Of a stretch of DNA of 51,658 nucleotides, positions 1 through 51,658 are shown one piece after another. Numbering within the stretch: position 1 is the stretch's first letter; every line of letters begins with the position of its first letter. Under the pieces are notes generated by a model. The model was given only the letters and a program-made list of their open reading frames with translations. It ran no database searches and was not told the DNA's origin. The stretch comes from an uncultured Leptospirales bacterium (GTDB taxonomy: Bacteria; Spirochaetota; UBA4802; UBA5550), in the NCBI GenBank assembly GCA_964654045.1, contig CAZZHU010000001.1, positions 43,572 to 95,229 of the forward strand, in the 5' to 3' direction. The position numbers and the translations under genes were made by a program.

Positions 1-14
1 TATTGCTTTGATAA

Positions 15-1478
15 TTGAATATTTTGATACATATAAACAATGACATGATTTACTACGGTACCCGCAATATATTCATGTCCAGGGAAATCCTGCAGGGCCA
101 CCTGAAATGGGATAACAGATACGTGAAATCCTACAGCGGATTCCCCTCCTTTTATGAAAATTATATTTTCACGCAATCCATGGATTATTCAAAAAACACT
201 TTTTCACTATACTGCCTTAATGCCGATACCGGAGCGGTTATGTGGTCGCAATCCATTACCAAACCGGAACGGATATTCTCGCCTGTCGTGTATCAGCAGA
301 AAGTTTACCTTGCTTCCGGCAATATCCTACACTGTTTCAATCTTGCCGATGGAACCAGGGTATGGGAGAAAAATTATGGTGGCAGTATAACATCAAATCC
401 GAGTTTCACCGAGCGCGAGATTCTTTTTACCGTTGATAACCGCCAGGTTATTCTGATAAATCCGGCGGATGGAAAAATAAATGGCACCATCGATCTGGGA
501 GAAAAATCAAGCCCCTATTTTGTGACAATCCGTGACCAGATTTATCTGGCCAGCACTATCAAAAAAAGAGTCGGTGACCGGGACCTGTCCTATGCCCGCC
601 TGCGCGCCCTTCGCTTTGAGCGGAAGGACGCCTTGTGGGAGTTTGTCCCACCTTTCCCCGGTGGTGCGTATCAGCCGGCGGCATCGGGCGGGATCATGTT
701 TCTTCCGGCGGGCAACTACCTGTATGCCGTGGGCACGGATTATTATCCGCGTATAATTGACGGTGGAAGCTCTATCTATGATCCTTATAATAAGAAGGAG
801 ATAGACGAAAAGGTTTCACCCGACCGTGATGCCGGAAAGAAGCAGGAGAAGCCTCCTGCGCCGGATAAAAAGAATGATCTGAGGCCATTGAAGATAACGG
901 TTGTTGATGATAATAAGAATACTATCCCTGCAACTGTTGAAGTCAAGAAGTGGGATAAGGGTAAGATTGTATATTCCGATAGGATTGCCATTAAACATCC
1001 GGATCAGCAGATCCAGGTTCCTGACAGCAATGACGTGGAAATAACGGCCGATTCCGACGGCTATATTCCGAAGAAGGTGATCATATCGCGGGATGATAAA
1101 GAGACATCCATCCAGCTTGATAAGATTGAAAAAGGGAAGGGCATTGTTGTTGAGAATATTCATTTTGAGGTAAATGAGGCGTACCTCAGAAAAGAATCGC
1201 TCAATATTCTCGATCGCATGATCGAGGCGCTCAATCGTAATAAAAAAATCCGTCTCGAAATCAGGGGGCATACTGACATTACCGGCACAAGGCAGCACAA
1301 CATGAAGCTTTCCGAACGGAGGGCCGACTCGGTAAGGGAATATATGATAAAAAACGGCATCAGCCCCGAACGGCTTGTGGCTGTCGGTTTCGGTCCGGAT
1401 AAACCCATTGGAGACAATAAGACCATCAGCGGCAGGCAAAAGAACAGAAGGACTGAATTCTATATTCTTGATAAATGA
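15..1478 (+). CDS. Beta-propeller (PQQ-like repeat) protein with C-terminal OmpA-family peptidoglycan-binding domain
   Basis: 487-aa ORF. It has propeller-like repeats (ADTGAVMWSQ, LADGTRVWEK, PADGKINGT) and a C-terminal OmpA_C signature (RLEIRGHTDITGTRQHNMKLSERRADSVREYM...NRRTEFYI). The start is uncertain (TTG at 15, ATG at 45), in-frame stops lie at 9-14, and no signal peptide is visible. Confidence 0.7.
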   Translation: MNILIHINNDMIYYGTRNIFMSREILQGHLKWDNRYVKSYSGFPSFYENYIFTQSMDYSKNTFSLYCLNADTGAVMWSQSITKPERIFSPVVYQQKVYLASGNILHCFNLADGTRVWEKNYGGSITSNPSFTEREILFTVDNRQVILINPADGKINGTIDLGEKSSPYFVTIRDQIYLASTIKKRVGDRDLSYARLRALRFERKDALWEFVPPFPGGAYQPAASGGIMFLPAGNYLYAVGTDYYPRIIDGGSSIYDPYNKKEIDEKVSPDRDAGKKQEKPPAPDKKNDLRPLKITVVDDNKNTIPATVEVKKWDKGKIVYSDRIAIKHPDQQIQVPDSNDVEITADSDGYIPKKVIISRDDKETSIQLDKIEKGKGIVVENIHFEVNEAYLRKESLNILDRMIEALNRNKKIRLEIRGHTDITGTRQHNMKLSERRADSVREYMIKNGISPERLVAVGFGPDKPIGDNKTISGRQKNRRTEFYILDK

Positions 1479-1493
1479 GCCGATGTTATATAT

Positions 1494-1540
1494 GGGGGGT
1501 CAGAGTAACATCTCCAAAAGCATTGGGGTCAGAGTAAAAT
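1494..1540 (+). repeat. R2 family: two direct copies, GGGGGGTCAGAGTAACA (1494-1510) and GGGGTCAGAGTAAAAT (1525-1540)
   Basis: Read directly from the sequence. The core GGGGTCAGAG is at 1496-1505 and 1525-1534. The site is intergenic, 170-215 bp upstream of the 1711 gene and on the same strand. Confidence 0.85.
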
Positions 1541-1710
1541 CAATATCGCTGTTCTTACGTTATAATGGACCATGCCGGGAATGGTTAAAATTGCACGCCG
1601 ATATGAAGTAAATATCAATAATAGAGTTATCTGAAAAAATGGGATTGCATGATTGCGCTCAGCATGGGATTGTGCCGGGAATTGAGTCCAACTCTTAATC
1701 GGATGGTAAG

Positions 1711-3039
1711 ATGAGATATCTAAAGGGATCTCTGCTGGCGGTCATTCTTGTCGCGGTATACTCGGGTAGCACCCTTTTGGCTTCTGACTTCAGTCGCAGT
1801 GTATCTTATACGCGAACACAGGGAAGGGCTGCCTCGGCCGGATCACTGGACGCGGTGTACTACAATCCTGCTGGACTGACCGGTGTCAAAGACGGATTTT
1901 ACATCGATGTCGGTTATCAGATCATGACAAAAACCACGGCGTTTGAAGTCTGGCACATGAACGGCGAGGACAAGACTCCGTCGTGGTTCATTCCCAATTT
2001 CGCGGCTGCCTATAAGAAGGGGAAAGGAGCTATTTTCGTTTCGCTCTATATGCCGGAGGGCGTTGAATTTCTAGAATTCCGGAAGGCAAAGGGGGGAATG
2101 CCGTTAATCAGCTATCTGGCCTTTGACCTCGACCCGGTCCAGACTGGAGTGCTCAGAAGCCTGGGGCTGGCGGCGAACCTGGGTTCTCTGGAGATACCGG
2201 TGGTTTCCTATGTCAAGGCAAGCAGCTACTGGCTTCAGGGGCGGCTGGGGGGATCCATTGCTATCGGCGATATGGTGTCTTTCTCCGGCGGCATTGCCTG
2301 CAGTTATTACAGGGCGGACCGCACAGCGGGTGTGGCGGGATCCGGCAGCATTGATAAAATCGAGAAGAGGGCCCTCGGATGGTCCGGGTTTGCCGGATTG
2401 ATGATCGGCTCGCCGGACAAGTTCGCCCTGATGGTTCTTTACGAAACCCAGGTGATCGCGCGCGGCACCGAAAAAAATGTAAAATACAATTATTCGCGCA
2501 TGATGGAACAGCGGTATCCTGATTCCCTTCTCATCGGATTTAAAGTGGGGACTGGAGACGGGGGATCGCTGCAGGTCTCTTACCAGGTCGCTTTTACCGG
2601 CGAGCGAAAATACGGGACAAAAAATATTCTTACCCGCAGTCACGAGTTCGGGATCATCGACTGGGCCATGATCGCCCAGAGCGCATCCGCCTGGTCGATC
2701 CTGCCGCTTGTCAGCAGCGGGAACTCCCAGAATTATAAGTATAAAAACCGCCACAGCATCGGCTTGACCATGGAATTCGAAGTGAGCGGAGTGACGCCGA
2801 GTATCGGGATATCCTACTCGACCCAGGAGAAGTATCCGCGGACCCAGAATCCCCTTGACCCGGACCTTGCCAGGGTTGGCCTGGGGGCGGGAATTAAGGT
2901 TAAAGCGTCAAATAATGTCAGTCTCGAGTCAGGGACAGCTTATTATTTTTACATCAAGGACCGCATGTTCCATAATTCGGTTAAGTTGAACAAGACGGCC
3001 TGGAGTTGGGGCATCAGCGCATCATTTAAGGCAATGTGA
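1711..3039 (+). CDS. Outer-membrane beta-barrel transport protein, FadL/TodX/OMPP1-like
   Basis: 442-aa ORF with a signal peptide (LLAVILVAVYSGSTLLA), an N-proximal NPAGL motif (AVYYNPAGLTGV), and an alternating beta-strand-like pattern through to the C-terminus. Confidence 0.5.
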   Translation: MRYLKGSLLAVILVAVYSGSTLLASDFSRSVSYTRTQGRAASAGSLDAVYYNPAGLTGVKDGFYIDVGYQIMTKTTAFEVWHMNGEDKTPSWFIPNFAAAYKKGKGAIFVSLYMPEGVEFLEFRKAKGGMPLISYLAFDLDPVQTGVLRSLGLAANLGSLEIPVVSYVKASSYWLQGRLGGSIAIGDMVSFSGGIACSYYRADRTAGVAGSGSIDKIEKRALGWSGFAGLMIGSPDKFALMVLYETQVIARGTEKNVKYNYSRMMEQRYPDSLLIGFKVGTGDGGSLQVSYQVAFTGERKYGTKNILTRSHEFGIIDWAMIAQSASAWSILPLVSSGNSQNYKYKNRHSIGLTMEFEVSGVTPSIGISYSTQEKYPRTQNPLDPDLARVGLGAGIKVKASNNVSLESGTAYYFYIKDRMFHNSVKLNKTAWSWGISASFKAM

Positions 3040-3056
3040 TTTTTTATAATTCGTTT

Positions 3057-3072
3057 ATCGATAACTATCGGT
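3057..3072 (+). repeat. R1 family copy 1: ATCGATAACTATCGGT
   Basis: Matches 15 of 16 positions of ACCGATAACTATCGGT. It overlaps the perfect 10-bp palindrome TTATCGATAA (3055-3064). It lies in the intergenic gap between convergent genes. Confidence 0.9.
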
Positions 3073-3098
3073 GATGCGTTGAAAAATACACATGCTTT

Positions 3099-3125
3099 TA
3101 AAAGTGATCAAATGTTTACCGATAA
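3099..3125 (+). promoter_or_regulatory. Possible sigma-28 (FliA)-like promoter: TAAA-N15-ACCGATAA
   Basis: TAAA at 3099-3102, an exact 15-nt spacer, and ACCGATAA at 3118-3125. The established FliA consensus is TAAA-N15-GCCGATAA. Only this R1 copy has the -35 element, and no gene lies downstream on this strand. Confidence 0.25.
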
Positions 3126-3133
3126 CTATCGGG
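3118..3133 (+). repeat. R1 family copy 2: ACCGATAACTATCGGG
   Basis: Perfect 14-mer CCGATAACTATCGG at 3119-3132, followed by a run of G. Confidence 0.9.
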
Positions 3134-3159
3134 GGGGTATATATACATTGGATTTCGAG

Positions 3160-3178
3160 TTTACTCTGACCCCTGCGG
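3160..3178 (-). repeat. R2 family copy: TTTACTCTGACCCCTGCGG on the + strand
   Basis: Core CTCTGACCCC at 3164-3173. It shares the CTCTGACCCCTGCGG extension with the copy at 18606-18620. Confidence 0.85.
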
Positions 3179-3198
3179 ATTGCCACATTGCCGGTGTT

Positions 3199-3214
3199 AC
3201 CGATAACTATCGGT
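3199..3214 (+). repeat. R1 family copy 3: ACCGATAACTATCGGT (perfect 7-2-7)
   Basis: Perfect 16-mer, 33 bp from the stop of the convergent TPR gene. Confidence 0.9.
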
Positions 3215-3246
3215 CGTTATACCCATCCTGTCATCCCCGGTTATGA

Positions 3247-3981
3247 TCATTCCTTGATCTTCCTTAAAATCTTTGCCGCGTCATCATAGCGGCCAAGCTT
3301 ACGGTACGCATTCGCAAGGGATCGGGTAACATCATTATCTTCTTCATTCATATTGCGGGCATGCTCGAGGTAGGGCAGTGCTGCGCGGGTATCACCTTTT
3401 TTTTCCAGGGCCATGCCGGTGTAATGATAAGCCTCGTAATCAGTTCTCCCTTCGACAATGGCTTTTTTCAGGTATTCAGCGGCTTTCGCGTAATTTCCCG
3501 TTTCATGGAGAGCGACGCCGTAATAGTATAGCAGGTTCGGATTCGTGCCCGGACCTTTTTTCTGGAAGACCCTTATGATGTCCCGGAATTGGCGCTGCTC
3601 GTGAAGCGATCGGATTGTGTCTTCCAACATTTTCTCGGGGATCGGTTCATCGTCCGAGGCAGCCAGTATCGCTTCCGCTCCCTTGCTTCGCTCGCCAAGC
3701 TTGATGAGGTTGAGTCCCTGAAGATTCTGAAGGTCACGGTTTTCAGGATATACCATCATCAGTTCCTTGAGGTATTTTTTAAGCTTCTCATATTCATGGC
3801 TGGTGTATAATTCTTCCGCTTTACTGACCTGCTGCTCGATGGTCAGACCCCGGACCTTTTCATAATAGATCCTCATGTAGAAGGAGTAGACTTCCTGGCT
3901 GTGAAAATAGGAATATACGCCGGCGCCGGCAAGTATGAAAAATATCAGGTAGTTTTTAATCTTAAATCTCTTTTTCGGCAT
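3247..3981 (-). CDS. TPR-repeat protein with N-terminal membrane anchor
   Basis: TPR-like helices (AEYLKKAIVEGRTDYEAYHYTGMALEKKGDTRAALPYLEHARNM, LANAYRKLGRYDDAAKIL) and a hydrophobic anchor (YLIFFILAGAGVYSYF). I took the start at ATG 3981, but the ORF stays open to 4053. Confidence 0.7.
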   Translation of the reverse strand: MPKKRFKIKNYLIFFILAGAGVYSYFHSQEVYSFYMRIYYEKVRGLTIEQQVSKAEELYTSHEYEKLKKYLKELMMVYPENRDLQNLQGLNLIKLGERSKGAEAILAASDDEPIPEKMLEDTIRSLHEQRQFRDIIRVFQKKGPGTNPNLLYYYGVALHETGNYAKAAEYLKKAIVEGRTDYEAYHYTGMALEKKGDTRAALPYLEHARNMNEEDNDVTRSLANAYRKLGRYDDAAKILRKIKE

Positions 3982-4225
3982 AATGCGTCTCCATTTCGTA
4001 TCATGGGGGTCTCCGGAGAATAATTTCAAGTATAATATTTTCAGCCGGCACATATCCGGCGGGAAGCGGAATGCACGATTTTACTGATCAGACTTTCGGG
4101 AGAATGAGGGGCATTTCAAATTAATTCCTTGAAATAAAACATGGCGGTAAATAATTTTGATTATTCCAAAAAAATTCTTTCAATTTTTAACTGTTTGATC
4201 GTTATACTATACAAAGGATACGGAC

Positions 4226-4831
4226 ATGAAACGGCTCAGAATACCAATTATTATACTTGCACTGCTTTCCTCAACTGCTCTCTTCTCGATTTCCGGTGAT
4301 GAGGCCGTGGAGAAATTCCGAAGCAGGATGCTCCGGATCGGGAAGCTGACCGGTGTTATTTCCTGGACCTCGCTTGAGGGGCAGACCTATTCCGGCAGTT
4401 TCAAGTATCTCGCCCCGGACAAGGTGTACGTGAAATTTACCAGTCCCACGGAGAAGATCCTGGTTTCCAACGGTAAGACCCTCTGGATTTACAGTCCCGG
4501 CACGAACATGTGCGGCGTACAGGAGCTCGCGAAAGGGACGACGTCGGGCGGGATCGCGGGGCTCGTCGTGGGGTATAACGGCATTGCCGCCGGTAATGAA
4601 TCGGGTTATACCATCAAGCTGAAAAGCGATGAGAAACAGTACCGGGAAATCATCCTGAGCGTTGACGGAACATATCTGCTGAGGGGCGCCATTTTCAAGC
4701 GTGAAGACGGAAGGATAATCAGCTTTTCACTTTCGGATGTAAGCGGCAAGGCTGACGTAAGCCAGAACCTTTTCAACTTCAAGGTGCCCAGGGGGGTGCA
4801 GATAGTGAAAAATCCCATGAACATAAGATAA
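4226..4831 (+). CDS. LolA-like outer-membrane lipoprotein carrier/sorting family protein
   Basis: 201 aa with a signal peptide and a LolA-like pattern (GKLTGVISWTS..YSGSFKYLAPDKVYVKFTSP..KILVSNGKTLWIYSP). Confidence 0.55.
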   Translation: MKRLRIPIIILALLSSTALFSISGDEAVEKFRSRMLRIGKLTGVISWTSLEGQTYSGSFKYLAPDKVYVKFTSPTEKILVSNGKTLWIYSPGTNMCGVQELAKGTTSGGIAGLVVGYNGIAAGNESGYTIKLKSDEKQYREIILSVDGTYLLRGAIFKREDGRIISFSLSDVSGKADVSQNLFNFKVPRGVQIVKNPMNIR

Positions 4832-4837
4832 TCTGAA

Positions 4838-5407
4838 TTGTCCACGCCAGCAAAAATATTATTTGCCCTGCTCTGCGTCTGCGTGCCGTTGCGGGCCGCC
4901 GCGGAGGAGCGTGAATTGATATATACCTTTTTCGGGCTGGTGGCTGGCGGCGGTATGAGCGAGCTGACATATACTGACTGGAATAACCTCTACAGCAAGG
5001 AGAAACATTCCGGCTACTATGCCAGCAGCGGCGTCTCCCTGTGGCTGGTTTCGAAATGGCTTGTCGGCGATTTCTCCGTCCAGTACCAGTATAATAACTT
5101 CAAGGGCATGGGCATAGTGCATAACATGTATTATACCCTGTCAGGCAGGGTGGGCATACGGATGGGTACCGTGGGGATTTTCGCGCCCGGGATCGGTATG
5201 TATTTCGAGACGCCGCCGACAAACCGTAAGTTTCGCGGCAGCGCCGGCCTCAGGGCGCCACTGGCGTTTTTATTTTACATGACGTATGACAGCATGGTAT
5301 TCCTCGACGGTTCTTTCATGTACGGATGGTATGGCATGGGTGACCGATCTACGAAAATGTTCTACGGCATATCCCTCGGTTTCATTTTCAAGGTCGGCAG
5401 AATATAA
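4838..5407 (+). CDS. Exported hypothetical protein, possibly a small outer-membrane beta-barrel
   Basis: 189 aa with a TTG start just after the preceding stop. It has a signal peptide (ILFALLCVCVPLRAAA) and aromatic-rich alternating segments ending GFIFKVGRI. Confidence 0.45.
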   Translation: MSTPAKILFALLCVCVPLRAAAEERELIYTFFGLVAGGGMSELTYTDWNNLYSKEKHSGYYASSGVSLWLVSKWLVGDFSVQYQYNNFKGMGIVHNMYYTLSGRVGIRMGTVGIFAPGIGMYFETPPTNRKFRGSAGLRAPLAFLFYMTYDSMVFLDGSFMYGWYGMGDRSTKMFYGISLGFIFKVGRI

Positions 5408-5455
5408 CCGCCCTTCGCGCAATCCTTGTTAATTTCCTTGTTCCGGTGCTATTGC

Positions 5456-7567
5456 ATGATGAAATCAAATGTCCCTTTACTAGCGGCACTACGCGTCCTC
5501 ATTTCAACCGGCAGGGAAAATCCCCTGTACAGAAAGGTCTTTGTGCCGTCTTTTTTCATCTTTCTCGCGTTATCAGGCACAATAGTGACCGGCTTCTCCT
5601 TTTTTCTCAATGGTGAGGTGCAGCCTGCCGGTGTCATGCTTCTGGTCCTGGCATGCGCGGTTTTCCCCCCGGTATACCGCAATGCCCTGAAGGTAGGCCG
5701 GGTTCCCGGGGATTCCATGATCCACGGAAATGTCGCCCGGGTAGCGGTTTTGCTGGCCCTGACGGGTGCGTTATCCGCACTGCTGTGTGTCAGGATGCAA
5801 AATACGCTGGCTGCCGATTCTCCTTCCCTCGGTCATGGGCGCTGGATCGCACAGGTTGACAGCGTGATTGAGAAACGGTATTACCGTGAAGCCGGCATAA
5901 GCTTTTATGGAAGTAAAGATGATGATTCCGCTCCGGGCGGCCACGGGGCCCCTTACCGGGGCCTGGCGCGTATAACCGGAGGGTCAATCGGCCAGGGGGA
6001 TACGATCAGGTTTTCAGCCAGGCCGGTGACGGTAACGATGCGCAACGGAGGCAGTCCATCACCGAATCATTCGCTTCTCAGGAGAGGCATCCGCTATGTT
6101 TTCTACCTTGACGGCGGATCCATCGCTGTCGTGAAACCCGGTGCTTCATACAGGGAGCGGGCCAGGTATGCCCTTGCCGGAAACTGCGACAGGCTGTTCA
6201 ACCGGGAAACATCGTCCATGGTCAAAGCACTTTATTTCGGAAATCAGGATTTCATTGCCAAGACAACCATGAACGATTTTAAGCGTGCAGGCGTATTCCA
6301 CATACTCTCGGCAGGAGGCCTTCACGTAGGCGTCATCGCGGCAATTCCCCTGTTCCTGCTGGGGATCGTCCGGATCAACCGCAGGATTATAATGGGAGCG
6401 GCGGTCATTGCCGTGTTCCTCTACCTCTGCATGACCGATGAGCCCGTCTGTCTTCTCAGGTCCTGCATCATGTTCTTTATGTTCGCGGCCCAGCGTATCG
6501 CCGGCAGGGAGGTTAATATTTTTAACACGCTTTTCCTTTCCGGCGCGGCTATACTATTCATGTTTCCTCACGAGATATTCGGCCTGGGCTTCCAGCTGAG
6601 TTACGGCGCCACCCTGGGTATACTCCTGTTCCACGGTTCATACCGCAAGACCCTGGCCTGGCTTCCGGGTTTCATTTCGAACCCGCTGGCCCTGACCATT
6701 TCGGCGCAGCTGCTGGTCCTCCCGGTCCTCCTGGTCCGGCTCAACGAGCTTAACCTGATGGGCCTTCTTTCCAATATTATCGTGGTCCCGCTCATGTCCC
6801 TGCTGCTGATCGCGTCTCTCGCGGCTCATGCGCTGTCCGCGATAACGGTGGTCGCGGAGTGGGCCGGCCGCGCCGTAAACGTGATATATGGAATGAGTGA
6901 TGCCATCGTCCGCTTCTTGTCCGGACTGGATGGTCATTTTTTTGTAACAGCTGCGGCACCGTCTCTCGTTGCCGCCTTCATTCTTCTCGCTGCGCCGCTC
7001 ATACCGTCGCTGCGGGCAAAAAAAATCATGTCGCTTTCTCTCGCGGCGGCCGTCGCTATCGCGTGGCTCACTCTCGGCGCCGGGAAACCGCGGGAATCGA
7101 TTACGGTTTTACGGCATGGAGCGGGCGTTATCATGCTGGTGAAGAAAGGGTCGTCCCTCTCCATAGCGGGACAGGTCCCGGAAAAAGGATCTATCGCTGC
7201 GGTCATGAGGATAATCGCCGCTTCCTCGCCCCGCGAGGTGGAGCTGCATATCACCGATCCCGATTACCGGAACATGGCCGGTTACACGACGCTTCTGAAA
7301 CGCCTCCCGGTGCGGCGTTGCGTTCTCTCCGATACTTTCAGGATCCGGGGCTACTCGCGCCGATTCATGGATATCCTCGAGCGGGACCGGGTGTCGCTGG
7401 TCATCCATGATTGCGGCGTCAGGGCAGGTAATGAAGATACATCTGCCGGTCAGGATTCCCCGTACCGGATATGCCGACTTTACCGGAAGGCGGCAGCCGG
7501 AGAAATCAAGCCGCCTGCCGGCGCGCTTTCTAAAAATGATGAAATTCAATATTTAACTTTACATTAA
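5456..7567 (+). CDS. comEC: ComEC/Rec2-family DNA internalisation channel protein
   Basis: Competence-domain motif FKRAGVFHILSAGGLHVGVI, many TM helices, and an OB/DUF4131-like N-terminal part. The ORF is open from TTG 5426, and I took ATG 5456 as the start. Confidence 0.8.
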   Translation: MMKSNVPLLAALRVLISTGRENPLYRKVFVPSFFIFLALSGTIVTGFSFFLNGEVQPAGVMLLVLACAVFPPVYRNALKVGRVPGDSMIHGNVARVAVLLALTGALSALLCVRMQNTLAADSPSLGHGRWIAQVDSVIEKRYYREAGISFYGSKDDDSAPGGHGAPYRGLARITGGSIGQGDTIRFSARPVTVTMRNGGSPSPNHSLLRRGIRYVFYLDGGSIAVVKPGASYRERARYALAGNCDRLFNRETSSMVKALYFGNQDFIAKTTMNDFKRAGVFHILSAGGLHVGVIAAIPLFLLGIVRINRRIIMGAAVIAVFLYLCMTDEPVCLLRSCIMFFMFAAQRIAGREVNIFNTLFLSGAAILFMFPHEIFGLGFQLSYGATLGILLFHGSYRKTLAWLPGFISNPLALTISAQLLVLPVLLVRLNELNLMGLLSNIIVVPLMSLLLIASLAAHALSAITVVAEWAGRAVNVIYGMSDAIVRFLSGLDGHFFVTAAAPSLVAAFILLAAPLIPSLRAKKIMSLSLAAAVAIAWLTLGAGKPRESITVLRHGAGVIMLVKKGSSLSIAGQVPEKGSIAAVMRIIAASSPREVELHITDPDYRNMAGYTTLLKRLPVRRCVLSDTFRIRGYSRRFMDILERDRVSLVIHDCGVRAGNEDTSAGQDSPYRICRLYRKAAAGEIKPPAGALSKNDEIQYLTLH

Positions 7568-7666
7568 TGCTATAACGATTACAGTATTGCAACGTTAATT
7601 CCGGCGACGGCAGGTGTGCCCGTTCTGCAGGGCGGCCGGCGCGATCATATCATACGAGTGCTCACG

Positions 7667-9142
7667 ATGCTTGATTCGCCAGATCTGGCAAAACAGTTCG
7701 ACCGCGGGGAAGAGGTCTGTATCGGCTTTCAATATGTGACCAGGGATATTGAAATTGATATCAATTCACTCCTTGCCAAGGTTCTTTCCCGCGTGGACAT
7801 GGCCTACCTCTATGACACCTTCGAGTCTATCATCCGGGAGCTGGTCCAGAACGCCGTAAAGGCAAACATGAAGAGAGTCTGGTTCGGGGAAATGAAGCTG
7901 GATATCAACGACAGCGAGGATTACCTTCAGGGTATGCGGAAGTTCAGGAACGTGGTCTACCACCCCGAGCTGCTGAAGGAAAAACTCCTGGCAAGCCCCT
8001 ACCGCGTTGCGCTGAGGCTGCGGAAGAACGAAGGGGGGATCGTTATTGAAATCAGCAACAATGCCCGTATCGTTCCCGTTGAGCTTGAAAGGCTGCGGAG
8101 CCGCGCGAAAAAGGCGGTCGAGTGCGGCAATTTTGCCGAGGCATACGAAAACATGTACGACGCGTCGGAAGGAGCGGGCCTGGGGATTATCCTGTCGGTC
8201 ATGCTGCTGAAGAATGCCGGGATGGATTCGAAAAATTTCAGCATACGCACGGACGGTGATTTACTGAGGATTTCCATGCTGATCCCCTTCAGGCTGAAAG
8301 GTTCCGAGATCATCTCGGAGATAGGGAGCAGGATACTGGAGGACGTGAGGACTCTGCCGACGTTCCCGGAGAACATACCGGAGCTGCGCGCGCTCTGCAA
8401 CAACCCCGACACGAGCATCGATGCCATTGCGGACAAGATCTCTCTTGATCCGGCCCTTGCCGCCGATGTCCTGAAACTCTCGAATTCCGCGGGCTTCATA
8501 ACCGGCAAGCGGATCAACAGGATCCATGACGCCATCATGATCATCGGGCTGAAAAATCTGGAGTCAATCCTGATTACATCGGCCTCGCGGAAAATACTGG
8601 ATAAGCGGTACCGGAAGTTTGAGCAGGTGTGGGAGCACTGCAACAAGAATGCCTTCTTCGCGCGCGAGATAGCGCTTGAAAAGGGATATGGAAAGATAGC
8701 CGACGGCGTGTTCATTGCCGGACTTCTGCATGATATCGGGAAAATCGTGCTCCTGTCGACCGATATCGGTCTGGTGGAACAGATCGCTGACATCGTCAGG
8801 AACAGGAAAATCAGGACCACCACTCTCCTTGAGGAGATTCATATCGGCATCAGCCATTCAACCATCGGGGCGTCCATCGCGGAGAGATGGAATTTCCCGG
8901 AGGAACTGGTCGAGACGATCAGGTATCACCATGCCCCCCTCAGCCCGGGGATCGTCAACCGGGACATGGTCATGATCGTGTACCTTGCCAACCAGCTGTG
9001 CAACATGGAGGCGAAGGAGCTGGACACCATGTTTTTCGAGGCCGATGTGCTCGCGAAATTCGGCATCGGTACCCGGGACGAGCTTGACGAGTTGCTGCAG
9101 CGGCTCCGGAACAAATATTACATGCAGAAAAAGCTGATATAG
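7667..9142 (+). CDS. GHKL (HATPase-like) domain fused to an HDOD domain
   Basis: N-box-like IRELVQNAVKAN and G-box-like ASEGAGLGIILSV, with no His-phosphoacceptor domain visible. The C-terminal HDOD is marked by LPTFPENIPELRALCNNPDTSIDAIADKISLDPALAADVLKLSNSAGF and GLLHDIGKIVL. The ORF is open from GTG 7616. Confidence 0.7.
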   Translation: MLDSPDLAKQFDRGEEVCIGFQYVTRDIEIDINSLLAKVLSRVDMAYLYDTFESIIRELVQNAVKANMKRVWFGEMKLDINDSEDYLQGMRKFRNVVYHPELLKEKLLASPYRVALRLRKNEGGIVIEISNNARIVPVELERLRSRAKKAVECGNFAEAYENMYDASEGAGLGIILSVMLLKNAGMDSKNFSIRTDGDLLRISMLIPFRLKGSEIISEIGSRILEDVRTLPTFPENIPELRALCNNPDTSIDAIADKISLDPALAADVLKLSNSAGFITGKRINRIHDAIMIIGLKNLESILITSASRKILDKRYRKFEQVWEHCNKNAFFAREIALEKGYGKIADGVFIAGLLHDIGKIVLLSTDIGLVEQIADIVRNRKIRTTTLLEEIHIGISHSTIGASIAERWNFPEELVETIRYHHAPLSPGIVNRDMVMIVYLANQLCNMEAKELDTMFFEADVLAKFGIGTRDELDELLQRLRNKYYMQKKLI

Positions 9143-9148
9143 AACGCC

Positions 9149-10858
9149 ATGGGCACGTACGAATTGAAAGATACCCCCGGCGGCAAGCATACGCTCATCT
9201 ACCGGAATTCCCGGGAAGTTCGGCTGCATTCCGCCTATGAGCCGGACCGCGAAGCTGAGCGGGCCGTCGGGAACTTTTCCACGGGCAGGGCTACCCTGAT
9301 CGCCGTATCCGGGATCGGCCTGGGTTACCACCTGGAGAGCCTCAAGAAGCGGTTCCCCGGAAAAACGGTGGTGGCGGTGGAGCATGATCCCGAAGTGGTG
9401 GCGCTGGCCCGGAAGGCCTGTCCGGGGCATCTGGAGGGCGTTGCGATAGTCTCCTCCGGGGCGGACCTTGCTTCCATATTCGAGGAGATCGATATGTCGG
9501 CGTTTCGAGGTATCGCCCATTACATTCACCGGCCGTCGTACCAGCTGTACCGGGATTTTTACGACGCCGTCTTCCGGGACATGAACCAGTACGCCACGTC
9601 GAAGATCAGCGACCTGCTGACGCGGTTCGAGTTCGAGGAGCGGTGGGTCGAGAACATTCTCCGCAACGCCGGGCACCTGTTCGCATCATCCCGCGTCCGT
9701 GACCTTTTCGGCGCCTTCACGGGCTGTCCCGGTGTCATCGTGTCGGCGGGGCCGAGCCTGCGCAAAAATGTCGATCTCCTTGACCGGATGCGGGACCGGG
9801 CCCTCATCGTGGCCGTGGACACGGCGGCGCCGGTGCTCCAGAAAAGGAACATCACGCCCCATCTCATCATGACCCTGGACGCGCAGAAATACAGCATCAA
9901 GCATTTCATGGGACTCCGTGAGAGCGGAGCCGCGCTTGTCGCGGACCTGGTATGCTATCCGCCGGTCCTGAGGACATACCGCGGGCCGCGTATCGTGAGC
10001 ACCACGTCAAAGTACTACACTTCCTCCGGGGGCGGCCTGAAACGTGAAATGACGCCGCTGATGGATTGGGTTGAAACGCATGCGGGGCCCGTCGGTGATA
10101 TCCAGTCGGGCGGCTCCGTCGCTACCAGCGCTTTTGACCTTCTCCTGAACCTCGGATGCGGTCCCATAATCCTGGTCGGGCAGGACCTGGCTTATACCGG
10201 GAGGGAGATTCACTGCAGCGGCACGCATCACAACGACGAATGGCTTCCCCGGTACTCGCGGTTGTACAACCTGGACACCATTAACCAGAACGTCGTGCGG
10301 AGACGCAAGATAAAGTATGTGCCGGCCTACGGGGGCGCGGGATCGGTCATCTCCGATTTCGTGTTTGACCTGTATCGCGGCTGGTTCGAGGATTCGGCCC
10401 TGAAGGTGAGGGTGCCGGTTATCAACGCCACTGAGGGCGGCGCCCGCGTCGGCAATACCGAGGAGCGTTCACTGTCTTTTCTTGCCGGGAGGTATCCCGT
10501 GCGGACGCCCTCTCCCGGCGAAGTACTGGATCGGGCCCTGTCCGCGGAGAAACGTGAAACGCCGGATCGCCTGATCGCGGCCATGGGGAACGCCATCCGG
10601 GAGCTCGGCGATATCCGCGGTATCGCTGAAAAGGCGCTGGCCGGCCGGGAGGATGTCCGTGCCGTCGAGGAACAGGCGAACAGCCAGGGTCTGCGGCCGG
10701 TCCTGCAGCCGTTCCTCAGGAAAGCCCGAACCTTTCTCGCGCGCTATAACGCGGCCCCGGAAGAGGCGGAGCGCCTTATGCTGAAGGATATTATTTCCGC
10801 GGCCGGGCGCCTTATCCCACTGCTTGAAAAGAGCAGCCGGGAATTATCCGGCCTTTGA
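9149..10858 (+). CDS. DUF115 / MptE-like (Maf-type motility-associated) family protein
   Basis: Core GVIVSAGPSLRKNVDLL...ALIVAVDTAAPVLQKRNITPHLIMTLDAQ is typical of the 6-hydroxymethylpterin diphosphokinase MptE-like/DUF115 fold. Confidence 0.7.
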   Translation: MGTYELKDTPGGKHTLIYRNSREVRLHSAYEPDREAERAVGNFSTGRATLIAVSGIGLGYHLESLKKRFPGKTVVAVEHDPEVVALARKACPGHLEGVAIVSSGADLASIFEEIDMSAFRGIAHYIHRPSYQLYRDFYDAVFRDMNQYATSKISDLLTRFEFEERWVENILRNAGHLFASSRVRDLFGAFTGCPGVIVSAGPSLRKNVDLLDRMRDRALIVAVDTAAPVLQKRNITPHLIMTLDAQKYSIKHFMGLRESGAALVADLVCYPPVLRTYRGPRIVSTTSKYYTSSGGGLKREMTPLMDWVETHAGPVGDIQSGGSVATSAFDLLLNLGCGPIILVGQDLAYTGREIHCSGTHHNDEWLPRYSRLYNLDTINQNVVRRRKIKYVPAYGGAGSVISDFVFDLYRGWFEDSALKVRVPVINATEGGARVGNTEERSLSFLAGRYPVRTPSPGEVLDRALSAEKRETPDRLIAAMGNAIRELGDIRGIAEKALAGREDVRAVEEQANSQGLRPVLQPFLRKARTFLARYNAAPEEAERLMLKDIISAAGRLIPLLEKSSRELSGL

Positions 10859-11001
10859 AGGCGAGGTCGCGTGACTTCTCCTTCTTAAGATTCATGTCAA
10901 AAAGGCCGATAATTCCAATGATGTACTCTATATGATTCATTGATCGGGGTCATATGCGTCTTCTTTTTCATCACAGATTTGATACGGACAGGATATATTT
11001 C

Positions 11002-11844
11002 ATGTATAAAAGATTGTCACTGGTCATGATCATCGTCGCCCTTTCCATGCTTGATTCTCCGGCGCAGGTCAAACCGATGCCGCCTGACGCGGTGGACTGG
11101 TACCGGGGAGTCATTGTCACCCATGTCGCGTCGCAGGTGCACTTTGACGGCCGCGGGACGCCGACTGACCGGGAGAGCGGAACGGTGATTTCGCTGAACC
11201 GGGGCAGGGTTGATGCGTACCGGAAAGCGCGCGACCGCGCCGTTGAGAACATGGTGCGGCTGGTCAAGGGGATCAGGGTAGACGCCGATACGATGCTGGC
11301 AGACCTGCTGGAACAGAGCGATACGGCGCAGAAGCGCATCGTGAATGTCATAGCTTCAAAAATGAAAGTGCGCGAGTATCCGGCCGGTTTCGACGCGTCG
11401 GCATGCCGGGCCGAGCTGAAAATCGGGGATCTCCTGCACGCCGTTCCCTATTCATTTCCGGGCGAGGAATTTCCCGTGCGTGTCGATAACCCCATACCGA
11501 CCAATTACACGAGCCTTGTCATCGACACCAGGGGGCTTCACGTGGAACCGATGATCCTTCCGTCCGTATACGGCGAGGACGGGCTCGAGGTGTACGGCCG
11601 TTATTACGTGGACATACGGTATGCGGGAAAGCAGGGACTGGCCTCCTATGCCTATAACGAGGACGAGGCCATGAAGATCCGCGCAGCCGGCGGTCATCCC
11701 TATTATACCATCGCGGTCAAGGAAATGAAGGGGTGCCCGGTCATTGCCGATCGTGATATCCGTAAGATTTTCAGCAGCGGCGATACCGTGGGGCAGCTGA
11801 AGCGGTGCCGGGTAATTTTTATTATTGATAAAAAGAAAAAATGA
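11002..11844 (+). CDS. Exported hypothetical protein
   Basis: Signal-like N-terminus (MYKRLSLVMIIVALSMLDSPAQV). The ORF is open from 10954. I recognise no catalytic motif. Confidence 0.5.
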   Translation: MYKRLSLVMIIVALSMLDSPAQVKPMPPDAVDWYRGVIVTHVASQVHFDGRGTPTDRESGTVISLNRGRVDAYRKARDRAVENMVRLVKGIRVDADTMLADLLEQSDTAQKRIVNVIASKMKVREYPAGFDASACRAELKIGDLLHAVPYSFPGEEFPVRVDNPIPTNYTSLVIDTRGLHVEPMILPSVYGEDGLEVYGRYYVDIRYAGKQGLASYAYNEDEAMKIRAAGGHPYYTIAVKEMKGCPVIADRDIRKIFSSGDTVGQLKRCRVIFIIDKKKK

Positions 11845-12050
11845 TGGTATATTAGATTTGTTCCAAGCTTGATTGTGGGGTAGTTGCTTTGGAGCCCCCC
11901 CACCCACAGGGAGCTGCTTTTTTAATTGCGGATTTTATAACCATGATTGCCAAGTCCCCTTCAGGGGATTCAGGGGGCTTAAGACGCAGATCCGAACTTG
12001 ATGATAATGTTAACAACAATAAACGTATATAGAATCTCTGAGAGATCGTA

Positions 12051-12851
12051 ATGAAAGTAAAACTGACCCCGGAAACAATGAACAATGCCGTATCAGGCGT
12101 TGATAGCCTCATTGGAAAAATTCCCAAGAGGACCCAGCAGACGATCAGGAATCTCTTTGTGCTTACGATGTTCTGCCTGGTCGGAGGCGGGGTCGTACTG
12201 GGAGTCATGTGGGGGAAAGAGGCGGCGGAGATCAAGAGCGCTCCGATCATCGAGCGCACCAATGACGCCTTTGATCTGGATATAAAGCGCGAGCGGCCGG
12301 AGGGGAATTTTTCGATGCTCGATACCGAAATGATCAATGAAATGAAAAAAATGGATATCGACAAGGTTCAGTTCCCTACCAGGACGAACATGGAACCGGA
12401 AGTCGACAAGGGCATCATCGAGTCGGAATCCGGGAAGAAAGTCAGGGAGTCCCCGGAGGTCAGGATACAGGATCCCCTCTTCGAAGGGGATTACAGGAAG
12501 AGGCCCTCGATCGAGTCTGACGTGAGGCCCGTTGAAAAGAGGTCCCGTGCTTCCCTGGAAGACCGGGAGCCGGTTTTGGATAGAGAAAAAAAGGAGATAG
12601 GGCCGATCCGGGAACGGGAATCGAGAGAGCGGCAGGAACCGGTCCGGCGGGATTCCGGTATCCAGCCGCCGGAGAGGGGCCCGGGTGACAGGGAGGCTTC
12701 CCCGCGCAGGGAGCGTGAATCGACACCCCCCGCGGATATACGGAAGCGGGACTCGGAGGTGAGGCCGCTCCAGAAGAAAAGAGCGTCCCGGGGATCGGAT
12801 ATACGCTCACCGGAACCACAACATCACGATGAAGGAATTATCGGAGAGTGA
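12051..12851 (+). CDS. Single-pass membrane protein with long R/E/P/S-rich low-complexity tail
   Basis: One TM helix (LFVLTMFCLVGGGVVLGVMW) followed by about 200 aa of charged repeats (RERESRERQEPVRRD, RRERESTPP). Confidence 0.5.
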   Translation: MKVKLTPETMNNAVSGVDSLIGKIPKRTQQTIRNLFVLTMFCLVGGGVVLGVMWGKEAAEIKSAPIIERTNDAFDLDIKRERPEGNFSMLDTEMINEMKKMDIDKVQFPTRTNMEPEVDKGIIESESGKKVRESPEVRIQDPLFEGDYRKRPSIESDVRPVEKRSRASLEDREPVLDREKKEIGPIRERESRERQEPVRRDSGIQPPERGPGDREASPRRERESTPPADIRKRDSEVRPLQKKRASRGSDIRSPEPQHHDEGIIGE

Positions 12852-13786
12852 AACATATCATACTGATCATGCTGCTGTGCGCCCTTCCCGCCACGGGGAG
12901 AGATCTCGCACGGTATCATATCGCCAAGGACTTCACGCAGACAGAGGATATCATTAATAGTATCCTGAAAGAGGAATCGGACGGAAAGCCGGCCGGGCAG
13001 AAAAAGGCCGATGCGCCCGATGCATCGGGCATTGAAAAGAAGGATGCGGCGCCGCCGGCCGATGAGAAGAAACCGATCCCGGATGCCGGGCCCCTGAAAG
13101 AGAAGAAAGGCGCGGCCGCGAAGGAGGAAACGGCCCCGCGGGTGACCAACGAGGAGCAAGTACTCCTCAAGACCGGCATTGATTTTTACAACAACGGGCT
13201 CTATGAACATTCCCTGAAAAAATTCCAGGACCTGTCGGCAAAGTTTCCGCAGGGTACCTTCAAGGACAGCGCCCGTTTCTGGATGGGCAAGATATACCTG
13301 AAGCAGTACAGGTACGATGACGCGATCAGGGAGTTTTCCTCCATAACGGCCGATTCGGGCGATTATCCCGCCTCCCTCTATTATTCGGGCGAGAGCCACC
13401 TGATGAAAGGGAACCAGATATCTTCGATTGAATATTATCAGCGGGTCCAGGCGCAGTTTCCCGACCATGAGCTCGCTGACAAGGCCCTGTTGAATATCGG
13501 CAAGCTGTATCTGAACCAGCAGAAAGGGGCCCAGGCCCTTGATTCCGCGGTGAAGATTATCAAGTATTACAAGGACCGCGATACCGTTGATGACGCCTAT
13601 TACCTGATGGGAAAGGTCTACGAGAAGGACCAGCGGCTGAAGGACGTTGAGACCGCCCGGAAGATTTACAGGCAGTTCATAAAGAAAGGCGAGTCTGATG
13701 CCCGCTTCGGCAGGTCGCCGCTGAAGAAGCGCGTCCAGGATGACCTGCGGCGCATGGACGACATGTATTTCAAACTGGAAAAATGA
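12848..13786 (+). CDS. TPR-repeat protein, YbgF/CpoB- or BamD-like
   Basis: The GTG start overlaps the previous stop (GTGA). It has a signal peptide and TPR helices (YNNGLYEHSLKKFQDLSAKFP, ARFWMGKIYLKQYRYDDAIREF, ALLNIGKLYL). Confidence 0.6.
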   Translation: MKHIILIMLLCALPATGRDLARYHIAKDFTQTEDIINSILKEESDGKPAGQKKADAPDASGIEKKDAAPPADEKKPIPDAGPLKEKKGAAAKEETAPRVTNEEQVLLKTGIDFYNNGLYEHSLKKFQDLSAKFPQGTFKDSARFWMGKIYLKQYRYDDAIREFSSITADSGDYPASLYYSGESHLMKGNQISSIEYYQRVQAQFPDHELADKALLNIGKLYLNQQKGAQALDSAVKIIKYYKDRDTVDDAYYLMGKVYEKDQRLKDVETARKIYRQFIKKGESDARFGRSPLKKRVQDDLRRMDDMYFKLEK

Positions 13787-13796
13787 CAGGTGGCGG

Positions 13797-14261
13797 ATGA
13801 TGGAGCAGGGCAAGTCGAAATATAGCTACCGTGACACCGGGCTTACGCCGCATATGGAGGATTATGTTGAGGCGATAGTCGTGCTTTCATCCACCAACAA
13901 GGTGGTGCGCGTAAAGGACATCGCCAAAAAGCTGAATATCAAGATGCCCAGCGTATCGGCCGCCCTGAACAAGTTGAAGGAAATGGACCTCATAGAATAT
14001 GAAAAGTACGGCTACATCGAGCTTACCGTCAAGGGGCACGAACTGGCCGACCGCGTGCTGAAGCGGCATACCTGCCTCATTGATTTTTTCGCCAACGTGC
14101 TCCAGGTCGACCAGGCCGCGGCCGATTGCGAGGCCTGCAAGGTTGAGCATGACCTGACGCCCGACACCTGTACGCAGATCCACAAGTTCCTGGATTTCTT
14201 CAGGGAGGAGGAATCGGCGGGGAGCGAATGGATCGCCCGGCTTAAGAAGGCCCTCAAATAA
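13797..14261 (+). CDS. DtxR/MntR-family metal-dependent transcriptional repressor
   Basis: HMEDYVEAIVVL...VRVKDIAKKLNIKMPSVSAALNKLKEMDLIEYEKYGYIELTVKGHELADRVLKRHTCLIDFF is the winged-HTH plus dimerisation pattern of this family. The ATG at 13797 follows GGTGG. Confidence 0.8.
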   Translation: MMEQGKSKYSYRDTGLTPHMEDYVEAIVVLSSTNKVVRVKDIAKKLNIKMPSVSAALNKLKEMDLIEYEKYGYIELTVKGHELADRVLKRHTCLIDFFANVLQVDQAAADCEACKVEHDLTPDTCTQIHKFLDFFREEESAGSEWIARLKKALK

Positions 14262-14264
14262 AAA

Positions 14265-14286
14265 CGGGCGCATAAAACCGCGCCCG
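14265..14286. terminator. Bidirectional stem-loop between convergent genes
   Basis: CGGGCGC (14265-14271), loop ATAAAACC, GCGCCCG (14280-14286). This is a 7-bp GC stem lying between the DtxR-like stop and the EF-G stop. Confidence 0.6.
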
Positions 14287-14326
14287 CCGGATATATTCAA
14301 AAATATCGCTGATCGGCTGGATGTGA

Positions 14327-16405
14327 TCAGCTCGCTTTTTCCTTTTTCTTGGCCTCCATATCTTTCAGGACCTTTTCCTGCACATCCTTGTTCAACGGGA
14401 CATACTTGAAGAATTCCATGGAGTAGTTGGCCCGGCCGCTCGATATGTTCCGCAGCTGCGTGGCGTAGCCGAACATCTCCATGAGCGGAACAAATCCGAT
14501 GACCTTCTGGGCTCCCTTTCGGTAGCGCCGCATCGATTCAATCCGTCCCCGCCGCTTGTTCAGGTCGCCCACGACCTCGCCGATATAATCGTCCGGGGTG
14601 TTGACTTCGATCTTCATCATCGGCTCGAGCAGGATCGGGTTGGCCTTGAGAAAGCCTTCCTTGAAGCATATGGATGCGCAGGTCCTGAAGGCCATGTCGG
14701 AGGAGTCAACCTCGTGATAGGTGCCGTCGAGGAGGACCACCTTAACATCCACCACCGGGAAATCGGACAGAATCCCGCCCGCCATTGCCGCCTCTACGCC
14801 CTTGCGCACGGACGGAATATACTCGTTCGGAATGACGCCGCCCTTGATCTTGTTTTCGAACTCGAAACCCTTGCCGTCGTTGGGCTCCAGACGCATGACG
14901 GTGTGGCCGTACTGGCCGCGGCCGCCGGACTGCTTGACGTGCTTGTGCTCGCACTCAACTTCGCGGGTGATAGTTTCGCGGAAGGCCACGGACGGAGCCC
15001 CGACTTCGGCGATGGCGTCGAACTCGGTCTTCAGGCGGTCGATGATGATCTCCAGGTGGAGCTCGCCCATACCGGCGATGATCGTTTCGTTCGTCTCATC
15101 GTTGAACCGGACCGTGAAAGACGGGTCCTCCATGGCCAGCTTGCGCAGGGCGGCCCCGAGTTTTTCCTCCTCCTTCCTGGAGGGCGGATTTATCTTCATC
15201 TCGATGACTGCCGGTGGGATGAATATCGACTCAAGGTAAAGGGGATGATCGGAGTCGCACAGCGTGTCCCCGGTCTTGGTGAATTTCATTCCGATGAGGG
15301 CGACGATGTCGCCGGGACCGGCCGTTTCGACCTCTTCGCGCTCCTTGGCGTGGATCCGGAGGATCCGGCCGATGCGCTCCATTTTTTTCTTCGTTGAATT
15401 GTATACCTGCATGCCGCTCTTCAGTTCGCCGGAGTAGACCCTGATGAAGGTCTGCTGCCCCACGTAGGGATCGTGGATCAGTTTAAAGGCGAGGGCCGCG
15501 AAGGGGTCCTTCGCGGAGGGATGCCGGGTATGCGATTTTTCCGGGTCATCCATGTCAATGCCGACCACGGCGCCGATGTCGATGGGCGATGGAAGGTAAT
15601 CCACAACCGAGTCGAGCAGCTGGTGCACTCCCTTGTTCTTGTAGGCGGACCCGCACATTACCGGGGTGAACAGCATCTTGATGGTGGCCTCGCGGGCGGC
15701 TTTTTTAAGAAGATCGGTGGGGATCTCCTTGCCGTTCAGATACAGGTCCGCTATTTCTTCATTATAATCCGCGAGTTTCTCGATAATATGCTGGCGGGCT
15801 TCCGCGGTTTTTGCCTTGTAAGCCTCGGGAACCTCTTCAATAACCCGCTCCTTGTCCTTGAATAGGTGGGCTTTTCCTTCAATGACATCTATGCAGCCCT
15901 CAAAGCTGTCTTCGATGCCGATAGGAATCTGGAAGGGAACCGGGTTCGCGTCGAGGTATTTCTCCATCTGGCTGACGACTTCATAGAAGTCCGCTCCGAT
16001 GCGGTCCATCTTGTTGATAAAGGCGATCCGTGGCACCCGGTACCGGTCGGCCTGGTTCCACACGGTCTCGCTCTGGGGTTCGACGCCGCCTACCGCGCAG
16101 AAGACGGCGACCATGCCGTCGATGACGCGCAGGGACCGTTCCACTTCAACGGTAAAATCGACGTGACCCGGGGTGTCGATGATGTTGACCATGTGATCGT
16201 TCCATGAGCAGGATATGGCCGCCGAGGCGATGGTAATGCCCCGCTCCTGTTCCTGCTTCATGAAGTCCATCGTGGCTTCGCCGTTGTGCACTTCGCCGAG
16301 CTTTCTCGTGGTCCCGGTGAAGAACAGGATCCGTTCGGTCACGGTGGTTTTACCGGCATCGATATGTGCGGCGATCCCGATATTTCTCACTTTTTGTAAT
16401 GGCAT
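14327..16405 (-). CDS. fusA: Elongation factor G (stand-alone copy, outside an rpsL-rpsG-fusA-tuf context)
   Basis: 692 aa with G1 [17 protein letters not shown] and NKMDR, plus full-length EF-G domain order. Confidence 0.9.
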
Positions 16406-16597
16406 ATTAATTCCTCAAACTTCTTATTGTATTCGGCAGATCCGGCGCGAGGCAGTCTCTACTGGTATTGTCTATCCTGATGGGCCGTCTTTTGACAAAA
16501 TAAGGGGCATAATCTATTGAGGTCTTTTTTTGTCAATAGGAAATTAAAAAAATTTATATTTGATTTATTGCAATCCTTAATTAATTAAAGGGAGCTA

Positions 16598-16643
16598 AGG
16601 GGCGAAGCCCCTAAAATAGTCCCCGCATCCCGACCAGTCGGGA
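16598..16643 (-). terminator. Two tandem stem-loops downstream of the TPR gene
   Basis: TCCCGA-CCAG-TCGGGA (16628-16643) and AGGGGC-GAA-GCCCCT (16598-16612). The U-tract is only weak. Confidence 0.4.
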
Positions 16644-16684
16644 CTGCGAGCGCGAGACGCCAGTTTAGCAGCAAGCCTATTGAG

Positions 16685-17173
16685 TTATTCTTGCAGAATG
16701 GTTATCATGTTCAACTGCAATTCTGCCTGCTGGCGGAAGGCTGAATCGGCATGGTTTTCGATTATGTCGTTGAATATCTCCGATGCTTTTTTTTCATTTC
16801 CCATCTTGATATGGCAGATGCCGATGTTGAAATAAGCCTCGATGCCACTTTCGGTGTTGCTGAATTCTTCATACAGGGCCTGGTAATTATCAACGGCCTT
16901 CATGTATTCCATCCGGTTAAAGTATATCTCGGCTATGTGGCGGTATACCTCGTGTCGGTGGGTCCCATTGTAGTAGATTTCCAGGTACTCGTTAAAAGTC
17001 TCGAGGGCCTTGTTGTATTTCTTGATCTTTAAGAAGCCTATCCCGTTCTGGAACTTGAGGTCGTCCGCAAGGACGTCAAGGCTCTGGTCTTCTTTCTTTT
17101 CGTCAACTGCGTACACAGCCGCCGGGAGTATGACCAGTGATAGGATGATGAATGCTGTTCTGAGGGTTCCCAT
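16685..17173 (-). CDS. Exported TPR-repeat protein
   Basis: Signal peptide (AFIILSLVILPAAVYA) and TPR helices (GIGFLKIKKYNKALETFNEYL, HIAEIYFNRMEYMKAVDNYQALY). Confidence 0.65.
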   Translation of the reverse strand: MGTLRTAFIILSLVILPAAVYAVDEKKEDQSLDVLADDLKFQNGIGFLKIKKYNKALETFNEYLEIYYNGTHRHEVYRHIAEIYFNRMEYMKAVDNYQALYEEFSNTESGIEAYFNIGICHIKMGNEKKASEIFNDIIENHADSAFRQQAELQLNMITILQE

Positions 17174-17330
17174 GGCAATTATCCTGCCGCACTATGATAT
17201 GGGATATCTATCGGCTCTGATGCGACATAAGATTAGAACTTTTTCTGCCTCGGCAGCCTGGCGGGGAGAGATATCCCGTATCAGGCCATCTCGATCCGCG
17301 CTTCGGGATTGAAGGGCCGCGCGGTTGCAT

Positions 17331-18542
17331 TTACAGGTTCTGCTCCGACCCCATGGTGATGTCCGGCGCCGGTTCCTCGGCCGCGTCCAGGCTTCCGTGG
17401 CGGAGGGCCATGTTGATGAGGATAATGGCGGCCAGGAACATGACGGCGCACACATCGAAGGCGGCCAGGTAGGAATTCCGGTAATCGATCAGGAATCCCA
17501 GGGCCAGGGCGAAGACCATCATGCCTCCATTGAACGAGGCGGTAAAAAGCGCGTTGGCCTTGCTCCGGTCATGAGCCTCCACGATGCTTACCAGGATGGT
17601 GTTCAGGACCGGGTAGAGAATCCCGTGGGTGATCCCGTACATGACGCTCACGATGACCAGCATGATCATCGAGTCGAGAAAGTTCATGAATACGTTCATC
17701 AGAGCGCCGACCGTGAAGACCGCGATGAGCAGGGTGCTTCTTTTAATCCTGCCCGCCTGCTTGATGAAGGTGAACCTGATAAGAATGAGCACCGCAATGT
17801 ATATCATGAAAAAATAGGAGAACTTCATGCTTGTGGTGGTGCGGATGAAATTCGGGAGATACGTCACGATCACACCGAATCCGCCGCCGAATATCATGGA
17901 GACAAGGGCCATGAGGAGGAATTTCGGCCTCGCCATGAGATGCAGCGAACCCCTGCTGGTCGGCAGATTTTCTACATTATTACCGCAATCAAGGCATGGC
18001 ATGATGAAGGTGATGGCCAGGCTGAGCAGGACCATTACCACTGATAGGGAGAATATCACCTGGTGCGGATATCCGTGCGAGAGGATCATCTCTCCGAAAA
18101 AGGGGCTGATGGCATTGCTGAGGGCGGCAGCGATACCGTATATGCCGATGGCCTCGGCAGCGTCCTTGATGGGGACAATCTCGAATATGATCGAAGTGCC
18201 CAGGATCATGGCCACGGAAAAACCGATGCCGTGGATGATGCGTATGATGAGGAGCGCCCAGGTCAGCGACGTTACCAGGAGATACGAGGCATAGGCGCAG
18301 GCGAGGATCAGGTAGCCGATGCGGAGGAGTTTTATCCTGTCCCTGCCGTGCATGAGAGACCCTATGGTGATGGCGGATATAATGATAAAGATTTTATCCA
18401 CGTTATTCATTATCCCTATATACGATTCGGATGCGCCCAGGCTTTTCAGGTATACCGGGAGGAGTATATAGAGGGAATTGCCGAGGAAGAACATGAAGTT
18501 CGCCAGGGCAAGGTAATAGAATAAAGAATTATACCGCTTCAT
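17331..18542 (-). CDS. MFS transporter
   Basis: 403 aa with about 12 hydrophobic helices and an MFS loop-like GSLMHGRDRIKLLRIG between TM2 and TM3. Confidence 0.8.
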   Translation of the reverse strand: MKRYNSLFYYLALANFMFFLGNSLYILLPVYLKSLGASESYIGIMNNVDKIFIIISAITIGSLMHGRDRIKLLRIGYLILACAYASYLLVTSLTWALLIIRIIHGIGFSVAMILGTSIIFEIVPIKDAAEAIGIYGIAAALSNAISPFFGEMILSHGYPHQVIFSLSVVMVLLSLAITFIMPCLDCGNNVENLPTSRGSLHLMARPKFLLMALVSMIFGGGFGVIVTYLPNFIRTTTSMKFSYFFMIYIAVLILIRFTFIKQAGRIKRSTLLIAVFTVGALMNVFMNFLDSMIMLVIVSVMYGITHGILYPVLNTILVSIVEAHDRSKANALFTASFNGGMMVFALALGFLIDYRNSYLAAFDVCAVMFLAAIILINMALRHGSLDAAEEPAPDITMGSEQNL

Positions 18543-18604
18543 GGCTTAACAGTATGGATGTGGGATGGATGGCAAGAATTTTTTATTTTTTACCTTCGGG
18601 TACA

Positions 18605-18705
18605 GCTCTGACCCCTGCGGGATTATTTTACTCTGACCCCGAATCCCGGATAGGACGCTGCCCTGGTCCCCGGTATATGCTTGTGCAAATGTTGCTCTGA
18701 CACCC
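18605..18705 (-). repeat. R2 family: three copies (GCTCTGACCCCTGCGGG 18605-18621; TTTTACTCTGACCCCG 18626-18641; variant GCTCTGACACCC 18694-18705)
   Basis: Read directly from the sequence. On the minus strand they read GGGGTCAGAG..., 64-165 bp upstream of the MFS start. The middle copy sits in the loop of the CGGGATT/AATCCCG stem (18618-18648). Confidence 0.85.
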
Positions 18706-18868
18706 GGGTATACATAGTACCGCCTGGCGTGCCTGTTAGACTGCAGATAGCGGAAATAATGCATGCTTTTTGTTTTTTGATCAATATTTTGGAGGGCCGG
18801 CCGTGAAAAGGGATTGCAATAATAGTAATTAAGGATAATAATAGAAATATTGAGCCAGGAGGCCATTG

Positions 18869-19429
18869 ATGGAATTGAAAGAAGCGATCCTGAAACGAAG
18901 AAGCGTCCGGAAGTTTACCGACTACCTGGTTGCTGATGCTGAAATCAATGAAATCCTTGAAGCTGCCCGGTGGGCCCCGTCATGGGCCAATACCCAGGTC
19001 TGGGAATTCATTATCGTCAGGGACCGGCAGGTAATCGAAAAAATCGCCGGCACCTTCGTCAAGAACAACCCGGCAACCAAGTGCGCGCAATCAGCCTCGG
19101 TCGTCATCGTGGGATGCGCCAAAAGGGGAGTTTCCGGTGCCCACGATGGGAAAAACCTGACGATATTCTCTGAATGGTTTATGTTTGACCTGGCCCTGGC
19201 GGTCCAGAACCTGTGCCTTCGCGCCCACGATATCGGACTTGGTACGGTAATTGTGAGCCTTCTTGACCATCAGGCCCTGAAGGATATCCTGTCCGTGCCG
19301 GAAGGCTATGAGGCGGTGACCGTGATTCCCGTGGGCAAGCCTGCGGTGCCGGACAAGCAGGGCCCGCCGCGCAAGGGCATTGCTGATTTTACGTATCTTG
19401 ATGTTTTCGGGAAAAAATATCAACAGTAA
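18869..19429 (+). CDS. Nitroreductase-family protein
   Basis: ILKRRSVRKFTD...ILEAARWAPSWANTQVWEFIIV is the canonical nitroreductase N-terminal motif. AGGAGG lies upstream. Confidence 0.8.
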   Translation: MELKEAILKRRSVRKFTDYLVADAEINEILEAARWAPSWANTQVWEFIIVRDRQVIEKIAGTFVKNNPATKCAQSASVVIVGCAKRGVSGAHDGKNLTIFSEWFMFDLALAVQNLCLRAHDIGLGTVIVSLLDHQALKDILSVPEGYEAVTVIPVGKPAVPDKQGPPRKGIADFTYLDVFGKKYQQ

Positions 19430-19446
19430 TAACCGGGAGGCTCGTG

Positions 19447-20259
19447 ATGTCGGATACCTGCGTACAGGTTGAATACCGGGGTCAGAGTGCCATTGTCACC
19501 TTCAACAGGCCTGATAAGAAAAATGTCTTCAACAGGGACATGTGGTCGGGCCTGGAGCGGGCAGTGGCTCAATTGAAGGCGCATCTTCCACGGGCCATTG
19601 TCGTTACGGGGGCGGCTGATGCCTTTTCGGCGGGCTTTGACGTTAACCCCGAAAACCCGCAGATAACTATCCTGGCGGAAGCCGTTAAAAAGCGGAGCCG
19701 CACCGCTGTCGAGGAAGTGGTCCGGTATATCCGCGAGACCGTTGATAAACTGGTGGCCCTGCCGGTTCCCATCATCGCGGCCATGAACGGACCGGCTTTC
19801 GGCGGCGGCGCCGAGCTCGCGGTCCGGTGCGATTTGCGGGTGATGGACCCCGGGGCGGTGATATGCTTTTCCGAGGTGCGCCTGGGCCTCATACCGGATT
19901 GGGGCGGCGGTGTCGCACTGAGCCGGCTCCTGGGCAGATCGCCGGCCGCTGACCTGATTTTGACGGCGCGACGGGTTGGGGCTGATGAAGCATTGGGCAT
20001 GGGCCTGGTGAACCGGATAAGCAGGCCGGGAAAAGCCCTTGAAGAATCGCTTGAGATGGCAGGGATAATAGCTAAAAACGGGCCGCTGGCGGTCCGGGCC
20101 GCGCTGGAAGTGATACGCCGTTCGCCGGATATCCCCTTCAGGGATGCCCTGGAACTGGAAACCCTGGTCGCATCCGACCTGATCGCTTCGGGCGAGTGCC
20201 TTCACGGCATTACAGCCTTCCTCTCGAAAAAAGATCCTGATTTTCCCGATCCTAAATAG
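19447..20259 (+). CDS. Enoyl-CoA hydratase/isomerase (crotonase) family protein
   Basis: FNRPDKKNVFN, TGAADAFSAGFD and IIAAMNGPAFGGGAELAVRCDLRV match the crotonase oxyanion-hole motifs. Confidence 0.85.
   Translation: MSDTCVQVEYRGQSAIVTFNRPDKKNVFNRDMWSGLERAVAQLKAHLPRAIVVTGAADAFSAGFDVNPENPQITILAEAVKKRSRTAVEEVVRYIRETVDKLVALPVPIIAAMNGPAFGGGAELAVRCDLRVMDPGAVICFSEVRLGLIPDWGGGVALSRLLGRSPAADLILTARRVGADEALGMGLVNRISRPGKALEESLEMAGIIAKNGPLAVRAALEVIRRSPDIPFRDALELETLVASDLIASGECLHGITAFLSKKDPDFPDPK
19478..19488 (+). repeat. R2-like core GGGGTCAGAGT inside the crotonase CDS
   Basis: Perfect 10-bp core encoding R-G-Q-S. It may be coincidental, but it is one of nine perfect cores in the window. Confidence 0.35.
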
Positions 20260-20275
20260 GGCACGCTGTATCATA

Positions 20276-20295
20276 TTTTACTCTGACCCCTGCCG
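20276..20295 (-). repeat. R2 family copy: TTTTACTCTGACCCCTGCCG on the + strand
   Basis: Core at 20281-20290, in the 48-bp gap between the crotonase stop and the ygiQ TTG start. Confidence 0.85.
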
Positions 20296-20307
20296 AGGAG
20301 ACGCGTT

Positions 20308-22002
20308 TTGTTCATTCCGACAACCATAGAAGAAGCTAACTCTCTGGGGTGGAACCAGCTTGATATCATCCTCATCAGCGGAGACACCTATATTGACAGC
20401 CCCTACCTGGGAACGGCCGTGATTGGTCATGTGCTCATGGACGCGGGTTACCGGGTGGGGATCATAGCGCAGCCGGATACAGGGAGCGGCGTCGATATAA
20501 ACCGCCTTGGGGAGCCGCGCCTTTTCTGGGGGGTCAGCGCCGGGTCCGTGGATTCCATGGTCGCCAATTATACCGCCACGGGAAAGAGGCGCTCGCAGGA
20601 CGATTTGACCCCGGGCGGGAAGAATACCCGGCGTCCCGACCGGGCCGTTATCGTGTATGTGAACCTTATCCGCCAGCACTTCAAGGACACTGCGCCGATA
20701 GTTATCGGCGGGATCGAGGCGAGCCTCCGCCGGATCGCGCACTATGACTTCCGCGATAACAGGATACGCCGGTCGCTCCTGTTCGATGCCAAGGCGGATA
20801 TCCTTGCGTACGGCATGGCCGAGCGGACCGTGGTGGAACTGGCCGGCTGCCTGAAATCGGGCAAAGACTTCCACCGCGTGCGGGGCATCTGCTATATTTC
20901 AGGATACACAATCAGCGAATATATCAATCTTCCTTCATATGATGACGTGGCGCAGGATAAACATGAATTCATAAAGATGAGCAGGCTCTTCTTCGGCAAT
21001 TGTGACCCGTTAAGCGCCAGGGGTATGGTCCAGAATCATGGCGACCGCTATCTTATCCACAATCCCCCCGCGTTGCCCCTTTCTTCCGATGCACTGGACC
21101 GGGTTTACGAGCTTCCCTATGAGCGGGAGACGCATCCCTACTATAAAAAAATGGGGGCTGTGCGCGCCCTGGATACGATCAGGTTTTCTATTACGACGCA
21201 TCGTGGCTGTTTCGGAGAGTGCAATTTCTGCTCCATAGCGGTTCACCAGGGATGCGCTGTTATTTCCAGGAGCGAGGAATCCATTCTCAGGGAAGCGAGA
21301 AGCTTTACGAAACATGCGGGTTTCCGCGGAATAATCGCGGATATCGGCGGTCCCACGGCGAACATGTACGGGATGCTGTGCAGGAACATGGCGCGCCGGG
21401 GAGTCTGCGCGGACAAGCGCTGCCTGGGCGAGCACGTGTGCAGGGGGATGAGCGTGTCCCACAAGAGCCTGATAAGCCTCCTCCGGAAGATACGGAAAAT
21501 TCCGGGGATCAGGAGGGCCTTCGTGGCATCAGGGGTGCGCCATGACCTAATCATGGCCGATACCGGCGCGGGAGAGGAATACCTCTCGGAAATCGTGCGG
21601 TATCATGTTTCGGGACAGCTGAAAATCGCGCCGGAGCATTGCGTGGACAGCGTCCTTGACCTCATGGGTAAGCCGCCTGTTGAGGGGCTCCTGGCGTTCC
21701 GCGATTGTTTCATGCGGCTGAACAGGCAATTCCGGAAAAAGCAGTTCCTCACCTATTACCTGATCGCCGCGCACCCCGGATGCACCCTGAACCACATGAA
21801 GGCCCTGCGCGCGTTTGTGCATGACGAGCTCCACCTCGATCCGGAACAGGTACAGATCTTCACGCCTCTCCCGTCAACCTGGTCCACGGTCATGTACTAC
21901 ACGGGCCGCGATCCCTTTGACGGGAACGATATCTTCGTGGAAAGGGACACCGCCGGAAAAGAGAAGCAGAAGAAGGCCCTGGGCCGTCCCCGGAAGGATT
22001 GA
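20308..22002 (+). CDS. ygiQ: YgiQ-family (UPF0313) radical SAM protein
   Basis: The N-terminal FIPTTIEEANSLGWNQLDIILISGDTYIDSPY..GYRVGIIAQPD resembles the E. coli YgiQ N-terminus. It has the radical-SAM cluster motif HRGCFGECNFCS. TTG start with GAGGAG 7 nt upstream. Confidence 0.85.
   Translation: MFIPTTIEEANSLGWNQLDIILISGDTYIDSPYLGTAVIGHVLMDAGYRVGIIAQPDTGSGVDINRLGEPRLFWGVSAGSVDSMVANYTATGKRRSQDDLTPGGKNTRRPDRAVIVYVNLIRQHFKDTAPIVIGGIEASLRRIAHYDFRDNRIRRSLLFDAKADILAYGMAERTVVELAGCLKSGKDFHRVRGICYISGYTISEYINLPSYDDVAQDKHEFIKMSRLFFGNCDPLSARGMVQNHGDRYLIHNPPALPLSSDALDRVYELPYERETHPYYKKMGAVRALDTIRFSITTHRGCFGECNFCSIAVHQGCAVISRSEESILREARSFTKHAGFRGIIADIGGPTANMYGMLCRNMARRGVCADKRCLGEHVCRGMSVSHKSLISLLRKIRKIPGIRRAFVASGVRHDLIMADTGAGEEYLSEIVRYHVSGQLKIAPEHCVDSVLDLMGKPPVEGLLAFRDCFMRLNRQFRKKQFLTYYLIAAHPGCTLNHMKALRAFVHDELHLDPEQVQIFTPLPSTWSTVMYYTGRDPFDGNDIFVERDTAGKEKQKKALGRPRKD
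20694..20709 (-). repeat. R1 family copy 4: GCCGATAGTTATCGGC inside ygiQ
   Basis: Perfect 14-mer at 20695-20708, in frame as CCG ATA GTT ATC GGC (P-I-V-I-G). Confidence 0.9.
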
Positions 22003-22039
22003 GTTATGCGGTTCTGTCCGGGCGCCGCATCCATGTCAT

Positions 22040-22966
22040 TTATTTGTATATGACCGACGCAAAGGCCCTCTTTATTCCCCGGACATACCGAAACGCGGGA
22101 TACCCCAGGATCATGGCCAGGGCCACCTTGTTTTCCGCCGGTATCCCCCATTTTTCTTTGAGCTTCTTCTCCCGGTCCAGCGCGAAGGAAACGGTGCCGA
22201 TCATGCAGGTGCCGAGGCCGAGGGACTCCGCCGCAATCATGGCGTAGGTGCAGGCGATGTGGCCGTCGACGGGATCCGCGTAAGGCGATTGATGGAACAG
22301 GAGAACGCAGGGCGCGCCGTAAAAGAGGTAGTCGATCCTGCGTTTCCTTTCGTCGATCATCAATTTTGTCACAGGCAGGATAAAGTCCCGGAACGCTTCA
22401 ACATCGGCTTTTTTCATGAAAGGCCGCATCAGGGTCATGACGACCGGGTTGAAGAACCTCTGCCATTTGGCGAAGACCGACAGGATATCGCCGGCGCATT
22501 CCTGGACGCGATCAGAACCGTAAACTACAGTCACGCCCACATCGGAGGGAGGGATCCCCATGGGAGCGCTTGTGGACATGGCGAGGAGCCGGTCGATTGT
22601 TTTTTTCTCCACTTCCCTGTCCGCGAAATCCCTGACGCTGCGGCGACAGAGGAGAAGCGCTTCCAGGGCTTCGGGGGTCGCGCGTTTTTCCTTTTTCGGG
22701 AGGATAAAGGTATCCCCGGTCCCGATCCTGCGTCCCGTCACCGTGATGGCACCCTTCGGGCAGACCATCATGCACTGGCCGCAGCCGATGCAGCCCAGCC
22801 CGTTGTCCGGGATAACCGCGGGCGCGTCGTCAATCTCAATAATGGTGAAGGTTTTACATACTGTAACGCATAATCCGCACCTGGTGCAGAGTTTCGAATT
22901 TATAACAGGGCGGGCCGCTTCATTGCCGAAGCCGGTCTTGATTGTTTTGCCTGGCTTTCCTTTCAT
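22040..22966 (-). CDS. Ferredoxin-domain (2x[4Fe-4S]) / nitroreductase fusion protein
   Basis: CTRCGLCVTVC and CIGCGQCMMVCP cluster motifs, followed by the nitroreductase motif LLCRRSVRDFADREV. Confidence 0.75.
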   Translation of the reverse strand: MKGKPGKTIKTGFGNEAARPVINSKLCTRCGLCVTVCKTFTIIEIDDAPAVIPDNGLGCIGCGQCMMVCPKGAITVTGRRIGTGDTFILPKKEKRATPEALEALLLCRRSVRDFADREVEKKTIDRLLAMSTSAPMGIPPSDVGVTVVYGSDRVQECAGDILSVFAKWQRFFNPVVMTLMRPFMKKADVEAFRDFILPVTKLMIDERKRRIDYLFYGAPCVLLFHQSPYADPVDGHIACTYAMIAAESLGLGTCMIGTVSFALDREKKLKEKWGIPAENKVALAMILGYPAFRYVRGIKRAFASVIYK

Positions 22967-22969
22967 GGT

Positions 22970-23557
22970 TCACTCCTTGTAATTATTAATAAAAGTATCA
23001 ATGAAATCGCTGATGGTTCTTTCCAGCTGCAGGTCTTTATCCAGAACGAGGTAGCTGATAATGCCGTCGAGGGCGGCCATGAGGGCGATGGAAGCGCCCC
23101 TGGTGTTGATAGCCTTGAAGTCTCCCGCTGATATTCCCTTCCGGTACATACCGTCGAAAAAAGCGGTCATCCGGGACGAGTACCCGTTATAGAGATGCCA
23201 GAGGTTCTGGTCGGATATGTTTTTAGCCATGGTAAGGAATATAAAGGATAATTCCCGGGGATGCCGGGTCCAGTAGGTCAGGTAATGGGTGATATAGGCG
23301 GCAAGGCCATCACCGGCATCCGGCCTCTCCATGGCGTCGGTCATAAAAGCCAGTACCGGTTCCATGAACAATTCGTTGGCTTTGATCAGGATGTCGTCCT
23401 TGCTGACAAAATGATAATAGAGGCCGCCTTTGGTAAGACCGGCCCTGGCCGCTATCGATTCCATGGAGGTGGATTCATATCCTTTTTCGACAAACTCATG
23501 GATGGCTGCGTCAAGGATGTCCTTTATCCTTTTATCTTTTGATTCTTTTTTTGTCAT
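22970..23557 (-). CDS. TetR/AcrR-family transcriptional regulator
   Basis: HTH region ILDAAIHEFVEKGYESTSMESIAARAGLTKGGLYYHFVSKDDI. Confidence 0.85.
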   Translation of the reverse strand: MTKKESKDKRIKDILDAAIHEFVEKGYESTSMESIAARAGLTKGGLYYHFVSKDDILIKANELFMEPVLAFMTDAMERPDAGDGLAAYITHYLTYWTRHPRELSFIFLTMAKNISDQNLWHLYNGYSSRMTAFFDGMYRKGISAGDFKAINTRGASIALMAALDGIISYLVLDKDLQLERTISDFIDTFINNYKE

Positions 23558-23579
23558 TGTTTTGTTCAGTGGTTAAAAA

Positions 23580-23590
23580 TACCGTCGGTA
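23580..23590. promoter_or_regulatory. Candidate TetR operator: palindrome TACCGTCGGTA within AAATACC-N7-GGTATTT
   Basis: Perfect 5-1-5 palindrome 23 bp upstream of the tetR-like start, in the divergent intergenic region. Its arms TACCG/CGGTA equal the outer arms of R1. Confidence 0.35.
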
Positions 23591-23622
23591 GGTATTTAAG
23601 TCAAGCTAAATTTATGTTTTTT

Positions 23623-23713
23623 GGGGGGTCAGAGTAAAAATTTGTTTGTGTGTAATAGATGCACATAATATAAAAAATGCCCACTTTACCTATTATGGTG
23701 TCAGAGTAAAAAT
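23623..23713 (+). repeat. R2 family: GGGGGGTCAGAGTAAAAA (23623-23640) and variant GGTGTCAGAGTAAAAAT (23697-23713)
   Basis: Read directly from the sequence. The site is 90-180 bp upstream of the ABC-F start, on the same strand. Confidence 0.85.
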
Positions 23714-23784
23714 ATCTCTCGTTTGTTCAGGCATATATAAAAGAAAAACATTTGAAATCTAATGCTACTTCTTTAAGCATTGTC

Positions 23785-23800
23785 GCCGATAGTTATCGGT
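23785..23800 (-). repeat. R1 family copy 5: GCCGATAGTTATCGGT abutting the ABC-F start codon
   Basis: Perfect 14-mer at 23786-23799. The ATG is at 23802, and no Shine-Dalgarno-like purine run lies between them. Confidence 0.9.
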
Positions 23801-23801
23801 T

Positions 23802-25661
23802 ATGATAAAAATAATAAACCTCTCCAAATCATTCGGCGGACAGTCTCTCTTCGACAATGTCAGTATCAGCGTAAATCAAAAGGAACGAATCGGCCTTGTC
23901 GGGCGCAACGGCCATGGCAAAACCACGTTATTTCGCATAATCATAGGGGAGGAACAGCCTGATTCCGGCGAGATAGCCGTTCCGCGCGGTTATCGCATCG
24001 GCTATGTGACACAACACCTTCTTTTCACGGAGCCGACCGTGCTGGCTGAAGCATGCCGGGGCCTTCCGGAACACCTTCATGGTGAGACCTGGATGGCGGA
24101 AAAGATCCTTTCGGGCCTGGGATTCACGAAGCTGGACATGCAGCGGCCGACATCGGAATTTTCCGGCGGCTACCAGGTCCGGTTGGGACTTGCCCGGGTC
24201 CTGGTGTCGGATCCTGACCTCCTCCTCCTGGATGAGCCGACCAACTACCTTGACATCGTGTCGATCCGCTGGCTGGAAAAGTTTCTCCGCCAGTGGAAGA
24301 GCGAGCTCATGGTCATCACCCACGACCGCTCCTTCATGGACAGCGTGACGACCCATACCGTGGGAATCCACCGTAAAAGGGTGCGCAAGATCGAGGGCGG
24401 CACTGATAAGTACTATGAACAGATTCTGAAGGAAGAAGAGATATACGAAAAGACCCGCGTCAATGATGAGAAGAAGCGGAAGGAGGCTGAGCTCTTCATC
24501 AGCCGGTTCCGGGCCAAGGCGCGCCTTGCCGGCATGGTGCAGTCGCGCATCAAGGCACTGGAAAAACAGGATAAGCTGGACCGCCTCGATAAGATCAAGA
24601 CTCTTGATTTCTCCTTCAGCTATAAGGCCTTCCCCGCCAAGGTCCTCATGACCGTGGACGGCCTTTCCTTTTCTTACGGAGACGGGGAACTCATCCCGAA
24701 TGTCGGATTCACCGTGGGCAAGGACGACCGGATCTGCGTCATCGGGAAAAACGGGAAGGGCAAGACAACGCTCCTCCGGCTCCTGGCGGGCGAGCTGGTC
24801 CCGAAAGCCGGGAGGATAATCTCGCACGGTGATATGAGTATCGGCCATTTCTCCCAGACCAATACGCTGCGCTTGAACAGCCTCTACACCATAGAAGAAG
24901 AGATCATGAGCGCCGGGTGCGAACGTCAGCGTTCGCGCGACATCTCCGGTGCCATGATGTTCGAGGGTGACATGGCCCTCAAGAAGATCGAGGTGCTCTC
25001 CGGCGGGGAGAAGAGCAGGGTCCTCCTGGGAAAGATACTGGCCCAGAAATCGAACCTTCTCCTCCTTGACGAGCCCACCAACCACCTGGACATGGAGTCC
25101 TCCGAGGCGCTCCTCGCTGCGATCGACGGGTTCGAGGGCGCCGCCATCATCGTGACCCACGACGAGATGTTCCTTCACACCCTGGCCAACCGCTTCGTGG
25201 TGTTCCAGGGAGGCCGCGTGACAGTCTTCGACGGCACATACCAGAATTTTCTCGAAAAGGTGGGATGGGAGGACGAGCGTGAGGGCCCGTCGCAGCGGAG
25301 CGCCTCTCCGGCGCCGCGGGGCGCCGACCGGGACACCGTGAGCAAGAAGGACTCGCGCCGTATCCGGGCTGACCTGCTGTCACGGCGTTCGAAGGTAATC
25401 AATCCGCTGAAATCGAAGATCGCCGAGATCGAATCGTCCATCGGGGCGAAGGAGAAACGCCTCTCGGCCCTGAACAATGACATCATCGCTGCATCGGGAA
25501 TAGGGAAGGGTGAAACCATAGCCCGGTTATCCCGGGATATCCACCAGCTCCGCACGGAGATAGATTCCCTGTTTGACACTCTCGAGACTCACATCACCGA
25601 GCTCGAGGAGAAGTCAAAGGCCTTTGACGCCGAGATGGATGAGCAGGGGATCACTGTATAA
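23802..25661 (+). CDS. ABC-F family ATPase (two ABC cassettes, no TM domain)
   Basis: Two Walker A motifs (GRNGHGKTT, GKNGKGKTT), two signature motifs (FSGGYQVRL, LSGGEKSRV), and a C-terminal coiled-coil tail. Confidence 0.85.
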   Translation: MIKIINLSKSFGGQSLFDNVSISVNQKERIGLVGRNGHGKTTLFRIIIGEEQPDSGEIAVPRGYRIGYVTQHLLFTEPTVLAEACRGLPEHLHGETWMAEKILSGLGFTKLDMQRPTSEFSGGYQVRLGLARVLVSDPDLLLLDEPTNYLDIVSIRWLEKFLRQWKSELMVITHDRSFMDSVTTHTVGIHRKRVRKIEGGTDKYYEQILKEEEIYEKTRVNDEKKRKEAELFISRFRAKARLAGMVQSRIKALEKQDKLDRLDKIKTLDFSFSYKAFPAKVLMTVDGLSFSYGDGELIPNVGFTVGKDDRICVIGKNGKGKTTLLRLLAGELVPKAGRIISHGDMSIGHFSQTNTLRLNSLYTIEEEIMSAGCERQRSRDISGAMMFEGDMALKKIEVLSGGEKSRVLLGKILAQKSNLLLLDEPTNHLDMESSEALLAAIDGFEGAAIIVTHDEMFLHTLANRFVVFQGGRVTVFDGTYQNFLEKVGWEDEREGPSQRSASPAPRGADRDTVSKKDSRRIRADLLSRRSKVINPLKSKIAEIESSIGAKEKRLSALNNDIIAASGIGKGETIARLSRDIHQLRTEIDSLFDTLETHITELEEKSKAFDAEMDEQGITV

Positions 25662-25685
25662 TTCATTAAAAAAAGGCGGTCCGTC

Positions 25686-26099
25686 ATGGAAATAATCATT
25701 CCTCTTGTATTCATCCCTTTTTTTATTATCATGTGGATCGGGGTGACCGGCCTCATATCCGTCATCGGTGGCTGGCGGGGACTGGCGCAGTCGAATCCCG
25801 TGCCCGCGATACTCCAGGAAACAGGCGTGACCTATTCATTCCAATCAATGCGGATCGGGTTCCTGGGGAGTTACAATTCAGTTCTGAATATTACAGTTTA
25901 TACTCAGGGTATCCGTCTTGCGCCCATCTTCCTGTTTTCCTTTTTTCACAAGCCGATCTATATCAGCTATACCGCAATGAGCAACATCGAATTCGGCAGG
26001 TTTCTCGTGCATTACGTGACATTCAACCTGCCGGATAGAAAAATCAGGATAATGGGCAGAAGCGCGCTGGCCGTAAAGGAAAAGATCGGGCCGCGGTAG
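25686..26099 (+). CDS. Hypothetical membrane protein
   Basis: 137 aa with one N-terminal TM helix (IIIPLVFIPFFIIMWIGVTGLISVIGG). I recognise no motif. Confidence 0.5.
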   Translation: MEIIIPLVFIPFFIIMWIGVTGLISVIGGWRGLAQSNPVPAILQETGVTYSFQSMRIGFLGSYNSVLNITVYTQGIRLAPIFLFSFFHKPIYISYTAMSNIEFGRFLVHYVTFNLPDRKIRIMGRSALAVKEKIGPR

Positions 26100-26109
26100 C
26101 GACCCCGTA

Positions 26110-28296
26110 TCAGAGGACTTCGAAGCCGATAAGGACAATATCGTCAGAAATATTTCCTGAACCGTGGAAACATATCGCCGCGGCTATGATTTCATCCAGG
26201 GCGTTGCCGAGCCGCATGGATCTGGTGGCGGTGACTATATCAAGGAACCGGTCATAGCCCAGGTAATCGCGGTGCGCGTCCGTTATTTCGGGAAGACCGT
26301 CAGTATAGAAATATACCCGGTCCCCGGGATTGAGCGTCATCTCGAGAGAATGATACGCGATATCGTTCGCCAGGCCGATCATGGTGCCGTGAATGTCCAG
26401 GTACCGCGCGGCCTCCTCACCGGCATGGTGGATGATCGGGGGCGGATGCCCGCCGCTTGCAACGGCAAGTCGCATGGGTTCCCCCTCGCCGCCATACTTG
26501 AAGATGCCGTACACGGCCGATACAAAATAGGAATGCATGTTCTCGTACAGATCGGCGTTAACGGCGGCCAGGTATGCAGACGGTTCGTACGCGTGCTTGC
26601 GCAGGTGCGTGGTGCTGATGGATTTGAGCAGCGAAAGGAAAAGCGCCGCGGTGATGCCGTGTCCCGTGACATCGCTCAGGAACATGGACAGGCCGCCGTC
26701 GGCCAGTTTCAGTATGTTGAAAAAGTCGCCGCCGACGGCTTCCAGAGGGCGGTACCGGAAATCGATCGCCAGGCGTTCACAGGCCGGGGCTTCCGAGGGG
26801 AGCAGGGCCCGCTGGATGATCTGCGCGGTCTTCAGGTCATGTTCGATAGTATCATTGCGTTCTTTCAGCTGACGGAGGCTCGACCGGAGCTCGTTCTCGA
26901 GGCGCTTGTGCTCCGTGATGTCCCTGGTTATTCCCAGAACGGCAACCGGCATGCCTTCGGCGTCCCTGATGAAGGATGCCCTGATCTCGACGTCGATCAT
27001 GGCGCCGCTTCGCGTGCGCTCTTTCATGGTGAGCGCGATTGACCGCGCGGGATCCCGTTCCCTGTCATTGGCCTGCTCCTCGGTCAATATTTTGAAAATG
27101 TGGTCAATGGACTCTTTATCAATCCGCTCTGTCAGCAGGAAGTGCTTGAATTCCCCGGGGCTCCATCCCGTTATCGCCGTCACCGATGGGCTCACATAGT
27201 TCAGTTTTAATGTTGCCAGGTCCAATATCCAGATAATGTCTGATACGTTTCCGGTAATGAGATTGAACAGTTCATTCGACTCCCGCAGGGCTTCGTTCAT
27301 GCGGGCCATTTCGCTGATGTCGTTGATTATCAGTATTCTTCCCGTGGTGATTTCCCTTGCCCGTATTTCTGATTGGCTGACCAGGATCGTCCGCTTTTCC
27401 CCGGGCCCGGCGGTCGTCGTCTGGTAATTGCTGTATATGTTGTCCGGGTTGTATCCGTCAATCAGCGATTCAACGCGCAGCGATGAGATTTTTACGCCGC
27501 CGATGTTCAATATTTTCACCGCGGCGCTGTTGATATTGAGTACCGACCCGGTGCTGTTCAGTATGAGGACGCCTTCTTTTGAGGATTCGAAAAGCTCCGC
27601 GGCGATATCGGTTATACCGGGGGTCAGGAACCGGTATCGGATGATGGTGTAGAACACGAAGATGCTCAGGATGACGCTCCATGAGACAGTGTATCTGACG
27701 CTACTTTCAAGTCCGGGCAATGCCGGGATGAGAAACTGGTTTACCGCCGCGAAAAGAATGGCTATGAATGTCCCCGCAAGCAGCGGTATGAGCTGCCTGC
27801 GCCGGACCGGGTCACGGGACATCTGCCGGTAGCGGAACGTCAGGGCCCATGAAACCACGATGGGTATGACGATCACCAGCACGGTTGCATGGGTAAAGAG
27901 AATGCCTTCGTTAAAACGCCAGCCCCAGGGATACCGCGAGAAACCGGAGACTATCAGCCCCGTGGTCGCGGAGATGGAGATTGCCAGTAACGATAACCCC
28001 AGGATTGCGTAGTAAAACAGGTCCCGCCGGCGCCGCAGAAACACGTACGTGAAATTCATGAACAGGAACCCGCTGGAATACCAGAAGACGGAAGAAAATT
28101 TGCTGAAAGGGACAATGAAGTAATCCTCAAGGGGAAGATGGAATGCGGCGCTGCAGAGGACCCAGAGGCTAATTCCCGCGGAAAACATCACGAATGACCG
28201 GTTGATCGGGTTGCGCATGTTCAACGCGATCGCATAGGACATGGTGAAGATGTTGACCAGGAACGCGATGAATGGCAGTATGAGGTAAGAGTTCAT
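26110..28296 (-). CDS. 7TM sensor - PAS - PP2C (SpoIIE-type) serine phosphatase
   Basis: About seven N-terminal TM helices, PAS-like segments, and a C-terminal SpoIIE pattern (GGDFFNILKL...LSDVTGHGITAALF...DGLPE...DDIVLIGFEV). Confidence 0.8.
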   Translation of the reverse strand: MNSYLILPFIAFLVNIFTMSYAIALNMRNPINRSFVMFSAGISLWVLCSAAFHLPLEDYFIVPFSKFSSVFWYSSGFLFMNFTYVFLRRRRDLFYYAILGLSLLAISISATTGLIVSGFSRYPWGWRFNEGILFTHATVLVIVIPIVVSWALTFRYRQMSRDPVRRRQLIPLLAGTFIAILFAAVNQFLIPALPGLESSVRYTVSWSVILSIFVFYTIIRYRFLTPGITDIAAELFESSKEGVLILNSTGSVLNINSAAVKILNIGGVKISSLRVESLIDGYNPDNIYSNYQTTTAGPGEKRTILVSQSEIRAREITTGRILIINDISEMARMNEALRESNELFNLITGNVSDIIWILDLATLKLNYVSPSVTAITGWSPGEFKHFLLTERIDKESIDHIFKILTEEQANDRERDPARSIALTMKERTRSGAMIDVEIRASFIRDAEGMPVAVLGITRDITEHKRLENELRSSLRQLKERNDTIEHDLKTAQIIQRALLPSEAPACERLAIDFRYRPLEAVGGDFFNILKLADGGLSMFLSDVTGHGITAALFLSLLKSISTTHLRKHAYEPSAYLAAVNADLYENMHSYFVSAVYGIFKYGGEGEPMRLAVASGGHPPPIIHHAGEEAARYLDIHGTMIGLANDIAYHSLEMTLNPGDRVYFYTDGLPEITDAHRDYLGYDRFLDIVTATRSMRLGNALDEIIAAAICFHGSGNISDDIVLIGFEVL

Positions 28297-28325
28297 GGCT
28301 ATCCTTATAACGCCGCTTTCCTCTT

Positions 28326-30425
28326 TTATCCTATCCGTATCCTCGCATCCAGGGCGACGGCGCCGGATCCGTCACCGAGGATTCGCACCGGATTGATATC
28401 CAGTTCCCTGATTTCCGGAAATGCCGCCATCAGGTGCGAGACCCGGTGAATCATATCCACAAACGCGTCTATGTTTCCCGCCTGTTTGCCGCGGGCGCCC
28501 TTCAGTATATGATATGATTTCAGCTCTTTCACTTTATCCAGTATCTCCCCGCGTCCGGTTGGGCAGAGGAGGAGTTTTACGTCTTTGAATATCTCGATGT
28601 AGATGCCGCCGTATCCGAAAAATATGACCGGCCCGAAGGACGCGTCCTGCTTGCCGCCGATGAACATGTCGTATCCTTCGCCGGCCATTTTCATGACCCT
28701 GACGCCGTTAAAACGGGCGTCCTTGTTATATGCGCCGAGATTCTGCCGGATGGTGTTGAAGCCTTTTGCCACGGCATCGTCATCGGCCGGGCCGACGAGG
28801 ACGCCGCCCGCCTCGGACTTGTGCAGGGCGTCCGGAGACACCACCTTCATGACCACGGGGTAGCCTATTCTTTTTGCCAGGGAGCAGGCCGTGCTGGCGT
28901 CTTTCGCCACGGCGGATTCAGCGACGGGAATAGCGAAGCCGGAAAGGAGATCCAGTGTCTCCTCGCCGGTATCGCCGGCATGGGCCCCGATCCACTGGCG
29001 TGTCCGATCCAGGTCAGCCGCGGCGGGAAGGGCCGCGTCGCCCGGTTTCTGCTCCTGCCTCATGTGGTAATCGCACTGCTTTTTCAGGGCGATCATCATT
29101 TCCTCGAACTCGTCGAAAATGGGGAAGTTGATGTTCTTCTTCATGGCGGATGTCGTTGTTGAAAGGCCGAATATGCACGCCCCAAGCGGTTTACCCGACG
29201 AGAGCATGGTGCCGGTCGCTTCCTTGGACAGGTCGGTGTGGAACATCTTGTAAAAGACGTCCTCGCCGCGGGGCATGTGGGGCCACTGGCTCACGAACAC
29301 GGCCCCGTCGATATTGTCGTTGTGCATCACTTCGTAAAAGATCTTCGCGTACAGGTACGGGTCGTAGATGTCGCCCATGTCAAGGGGATTGGAGAAGTTG
29401 ATGACGCCGGCGTTGGAGAAGCCCTTCAGCCCTTCATAGAACTCCCTTCCCGGTTCGGCGAAGCGGAACCCGATCTTTTCGCACAGGTCGGCCATCATGA
29501 CGGTGATGCCGCCGGCCGGGCTCATCATCATCAGCCGGTTGCCCCGCATGGACGGCAGGTCGAAGGCCTTGGCTATGCTGATGAATTCGTTGAAGTGCGA
29601 TATACGGATGATGCCGGCCCGCTCGAAGGCGGCGTTGATGATCTCGTCGTCATTGGACAGGGCGGCAGTGTGGCTCATGGCCGCCCGGCGCCCGGCCGTC
29701 GTGGTGTTCGACTTGAGGATCATGATGGGCTTATCTATCTTTTCGGCGGCCGCCAGGAGTTCCTTGCCGCGCGGGATGCTTTCCAGGTACATGCCGATGA
29801 TCTTCGTCTCCGGATCGCGGCCGAAGTATTCGAGAAAATCGACCTCGTCCAGGTCGAGCTTGTTGCCGATGCTGGCGAATTTCGCCATGCCCACGTTCTC
29901 GTCGGTCATGAAGTTCCAGAGCATGATGCCGACGCCCCCGCTCTGGGCTATGATCGAAAGGCCCCCCTTGGGAGGCGGAAAGGACGGAATGAAGGGCAGG
30001 CAGAGGCCGTTGGCCGTATTGGCAACGGTAAGGCCGTTGGGCCCGACGAAATGGATGCCATGCTTGCGCGCCTTATCCATCAGCAGGTCCGCCAGTTTCT
30101 GCCCTTCCTGGCTCAGCTCGTTAAATCCGCCGGAAGGGATGGCCATCCACCGGGTACCCTTTTGACCGCATTCTTCAACGAGATCGGGTATGAGCTTTGA
30201 CGGGACGAGTGCGAAGACCAGTTCCGGCACGATGGGGAGCTCGCTGACGCTTTTATACATCCGGATACCGTTTACTTCTTGATCATCGGAGCGCGGGTTG
30301 ACTCCCAGGATCCTCCCCTTGTATCCCCACCGGATGAGATTTTCCAGGACCAGCTTCGGTATGTTGTTCGGTTTTGAAGAGAGCCCCATGATGGCGAGCG
30401 ATTGGGGGTAAAAAAGTTTTTCCAT
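28326..30425 (-). CDS. ADP-forming acetyl-CoA synthetase / acetate--CoA ligase family protein (fused alpha-beta)
   Basis: N-terminal CoA-binding domain (PQSLAIMGLSSKPNNIP), a succinyl-CoA-synthetase-like middle part, and a C-terminal ATP-grasp (GYPVVMKVVSPDALHKSEAGGVLVG). Confidence 0.8.
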   Translation of the reverse strand: MEKLFYPQSLAIMGLSSKPNNIPKLVLENLIRWGYKGRILGVNPRSDDQEVNGIRMYKSVSELPIVPELVFALVPSKLIPDLVEECGQKGTRWMAIPSGGFNELSQEGQKLADLLMDKARKHGIHFVGPNGLTVANTANGLCLPFIPSFPPPKGGLSIIAQSGGVGIMLWNFMTDENVGMAKFASIGNKLDLDEVDFLEYFGRDPETKIIGMYLESIPRGKELLAAAEKIDKPIMILKSNTTTAGRRAAMSHTAALSNDDEIINAAFERAGIIRISHFNEFISIAKAFDLPSMRGNRLMMMSPAGGITVMMADLCEKIGFRFAEPGREFYEGLKGFSNAGVINFSNPLDMGDIYDPYLYAKIFYEVMHNDNIDGAVFVSQWPHMPRGEDVFYKMFHTDLSKEATGTMLSSGKPLGACIFGLSTTTSAMKKNINFPIFDEFEEMMIALKKQCDYHMRQEQKPGDAALPAAADLDRTRQWIGAHAGDTGEETLDLLSGFAIPVAESAVAKDASTACSLAKRIGYPVVMKVVSPDALHKSEAGGVLVGPADDDAVAKGFNTIRQNLGAYNKDARFNGVRVMKMAGEGYDMFIGGKQDASFGPVIFFGYGGIYIEIFKDVKLLLCPTGRGEILDKVKELKSYHILKGARGKQAGNIDAFVDMIHRVSHLMAAFPEIRELDINPVRILGDGSGAVALDARIRIG

Positions 30426-30449
30426 GGTATCCTCACATGTCAGTTTGTT

Positions 30450-31160
30450 CTAACAGCATTTCTGCTGTTTCCCTATCGGACACACGCAAACGCATATACC
30501 GCAGATGCTTTCGTTTTTTTGTATCCGTTTGTTTGCCAGCTCGCGGCACGTGTCCATGCATTTAAAAGCATCAAAGAAATCTTCCCGCTTCATGGAGATG
30601 TTCCATAATGCCCCGGTGGCTGCCTTCGCCGGGCATGCGTCCACGCACACACGGCAGCTGCCGCACCTGCTTTCATTGCAGGCATGACGGGTAACGGGAA
30701 AAGGCATTTTTACCAGGATGGAGGCAAGGCGGACGCGGGGGCCGAATTTTTCTGAAATAAACAGGTCTGTCTTGCCAATCCATCCCAGTCCGGCGCGTGT
30801 CGCCGCCATTTTATGAGAAAAATCATGGGTCAGGGTCCTGTGGTGCTCAGCGGTGAGTTCCCCGCTGGATACCGTGGGCTTGATCACGGCATGATCGATA
30901 TGCATGGCCCCCAGTTCTTTCGATAATTCGGCAAGGACCTCTGATAATTCCAGGTTTACCCGGTTATAATGACGGTAGTAATCTAGTGTAGGACCGTCGA
31001 CGAGTTGATCAATAATAGTGTTGTCCAGTTTTTTCCCGATGGAAATCGCTCCTGAATAATCCCGGTATGAATTATTCAGCAGGCCGGAAATATCCGCCAG
31101 GCCGAAGATGTATTCACCGCGGTCGGATATTATTTTATTTATAATCGATTCAAGCTTCAT
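30450..31160 (-). CDS. 4Fe-4S double-cluster protein, epoxyqueuosine reductase (QueG)-like
   Basis: AATRAGLGWIGKTDLFISEKFGPRVRLASIL followed by CGSCRVCVDACP and CGICVCVCP. It is shorter than canonical QueG. Confidence 0.55.
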   Translation of the reverse strand: MKLESIINKIISDRGEYIFGLADISGLLNNSYRDYSGAISIGKKLDNTIIDQLVDGPTLDYYRHYNRVNLELSEVLAELSKELGAMHIDHAVIKPTVSSGELTAEHHRTLTHDFSHKMAATRAGLGWIGKTDLFISEKFGPRVRLASILVKMPFPVTRHACNESRCGSCRVCVDACPAKAATGALWNISMKREDFFDAFKCMDTCRELANKRIQKNESICGICVCVCPIGKQQKCC

Positions 31161-31392
31161 GGCTGTTCCATAAATGATTTTAAATAAAACTCTTTCAGAT
31201 TATTGCTTAAAGCCATGTATACTAATCAGTCAATAATAAATATGAAATTCCGAGTGAGAACGTATCTGATGGTATGATAACTATTGCGGCCCTTGACACA
31301 TATGCATCCGGGCAAACGCTCATCCGGTGCAAGAATTGCCGTCACATGATAGTGACAGCGGATAACATGGCAGCGTGATATGGAAAGGCCGG

Positions 31393-31602
31393 TCAGTCAA
31401 CGGCTATCATCACATTGGAAGCCTTGACAACAGCGTATACGTCTTTACCGTCTTTCAGGTCAAGGGTGTCCGCTGATGACTTGGTGATGATTGATATGAT
31501 TTCCGTGCCGCCCGGGAGTTCGATGAATATTTCCGAATTGACAGAGCCATGGACAACTTTTTTCACTTTTCCTTTTAAGACGTTTCTCGCGCTTATTTTC
31601 AT
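31393..31602 (-). CDS. mop: Molybdopterin/molybdate-binding Mop (TOBE-domain) protein
   Basis: 69 aa. MKISARNVLKGKVKKVVHGSVNSEIFIEL...DVYAVVKASNVMIAV is the classic Mop/TOBE sequence. GAGGAGG lies upstream. Confidence 0.85.
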   Translation of the reverse strand: MKISARNVLKGKVKKVVHGSVNSEIFIELPGGTEIISIITKSSADTLDLKDGKDVYAVVKASNVMIAVD

Positions 31603-31655
31603 GGAAGGCCTCCTCGGGAATCAAGAAATTAAATAACAGTACCGGTGTTGATTGT

Positions 31656-31684
31656 AATGTATAACAGTATAATTGTAAAGTCAA
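31656..31684 (-). promoter_or_regulatory. Possible sigma-70 promoter of mop: TTGACT-N17-TACATT
   Basis: On the minus strand, -35 is at 31684-31679 and -10 at 31661-31656, with a 17-nt spacer, about 55 nt upstream of the ATG. Confidence 0.35.
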
Positions 31685-31760
31685 TAAATTTGATTGTTTC
31701 CTTAATAACAATGCAATGATGAAGTCCGATGCCGGCAGTCGCCGTGCGTGATTCGAGCGG

Positions 31761-33782
31761 TTAATGTTTGCGAATCCTGAGTTTCATCCTGAATTTTTCC
31801 AGGATGCTTCTGCTGGCTGTTTCGGCCGTCGGCGACAGGTCCGCTTCGGATGCTGCCGGTGTACCTGATTTTATAAACCGGGTGAGGATTTCCAGCACGG
31901 CGCCATCATCGATATCCTTGAGGGCGCCGTCTATGTGCTTCATGTCCACGGAAATGCCGATGGTATTATCAACAACATCGCTGCCGCTCCCAAGGAGGAG
32001 CAGAAGAACAGCCGCGCGGGCCAGTTTGATATGGTCGTATTCCTTTTTTTCGAGGTTGCGGATATTCTCGAACAGAACTTTTTCCGACATCTGCACCCGG
32101 TTGGCCAGCGTCTCCAGCAGGTTGATGGCGAACTCCGTGTTGTTTCTTACCAGGGCATTCAGGTTCTCCCGGTCCGCGACCGCTATGACGCAGTCTGTCA
32201 CGCAGCGGGCCGTATCGGCACGGACGTTTTTGCCGATGACCGCCATCTCGCCGAAGAGCTGTTCGTCATCGACGGTGTCAATGGTGATGATTTCACCGTT
32301 TTCTTTCGTCTTGTAAAAAATAACCGTCCCTTTTTTTAAAAGGAAGAATTCCGTCGCCTTGTCGCCCTCTGCGTAGATGATCGTGCCGGCCGGCATGACC
32401 CTGATGTCCTGCATGGTCGATATGGGGCGCATGAAAAGCTTGCGGATCGATTCGAATCCCGGCAGTTTCAGGTTGAACACGATGCCCTTGAAAAGGCGGA
32501 AGATGATGTACCTGACCAGAAAGGGGAAGAAGAAATGCGCCGGCTGGTTGACGAGCTTGATGACGGACCCCCGCGGGGCGTGCGGGTTGGCGTGGTTCTC
32601 CCATACTATAACGCTTTCCATTTCACCGGACGTGAATGAGGGGCACTCGAATCGAATTACCTTCCTGGTGCCGATGCCGTACGGCTCGGCGGTCCTGAGA
32701 AAACAGCTGGCTGCTGTGATGTCGTAGGTGACCAGTATCTCTTCAAACTCTCCGCCCGCTGTTACTTCGACGTCGGATATTATCGGTATTTTGATCTTGC
32801 TGTTCTTGAAGAAATTAGGATTAACCGCGCCGACGAGGATGAGGATCATGCTGATGGAGAAAGGGAATATGCCGAGCATGATGACCTGGTCCTGGTGCGA
32901 AATCTGCAGCTGCATCAGGTCGATGATTTCCATCCTGAAAGCGAGCCCGATGAGGGCGACAATCATGAAGATGATGACAGAAATAAACCGGAAGAGTCCA
33001 GGCCGCCACTGGAAGAAATTCTCCGGTTCGCGGTCCGGTGTTCCCATTGACTGCAGGATCCACCGCTCATACGACGGCTGATGCACGATGACGTGCCAGT
33101 CTTCAAACCGCAGGCCCATCGCCCTGATCAGGCCGATCGGGAGCATGGTCTGGGCCTGGGCCATGAGTATCTCCAGTATGATTACCAGGAAGATCAGCAG
33201 CGGAGAGGTCAGGTAGGATATGTACCCGCCGGCCAGGATAAACGTGTCAAACGCCCCGTGCAGAGAGATCGGTATTATGAGGGAGAGAACCGAATAGTAG
33301 ACGCGGTTTAACTTCGTCTCGCTCATCTTCCGGAGACCGAGGTAGTATCCCATGATCCCGCAGGTGGTCAGGTGCAGCGGTACGGAAAAAAGGATCCGTA
33401 CCAGGATGATCGACATGCCGAAATTCATGGCGTAGGAGACATTTTCAACAGCTGAAAAACCGATCCCGAACATCATGGAGGAAAGGATCGATTCCATGAT
33501 GCTGAAGTTGGGGTAATAATAATGAAGCAGTATGATAATGCAGAAAGCCCCGAGTTTCTCGATGGTGGCAGCTTTGACAAAACCCGCGAAAAGCGGATTA
33601 TTGATATTAATGTACGGCGCCAGGTAGGGTGAAACAAGCAGGATCACCAGGGCAAAGGCTATGCCGGAAAAAAAGCACTCCACATGCTTCAGGTATTCCG
33701 GCTTGAAGGTGAAGTACCGGAAATAGATCAGGTAAAAGACGGGTATCGGTATCAGTGCGATTAATATCTTTTCCCAGGTCAT
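31761..33782 (-). CDS. PrsW-family intramembrane protease domain fused to a beta-barrel (PilZ-like?) region and a cyclic-nucleotide-binding domain
   Basis: The multi-TM N-terminal domain carries a PrsW-like HGAFDTF motif. The C-terminal half has a cNMP-binding pattern (FFLLKKGTVIFYKTKENGEIITIDTVDDEQLFGEMAVIG..RADTARCV). Confidence 0.6.
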   Translation of the reverse strand: MTWEKILIALIPIPVFYLIYFRYFTFKPEYLKHVECFFSGIAFALVILLVSPYLAPYININNPLFAGFVKAATIEKLGAFCIIILLHYYYPNFSIMESILSSMMFGIGFSAVENVSYAMNFGMSIILVRILFSVPLHLTTCGIMGYYLGLRKMSETKLNRVYYSVLSLIIPISLHGAFDTFILAGGYISYLTSPLLIFLVIILEILMAQAQTMLPIGLIRAMGLRFEDWHVIVHQPSYERWILQSMGTPDREPENFFQWRPGLFRFISVIIFMIVALIGLAFRMEIIDLMQLQISHQDQVIMLGIFPFSISMILILVGAVNPNFFKNSKIKIPIISDVEVTAGGEFEEILVTYDITAASCFLRTAEPYGIGTRKVIRFECPSFTSGEMESVIVWENHANPHAPRGSVIKLVNQPAHFFFPFLVRYIIFRLFKGIVFNLKLPGFESIRKLFMRPISTMQDIRVMPAGTIIYAEGDKATEFFLLKKGTVIFYKTKENGEIITIDTVDDEQLFGEMAVIGKNVRADTARCVTDCVIAVADRENLNALVRNNTEFAINLLETLANRVQMSEKVLFENIRNLEKKEYDHIKLARAAVLLLLLGSGSDVVDNTIGISVDMKHIDGALKDIDDGAVLEILTRFIKSGTPAASEADLSPTAETASRSILEKFRMKLRIRKH

Positions 33783-33817
33783 GATGGTGCCGTTGTGATA
33801 GGTGCGCTACGGTCTTA

Positions 33818-34108
33818 TCACAGGATACCCTGGAGCGAGGAAAGCTGAAGAATCCGTCTAACGTTTTCAGAGCAGTTTACTATCGTAAGATTTTTATCAA
33901 TCTCTTTCAGTTTCTTTTTCAGCGTCAGGAGTGTTCGTATCCCGGAGGAGTCAATGTAATCAACAAGGGCGAGGTCAACTTCGACATCTTTATCGAAACC
34001 TGGAATGTTGGCTACCTTGTCGTTGAAGGGTTTCAGGGTCGTTGATTCCAGATTGCCTTCGATGCCTATTTTAATAATTTCGCCGGTTTGATTTATTTTT
34101 ATTTTCAT
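33818..34108 (-). CDS. STAS-domain anti-sigma-factor antagonist (SpoIIAA/RsbV-like)
   Basis: 96 aa. VDYIDSSGIRTLLTLKKKLKE contains the conserved phosphorylatable DSSG motif. Confidence 0.8.
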   Translation of the reverse strand: MKIKINQTGEIIKIGIEGNLESTTLKPFNDKVANIPGFDKDVEVDLALVDYIDSSGIRTLLTLKKKLKEIDKNLTIVNCSENVRRILQLSSLQGIL

Positions 34109-34436
34109 CTCGATCCTCTTGTATGTTGCCCCAACCTGCTTAATTCATAAGTAATATGATATTCTTTATTCTCAATCTGAAAAGTCAGGTGAGAAATATA
34201 AATCAGTCTGTAAAATATGAATAATAATCGAGCCCAAATTAATTATGAAGAATCCTAATAATAATAATGTTATATGTCAACAATCTTTATTTATATTATG
34301 CATTAATCCGTCCATCCGGTATTAAACGAAGATCCTTAAAAGCAGGGATGCTATTTTAACAATTTACATAAGGTCTTGGGCTTGACAAAAATCAGCATTA
34401 AAAAAGAGGATTTATGAAATTCAGAAGGAGGTCTGC

Positions 34437-36233
34437 ATGAGTAGCGAAAATATCGGTGCAATGATACGCGACAGCGTGAAAAAATTCGGTACAGCCATTG
34501 CCATGCGTTATAAAGAAAACGAGGTCTGGAAGGAAATAACTTATGTAGAACTGGGTGAGCGGATAAAAGAAGCTGCCAAAGCCCTTCTCGAGTATGATGT
34601 GAAAGAAGGGGAGATGGTTGGGATTTTCGCCCAGAATATGCCGGAGTGGTCCATCGCCGATTTTGGTATCCTATCCGTGAGGGGAATTTCGGTTCCCATC
34701 TATGCCACCAATACCGCAAAACAGGCGGAATATATTGTCAATGATGCGGAAATACGGGTATTATTCGTCGGCGATAAAGGACAGTATGACAAGATAACGT
34801 CATTTATTGATACATCAAAATATCTGAAGAAGATCATTGTTTTTGATGAGAAAACTCAACTTAAAGGAAACCATTCGATATACTTAAAAGATTTCCTTGC
34901 GCTGGGTAAAAAATCGTCAAAGGACCCCGTGGTTGAAGAAAGAACCGGACGGGGATCAGGTGATGACATCGCGACCCTGATTTATACATCAGGCACAACC
35001 GGCGATCCCAAGGGCGCGATACTCACCCATGGCAATTTTTCCCACCAGATGCGCGCCATAGATGAGCGTTTCTCGGTAGGCGTCGGCGACCGGAGCCTCT
35101 GCTTCCTGCCCCTGAGCCATGCCTATGAGCGTACATGGTCATACTACGTGTTCCGGACAGGCGCGGAGAACAATTATCTCGCTGACCAGAAGAAGATCGT
35201 GGAATACATGCCCGATGTGCGGCCTACCGCCATGGTCAGTGTTCCCCGTCTATATGAGAAAATATATTCCACGGTATTTGACAAGCTCAAAAAAGCGTCT
35301 CCCGCCAAGGCCAGGCTCTTTACCTGGGCCGTCAGGACCGGCAAGACATACCAGTATAAAAAGAAGGACAGGAAATTCGTCGGGCCCTGGCTCGCGGTGC
35401 GCCATGCCCTTGCAGACGCCCTGGTGCTAAAGAAGATCCGCGATGTCGTGGGCGGCCCGAAGAAATTCTTTTCCGCGGGCGGCGCGCCCCTCTCGATAGA
35501 TATCGAGGAGTTTTTCTTCGCAGCCGGGCTCCTGGTATGCCAGGGATATGGCCTTACCGAATCATCGCCCATGATCTCCTGCAACGCTCCGGGCAATTTC
35601 AAATTCGGGACCGTGGGCAGGCCGATCAGGGATTGTGAAGTGAAAATCGATGATACCGGTGAGATCCTCGTCCGCGGCGGCAATATCATGAAGGGATATT
35701 ATAAGAAGCCCGAGGCCACCGCGGAGACCCTCGTCAACGGCTGGCTCAAAACCGGCGATGTCGGCATTATCGACGAAGACGGGTTCCTCAAGATCACCGA
35801 CCGTATCAAGGACCTTATCATCACCTCCCAGGGCAAGAACATCGCACCGCAGCATATCGAGACACTGGTGGGGATGGATTACTATATCGAGCAGATTGCG
35901 ACCATCGGGGACAAGCGTAAATATGTGACCGCGCTCATCGTGCCGTCCTTCGCGGCCCTGGAACCATGGGCCAGGGAGAACAATATCGTCTTCAGCTCCC
36001 GCGAAGACCTGGTGAAGAATCCGGATGTCATCAAGTTCTATGAAAAACGGATTGCCGATCAGTCAAGGGATCTGGCCAATTATGAGAAGATCAAGCGGTT
36101 CACACTCATGCCGAATGAATTCACGCAGGATGGCGGAGAGTTAACGCCGACCATGAAGATCAAGCGGAAGGTGGTTGGCGAAAAGTATAAAGATATCATT
36201 GACACAATGTATGCCGGGGCATCCGGCGAATGA
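34437..36233 (+). CDS. Long-chain acyl-CoA synthetase (AMP-binding family)
   Basis: AMP-binding signature LIYTSGTTGDPKGAILTHGN, plus TGD..DEDGFLKITDRIKD and a C-terminal KIKRK. Confidence 0.85.
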   Translation: MSSENIGAMIRDSVKKFGTAIAMRYKENEVWKEITYVELGERIKEAAKALLEYDVKEGEMVGIFAQNMPEWSIADFGILSVRGISVPIYATNTAKQAEYIVNDAEIRVLFVGDKGQYDKITSFIDTSKYLKKIIVFDEKTQLKGNHSIYLKDFLALGKKSSKDPVVEERTGRGSGDDIATLIYTSGTTGDPKGAILTHGNFSHQMRAIDERFSVGVGDRSLCFLPLSHAYERTWSYYVFRTGAENNYLADQKKIVEYMPDVRPTAMVSVPRLYEKIYSTVFDKLKKASPAKARLFTWAVRTGKTYQYKKKDRKFVGPWLAVRHALADALVLKKIRDVVGGPKKFFSAGGAPLSIDIEEFFFAAGLLVCQGYGLTESSPMISCNAPGNFKFGTVGRPIRDCEVKIDDTGEILVRGGNIMKGYYKKPEATAETLVNGWLKTGDVGIIDEDGFLKITDRIKDLIITSQGKNIAPQHIETLVGMDYYIEQIATIGDKRKYVTALIVPSFAALEPWARENNIVFSSREDLVKNPDVIKFYEKRIADQSRDLANYEKIKRFTLMPNEFTQDGGELTPTMKIKRKVVGEKYKDIIDTMYAGASGE

Positions 36234-36251
36234 CAACATGATGGATTCGAA

Positions 36252-36277
36252 AGCGGGCCTTCAACGGGCCCGCTTTT
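36252..36277 (+). terminator. Rho-independent terminator
   Basis: AGCGGGCC-TTCAACG-GGCCCGCT (8-bp stem) followed by TTTT, 19 bp after the acyl-CoA synthetase stop. Confidence 0.75.
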
Positions 36278-36280
36278 ATA

Positions 36281-37342
36281 TTAATACAGGATAAAATTCC
36301 CCGTCCCCAGGAGTTGGCCGCCGTCGGTCCAGACCTCAACCGTGTAATGTCCCTGGCCCTCAAGAATCAGCCGCCGCGACCAGGTCCCGAACCCTTCCTT
36401 TCTTCCGCCCTTGATTTCGCTCAGCGATATCGATAAAAGCTTTCTGCCATTATGGTACCAGATGTGATTTATCCTTTCCGCGAGGCCGCGCGGCGCAAAA
36501 ACTGATGAATAAAAATAAACTTCCGGCACTACATCAGCCTTTGCCCGGTTGAAGGGATTCCGCGGCCTGTAGTTCTCTATCTCGACGCATGCCACGGCAC
36601 GGTTAAGCTTGAGCGGCGAAGGAGGTATGAGGCTCCTGCCGAACCAGAGCAGGACAAAGAAGATAGCAATGCCAAGGAGAAATACAAGGGTGTTTTTTTT
36701 ATTTTTCAGCATGTCAATGTGAGGATATACAAATACGATGACCGTAACCGCCGCAATTCCCCCTGAAGCAAGGAGACTCCAGATGTTTCTCATCCCAAAG
36801 AGTATGGGGAAGATGAAATTGAGCACGCAAAAAAAAGTGAGCGCATAGAAGAGCGAACCCCGCAGGGGATGACGTGCCACAAGGCGCTGGTATATCTCAA
36901 ACCATCCCGCAATGACGGCAAGGCCTATCAGTACCGGCGCAAAGAGAATGTTGCGTGAGGGGAATGTCATGGATTCGAAATAGAATGGAATCACAAAAAG
37001 CAGCATGTTGTTTAATATAAAAATAAGGGCTGTATCCCAGAATGAAGCTAATATGCCGGTTTTGTGCTTTAACAGATACAATCGGAAGGTGATATAAAAA
37101 AATGCAAAAATTACCGAGACAATCACAATCGGCACATATTCGAATCCCTTTTTAAAAAGAAAAATAACAACGAGGCTTGTTGAAAAAGAGAAAAACGGCT
37201 GAAGTTTCATGATGCGCTGAATGCCAAGAGGCCAGATGTTGAAGATGGCGAGCAGATACCGGGCAATGCCTCTCAACCCGCGGGGATAGTCGCTCCGGGG
37301 TGGAATTCCTTCTGCATAATAGTGAATTGCTCTTTGTATCAT
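36281..37342 (-). CDS. DUF2914-like membrane protein
   Basis: Multiple TM helices, then a C-terminal soluble domain (HIWYHNGRKLLSISLSEIKGGRKEGFGTWSRRLI..GHYTVEVWTDGGQLLG) as I recall for DUF2914. I took the start at ATG 37342, but the ORF stays open to 37384. Confidence 0.55.
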   Translation of the reverse strand: MIQRAIHYYAEGIPPRSDYPRGLRGIARYLLAIFNIWPLGIQRIMKLQPFFSFSTSLVVIFLFKKGFEYVPIVIVSVIFAFFYITFRLYLLKHKTGILASFWDTALIFILNNMLLFVIPFYFESMTFPSRNILFAPVLIGLAVIAGWFEIYQRLVARHPLRGSLFYALTFFCVLNFIFPILFGMRNIWSLLASGGIAAVTVIVFVYPHIDMLKNKKNTLVFLLGIAIFFVLLWFGRSLIPPSPLKLNRAVACVEIENYRPRNPFNRAKADVVPEVYFYSSVFAPRGLAERINHIWYHNGRKLLSISLSEIKGGRKEGFGTWSRRLILEGQGHYTVEVWTDGGQLLGTGNFILY

Positions 37343-37380
37343 AAGTGGTCTGATATAACAAATTGTTCCGCATGTAGATG

Positions 37381-37863
37381 TCAAATAATATTTTGATAGT
37401 TATCGGTTAATATTTCTTCAAGGTTGGTGATTCCCCAGTAGATTACTAGTCTGCTTGTTCCATTGATAATTTTATATGAGAATGCATAATTATGGAATAG
37501 ATAGTTATCGGTAATTATTTCCTTTGCTTGTGAGTTGAAGATCTTAATTATATTTTTGAGATATTTTCCAACTGCAAACGCTATAATGAAAGAAAGAGAC
37601 ATTTTGCATACCTTCCGCAAATCCATGCATAATTCATATTCATCTTCTCGTAATGTTAAATGAAATGTTCGCCAATTTGATTTGTTGTCGCGTTCTTGGT
37701 ATTTAACCGGAGACGTGAAGATTGACATTTTCTTTTCGTCATCAAGAAACTGTTTTAATAGAAGGCGTATTATGCATGTTTTTGATAAGTGTAATACAAC
37801 TGATGCATGAAATAGTTCTTCCATCGTTGCTTTATTCATATTTATGGTAGTTTGTATCTGCAT
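37381..37863 (-). CDS. Orphan AT-rich hypothetical protein (160 aa)
   Basis: Strong SD (AAGGAG, then 6 nt, then ATG). G+C is about 30% (18 G/C in 37381-37440), against clearly GC-rich flanks. It contains two R1 copies, each encoding T-D-N-Y. Confidence 0.6.
   Translation of the reverse strand: MQIQTTINMNKATMEELFHASVVLHLSKTCIIRLLLKQFLDDEKKMSIFTSPVKYQERDNKSNWRTFHLTLREDEYELCMDLRKVCKMSLSFIIAFAVGKYLKNIIKIFNSQAKEIITDNYLFHNYAFSYKIINGTSRLVIYWGITNLEEILTDNYQNII
37395..37407 (-). repeat. R1 family copy 6: GATAGTTATCGGT (within TTTTGATAGTTATCGGT, 37391-37407)
   Basis: Encodes ..LTDNYQ.. at the C-terminus of the orphan ORF. The 17-mer is identical to 37929-37945. Confidence 0.9.
37500..37512 (-). repeat. 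R1 family copy 7: GATAGTTATCGGT
   Basis: Lies inside the orphan ORF and encodes ..ITDNYL... Confidence 0.9.
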
Positions 37864-37932
37864 GTTATACTCCTTGATAATACCTGTTACATGGTGTATA
37901 ACGAATAGGTGGTGAGATATTAAAATATTTTT

Positions 37933-37945
37933 GATAGTTATCGGT
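37933..37945 (-). repeat. R1 family copy 8: GATAGTTATCGGT (within TTTTGATAGTTATCGGT, 37929-37945)
   Basis: Lies in the 98-bp gap between the hrpB stop and the orphan ORF start, about 70 bp upstream of the ATG. Confidence 0.9.
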
Positions 37946-37961
37946 ATAAAAATATGCTTAG

Positions 37962-40466
37962 CTATCTTTTCCTCGGTTTGGCCTTGCTTGTGGGTTCAGC
38001 ATCGCGTGGATTGTCCGGCCAGTAATGGCGGGGATATCGGCCTTTGAGCTCTTTTTTTACCTCCGGATACGAGCGGTCCCAGAATCCATCAAGATCACGT
38101 GTAATCTGAATTGGTCTTCCGGCGGGAGATAGTAGATGGAGCAATAGCGGCACCCCGCATAGTTTGGGCGTCTCCCTTGCACCGAAAAACTCCTGTATCC
38201 TGGCTGCAATTATCGGGATGTCACCGGATTCATAATCAATTTTTTTATGAGTACCTGATGGAAGAGTGATTTGTTCCGGGGCCAGAATATCAAGACGTTG
38301 TACATTCTCCCATCCCAGGAAATTTTTCAATGCACCGAGGACCGTTTCCTCGGTAAATACGGGACCTGCCGCGTAATTCCCATATGGGATAAGCCACTTC
38401 TTAAAATCTGATTTCAACGCTCCAGGCTGAAAATCAGGCCAGTTGCTCTGACCCCCATATTTCCAAAGAAAAATAGTTTTTGCGCATAAACGCCGTGCCT
38501 GATCATTCCATGGCAAACATTTAAGTCCTTCGCAGGCAATTCGTTCTATGGTATAGTGGCGAAGCTGGTCTTCTGGCGGTATGGTCCCCCTGGTTTCTTT
38601 CATAATAAGATGCCCCAGTCGTACCAGGATCCGTGATCGCGGGGTCCATCCTTCCCATTCAACAAGATGTTCAACTTCCGGTTGCCCGGCAAGTCCGCTT
38701 TCAAGATCACCGATAGTTATCGGTGCCGCCAGGAATATGCGGGCGTCTGTTTCTCCGCCGTCCAGTTCGGCGGCAGCCAGAAAATCTGAATTGTCCAGAC
38801 TGCCGTTAAGCTTTGCTCCCCGGCCGGTGGCCAGAAGCCACCGGGAGAGGGCACCCCCGCCCGTTCTGCGCGCTGCCCGGTCCGGGTATGCCAGGAGGAG
38901 CAGTTTTCCCGCAAGTTCCGGGTCCACATCATCGGCACGGATCGTCCGTTGCTCTGACACCGCCTGCCGGATTATCCGCCGGGCCTCATCGCCAATGCGG
39001 CGGGCGGGCCCGTCCGGCATGATGCAGCGTTCTCCCCGGCTCCATACCGACCAGGCAGAAAGCCTGTCCCGGAAATCAGGGTCATCGCCGCCAATCGGAT
39101 CGCCTTCTTCCAGAATCGCGGCGGCCACTGCCGCCGTTGCGAGCCAGCCCCGTTGAGCCGCGGCCAGGACCATGCGGCCAAGGCGGGGATGTAGTCCCAT
39201 GGCGGCGGCGATACGGCCCATACCGGTTATACGGCCCTTTTCATCGATCAGGTCAAGGGCCAGCAGCAGGGCCGAAGCGCGCTCAACAGCGGCCTGCGGT
39301 GGGGATGTGAGCCATTTCAGGCCAAAGGGCGAAGACCCCCACAGGGCCGTTTCAAGGACCAGGGGCGCGAGGTCGGATCCAATTATCTCGGGCGGTGAGT
39401 ATTCCTCGCGTTTCTCTATTTCGTTCCACCATCGCAGACAGGTGCCCGGTCCCAGGCGGCCGGCCCTCCCTTTGCGTTGTTCCGCCGAAGCGATGCTGAT
39501 CGGAGCCGTGTCCCAGTGGTCCATGCCCGTGCGGGGCAGGTACCGAACCCTGCGTTCGAGGCCGCTGTCCACCACGGCGCGTACCCGCGGAATGGTAAGG
39601 CTGGTTTCAGCAACATTTGTTGCAAGGATGATCCGGTTGCTGCAGTCAGGCAGCGGGTTCAGCACCCTGCGCTGCTCTTCCGGCGGGAGCTGGCCGTGGA
39701 GCATGGAGATCCCGGCGTTGATCTCCGGATAGTTCCCGGCAATAGACTCGCGCGTGCGGTGTATCTCGCGGAACCCGGGGAGGAACACCAGCGTGTCGCC
39801 GCCGTTCTCGGCTTCAAGGAGCCCCAGCGCCTCTGCGGCCAACCGCGCGGCGCCATCCCACACTTTTTCTCCGGCGCGGGGTGGGCGGTACAGGACCCGC
39901 ACGGGATGTGCCCTTCCCGGCACGGAAATAAGGCGGATATCGCCGAAGACGGCGCGTATCTCCCCGGAGGGAAGCGTTGCCGACATGAAGAGTATTTTTA
40001 AATCAGGCCGTAGCGTTTCCCGGCAGTCCCAGGCGAAGGCCAGGGCCATGTCCGCCTGGAGGTTCCTTTCGTGGAATTCGTCGAAGATCAGGGTGCCGTA
40101 CCCTTCGAGGGACTGGTCTTTCTGTATGATGCGCGTCAGGATGCCCTCCGTGACCACTTCAAGACGCACACCCGCGCCGGTCACTGTTTCTGTCCTGGTG
40201 CGCAGTCCCACGGTCTGCCCGACCTTTTCACCGAGGATGGAGGCGATGCGGTCCGCCGCGGCCCGCGCCGCTATCCTCCGCGGCTGGAGGAGAAGGATTC
40301 TTGATCCTGTGAAAGCGGGATGCGAAAGAAGCCGCCACGGCACCAGGGTGGTCTTGCCGGCGCCGGTCTCCGCGTGGAGCAAAAGGGTCTGGTCCCGGGC
40401 GAGGGATTCTGCTATCTCCCCGAGATAGGGATATACGGGAAGGGATTGAATGTCATTTGCCGCCAT
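37962..40466 (-). CDS. hrpB: ATP-dependent RNA helicase HrpB (DEAH-box)
   Basis: 834 aa with AETGAGKTT (motif I), DEFHER (motif II), SAT, QRKGRAGR (motif VI), and an HrpB-type C-terminal extension. Confidence 0.9.
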   Translation of the reverse strand: MAANDIQSLPVYPYLGEIAESLARDQTLLLHAETGAGKTTLVPWRLLSHPAFTGSRILLLQPRRIAARAAADRIASILGEKVGQTVGLRTRTETVTGAGVRLEVVTEGILTRIIQKDQSLEGYGTLIFDEFHERNLQADMALAFAWDCRETLRPDLKILFMSATLPSGEIRAVFGDIRLISVPGRAHPVRVLYRPPRAGEKVWDGAARLAAEALGLLEAENGGDTLVFLPGFREIHRTRESIAGNYPEINAGISMLHGQLPPEEQRRVLNPLPDCSNRIILATNVAETSLTIPRVRAVVDSGLERRVRYLPRTGMDHWDTAPISIASAEQRKGRAGRLGPGTCLRWWNEIEKREEYSPPEIIGSDLAPLVLETALWGSSPFGLKWLTSPPQAAVERASALLLALDLIDEKGRITGMGRIAAAMGLHPRLGRMVLAAAQRGWLATAAVAAAILEEGDPIGGDDPDFRDRLSAWSVWSRGERCIMPDGPARRIGDEARRIIRQAVSEQRTIRADDVDPELAGKLLLLAYPDRAARRTGGGALSRWLLATGRGAKLNGSLDNSDFLAAAELDGGETDARIFLAAPITIGDLESGLAGQPEVEHLVEWEGWTPRSRILVRLGHLIMKETRGTIPPEDQLRHYTIERIACEGLKCLPWNDQARRLCAKTIFLWKYGGQSNWPDFQPGALKSDFKKWLIPYGNYAAGPVFTEETVLGALKNFLGWENVQRLDILAPEQITLPSGTHKKIDYESGDIPIIAARIQEFFGARETPKLCGVPLLLHLLSPAGRPIQITRDLDGFWDRSYPEVKKELKGRYPRHYWPDNPRDAEPTSKAKPRKR
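38445..38456 (-). repeat. R2-like core GCTCTGACCCCC inside hrpB
   Basis: Perfect core CTCTGACCCC at 38446-38455, encoding Y-G-G-Q-S on the minus strand. Confidence 0.35.
38709..38724 (-). repeat. R1 family copy 9: ACCGATAGTTATCGGT (perfect 7-2-7) inside hrpB
   Basis: On the coding strand it reads GCA CCG ATA ACT ATC GGT (A-P-I-T-I-G). Confidence 0.9.
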
Positions 40467-40591
40467 GATTTAATTTTTCACAGGATGGGTTATATACTTC
40501 AATATTTATTTTGCCTGATCTACAAAAACCTTGTATTTTACTTCTATTCATTGATATTCCCGCGGATGTTTTGCATCATTAAATTAGGGGG

Positions 40592-41476
40592 ATGATTATG
40601 AAAGCCAGACTTAAGGTTGTAATGGTATTATTAGTTGCTGTTGCGTTCGGATTGACCGGCTGTCTCTCATGGGAGGAAGGCTGGAAGAATATCAAGGGGC
40701 CGGCTAAGAAGGGGGCCGTGGGCGCCCTTATCGCGAAGGCGAATCTCCAGATAGCAGGCGCGGATAGCAGGGAAAAACTGGAGGCCCTTATACGCACCTA
40801 TGAAGAAGTCCTTGAGATCGACCCGAATAACTACGAGGCGCTCTGGAGCCTGGGACGGTATTATATCCTGATGGGAGTCGCCTACATCGATACCATGAAA
40901 GCCAGGAAGGATTATTACCTGAAGGCGATCCGTGCCTGTGAGCGGGGCATGTACACCAATGGGGACTTTAAAAAGATTGTTGATGGCGGGACGCCGCTCT
41001 GGGAAGCCTGCTCGGTATTGACGAACCGGGAGATTGAGGCGATGAATTACTGGTACTCCGGGGTGGGATGGTATTATACCGATTGCATGAATCCCGTGGA
41101 GAGGATCTTCAATCTGCACTGGGCCTTCAGGAATAAAAAGGTCCTCGATCGCATGATGGCCATCGATCCCGCGTGGGGTGGCGGCCATCCCTATGCGGCC
41201 ATGGGCGCCTATTATGCTCTGGTGCCGTCAATCGCCGGGGGCGATTTAAAGAAAGCGGCGGACTATTATGGAAAAGCCGACAAGGCGGGGGCCGGATGGC
41301 TCTATGTGAGATTTTCCCGTGCCAAGTTCCTTTATGTAAAAACGGGGGATCGTGAAGCCTTCAAGAAGGACCTTGCATGGGTCATAGCCCAGGACCCGCA
41401 CAAGGCCAGGAGCCCATTTCCGTGGAATGTGTATTTCCAGAAGGAAGCGAAAAAGATGCTGGATGCGGACTGGTAA
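40592..41476 (+). CDS. TPR-like lipoprotein, TatT (TRAP-transporter-associated) family-like
   Basis: Lipobox LTGC. The helical-repeat body and the C-terminal GGGHPYAAMGAYYALVPSIAGGDLKKAADYYGKA resemble TatT-family proteins as I recall them. Confidence 0.45.
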   Translation: MIMKARLKVVMVLLVAVAFGLTGCLSWEEGWKNIKGPAKKGAVGALIAKANLQIAGADSREKLEALIRTYEEVLEIDPNNYEALWSLGRYYILMGVAYIDTMKARKDYYLKAIRACERGMYTNGDFKKIVDGGTPLWEACSVLTNREIEAMNYWYSGVGWYYTDCMNPVERIFNLHWAFRNKKVLDRMMAIDPAWGGGHPYAAMGAYYALVPSIAGGDLKKAADYYGKADKAGAGWLYVRFSRAKFLYVKTGDREAFKKDLAWVIAQDPHKARSPFPWNVYFQKEAKKMLDADW

Positions 41477-41485
41477 TTATGTGCG

Positions 41486-41521
41486 CCCGTGAGAACCCCG
41501 GTGGAATGCGGTTCTCACGGG
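41486..41521. terminator. Bidirectional stem-loop between convergent genes
   Basis: CCCGTGAGAACC (41486-41497), a 12-nt loop, GGTTCTCACGGG (41510-41521). This is a 12-bp perfect stem. Confidence 0.75.
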
Positions 41522-41529
41522 GCGATTAT

Positions 41530-43164
41530 TTATTGTTCCCTGACTATCCGTCCCTCGACTTTTGCCTCGATTTTTCCCTGCTTCCGTATCGTGTCCACCA
41601 GCAGTTCCCTCAGGGGAAGTCCTGTTTTCGTCGATGGTTTGCCGGGAAAAACCTTATACCCGTCGCCGCCGGAATACATGAAATCGGTGACGGTGACCGT
41701 GTAGGTCTTTGCCGGATCGATGGGGGCATTGCCCACGGTTATATTTTCCACTATCTTCCCTTTTACTTTGAATTTTATACCGGATACATGGAGGAATCCC
41801 CCGTCCTCATCTTCTCTATTTCCCATTACCGATCGGGTGAGGGCCTCCAGGACCTCCCCGCCGGTGAGCTTCGCTACAATGATTTCATTCGGATAGGGCA
41901 TCACCTTGAAGATACCCTCGATGGTGACAGGCCCCCTGTCCAGGCTTGAACGGAGCGAACCGGCGTTGATGAAGGCGATATCGGAACTGGTGTAATTCCG
42001 CATGACATCAGCGACAAAGTTGCCCAGGTTCGTTTCCTCGTAGCGGATGCGCCCCCTCTCGCCGTCGAGGAATACCAGGGATTCTCCCACGACTTCTTTG
42101 AACGTGGCGTCAAGTTTTGCGCTGTAGGCATCCAGGATTTTCGTCACTTCCGGGTCCTGCCTGATCCCGGTTGTTACGGGGATGTATTTTGATTTTTCAA
42201 TCACCGCTTGTCCGGTCTTCGTGCTGATGACGATATCCAGCCTCCCGAGGTAGCGCCCCTTTTCATAGGCCTGGTACACGGGGACACCCGCCGCGATCTT
42301 GACCGGGTCGAAGAGTATCTGGTCGTGACCGCCGATGATGGCGATAAGCCGCGGGTTTGCTTTCGCGATGTCTGAATCGGTCTGGAACTTGCTGTGCGAG
42401 AGAAGTATCACCGGTCCCCTGCCGGCTGCCTTGCGGAAGCCTTCGGTCACGGTCCTGGTCGAATCGAGGACATCGACCTTTTCCACGTTCCCCGGGGCGG
42501 TGGTGACCAGGAGTTCCGTGGTTGTGGCGCCGATCACGGTGAGGATCGCGCCCTGCCCGAGGGGGAATGACGCTGACGGCTCATTCATCAATTGCCTGCT
42601 CTCTTTCCAGATGATGTTGGAGCTGATAATCGGGAATTTCGCAATTTTCTTGAGCGCGAGAAAGTTATCAAGACCGAAGTCGAACTCATGGTTTCCGACC
42701 GTCATGGCGCTAACGCCCATGACATTAAAAATTTCAATGTCGGGTTTTCCCTGGAACACAGTCGACATCGGAGTCCCCTGCAGCACGTCGCCGGCCACCA
42801 GCAGTAATGTCCTGATGCCCTTCCGGCTGTTCTCGGCGCGGATATCCTTCACCAGCATTGCCATCCCGGCAATCCCGCCCACTTCGGCGGATGATCCGTC
42901 CTCCTCCTTCTTCACCTTGAAGGGCATCAGGTTCCCGTGAAGGTCATTGAAGAAGAGGATGGTCGCCCTGATGCTCCGGGATTCCAGCTGCTTCTTCTTT
43001 GAAGGGGATGCCTTTGCCAGAAGGACGTTGCGGCCGGTTACGTTCCATGACCGGTCAGCGTCCGCGCGGACGATGTTCTCCGCGCCGACGGACAGGACAG
43101 GGGCCAGTCCGGCCGCCATGATGAGGGTCAGGGTAATTAATGCTATTCGCCTGCGTAGTTTCAT
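41530..43164 (-). CDS. Bifunctional metallophosphatase / 5'-nucleotidase (UshA-like), exported
   Basis: Signal peptide, metallophosphatase motifs FFNDLHGN, AGDVLQG and GNHEFD, and a C-terminal 5'-nucleotidase domain. Confidence 0.85.
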   Translation of the reverse strand: MKLRRRIALITLTLIMAAGLAPVLSVGAENIVRADADRSWNVTGRNVLLAKASPSKKKQLESRSIRATILFFNDLHGNLMPFKVKKEEDGSSAEVGGIAGMAMLVKDIRAENSRKGIRTLLLVAGDVLQGTPMSTVFQGKPDIEIFNVMGVSAMTVGNHEFDFGLDNFLALKKIAKFPIISSNIIWKESRQLMNEPSASFPLGQGAILTVIGATTTELLVTTAPGNVEKVDVLDSTRTVTEGFRKAAGRGPVILLSHSKFQTDSDIAKANPRLIAIIGGHDQILFDPVKIAAGVPVYQAYEKGRYLGRLDIVISTKTGQAVIEKSKYIPVTTGIRQDPEVTKILDAYSAKLDATFKEVVGESLVFLDGERGRIRYEETNLGNFVADVMRNYTSSDIAFINAGSLRSSLDRGPVTIEGIFKVMPYPNEIIVAKLTGGEVLEALTRSVMGNREDEDGGFLHVSGIKFKVKGKIVENITVGNAPIDPAKTYTVTVTDFMYSGGDGYKVFPGKPSTKTGLPLRELLVDTIRKQGKIEAKVEGRIVREQ

Positions 43165-43281
43165 GCCTCATGCCTCCCGGGAACAAAATGATATGATGCG
43201 ATTTTCAATAATGTTGCTCACGAGAATAAAATCAATCATTAATTGCTTCATCCAAAGGGGTGGAAATGGCGCGGCATCAAT

Positions 43282-44202
43282 TTACTTTTTTTTGTTTTTG
43301 TCAGGTATGAGAACAGACAGCAGGATCGATCCGACGAGGAGCGCTCCCACCACCGAAAGGGCGATTGATACCGGTATCTTGTAGAAATCGGATATAAGCA
43401 TCTTTACCCCCACGAAGACCAGGATGAGGGAAAGGCCATAGTTGAGATATTTAAAAAGCTTCATGATTCCCGATATGGCAAAGTAGAGGGCGCGGAGCCC
43501 CAGTATGGCGAAGATGTTGGATGTGAACACGATAAAGGGATGCTGCGTTATTGACAGGATCGCCGGTATGGAGTCTATGGCGAAGACGATGTCAGTTGTT
43601 TCTATCACGAGGAGGGTTACGAAGATGGGCGTGGCCATTCGTTTGCCCGCTTTCTTGATAAAAAAGTTTCCGCCTTTGTAATCACGATCAACGGGATAAA
43701 CCTTGTTGAATGCCCGGAGTACCGGGTTCTTCTCCGGGTGGATTTCCTTCTCTTTTTCAAAGGCCATCTTGATGCCGATGTAGACGAGGAAAGCCCCCAG
43801 GATGTAGATGGCCCAGTGGAGCTGCTGGATGATGGCCACGCCGGCCAGGATGAAGGCAGCCCGCATGACGATGGCCCCCAGGATGCCCCAGAAGAGGATC
43901 TTGTGCTGGAACCGCGACGGGATGTCGAAATAGGTGAATATCAGTATAAAGACGAAAATGTTGTCAACGCTCAGGGCCTTCTCTATGAGGTAGCCGGTGA
44001 GGAATTCCAGGGCGTAATCCCTGCCCATGTAGAAATAGACGCCGACACAGAACAACAGGGAGAGGACGATCCAGAAGAGCGTCCAGAGAAGGGCTTCTTT
44101 TACCCGGATATCATGGTCTTTTTTCTGGAGTACCTTCATATCGAGGACCAGCATCCCTATTATAAATGCAATAAAACCGACCCACAACAAAACCTGTGTC
44201 AT
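43282..44202 (-). CDS. TerC-family integral membrane protein
   Basis: 306 aa with TerC motifs (EKALSVDNIFVF, LVIETTDIVFAIDSIPA). Confidence 0.85.
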   Translation of the reverse strand: MTQVLLWVGFIAFIIGMLVLDMKVLQKKDHDIRVKEALLWTLFWIVLSLLFCVGVYFYMGRDYALEFLTGYLIEKALSVDNIFVFILIFTYFDIPSRFQHKILFWGILGAIVMRAAFILAGVAIIQQLHWAIYILGAFLVYIGIKMAFEKEKEIHPEKNPVLRAFNKVYPVDRDYKGGNFFIKKAGKRMATPIFVTLLVIETTDIVFAIDSIPAILSITQHPFIVFTSNIFAILGLRALYFAISGIMKLFKYLNYGLSLILVFVGVKMLISDFYKIPVSIALSVVGALLVGSILLSVLIPDKNKKK

Positions 44203-44275
44203 ATTGCTGAATCCTTATGATATGATGATTGTCTGTTTATTATACTATCAATGTAAAACAATGATGTCAATATAA

Positions 44276-44938
44276 TTACTTGGAGACCGCGGGCCCCTCT
44301 TTTTTCTCGAAGCGCATGCGGGCTATCTGGTAGATGATTGGAATCACTGAAATGATGATGATAGCAACCACGACCAGGGAGAAATACTTTTTCACGAAGG
44401 GCAGGTTCCCGAAGTAATATCCCGATAGAACGAAGACCGACGGCCACAGGATACCGCTGAAAATGTCAAAGATGAGGAACTTGGCGTAGTTCATCTTGCC
44501 GATCCCGGCCACGAAAGGCATGAAGGTCCTGATTATCGGGGCGAACCGGCCGAAGATAACCGCCAGTCCTCCATGCTTCTCGTAGAATTCATGGGTACGG
44601 TCGAGATGCTTCTTATTGAGAAAGCGCACGTTTTCCTTGTGGAATATCTTCGGGCCGATGGTGCGCCCGATCCAGTAGTTGACATTATCTCCGATAATGG
44701 CCGCGGCCGGAAACACCAGCATCAGGATCGTGACGTCGAATGAGCCGATGCCGGCGAGGGCTCCTGCCGCGAAGAGCAGCGAGTCGCCCGGAAGAAAGGG
44801 CGTGATAACGAGGCCTGTTTCGCAGAAGACGATTAGGAAGAGGATTATGTACGACCAGACGCCGAAGCTCTGGATGATCAGGTCCAGGTACCTGTCGACA
44901 TGAAGTACAATATCAATGAATTTCAGCAGTATTTCCAA
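44276..44938 (-). CDS. DedA-family membrane protein
   Basis: DedA/SNARE-associated pattern (CETGLVITPFLPGDSLLFAAGAL, FGRFAPIIRTFMPFVAG). TTG start with AAGGA upstream. Confidence 0.85.
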   Translation of the reverse strand: MEILLKFIDIVLHVDRYLDLIIQSFGVWSYIILFLIVFCETGLVITPFLPGDSLLFAAGALAGIGSFDVTILMLVFPAAAIIGDNVNYWIGRTIGPKIFHKENVRFLNKKHLDRTHEFYEKHGGLAVIFGRFAPIIRTFMPFVAGIGKMNYAKFLIFDIFSGILWPSVFVLSGYYFGNLPFVKKYFSLVVVAIIIISVIPIIYQIARMRFEKKEGPAVSK

Positions 44939-45263
44939 AGGTATATCCTTATTTGCTTATATGGGGCTTTCCCGAAAGGGGCGTTGCCGAACCCGCATTG
45001 TGGGAATAAAAAAACCTATTGCAATCGATGCCGGAAAACGCTAAAAAATAGGCGGATCTTTGTCAAGAACATATAATAAAGCCGGGTATGGGCCTTGATT
45101 CCCTGTTGCGGCCGGCCTTTGGCCATGATTCCCAGGAACCGGGATCGCCCCGGGCGTGGGAGAAAATCGCTTGCAATTTTTCAAGTTTGATACTGTCATT
45201 TAGTGTATTTCAGCATGGATACGTGTCGGGATGTCATTATACTATTGTTAAGGAGGATATTCC

Positions 45264-45881
45264 ATGATGAGAAATTTTTTAATAGGCGTTATCTGTTTTG
45301 GCGTGGCCATCACGGTCCTTTCCGGATGCAAAAAGAAGGATACGACCATTGATAATTTAAAAAGCGCGATTACCGGCGAGACCACGGCAAGCAAGAAATA
45401 TGCGGCCTTTTCCCAGAAGGCCAGGGAAGAGAAGCTTGAAAAGATTGCGAAGCTGTTTGAAGCTGCTTCAAAGGCCGAGGCAGCCCACGCGAAAAAGCAC
45501 ACCGAGGTTCTGGAAAAAATGGGCGTGAAAATGGACGCGATCAATCCCCAATTTACCGTAAAATCGACAAAAGAAAATCTGGATGATGCTTTTAAGGGAG
45601 AAACCCATGAAATTGATAGCATGTATCCAGATTTCATCAAAAAGGCAAAGGAAGAAGGCAAAGATGATGCTGTTTCCACGTTTGAATGGGCCTTCAAGGT
45701 TGAGAAAATGCACCAGGCTTTTTATAAGGCAGCCATTGATGCCCTGGCCGGGAATGACATGAAAAATCTTTCTGACACCTATGCCGTCTGCCCCATATGC
45801 GGAAATACCGTAAGCCCCAATGCGCCGAAAACATGTGAGATTTGCGGCGCCGGTCAGGCTGATTTCATGGTGATAAAGTAA
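45264..45881 (+). CDS. rbr: Rubrerythrin with N-terminal lipoprotein-type signal peptide
   Basis: Di-iron ligand motifs (GETTASKKY, EAAHAKKH, GETHEIDSMY, EKMHQAF) and a C-terminal rubredoxin-like CPICG...CEICG. The N-terminus MMRNFLIGVICFGVAITVLSGC has a lipobox. Confidence 0.85.
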   Translation: MMRNFLIGVICFGVAITVLSGCKKKDTTIDNLKSAITGETTASKKYAAFSQKAREEKLEKIAKLFEAASKAEAAHAKKHTEVLEKMGVKMDAINPQFTVKSTKENLDDAFKGETHEIDSMYPDFIKKAKEEGKDDAVSTFEWAFKVEKMHQAFYKAAIDALAGNDMKNLSDTYAVCPICGNTVSPNAPKTCEICGAGQADFMVIK

Positions 45882-45889
45882 TCCATGAA

Positions 45890-45921
45890 GCCAGGGAGGC
45901 GCTTTCAGGCGCAACCCTGGC
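45890..45921 (+). terminator. Possible stem-loop after rubrerythrin
   Basis: GCCAGGG (45890-45896) pairs with CCCTGGC (45915-45921), with an inner GCGC/GCGC pairing. There is no U-tract. Confidence 0.35.
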
Positions 45922-46068
45922 CCATATTGTTGCTTCCTGTCCCGGATTCGAACCATTGCCGCTCTCAGACAGGCCTGCATGAACCGCAATATGTCGCATG
46001 ACATCCATCATGAAAAAAAATAAGACATGCTGTTTAAAAAAAATTATTGATTGTATACAGAATTCAGG

Positions 46069-46096
46069 TTGACAACCCCTATATTTAATGTATCAA
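46069..46096 (+). promoter_or_regulatory. Possible sigma-70 promoter: TTGACA-N16-TATCAA
   Basis: -35 at 46069-46074 and -10 at 46091-46096, about 90 nt upstream of the rnk-like ATG (46183). Confidence 0.4.
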
Positions 46097-46182
46097 TTAT
46101 TATCCCGGTATTGGTATCGGGTCTTTTCCGGTCTTTAGAATAAACCATTATGAAACTTCTGTGGGGGATTCGGGGAGGCTGT

Positions 46183-46590
46183 ATGCGCAAGTATAAGATT
46201 TTTACCCGTCATGATTATGAAAGACTCTGGGGTGTCATTGAAAGCTCGGAAGGCATATCCGGCGACCTGGCCGGTAACGCGAAAACGCTGAAGCGCGATC
46301 TTGAGCATTCCCGCCTGGTCGAACCGGATGAGATCAGGCCCAATATAGTCACCATGAATTCTAAATTTTACCTGAAGAACCTGGGCAACGGCAAAAAGGA
46401 TATATATTCCCTGGTTTTCCCGAAGGACAGCACGGAAAAAAATAAAATCAACGTATTATCCGGTTTGGGGATGCAGATCCTGGGCAGCACCATCGGGACG
46501 GTCGTTAAGACAAACCCCGCAGGGGAACAATACTATGTTATTGATGATATAGTGTATCAGCCAGAGGCGGCCGGCGATTATCACCTCTGA
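46183..46590 (+). CDS. rnk: GreA/GreB-family regulator, Rnk (nucleoside diphosphate kinase regulator)-like
   Basis: The short N-terminal coiled region plus a C-terminal GreA-type domain (VTMNSKFYLKNLGNGKKDIYSLVFP...INVLSGLGMQILGSTIGTVV) is typical of Rnk. The ORF is open from 46150. Confidence 0.7.
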   Translation: MRKYKIFTRHDYERLWGVIESSEGISGDLAGNAKTLKRDLEHSRLVEPDEIRPNIVTMNSKFYLKNLGNGKKDIYSLVFPKDSTEKNKINVLSGLGMQILGSTIGTVVKTNPAGEQYYVIDDIVYQPEAAGDYHL

Positions 46591-46615
46591 GATCCTCCGA
46601 GACGTTCGTAACAAT

Positions 46616-46654
46616 CCAGCCACCCACCAGTGGACAACCCTGGCGTTTTTTTTT
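46616..46654 (+). terminator. Rho-independent terminator
   Basis: Nested stems CCAG-CCAC...GTGG...CTGG (46616-46643) followed by a run of nine T (46646-46654). Confidence 0.55.
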
Positions 46655-46752
46655 GCTTGCATAAAATTTACCGTTTGGTTGAGTATGCTCCGGTATTCTG
46701 TAGCTTCCCGATCATGCAATTAATATTCTTGGAATCAAGCACGGTATGAACA

Positions 46753-47265
46753 ATGAAATCATTTCTGGATGAAATAAGGAAACTTATCGCACAAAACAGG
46801 CAAATGCTGCTGTACGGTGCTTCCCTCACGCTGGTTCTGGCGCTTTATTTTATCATCTGGCATTTTACCATTATTACCCTCGGCTCGTTCTATTCAATAC
46901 TTGATGTGGCGGACAGTTTTCTGAAGCGAACAAATTATTATCTCCTGGAAAGCTTTATTTTTGCGAGTGTGGCCTGCATCGTAATGATCTCGGTAAGGAA
47001 GCCATTGATAAAAAAGATTTTCATCGGGCTCTTCCTGGCCGTTTTCTTCGGATCGGAAATAATAAGGATTGTGGACTGGGGCGCTCTCTATTTCATGGGC
47101 AATCATGTCGACAGCAATTTCTGGGCCCACGCTTTTTATACTGACGGCCTGGTCTTCCTCATCGCCAAGGAGTCATTGGCGATGTATGCGTCCGTCATGG
47201 CATTCTTCGCGGCAATGTTCGTTATACTGAAAAAAATGTATCTGGTCAGCATTTCGGAGAACTGA
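46753..47265 (+). CDS. Polytopic membrane protein (about 5 TM), resembles the membrane module of LtaS-type enzymes
   Basis: 170 aa, hydrophobic throughout. It ends at a TGA in the same frame as, and 3 nt before, the sulfatase ORF. Confidence 0.5.
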   Translation: MKSFLDEIRKLIAQNRQMLLYGASLTLVLALYFIIWHFTIITLGSFYSILDVADSFLKRTNYYLLESFIFASVACIVMISVRKPLIKKIFIGLFLAVFFGSEIIRIVDWGALYFMGNHVDSNFWAHAFYTDGLVFLIAKESLAMYASVMAFFAAMFVILKKMYLVSISEN

Positions 47266-47268
47266 GTA

Positions 47269-48846
47269 ATGAAACTGAAACTTGTATTAATCATCATATG
47301 CGCTAACTGCGCTGTCTGCCTGGTGTGCGGCGGCATCGTGTATTCGCTGACGTCGCTGGGCGGATTGATCCGCGACCGGAGCGCCGGGAGCGACAGGGAC
47401 GTGGTTGCCATCGACCTCAAGAAAGAAACGCTGATGGACCGTCAAAAAACACTGGATGCGGCCGAATCAATAAAGAAGACTTATTCTCAGGTAAAGACCA
47501 CTGATCCCCACATTTATAACCGGCTCCCGGAACGGGAGTTCTTCAGGTCTCTCCTGAATTATTTCTTTTTCTCGCATGTCCTCAGTTCCAGGGAAGTTGT
47601 CCTGGATAAGGAAATGATCGATGGGTTCAAGACGCAGGGCATCCTCCTCTATTCCATGGATAAAAAGTATCCTTTCATGAAAAAAAGCATTTATATTGAC
47701 CGGTCGCGTAAGAGTTATAACAAGCCGGTTATCCGCCCCGGGGCCAACGTTATTATAATTTTTGTCGAATCGTTCTCGCAATTTTTCCTCAGGGATGACA
47801 TTCACGGCGTGAAAGGGCTTTTCCCCAATATCAAGGAGATGGAGCGGGAATCGTTCGCGTTTACCGATATGACCAATACCAGCTACCCGACCCTCAAGGG
47901 CCTCATCGCCGCCCTGGGATCGGCCGTCTACCTCCTCGACGAGAGCGTGGGGGGGACCCGCATACCGGTCCCGTGCCGGTTCCTGTTCCTGTCGAATATT
48001 GTAAAGAAGCTTGATTACACGACGGTCCATGTCCAGGCCGGGAGCGAGCTCTTCATCGGCATGAAGAATTTGTTCATGGAGCGGGAAGGATATGATTATT
48101 TTTACGGGAGCGAAAGCCTCGCCCTTGACAATATCAGCAGGCTCGAAAGGGGTTTCGGCGTCGATGACGATAAGGTCTTTGACTACACCATCGAATGGCT
48201 GGAGAAATATCAGGAAAACAGGCCCTTTCTGCTGACCATATCCACCATCAATTCGCACCCTCCCTACAAGGGATCGCATAAGCATCCCGGTGCCGGGGGC
48301 AACCCGATGCTGAACGGGTTCTATTCCACCGACAGGGCTTTCGGAAAGTTCTGGGATTTTTTCAAAAAATCGAAGTTCAACGGCAACACCGTGGTTATCC
48401 TGACGGCCGATCACGCCATGGGTAACAGCAATGAGTATATATCATTCGTAAAGAATTTCGAGGATCACTACCGGCCCTTCTTTGACACGATCCCCTGCTT
48501 CATCTATTTCCCGGGCGGCGCCTGGAAGGGCGTGAAGAACAATACTCCCTGTGTCAGCCTGGACCTGACGCCCACCATTCTTGACATGATGAACCTGGAC
48601 CTGGCGAATCCCTTCATGGGGCTTTCCATATTCTCCGAGCGTCCCTATTACGTGAGACCGGGGAGCATCGGACAGAGCGTTGGACAGGATAAAGGAAAGG
48701 ATAAAGGAAAGGGTAAAGGACAGGATCTAAGCATGAACATGGACGTCAGGCAGTTTGAATATGCCAAGAAACTGCTTGGTTTTCTCCTCAATGTCTATCG
48801 TGAGGACAGGATCCTTCCCAGGGATTATACGGTGAAACTGTATTGA
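47269..48846 (+). CDS. Sulfatase-family protein (LTA synthase / phosphoglycerol-transferase-like)
   Basis: N-terminal TM helix and alkaline-phosphatase-superfamily motifs (IIIFVESFSQ, NTSYPTLKGLIAALG, VVILTADHAMG). Confidence 0.75.
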   Translation: MKLKLVLIIICANCAVCLVCGGIVYSLTSLGGLIRDRSAGSDRDVVAIDLKKETLMDRQKTLDAAESIKKTYSQVKTTDPHIYNRLPEREFFRSLLNYFFFSHVLSSREVVLDKEMIDGFKTQGILLYSMDKKYPFMKKSIYIDRSRKSYNKPVIRPGANVIIIFVESFSQFFLRDDIHGVKGLFPNIKEMERESFAFTDMTNTSYPTLKGLIAALGSAVYLLDESVGGTRIPVPCRFLFLSNIVKKLDYTTVHVQAGSELFIGMKNLFMEREGYDYFYGSESLALDNISRLERGFGVDDDKVFDYTIEWLEKYQENRPFLLTISTINSHPPYKGSHKHPGAGGNPMLNGFYSTDRAFGKFWDFFKKSKFNGNTVVILTADHAMGNSNEYISFVKNFEDHYRPFFDTIPCFIYFPGGAWKGVKNNTPCVSLDLTPTILDMMNLDLANPFMGLSIFSERPYYVRPGSIGQSVGQDKGKDKGKGKGQDLSMNMDVRQFEYAKKLLGFLLNVYREDRILPRDYTVKLY

Positions 48847-48863
48847 TGAATGAGGGATAATAC

Positions 48864-49319
48864 ATGCTGAAAACCATCGCATCACTCCTGACCGGTAAAA
48901 AGGAAAGCCCCCGTCCCGGCGCCGGTGGCCATGATAAACGCATAGAAATCGCCGCCTGCGTGCTGCTCCTGGAAATGGCGAAGGCCGATGATGAGTTTGC
49001 GCAATCCGAGCTGCATACGATACGGGACATTTTGAAAAGCGGCCTGAATCTTCCGGAGGGTGAGATCGACGGGATACTTGCCATTGCCGAACATGAGCAG
49101 GAAGAGGCAACGGACCTCTGGGCTTACACCAACCTGATTAATGAAAATTTTGAAAAAACCGAGAAGCTGAAGCTCATTGAGATGATCTGGAAAATCGCAT
49201 ACTCTGACGGCCGCCTCGACCAGTACGAGGATTACCTTGTCCATCAGTTGGCCAACCTGCTTCACGTGCCCCACAGCGACCTGATCGCGGCCAAGCTCAG
49301 GGTGAAGAACGGCGGCTGA
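48864..49319 (+). CDS. TerB-like (tellurite-resistance TerB family) protein
   Basis: 151 aa. AACVLLLEMAKADDEFAQSELHTI and MIWKIAYSDGRLDQYEDYLVHQLANLL match the TerB-type repeated helix pattern. Confidence 0.6.
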   Translation: MLKTIASLLTGKKESPRPGAGGHDKRIEIAACVLLLEMAKADDEFAQSELHTIRDILKSGLNLPEGEIDGILAIAEHEQEEATDLWAYTNLINENFEKTEKLKLIEMIWKIAYSDGRLDQYEDYLVHQLANLLHVPHSDLIAAKLRVKNGG

Positions 49320-49454
49320 AGGCCGTCATGAATCCGGGGAGACTTCCCCCGATTACCCCGGGAAATCCCCGATCCCGTCCGGCGGCGTCTGAACGCAGGC
49401 AGCCGCCACGATGGGTGCCGTGATCCGGATAAGAACCATGGGCTGCCGGGTGAT

Positions 49455-50438
49455 CTATTTGAAGAGGACGCTCATCTTCTTGATTGCCATCGCGTAGGTC
49501 TCTTCCAGGGACAGCCTGGACTTGTAACCCGCCGCGTTCCGGTGCCCGCCGCCCCCGTTTTCCATGGCGATTTTCGCCACGTCCAGTTCGCCCTTGGTGC
49601 GCATGCTCACCTTGACGGGACCGTCAAGATCCTGCTTGACCAGGAGGCTCGCCACCACGCCCTTGACGGTGAGGGGCATGTTGATGGCCGGTTCCCCCTC
49701 GGTGAAGGTGGCGCCGGAAGTCTTCAGCATCTCCGGTGTCAGCTTCATGGCGATCATCCTGCCGTCGTTGAGCACCTCCATGCTGGAGAGGACATGGCTC
49801 CGGAGTTCGAAGCTTGAAAGGGCGTTCTGTTCGTATATCTGCTCATGGATGAAAAAGGGCACGACTCCCAGTTGTTCCAGGTGCGCCGCGATGCTGAAGG
49901 TTTCAGGCGATGTCTTCGGGTACACGAAGGAACCGGTATCGAAGACGATCCCCGCGAAGAGGGCCTGCGCGGCCCGGAGTGATATCGGCTTGTTGTAGTG
50001 CCTGATGATGTTATACACGATCTCGCACACGGAAGAGGCTTCCGCCTTGATGATATTGGACCCGGCCCGTTCCGCCTCGCCCTCGTGGTGGTCGATTATG
50101 AAGTACGCCCGCACCTTGTCCTTCAGGACGTGGTAGGCGGATCCGATGTTGTCGTAATCGTTCGTGTCCAGGACGAGCTGCGCGTATTCGGTGATGTCAT
50201 CGGGCAGGGTGAAGGATCCGTTCATCACGTTGATGTTGTGTTCCATGTCCAGGAAGTTGAAGGTCTCGGGCGTCGGATCGGAATTGATGATCAGCGGATG
50301 CTTCCCCAGGCTTTTAAGGAGCTCGAACATCGCGATTTCGCCGCCGAGGCCGTCCCAGTCCGGGCTTTCATGCGTTGATATGACGAACTTGTCATACTTC
50401 TCAAGGAATGCGTCGAGATAGCCCAGTTCTTCACGCAT
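49455..50438 (-). CDS. nrnA: DHH-family phosphoesterase, NrnA-like (oligoribonuclease / pAp phosphatase)
   Basis: HESPDWDGLGG, DTND, IIDHH and GGGH motifs. The ATG overlaps the glyQ TGA by 1 nt. Confidence 0.8.
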   Translation of the reverse strand: MREELGYLDAFLEKYDKFVISTHESPDWDGLGGEIAMFELLKSLGKHPLIINSDPTPETFNFLDMEHNINVMNGSFTLPDDITEYAQLVLDTNDYDNIGSAYHVLKDKVRAYFIIDHHEGEAERAGSNIIKAEASSVCEIVYNIIRHYNKPISLRAAQALFAGIVFDTGSFVYPKTSPETFSIAAHLEQLGVVPFFIHEQIYEQNALSSFELRSHVLSSMEVLNDGRMIAMKLTPEMLKTSGATFTEGEPAINMPLTVKGVVASLLVKQDLDGPVKVSMRTKGELDVAKIAMENGGGGHRNAAGYKSRLSLEETYAMAIKKMSVLFK

Positions 50439-51334
50439 CAAACGGCCCTGGCTTCCTGTTTTTTACAAAGCGGAAAACCCATTTCCTCGCGTATGGCCAC
50501 GTATTGTTCGGCGCAGCGCCGGGCGATAGTGCGCACCCGCGTGATGTACCCGACGCGCTCGGTTACCGATATGGCCCCGCGGGCGTCAAGCATGTTGAAG
50601 ACATGGGAGCATTTCAGCACGTAATCGTAGGCGGGCAGCACGATCTTCTGCTTCGGGTTGTCGAGTATGGCAAGGCATTCCTTTTCATACAGGTCAAAGA
50701 GCCTGAAATGGAGGTCGGTTCCGGCGATGTTGAAATTGTAGTGGGAGAACTCGAACTCGCTCTGGCGGTGCACTTCGCCGTACCGGACGTTCTCGTTCCA
50801 CATGATTTCCGTGAAGTGATTGACCCCCTGCAGGTACATGCATATCCGCTCAAGCCCGTACGTCAGTTCCACGGATACGGGGTTCAGCTCCATGCTTCCG
50901 CACTGCTGGAAGTAGGTGAACTGCGTTATCTCCATGCCGTCGAGCCATACTTCCCAGCCGAGGCCGGCGGCGCCCAGGGTCGGCGATTCCCAGTCGTCCT
51001 CGACGAAGCGGACATCGTGCTCCTCCAGCTTGACACCGAGGTGCCTGAGTGAGTCGAGATACTGGTCCTGGACATCTACGGGGGAGGGCTTCAGGATGAC
51101 CTGGTACTGGTAGTAGTGCTGCAGGCGGTTCGGGTTGTCGCCGTACCGGCCGTCAGTGGGCCGCCGCGAAGGCTCGACGTAGGCCACCTTCCACGGTTCC
51201 GGGCCCAGGACGCGGAGGAACGTGGCCGGATTGAAGGTGCCGGCCCCGACTTCCAGGTCATATCCCTGGATAACAAGGCATCCCTTTTGAGCCCAGTATT
51301 CATTAAGCTTGGCGATCAAATCCTGAAAATACAT
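50438..51334 (-). CDS. glyQ: Glycine--tRNA ligase alpha subunit
   Basis: [19 protein letters not shown]...[26 protein letters not shown] is the highly conserved GlyQ sequence. I took the start at ATG 51334, but the ORF stays open to 51403. Confidence 0.9.
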
Positions 51335-51499
51335 CTCAAACTCCTCGGTACAGGGAGGCCTCTCCGGCCCCGCGCAGGTGATGGTCGACTCTGGGTCGTG
51401 CAATTAATTTGTCCATAAAATTATTTTAGTCAAGTAATTTATTTGGACGCGGCCATGAGGGGGGGCGCGTGATCCGGCCTCCATCTCCGGGGGCGTGCC

Positions 51500-51658
51500 T
51501 TACAGGTGCGCCATGTCCTGGCTTTCGTAGGATTCGCGGAGGCTTTTGTGGAGTATGTCAAAAGATTTCCGGTCCATCAGGTTGAAGAATTTAAGGACGT
51601 CTTCATCGATGAATTCGTAGCGGAACCGGTTCTTGTCGATTTCCACCAGGCAGTCGGC
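51500..51658 (-). CDS. 3' end of an unidentified CDS running off the window
   Basis: The frame is open from the window edge to TAA (51502-51500), translating as ...EIDKNRFRYEFIDEDVLKFFNLMDRKSFDILHKSLRESYESQDMAHL*. I recognise no motif. Confidence 0.4.
   Translation of the reverse strand, partial: ADCLVEIDKNRFRYEFIDEDVLKFFNLMDRKSFDILHKSLRESYESQDMAHL

Follow-up and report, generated by a model that had tools for sequence, protein, structure and literature searches.

The stretch of DNA analysed here, 51,658 nucleotides from an uncultured Leptospirales bacterium and referred to below as the window, carries a short sequence, GGGGTCAGAG, scattered along its length, raising the question of whether this sequence serves the genes beside it or belongs to a mobile element. 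A preliminary description placed three readings side by side, namely a regulator binding site, a REP-like element or a part of small RNAs. Of these, the REP-like reading, tied to RAYT transposases, is the one that is borne out, while the regulator, promoter and small RNA readings are all without support.

Distribution of the core in the window

Exact GGGGTCAGAG cores occur nine times in the window against 0.12 expected from dinucleotide-preserving shuffles, none of 100 shuffles reaching nine or more, and their positions and strands are as first described (1496+, 1525+, 3164-, 18606-, 18631-, 19478+, 20281-, 23625+ and 38446-). When the core is extended to the 16-mer GGGGTCAGAGTAAAAT and up to three mismatches are allowed, nine matches are found where 0.34 are expected. 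The one-mismatch variants reported at 18695 and 23697 are likewise present; three more such matches (17343, 20530 and 38952) all fall in coding sequence, about three being the chance expectation. The density of copies is ca. 9–11 per 52 kb, or roughly one per 5 kb. The sequence common to them is confined to the 10–16 nt core, with the flanks being unrelated.

Copy GGGGTCAGAGTAACAT (1496..1511, plus strand) lies 18 bp past the stop codon of an OmpA-family gene (15–1478) and is framed by a 7-bp inverted repeat, GATGTTA/TAACATC. An exact 16-mer (1525..1540, plus strand) follows in tandem at 29 bp, 186 bp upstream of an outer-membrane-like gene (1711–3039). Lying between inverted copies, this 442-aa gene was considered as a transposase and rejected, as its product has a signal peptide and is beta-barrel-like in sequence, with neither a Y1 nor a DDE match. 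Beyond it, copy GGGGTCAGAGTAAACT (3158..3173, minus strand) sits between two convergent gene ends (3039 and 3247). Two copies of a second motif, CCGATAACTATCGG, flank this position (3119 and 3200).

The divergent MFS/nitroreductase intergenic region holds three minus-strand copies: the core-only GGGGTCAGAGctgtac (18606..18615), with the MFS gene start (18542) 64 bp downstream, an exact 16-mer (18625..18640) 25 bp from it and framed by GGGATT/AATCCC, and the variant GGTGTCAGAGCAACAT (18689..18704). A further exact 16-mer (20275..20290, minus strand) lies in the 48 bp that separate the stop of the enoyl-CoA hydratase gene (20259) from the start of the radical-SAM gene (20308), antisense to both genes. 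Within the divergent TetR/ABC-F intergenic region, copy GGGGTCAGAGTAAAAA (23625..23640, plus strand), framed by T6/A5, is followed 72 bp on by the variant GGTGTCAGAGTAAAAA (23697..23712, plus strand), with the ABC-F start 105 bp downstream. Five of the nine intergenic copies fall in these two divergent promoter regions. Two exact cores are genic, one within the enoyl-CoA hydratase gene (19478..19487, plus strand), where it codes for Y-R-G-Q-S, and one within hrpB (38446..38455, minus strand), where it codes for Y-G-G-Q-S. Both are of uncertain element status, the latter because HrpB is unchanged in length relative to E. coli HrpB; its upstream flank is similar to copy 1496.

Several details of the preliminary description require adjustment. 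Its statement that copies are mainly intergenic holds for most of them, the cores at 19478 and 38446 being the exceptions, and the tandem pairs placed 25–75 bp apart are recovered with spacings of 29, 25, 64 and 72 bp. Six copies were said to continue as GTAAAA(A/T) where only five do so (1525, 18631, 20281, 23625 and the variant 23697), the continuation after the core being GTAACA at copy 1496 and GTAAAC at copy 3164. The extension CCCCTGC(G/C)G, ascribed to the minus-oriented copies, is found at 3164, 18606 and 20281 but not at the remaining ones. The element does aim at the downstream gene at all three loci for which this was claimed, but not at 3164, between convergent ends, nor at 20281, which faces away from a radical-SAM gene whose start is 18 bp off. 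Intergenic copies are single or tandem, with paired copies on the same strand; a window-wide search at up to three mismatches found no inverted partner of any copy and no inverted doublets, and there are no target duplications at the window copies.

Occurrence in other genomes

The exact 16-mer was found in at least 119 genome stretches of many classes and phyla, cultured isolates included, with hosts among the Gamma- and Betaproteobacteria, Thermodesulfobacteriota, Bdellovibrionota, Leptospirales and Spirochaetes. Motif matches elsewhere fall outside ORFs in 93% of cases, though ORFs make up 82% of the DNA. Some Gammaproteobacteria have the 16-mer arranged as REPIN-like inverted doublets, and in some genomes the motif bounds MITE-like units of 67–370 bp. 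Thermodesulfobacteriota copies carry ATAATT...TTAAAT flanks, which the window copies do not. A full-text literature search for the motif sequence gave no match.

Association with Y1/HUH transposases

In about 10% of these stretches the motif stands beside a Y1/HUH transposase gene of 230–245 aa that has inverted copies at either end. Clustering of the ORFs in motif-bearing stretches yields proteins of 231–245 aa as the sole recurrent neighbour family, matching PF01797 (Y1_Tnp) at E 5e-15 and the NCBIfam model REP_Tyr_transpos at 72–76 bits, slightly below its cut-off of 80. The transposases carry the signatures NHVH, WE/WQ, YIELNP and WSS, which together with their length fit TnpA_Y1 subclass 2.1 (Quentin et al., 2018, PMC6006769, Table 1). 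Inverted 16-mer or 10-mer flanks on a Y1 gene of subclass 2.1 type are present at seven loci, inverted copies lie within ca. 110 bp of either end of the transposase genes, and a gene annotated as “transposase” on an Iodobacter plasmid has the motif at -80 and +63. At five loci, tandem same-strand copies 17–62 bp apart stand upstream of the transposase gene, resembling those of the window. When three transposase C-terminal tails were compared with Pfam (E up to 10), no HTH family was matched; the HTH-like (DnaA_C-like) C-terminal domain of subclass 2.1 was derived from more sensitive profile comparisons (PMC6006769).

The association is also seen from the opposite search direction. Among 80 homologous genes from JGI metagenomes, chosen by protein similarity and searched with the pattern GGGGTC[AG]GAG (upstream span 200 bp), a sense core was found upstream in 23 of 73 genes and an inverted core downstream in 17 of 71, with both flanks present at 13 of the 80 loci.

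The RAYT/IS200-like transposase proposed as a search target in the preliminary description was not traced to this genome: the inverted 16-mer flanks Y1 genes in many other genomes, and no Y1 transposase gene lies in the 51.6-kb window. When contigs from runs X1 and X2 were compared with two RAYT loci to look for a cognate enzyme gene in the sample of origin, the outcome was negative or unattributable; RAYT-like fragments in run X2 have a depth of 6–8 against 20–28 for the contigs of the window, about one third. Presence/absence polymorphism in related runs is uninformative, since the contigs end in the intergenic regions that carry the repeats.

Hairpin around the core

Next to transposase genes the core tends to form the loop of a short, co-varying hairpin, with an AT-rich stem of 5–7 bp and a loop of 12–14 nt; the window copies are mostly without a stem. 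Perfect Watson-Crick stems of at least 5 bp occur at 21 of 68 copies versus 2 in a mirror control and 3 in a slid control, and at a fixed register 58% of cells are paired against 45% in shuffles. The covariation score is 0.351 versus 0.191, with its peak at slide 0, and none of 500 shuffles scored as high. Stems outside the window are short, AT-rich and found at only ca. 30% of copies, and at the window copies the mean best stem (2.92) does not differ significantly from permutations (2.76). RNAalifold predicted no consensus hairpin for 71 TIRs, so the hairpin claim is drawn from pair counts only, and support for a stem around the core is moderate.

Comparison with known repeat families

In a TIRtron, a tyrosine transposase gene of the Y1/HUH single-strand-DNA type (TIRYT) stands between inverted GGGGWSAS-type repeats (Di Nocera et al., 2013, PMC3733652). 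TnpA_Y1 subclass 2.1, for which no REP-like structure was reported, has been equated with these TIRYTs, its terminal inverted repeats (TIRs) sharing GGGGWSAS (Quentin et al., 2018, PMC6006769), and TIRYTs correspond to Group 1 RAYTs (Bertels et al., 2017, PMC5581495). The consensus GGGG[AT][CG]A[CG] is fitted by GGGGTCAG and by all nine exact cores. Like TIRtrons, the motif has the GGGGWSAS core, inverted copies at the gene and extra copies as singles, dimers or groups, with associated genes of ca. 238 aa bearing NHVH, YIELNP and WSS, a wide taxonomic spread and some units on plasmids. Unlike TIRtrons, the window copies are core-only, form no inverted dimers and have no transposase gene tied to their genome, and 9–11 copies in 52 kb is far above the average of ca. 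12 flanking 16-mers genome-wide reported for Group 1. Display of the core in a hairpin loop is absent from the TIRYT, subclass 2.1 and Group 1 papers (PMC3733652, PMC6006769, PMC5581495).

Canonical REP, BIME and REPIN sequences, associated with Group 2/3 RAYTs such as E. coli TnpA-REP and those of Pseudomonas, are similar in being short extragenic repeats that flank a single-copy Y1/HUH gene. They differ in their G+C-rich palindrome of 20–40 bp, which the motif lacks, in that its conserved sequence is in the loop rather than the stem, and in being lineage-specific, whereas the motif is common to several phyla. The 5' GT[AG]G tag of REPs is not conserved next to the core, either in 175 instances or in the window.

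Origin of the window repeats

The motif is probably the conserved core of the TIRtron TIR, with which it is identical elsewhere. Since GGGGTCAGAG(TAAAAT) matches the end sequence flanking Y1 genes across phyla, the window repeats are most likely REP-like, whether selfish or domesticated, rather than a gene-specific regulatory site. We infer that this genome holds the cognate enzyme, which made the copies, and infer the cut position likewise. On the model of IS200/IS605 TnpA and E. coli TnpA-REP, this enzyme would recognise the motif where replication exposes single-stranded DNA, nick it via a covalent tyrosine link and rejoin the strands, whereby short motif-bounded segments would be copied or moved. 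A hairpin loop would display the core to the enzyme, and dispersal in this genome would have left core copies across intergenic DNA, like REPs around RAYT genes. Several features speak against a TIR origin, among them the lack of a Y1 gene in the window, the core-only copies without inverted doublets or a significant stem, and the absence of a reported REP-like structure from subclass 2.1; moreover, neutral decay of old insertions does not predict perfect cores with unrelated flanks, and clustering in divergent promoter regions is unusual for classical REPs.

A more far-reaching proposal, which we regard as tentative, is that GGGGTCAGAG is a cross-phylum nick or recognition site read by subclass 2.1 enzymes in a small, variable hairpin loop, and that some lineages have expanded it to REP-like abundance. 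The nick sites of HUH Rep proteins, in the rolling-circle origins of circoviruses, geminiviruses and plasmids, are comparable, with a conserved 9–10 nt loop sequence, a variable short stem and an adjoining HUH gene; this is no more than a resemblance, the motif being associated with a Y1-class transposase.

Alternative explanations

A host transcription-factor operator, whose tandem sites at the MFS, ABC-F and porin-like genes would define a regulon, is improbable. The five copies of the two divergent promoter regions face the downstream gene, as does the pair ahead of the 1711 gene, a TetR gene adjoins one cluster, and a perfect core with variable flanks is what a selected binding site would show. 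Against this, the identical 16-mer occurs in several phyla as inverted repeats around transposase genes, and other copies in the window lie at convergent ends (3164), antisense in an operon gap (20281) or within genes (19478, 38446), while spacings of 25–72 bp are unlike those of known direct-repeat operators. Solo copies in other genomes favour neither orientation with respect to the adjacent genes (17 same, 13 opposite) and occur in every intergenic context. By the refutation criterion set in the preliminary description, a match to a known REP/MITE family, the regulatory reading is refuted.

That the motif instead acts as a promoter element, with TAAAAT as its -10, or belongs to a 5' leader or a small RNA is very unlikely. 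The motif does terminate in TAAAAT, and the upstream copy of TIRtrons, in sense 43–175 nt ahead of the transposase start, could hold that gene's promoter, but orientation to genes is random elsewhere and there is no information content at -35 distance. Predictions at the copies gave neither a sigma-70-like promoter (a -35 and -10 pair spaced 16–18 bp) nor an intrinsic terminator (a GC-rich hairpin with a following T run), and at the gathering score Rfam 15 gives no matches in the window and only rRNA, tRNA and tmRNA in 17 motif-bearing stretches. A search for RNA-seq runs of this organism found none.

Least credible of all are relics of DDE-transposon MITEs (e.g., Tn3-like ends) or a DNA uptake sequence: inverted repeats of the Tn3 family also start with GGGG and the motif bounds short units in some genomes, but its sole recurrent neighbour gene is a Y1/HUH and not a DDE transposase, inverted pairs and target duplications are lacking in the window, and uptake sequences are lineage-specific and frequent within genes, unlike this extragenic, phylum-crossing motif. 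For the inverted pairs, integron attC sites were dismissed on inspection, the RYYYAAC/GTTRRRY core sites being absent. A coding repeat, suggested by an open frame in the 35-nt spacers of inverted copies, was discarded: the units are extragenic in 93% of cases, and many are orthologous in related MAGs.

Implications for Group 1 RAYTs

Of the RAYT groups, Group 1 (the TIRYTs) is the largest and has the widest distribution; it is known yet little-studied, and to our knowledge no biochemistry exists for its enzymes. In published surveys their repeats are either absent or moderately abundant; the window comes from a genome with a dense Group 1 TIR core. Annotators should record the motif as a REP-like repeat and not assign it to the transporter genes nearby as a promoter or operator.

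A loop-read site, if true, would resemble a Rep-type origin, unlike the hairpin-plus-guide logic of IS200 and REP. Candidates for REP-like expansion would be the source lineage and several uncultured Gammaproteobacteria, and such expansion would contradict the view of large repeat populations as a property of Group 2/3 RAYTs alone. Perfect cores with unrelated flanks, the in-frame genic ones included, would then point to ongoing enzyme-driven rewriting or host selection rather than decay. Retained from Spirochaetes to Gammaproteobacteria, the same 10–16 nt core offers a cheap, concrete substrate for a first binding and cleavage assay of these enzymes.

Motif copies within the window

All nine exact copies of the 10-mer core, GGGGTCAGAG, named in the preliminary description were recovered in place, while dinucleotide-preserving shuffles of the 51,658-base window (n = 100) gave an expectation of 0.12 and never reached nine (0/100), and the feature is real. 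Allowing one mismatch, 14 matches were found against 3.0 expected, and the longer 16-mer form, GGGGTCAGAGTAAAAT, gave 9 matches at up to 3 mismatches against 0.34 expected. With all copies read in one orientation, the exact 16-mer is present in three (1525, 18625-18640 and 20275-20290) and four others differ from it by 1–2 bases (1496, 3158-3173, 23625 and 23697); the variant at 18689-18704 matches less closely, and 18606 retains the core alone.

Gene calls combined with Pfam and NCBIfam scans place copies 1496 and 1525 between the 3′ end of an OmpA-family gene and a downstream porin-like gene with a signal peptide, copy 3164 in a gap between convergent gene ends, copies 18606, 18631 and 18695 in a divergent MFS/nitroreductase region, and copies 23625 and 23697 in a divergent TetR/ABC-F region. 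Copy 20281 occupies a 48-bp gap between enoyl-CoA hydratase and radical-SAM genes, antisense to both. Two exact cores are intragenic, at 19478-19487 within the enoyl-CoA hydratase gene and at 38446-38455 within hrpB, and their reading frame is shared, with Y-x-G-Q-S encoded at each. The hrpB core involves no insertion, deletion or length change relative to E. coli HrpB and has upstream bases in common with copy 1496. A core variant common beside transposase genes elsewhere, GGGGTCGGAG, occurs at 17343-17352, overlapping the last codons of the MFS gene; since about 3 one-mismatch matches are expected, it is indistinguishable from chance.

Beyond the core, the window copies have little in common; CGCAGGGG is shared by three minus-strand copies. 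The flanks conserved in Thermodesulfobacteriota are absent from the window copies, among which no inverted partners were found. Neutral decay would not be expected to leave nine perfect cores between unrelated flanks.

Distribution in other genomes

An exact scan for the 16-mer, using one genome per species, returned at least 119 stretches. Among the matches listed are Gammaproteobacteria (Rheinheimera, Microbulbifer, Marinomonas, Thalassotalea, Arenicella and large sulfur bacteria), Betaproteobacteria (Herbaspirillum and Methylophilaceae), Thermodesulfobacteriota (Desulfobacter, Desulfogranum and Electrothrix), Bdellovibrionota, Leptospirales and one Spirochaetes MAG. Dispersal within genomes, together with identity across phyla, points to a conserved, horizontally moving protein that would recognise the 16-mer.

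In these 16-mer-selected stretches, 166 of the 178 motif matches listed are extragenic, though ORFs make up 82.5% of the DNA. Solo copies occupy convergent, divergent and tandem gaps and, beside co-directional neighbours, are oriented without preference (17 in the same sense, 13 in the opposite one), again among the matches listed. Within the same set, several uncultured Gammaproteobacteria carry REPIN-like inverted doublets, often with a related 35-nt spacer, as well as nested or perfect hairpins of the motif, and MITE-like units of 100–370 bp are also present. In two uncultured Gammaproteobacteria, 16-mer inverted doublets lie 230–460 bp upstream of 16S rRNA genes (stretches L003, 5144-5216, and L012, 5764-5830), the former also carrying copies in the spacer of the rRNA operon. 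Very dense populations were seen in stretches L102, L089, L030, L042, L061, L110 (MAG RHO3_bin_19) and L151, with as many as 12 cores in 8 kb and, in one case, 9 around a single REP-associated tyrosine transposase (RAYT) gene in 3.7 kb.

Association with Y1 transposase genes

When all ORFs of the 16-mer-bearing stretches were clustered, one family of 231–245 aa proteins was repeatedly encountered immediately next to the motif in different genomes, among the matches listed. PF01797, the domain of IS200-like Y1 transposases, is present in these proteins (E about 5e-15), which score 72–76 bits against the NCBIfam model “REP-associated tyrosine transposase”, just below its cut-off of 80. The gene has AATAATTGGGGTCAGAGTAAAATTAA 50–90 bp upstream and the reverse complement some 20–110 bp downstream, and same-strand tandem copies 17–62 bp apart also occur upstream of the transposase genes, matching the tandem pairs of the window.

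A reciprocal test used 80 homologous genes from JGI metagenomes, chosen independently of the motif. GGGGTC[AG]GAG was present in sense within 200 bp upstream of 23/73 genes and inverted downstream of 17/71, with 13 having both, where chance predicts fewer than 0.001 per flank. This bracketing of Y1 genes by inverted motif copies favours the REP-like, RAYT-linked option of the preliminary description.

A mobilizable plasmid of Iodobacter fluviatilis encodes an annotated “transposase” (WP_130108377.1) with the core at -80 and +63. This plasmid, pl1 (NZ_CP025783.1, 4419-6308; stretch L201), is of MOBP type and holds a complete TIRtron, that is, a Y1/HUH transposase gene (TIRYT) between terminal inverted repeats (TIRs), adjoined by a HipA toxin gene. 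Horizontal spread could plausibly proceed by way of such a TIRtron-bearing plasmid. Elsewhere, a RAYT gene 3′ end with its TIR is found as a tandem triplication of 204-bp period (stretch L086, 4859-5282).

A candidate hairpin around the core

The 10-nt core is constant across lineages while the following bases vary (TAAAATTAAA, TCGATTGAT, CCGATTTAAA, TAAAAACTC and TAACAATTC). A short inverted repeat often encloses it, the 5′ arm abutting the core and the 3′ arm beginning 2–4 nt after, and the arms differ by lineage but stay complementary (ATCAAT/ATTGAT, TAATT/AATTA, GAGTTT/AAACTC, ATTTAAA/TTTAAAT and AATAAT/ATTATT). Perfect stems of at least 5 bp occur in 21/68 distinct TIRs, compared with 2 in the mirror-repeat control and 3 in the slid control. 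When 71 TIRs are aligned without gaps, pairing is seen in 58% of cells (45% in shuffles), the covariation score of 0.351, versus 0.191, is reached by 0/500 shuffles, and the stem signal peaks at the proposed register. These counts provide moderate evidence for a stem, a grading set by RNAalifold, which finds no thermodynamically favoured consensus structure. In the window, stems around the copies are not significant, and short complementary arms enclose individual copies 1496, 18631 and 23625.

If real, the stem would place the conserved sequence in a 12–14 nt loop. This would be less like the hairpin-plus-guide sites of IS200/IS605 and E. coli REPs, and closer, by resemblance only, to origins nicked by HUH Rep proteins.

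A second dispersed motif

A second window motif, CCGATAACTATCGG, forms a 6-2-6 dyad and frequently extends to GTTTACCGATAACTATCGG. With no more than 1 mismatch it has 6 matches against 0 expected (3058-3071, 3119-3132, 3200-3213, 20695-20708, 23786-23799 and 38710-38723), with looser copies near 37395, 37500 and 37928. One copy ends 2 bp ahead of the ABC-F start codon, and the GGGGTCAGAG copy at 3158-3173 has CCGATAACTATCGG on both sides (3119-3213). Among the matches listed, a Spirochaetes MAG stretch (L120, JAFGBT010000013.1) is the sole other one with both motifs, at 1760-1794 and 4628-4710, and the only place outside the window with the CGCAGGGG extension; there, GGGGTCAGAGTAAAAT with this extension has a CCGATAGTTATCGG copy on either side. 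The two arrangements suggest a lineage-specific pairing of the repeats, and a spirochaete-like origin of the window in a lineage related to that of L120.

Origin and classification of the motif

The reading that best accounts for the window feature is a REP-like family of TIRtron/TIRYT end sequences with a putative resident enzyme. The 51,658-base window itself contains no Y1 gene. Contigs of the two sequencing runs in which the window occurs, compared with two RAYT loci, yielded nothing for one; for the second, run X2 has RAYT-like fragments (…LGRHYVRYFN…, …AYIDLNP…) at depth 6–8, against 20–28 for the window's own contigs. A host operator at the two divergent-promoter clusters is a possible reading, but it leaves the cross-phylum identity, the transposase flanks and the random orientation elsewhere without explanation. 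The promoter and small RNA suggestions lack support, no sigma-70-type promoter being predicted at any copy, nothing being conserved at -35 distance and Rfam giving no match; nor is an intrinsic terminator predicted at any window copy.

For the end-sequence reading, the motif-neighbour transposases carry NHVH (the HUH motif), WE/WQ, YIELNP and WSS. Together with protein length, NHVH, W[EQ], YIELNP and WSS are the defining features of TnpA_Y1 subclass 2.1 (Quentin et al., 2018, PMC6006769), equated there with the Group 1 RAYTs of Bertels et al. (2017, PMC5581495) and the “TIRYT” genes of Di Nocera et al. (2013, PMC3733652). GGGGWSAS is common to the TIRs that flank the latter, and these TIRs make up “moderately abundant” repeat families of singles, dimers or groups (PMC3733652). 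As GGGGTCAG matches this consensus and the transposase signatures agree, the window motif is, judged by sequence, probably a member of this known, barely studied TIRYT/subclass 2.1 repeat class. With neither the GT[AG]G tag nor a stable palindrome, it falls outside the canonical REPs. In the dense genomes, the REPIN-like abundance of a Group 1-type repeat runs contrary to the low averages of the literature.

Follow-up and report, generated by a model that had tools for sequence, protein, structure and literature searches.

An in-frame palindromic DNA word in ygiQ of an uncultured Leptospirales bacterium, probably maintained by selection on DNA

The ygiQ gene of an uncultured Leptospirales bacterium contains, in frame, a 14-bp palindromic word, hereafter R1 (CCGATAGTTATCGG), which recurs in this genome and in those of its relatives. 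It is probably a genuine R1 site kept by selection on DNA, and would act as a putative protein-binding site paired with a second word, R2. Selection on the DNA word at the silent positions of ygiQ is strongly supported by the comparison of orthologous sequences, and a putative protein-binding site of high specificity is the most likely function that can be proposed for R1. The DNA analysed, called here the window, is a stretch of 51,658 nucleotides whose relevant features are collected in Table 1. Genome counts refer to a survey of 4.38 Mb in 297 contigs, for which crude gene calls made for this analysis gave 3,743 genes covering 85% of the genome.

Table 1. Coordinates, in the window, of ygiQ, of R1 and R2 copies and of a candidate-binder gene
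Feature	Position	Strand	Remarks
Three R1 copies (3058 = 13/14; 3119 and 3200 exact)	3058..3213	-	Between a convergent gene pair
R2 (GGGGTCAGAGTAAAA on the minus strand)	20276..20290	-	In a 48-bp spacer, 4 nt before the ygiQ ribosome-binding site
ygiQ-type radical-SAM gene, 564 aa	20308..22002	+	TTG start, GAGGAG ahead
R1 core 14-mer (CCGATAGTTATCGG)	20695..20708	.	Within ygiQ, codons 130-134 (PIVIG)
Exact R1	23786..23799	+	2 nt ahead of the ATG of an ABC-F ATPase gene; divergent spacer with a TetR-family gene
Solitary TraY-like double ribbon-helix-helix gene, 160 codons	37381..37863	-	Candidate R1 binder
R1 cores inside the candidate-binder gene	37393-37406, 37498-37511 (read as TDNY)		
R1 core upstream of the candidate-binder gene	37931-37944		68 bp upstream of the ATG
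Exact R1, read PITIG	38710..38723	+	Inside hrpB-like helicase gene 37962-40466 (minus)

The word in ygiQ and in its orthologues

The 16-mer GCCGATAGTTATCGGC, located at positions 20694-20709, is a perfect 7-2-7 palindrome (GCCGATA-GT-TATCGGC), which is read in the frame of ygiQ as CCG ATA GTT ATC GGC, i.e., P-I-V-I-G within ...DTAPIVIGGIEASLRR..., just as the original prediction had described it. The pattern was found in none of 100 shuffled versions of the window. The constrained unit is the 14-mer CCGATAGTTATCGG, since conservation does not extend to the outer G/C pair: the 16-mer occurs only twice in the genome and the next Gly codon varies between GGC, GGT and GGG in the relatives.

The host gene encodes a member of the YgiQ family, with PF08497 (Radical_SAM_N, E = 4.9e-117, residues 2-294) followed by a radical-SAM core that carries CxxxCxxC. 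The match to PF04055 reaches 30.1 bits against a cut-off of 29.5 and the cluster motif CFGECNFC is present; the C-terminal match to DUF3362 lies under its cut-off (24.1 versus 27.6). R1 stands at +387 of this gene. The segment that contains it had been proposed to be conserved in YgiQ proteins, and the pattern P[IVL][IV][IL]GG[IV]EAS was indeed retrieved in 74 out of 80 orthologues belonging to many phyla.

A codon-level alignment of 30 ygiQ orthologues from relatives, including 17 from the same genus (65-85% protein identity), reveals that the exact 14-mer is kept in 11 of these 17 genes, while one harbours R1', a variant with a single change, and five use other codons. The latter five, which belong to two clades, encode PIVLGG or PVVLGG. 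The site in ygiQ would thus be dispensable, as it was lost in five genomes of the genus. Outside the genus, R1 was found in none of the aligned orthologues, including those of L027 and L028, two members of the same order but of other families that bear PIVIGG. As anticipated, close relatives keep the 14-mer itself whereas the distant ones keep only the peptide. The arrival of R1 in ygiQ appears to have been accompanied by a Leu-to-Ile change in the protein.

Silent positions located beside R1 vary freely among the 11 keepers (ACT/ACC/ACG/ACA, GCG/GTG/GCA and GGC/GGT/GGG). Among 237 invariant degenerate codon columns, only 17 retain one codon in all keepers, and four of these 17 are consecutive R1 codons. 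Furthermore, the longest invariant nucleotide run of ygiQ among the keepers is exactly CCGATAGTTATCGG; both this run and the codon statistic are conditioned on the choice of these 11 sequences. The keepers represent at least five deep lineages, located on both sides of the basal split that the protein tree shows for the genus, and the 4-fold sites of deep keeper lineages are 27-40% identical to each other, which corresponds to saturation (0.32 expected). The retention of an exact word in most of the genus in spite of saturated silent sites upholds the proposal that selection acts on synonymous positions for the DNA word. On the tree, a single gain with two later losses is as parsimonious as several independent gains, and selection for the word would be required under either history.

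The codons that spell R1 are not the favoured ones. ATA represents 26% of the Ile codons and GTT 17% of the Val codons of the genome, so both are minority codons, and the probability of finding exactly these codons for PIVIG is about 0.011 according to genome codon usage. Among 74 YgiQ orthologues from many phyla, PIVLGG is the commonest form (41 sequences) and PIVIGG is encountered in only seven. Two of these seven, from Spirochaetota MAGs of the same genus, carry R1; the other five, from other phyla, differ from it at two to four silent sites. The same nucleotides are therefore not reused by unrelated genomes for the same peptide, an outcome that would have spoken against selection on the word.

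R1 and R2 in the genome and in related genomes

The window contains five exact 14-mers CCGATA(GT/AC)TATCGG (starts at 3119, 3200, 20695, 23786 and 38710) and four near copies; 13 matches with at most two mismatches were found versus 3.0 expected. The whole genome carries 57 exact R1 14-mers, 52 perfect 15-mers and 153 copies of the core GATAGTTATC, and GATAGTTATCGG, with 120 copies, is its most frequent 12-mer. The centre of the genome copies is without exception GT or AC. Around the 153 core copies, no common sequence is seen past about 16 bp, the GGT(A) side being better conserved than the CC side. Each core position shows zero or one single-substitution variant, except A6T (R1', CCGATTGTTATCGG), present in 19 copies. 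It is unusual for ordinary operators to have so few variants with one mismatch. A search for the R1 14-mer in the literature library available found no paper that contains it.

Most exact 14-mers are intergenic (46 out of 57, 81%) and 11 lie within genes. The expectation for genes, computed from every protein sequence and the codon usage of the genome, is only 0.27, and for the oriented 12-mer 33 in-gene copies were observed versus 1.4 expected. The in-gene copies comprise 26 in the sense of the gene and 25 in antisense, which suggests that R1 acts on DNA and not on RNA.

Intergenic R1 copies are distributed between 14 convergent, 15 divergent and 51 tandem locations, for shares of spacer base pairs of 0.12, 0.31 and 0.57, respectively. 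Spacers that bear promoters are not enriched in them relative to convergent spacers, which disfavours a classical promoter-operator role. Such a role was rejected, the placement of these copies tracking spacer length and not promoter content. In the same way, R1 was considered as a sigma-28 -10 element (GCCGATAA); this was discarded because TAAA is found 14-16 nt upstream in only 5 of 120 oriented sites (1.6 expected) and because R1 flanks are not conserved.

R1 is common to one genus and patchy across the order, with 5 to 145 exact copies in genomes of 3.4-5.5 Mb, i.e., about one per 30-80 kb. The carB gene provides a control for ygiQ. The CarB peptide GSGPIVIGQACE is invariant in 28 of the 29 aligned genomes of the order, one genome of the same genus having PIIIG. 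Thirteen of the 18 aligned genomes with several R1 copies encode it with R1 (12 of the 14 genomes of the genus and G021, which belongs to a different genus and has 84 copies), versus none of the 11 genomes in which R1 occurs once or not at all. Furthermore, carB of G017 (47 R1 copies) matches the word at 13 of 14 positions, and in G010 both genes, carB and ygiQ, carry R1'. All seven in-gene sites that could be mapped are kept at the orthologous place in the relative G016, namely in ygiQ, hypF, carB, hrpB, a Mur-ligase-like gene and two others; in the hrpB-like gene, it is the R1 12-mer that is retained.

The word also leaves an imprint on the proteome. Among the ten PIVIG peptides of the called proteins, five are encoded by R1 and three by R1'; exact R1 also encodes two of three PITIG and three of eight xDNYR. 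Of the 27 P[ILV]3G pentapeptides, PIVIG shows the strongest over-representation (10 versus 1.6 expected), and TDNYR occurs four times for 0.3 expected; PIVLG is absent where 1.8 would be expected. When the genes of the two PIVIG peptides that are not encoded by R1 or R1' were sought in the R1-poor regions of G016, one proved to be without orthologue there and the other mapped to a chromosome arm.

The second word, R2 (GGGTCAGAGTAA, 67 copies), is among the six commonest 12-mers of the genome. R2 lies within 100 bp of 30% of the R1 sites, versus 1.3% at random. Upstream of ygiQ, it is found at 27-103 bp in nine out of nine genomes of one clade and is missing in all five genomes whose ygiQ lacks R1. 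The two words thus co-occur at ygiQ throughout the genus, being either both there or both missing. An oriented promoter or 5'-UTR element was also considered for R2; it was rejected as its orientations are balanced (31 versus 26) and its distances vary. In the relative G004, R2 and R1 together make up units of 43-44 bp that form tandem arrays, 8-10 units long; the genome from which the window comes shows loose R1 clusters only.

The placement of R1 on the chromosome was examined in one complete genome, G016, and in one partial genome, G004, on which the evidence for regions devoid of R1 at the origin and terminus is based. G016 is a single contig of 4.80 Mb, in which dnaA is located at 1.42 Mb and the GC skew changes sign at 1.32-1.44 and 3.96-4.08 Mb. 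Only one of its 78 exact R1 copies lies at 0.709-1.920 Mb and none at 3.591-4.328 Mb; in other words, the flanks of dnaA (0.71 Mb on the left and 0.50 Mb on the right) hold 1 of 78 sites. The largest R1-free gaps reach 849 kb and 737 kb, and none of 200,000 simulations in which the 52 clusters were taken as units matched them jointly. In G004, none of the 138 R1 15-mers is located on the 341-kb contig that carries dnaA or on two other contigs. This regional placement hints at an architectural role. A polarity along replichores such as that of Chi or KOPS was looked for in G016 and rejected, our own count giving 24 plus and 22 minus on one replichore versus 13 plus and 19 minus on the other.

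A candidate R1 binder

The multi-copy family of TraY-like double ribbon-helix-helix proteins, one gene of which lies in the window, may be put forward tentatively as the R1 binder. It comprises 14 solitary paralogues in G000, only two of which are preceded by an R1 core at 150 bp or less. No common family was found around these 14 paralogues, and toxin-antitoxin or operon partners were rejected for this reason. Residues T5, T6 and H68, in two predicted beta strands, are invariant in the family. The AlphaFold2 model of the candidate binder (pLDDT 78) consists of two beta-alpha-alpha repeats and a beta hairpin. Its best matches in Foldseek are the accessory chains E/F/G of the F-plasmid relaxosome (102-120 residues, probability 1.0, target-normalised TM 0.55-0.69), which we take to be TraY, the Foldseek output giving no name. 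Comparison of the family profile with CopG gave E = 0.05, and a Pfam search with the candidate binder retrieved no match.

The distribution of the family is consistent with such a role. All genomes with at least four R1 copies have it and the nine genomes that lack it have no R1; this association holds outside the genus (Fisher p = 0.007). However, six genomes with the family have at most one R1 copy, which suggests that the family is necessary for R1 and not sufficient. The DNY peptide within the family is always encoded by GAT AAC TAT, even in genomes devoid of R1, and in family-bearing genomes without R1 only the in-gene word GATAACTAT (peptide DNY) recurs. In family-bearing genomes with at most one R1 copy, no change of word was found that tracks a change of the DNA-contacting strand.

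Competing explanations, related systems and significance

According to the reading that we favour, point substitutions would have written R1 onto the permissive peptide P-I-V-I-G and selection on DNA, not on protein, would have held it in ygiQ. The TraY-like double ribbon-helix-helix proteins would bind R1, which their genes carry both upstream and within their coding sequence. R1 (at +387) and R2 would be bound together, probably in one nucleoprotein complex covering the 5' end of ygiQ; this complex might serve as a roadblock, as an architectural anchor or as a loop that represses the gene.

A broader proposal, rather unlikely at this stage, is that R1 and R2 form a two-word address system of the chromosome arms, read by dedicated small DNA-binding proteins. 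The TraY-like family would read R1 and another partner R2, and the domains close to the origin and terminus would be kept free of both words. Selection for the address would then fix silent as well as amino-acid changes in ygiQ (Leu to Ile), carB, hypF, aroA and ilvC.

R1 could instead result from a molecular drive, as the word favoured by a machinery of DNA uptake or recombination; it would then build up at all places that tolerate it, with no function at the individual site. It is known that uptake sequences shape proteins in this manner in Pasteurellaceae and Neisseriaceae. Like R1, the DUS of Neisseria and the USS of Pasteurellaceae are short, strict and dispersed words written in frame on permissive peptides, are common to related species and bias the proteome. 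The near-complete use of permissive peptides by R1 and R1' (8 of 10 PIVIG) or by R1 (2 of 3 PITIG), the skew of the proteome toward PIVIG and TDNYR, the strictness of R1 and its sharing, genus-wide and patchy across the order, would all fit such a drive. However, R1 is 100-fold sparser than DUS and USS, is palindromic and mostly intergenic (81% of exact copies), occurs in tandem arrays and in association with a second word, and avoids the surroundings of the origin and terminus. It does not show their even spread of about one copy per kb, having 5-145 copies per genome and, in G016, strong deserts with gaps of 849 and 737 kb at origin and terminus. Such numbers would be too low to tag most incoming fragments, and the drive is considered improbable.

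An RNA element, in which the palindrome would be a conserved hairpin of the ygiQ mRNA targeted, for example, by a nuclease or an RNA-binding protein, is less probable still. The ygiQ copy and its flanks can form a 7-bp stem with a tetraloop (-11.1 kcal/mol), but the flanks that extend the stem vary in relatives and the sequence of R1 is invariant, without covariation. Moreover, the asymmetric centre would give loops that depend on the strand, yet sense and antisense copies are equally represented in genes (26 and 25), and many R1 copies are part of tandem arrays or are located between convergent genes.

Chance, or the favoured encoding of a conserved peptide, could be invoked because the peptide region is conserved and PIVIGG exists in other phyla; this explanation is refuted by the excess of in-gene 14-mers (11 versus 0.27 expected), by the minority codons ATA and GTT in ygiQ, by the two to four silent differences of unrelated PIVIGG orthologues and by the identical CarB peptide that lacks the word in each of the 11 genomes that have a single R1 copy or none, so that its probability is negligible. 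The footprint of a mobile element (MITE or insertion-sequence end) in ygiQ is equally negligible: R1 and R2 are indeed dispersed repeats, often side by side, but ygiQ and carB are unchanged in length, their collinear alignments show substitutions only, no indel or target-site duplication is present beside the in-gene copy, and the flanks of the 153 core copies are unrelated past about 16 bp.

The selected site proposed here for ygiQ recalls several known systems. The NBS of Noc in B. subtilis, the SBS of SlmA and the matS of MatP in E. coli, and the parS of ParB are, like R1, palindromes of 12-16 bp present in tens of copies, many of them inside genes and with a region-restricted placement. 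R1 has no resemblance to their consensus sequences and its candidate binder is a ribbon-helix-helix protein. Furthermore, R1 appears to be scarce around the origin, in contrast to parS, NBS and SBS, and around the terminus too, in contrast to matS. For example, the origin-proximal clusters typical of parS (consensus TGTTNCACGTGAAACA) are not seen with R1, whose sequence is unrelated. NBS and SBS avoid the terminus region and occupy the rest of the chromosome, origin half included; in comparison, G016 shows a 737-kb R1 gap on the terminus side and a gap on the origin side as well, with partial support from G004. The original prediction had likened R1 to uptake sequences, Chi and parS sites embedded in genes; this comparison survives as an analogy only, R1 being devoid of replichore polarity, much sparser and depleted near the origin.

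The sopC site of the F plasmid, its centromere, is made of twelve 43-bp repeats, and SopB binds the 16-bp 7-2-7 inverted repeat present in each of them. The arrays of G004 are similar, with tandem units of 43-44 bp that each include the 16-bp 7-2-7 palindrome of R1; they differ by the presence of many arrays on one chromosome and of R2 in each unit. As to the operators of ribbon-helix-helix proteins (Arc, MetJ, CopG, omega) and the oriT sites of TraY, the candidate binder of R1 is TraY-like, with a single-chain double fold, and R1 sites are located upstream of and within its genes, as for such operators. In contrast with these operators, R1 amounts to more than 50 near-identical 14-bp sites per genome, some in unrelated housekeeping genes, and unlike TraY sites it has no relaxase or conjugation context, the solitary binder genes having no conserved neighbour. 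HIP1 of cyanobacteria (GCGATCGC) is, like R1, a palindrome under selection in coding and non-coding DNA across related genomes; it is an 8-mer with thousands of copies whereas R1 is a 14-mer with tens of copies, clustered and regional.

R1 in ygiQ is a clean natural case of a DNA signal that overrides the choice of codons and, apparently, of amino acids in housekeeping genes, for which the relatives that have the same peptides without the word provide a built-in control. Words embedded in this way break the neutrality of silent sites and could mislead analyses of dN/dS, codon usage or recoding in these organisms. They also point to an undescribed system of sites and binders that would associate R1, R2, a large family of solitary double ribbon-helix-helix proteins and a regional placement on the chromosome. 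If the address-system reading were true, this would be a new macrodomain-organising system in an uncultured lineage of spirochaetes.

R1 and R2 at genes of the window

An exact copy of the dispersed palindromic word R1 lies 2 nt ahead of the ATG of the ABC-F ATPase gene, so that a normal ribosome-binding site cannot fit. Besides this R1, the divergent spacer between the ABC-F ATPase gene and a TetR-family gene holds two copies of the second dispersed word, R2 (window 23623 and 23697). An exact R1 is also found within the hrpB-like helicase gene, together with a putative R2 core. This gene would be a second locus of the pairing seen at ygiQ, where R2 lies just upstream of the start codon and R1 within the gene.

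Coordinates of R1 and R2 features (G000, whole genome of the window; G004 and G010, genomes of relatives)
Feature	Location	Details
Exact R1 and start of ABC-F ATPase gene	window 23786-23802	R1 end 2 nt before ATG
Exact R1	window 38710	inside hrpB-like gene 37962-40466, minus strand; confirmed
Putative R2 core	window 38446	inside hrpB-like coding sequence; 264 bp from exact R1
Head-to-head R1 pair	G000 C136 6019-6045	27-bp perfect palindrome GATAGTTATCGGTTACCGATAACTATC
Head-to-head R1 pair	G000 C15 37329/37360	
Head-to-head R1 pair	G000 C48 16641/16662	
Head-to-head R1 pair	G000 C133 4395/4417	
Tandem array	G004 L085 1-601 (C5:553200-553800)	43-44-bp units
Tandem array	G004 L091 168-598	43-44-bp units
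R1' examples	G000 C36, C70, C141; G010 ygiQ and carB	

Pairs, arrays and chromosomal placement

The R1 pairs of G000 are head-to-head, with their GGT sides inward, and similar pairs recur in G004 and in G016, another relative, with a spacing of 17-22 bp. Tandem arrays of the R2/R1 type, of 3-10 units each, are also visible in G004 (at least 11 in the genome). The two arrays tabulated comprise 8-10 near-identical units; the L085 unit consists of R2, 6 bp, then R1 (GGGGTCAGAGTAAACggccgaCCGATAGTTATCGGTAttccg), and a terminator-like hairpin directly precedes this array, while R2 is diverged in the units of L091 (GGGGCCAGAGCAAC). Other very frequent 12-mers of G000 (CCTCACCCGCGC, GGAGAGGGCGCG, AAATGGAGAGGG and GGGCTTCGCCCC) are members of another family of repeats, which is GC-rich and has no relation to either R1 or R2.

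Along the 4,802,620-bp contig C2 of G016, R1 is nearly missing from 0.71-1.92 Mb, the region of dnaA and of a GC-skew switch, and from 3.59-4.33 Mb, the terminus switch region. The R1-rich arms hold all 11 listed paralogues of the ribbon-helix-helix family, whose members are candidate R1 binders. The G+C content is 42-43% in origin-proximal samples (1.20-1.44 Mb) versus about 53% elsewhere.

Variant and in-gene forms of R1

Only one variant of R1 is tolerated: R1' (CCGATTGTTATCGG, A6T), of which G000 contains 19 copies when counted as a 15-mer. Some genomes carry R1' instead of R1 at the orthologous position within a gene (e.g., ygiQ and carB of G010), which suggests two accepted site forms or two binders.

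In the ribbon-helix-helix family, a conserved DNY peptide follows the second ribbon-helix-helix repeat. Comparison of its codons in the family genes of G000, G023, G030 and G036 (L207-L236) reveals GAT AAC TAT in nearly all copies with an R1-like core, including those from genomes without R1. Because this coding also occurs where R1 is absent, the R1 core within these genes may predate the dispersed word.
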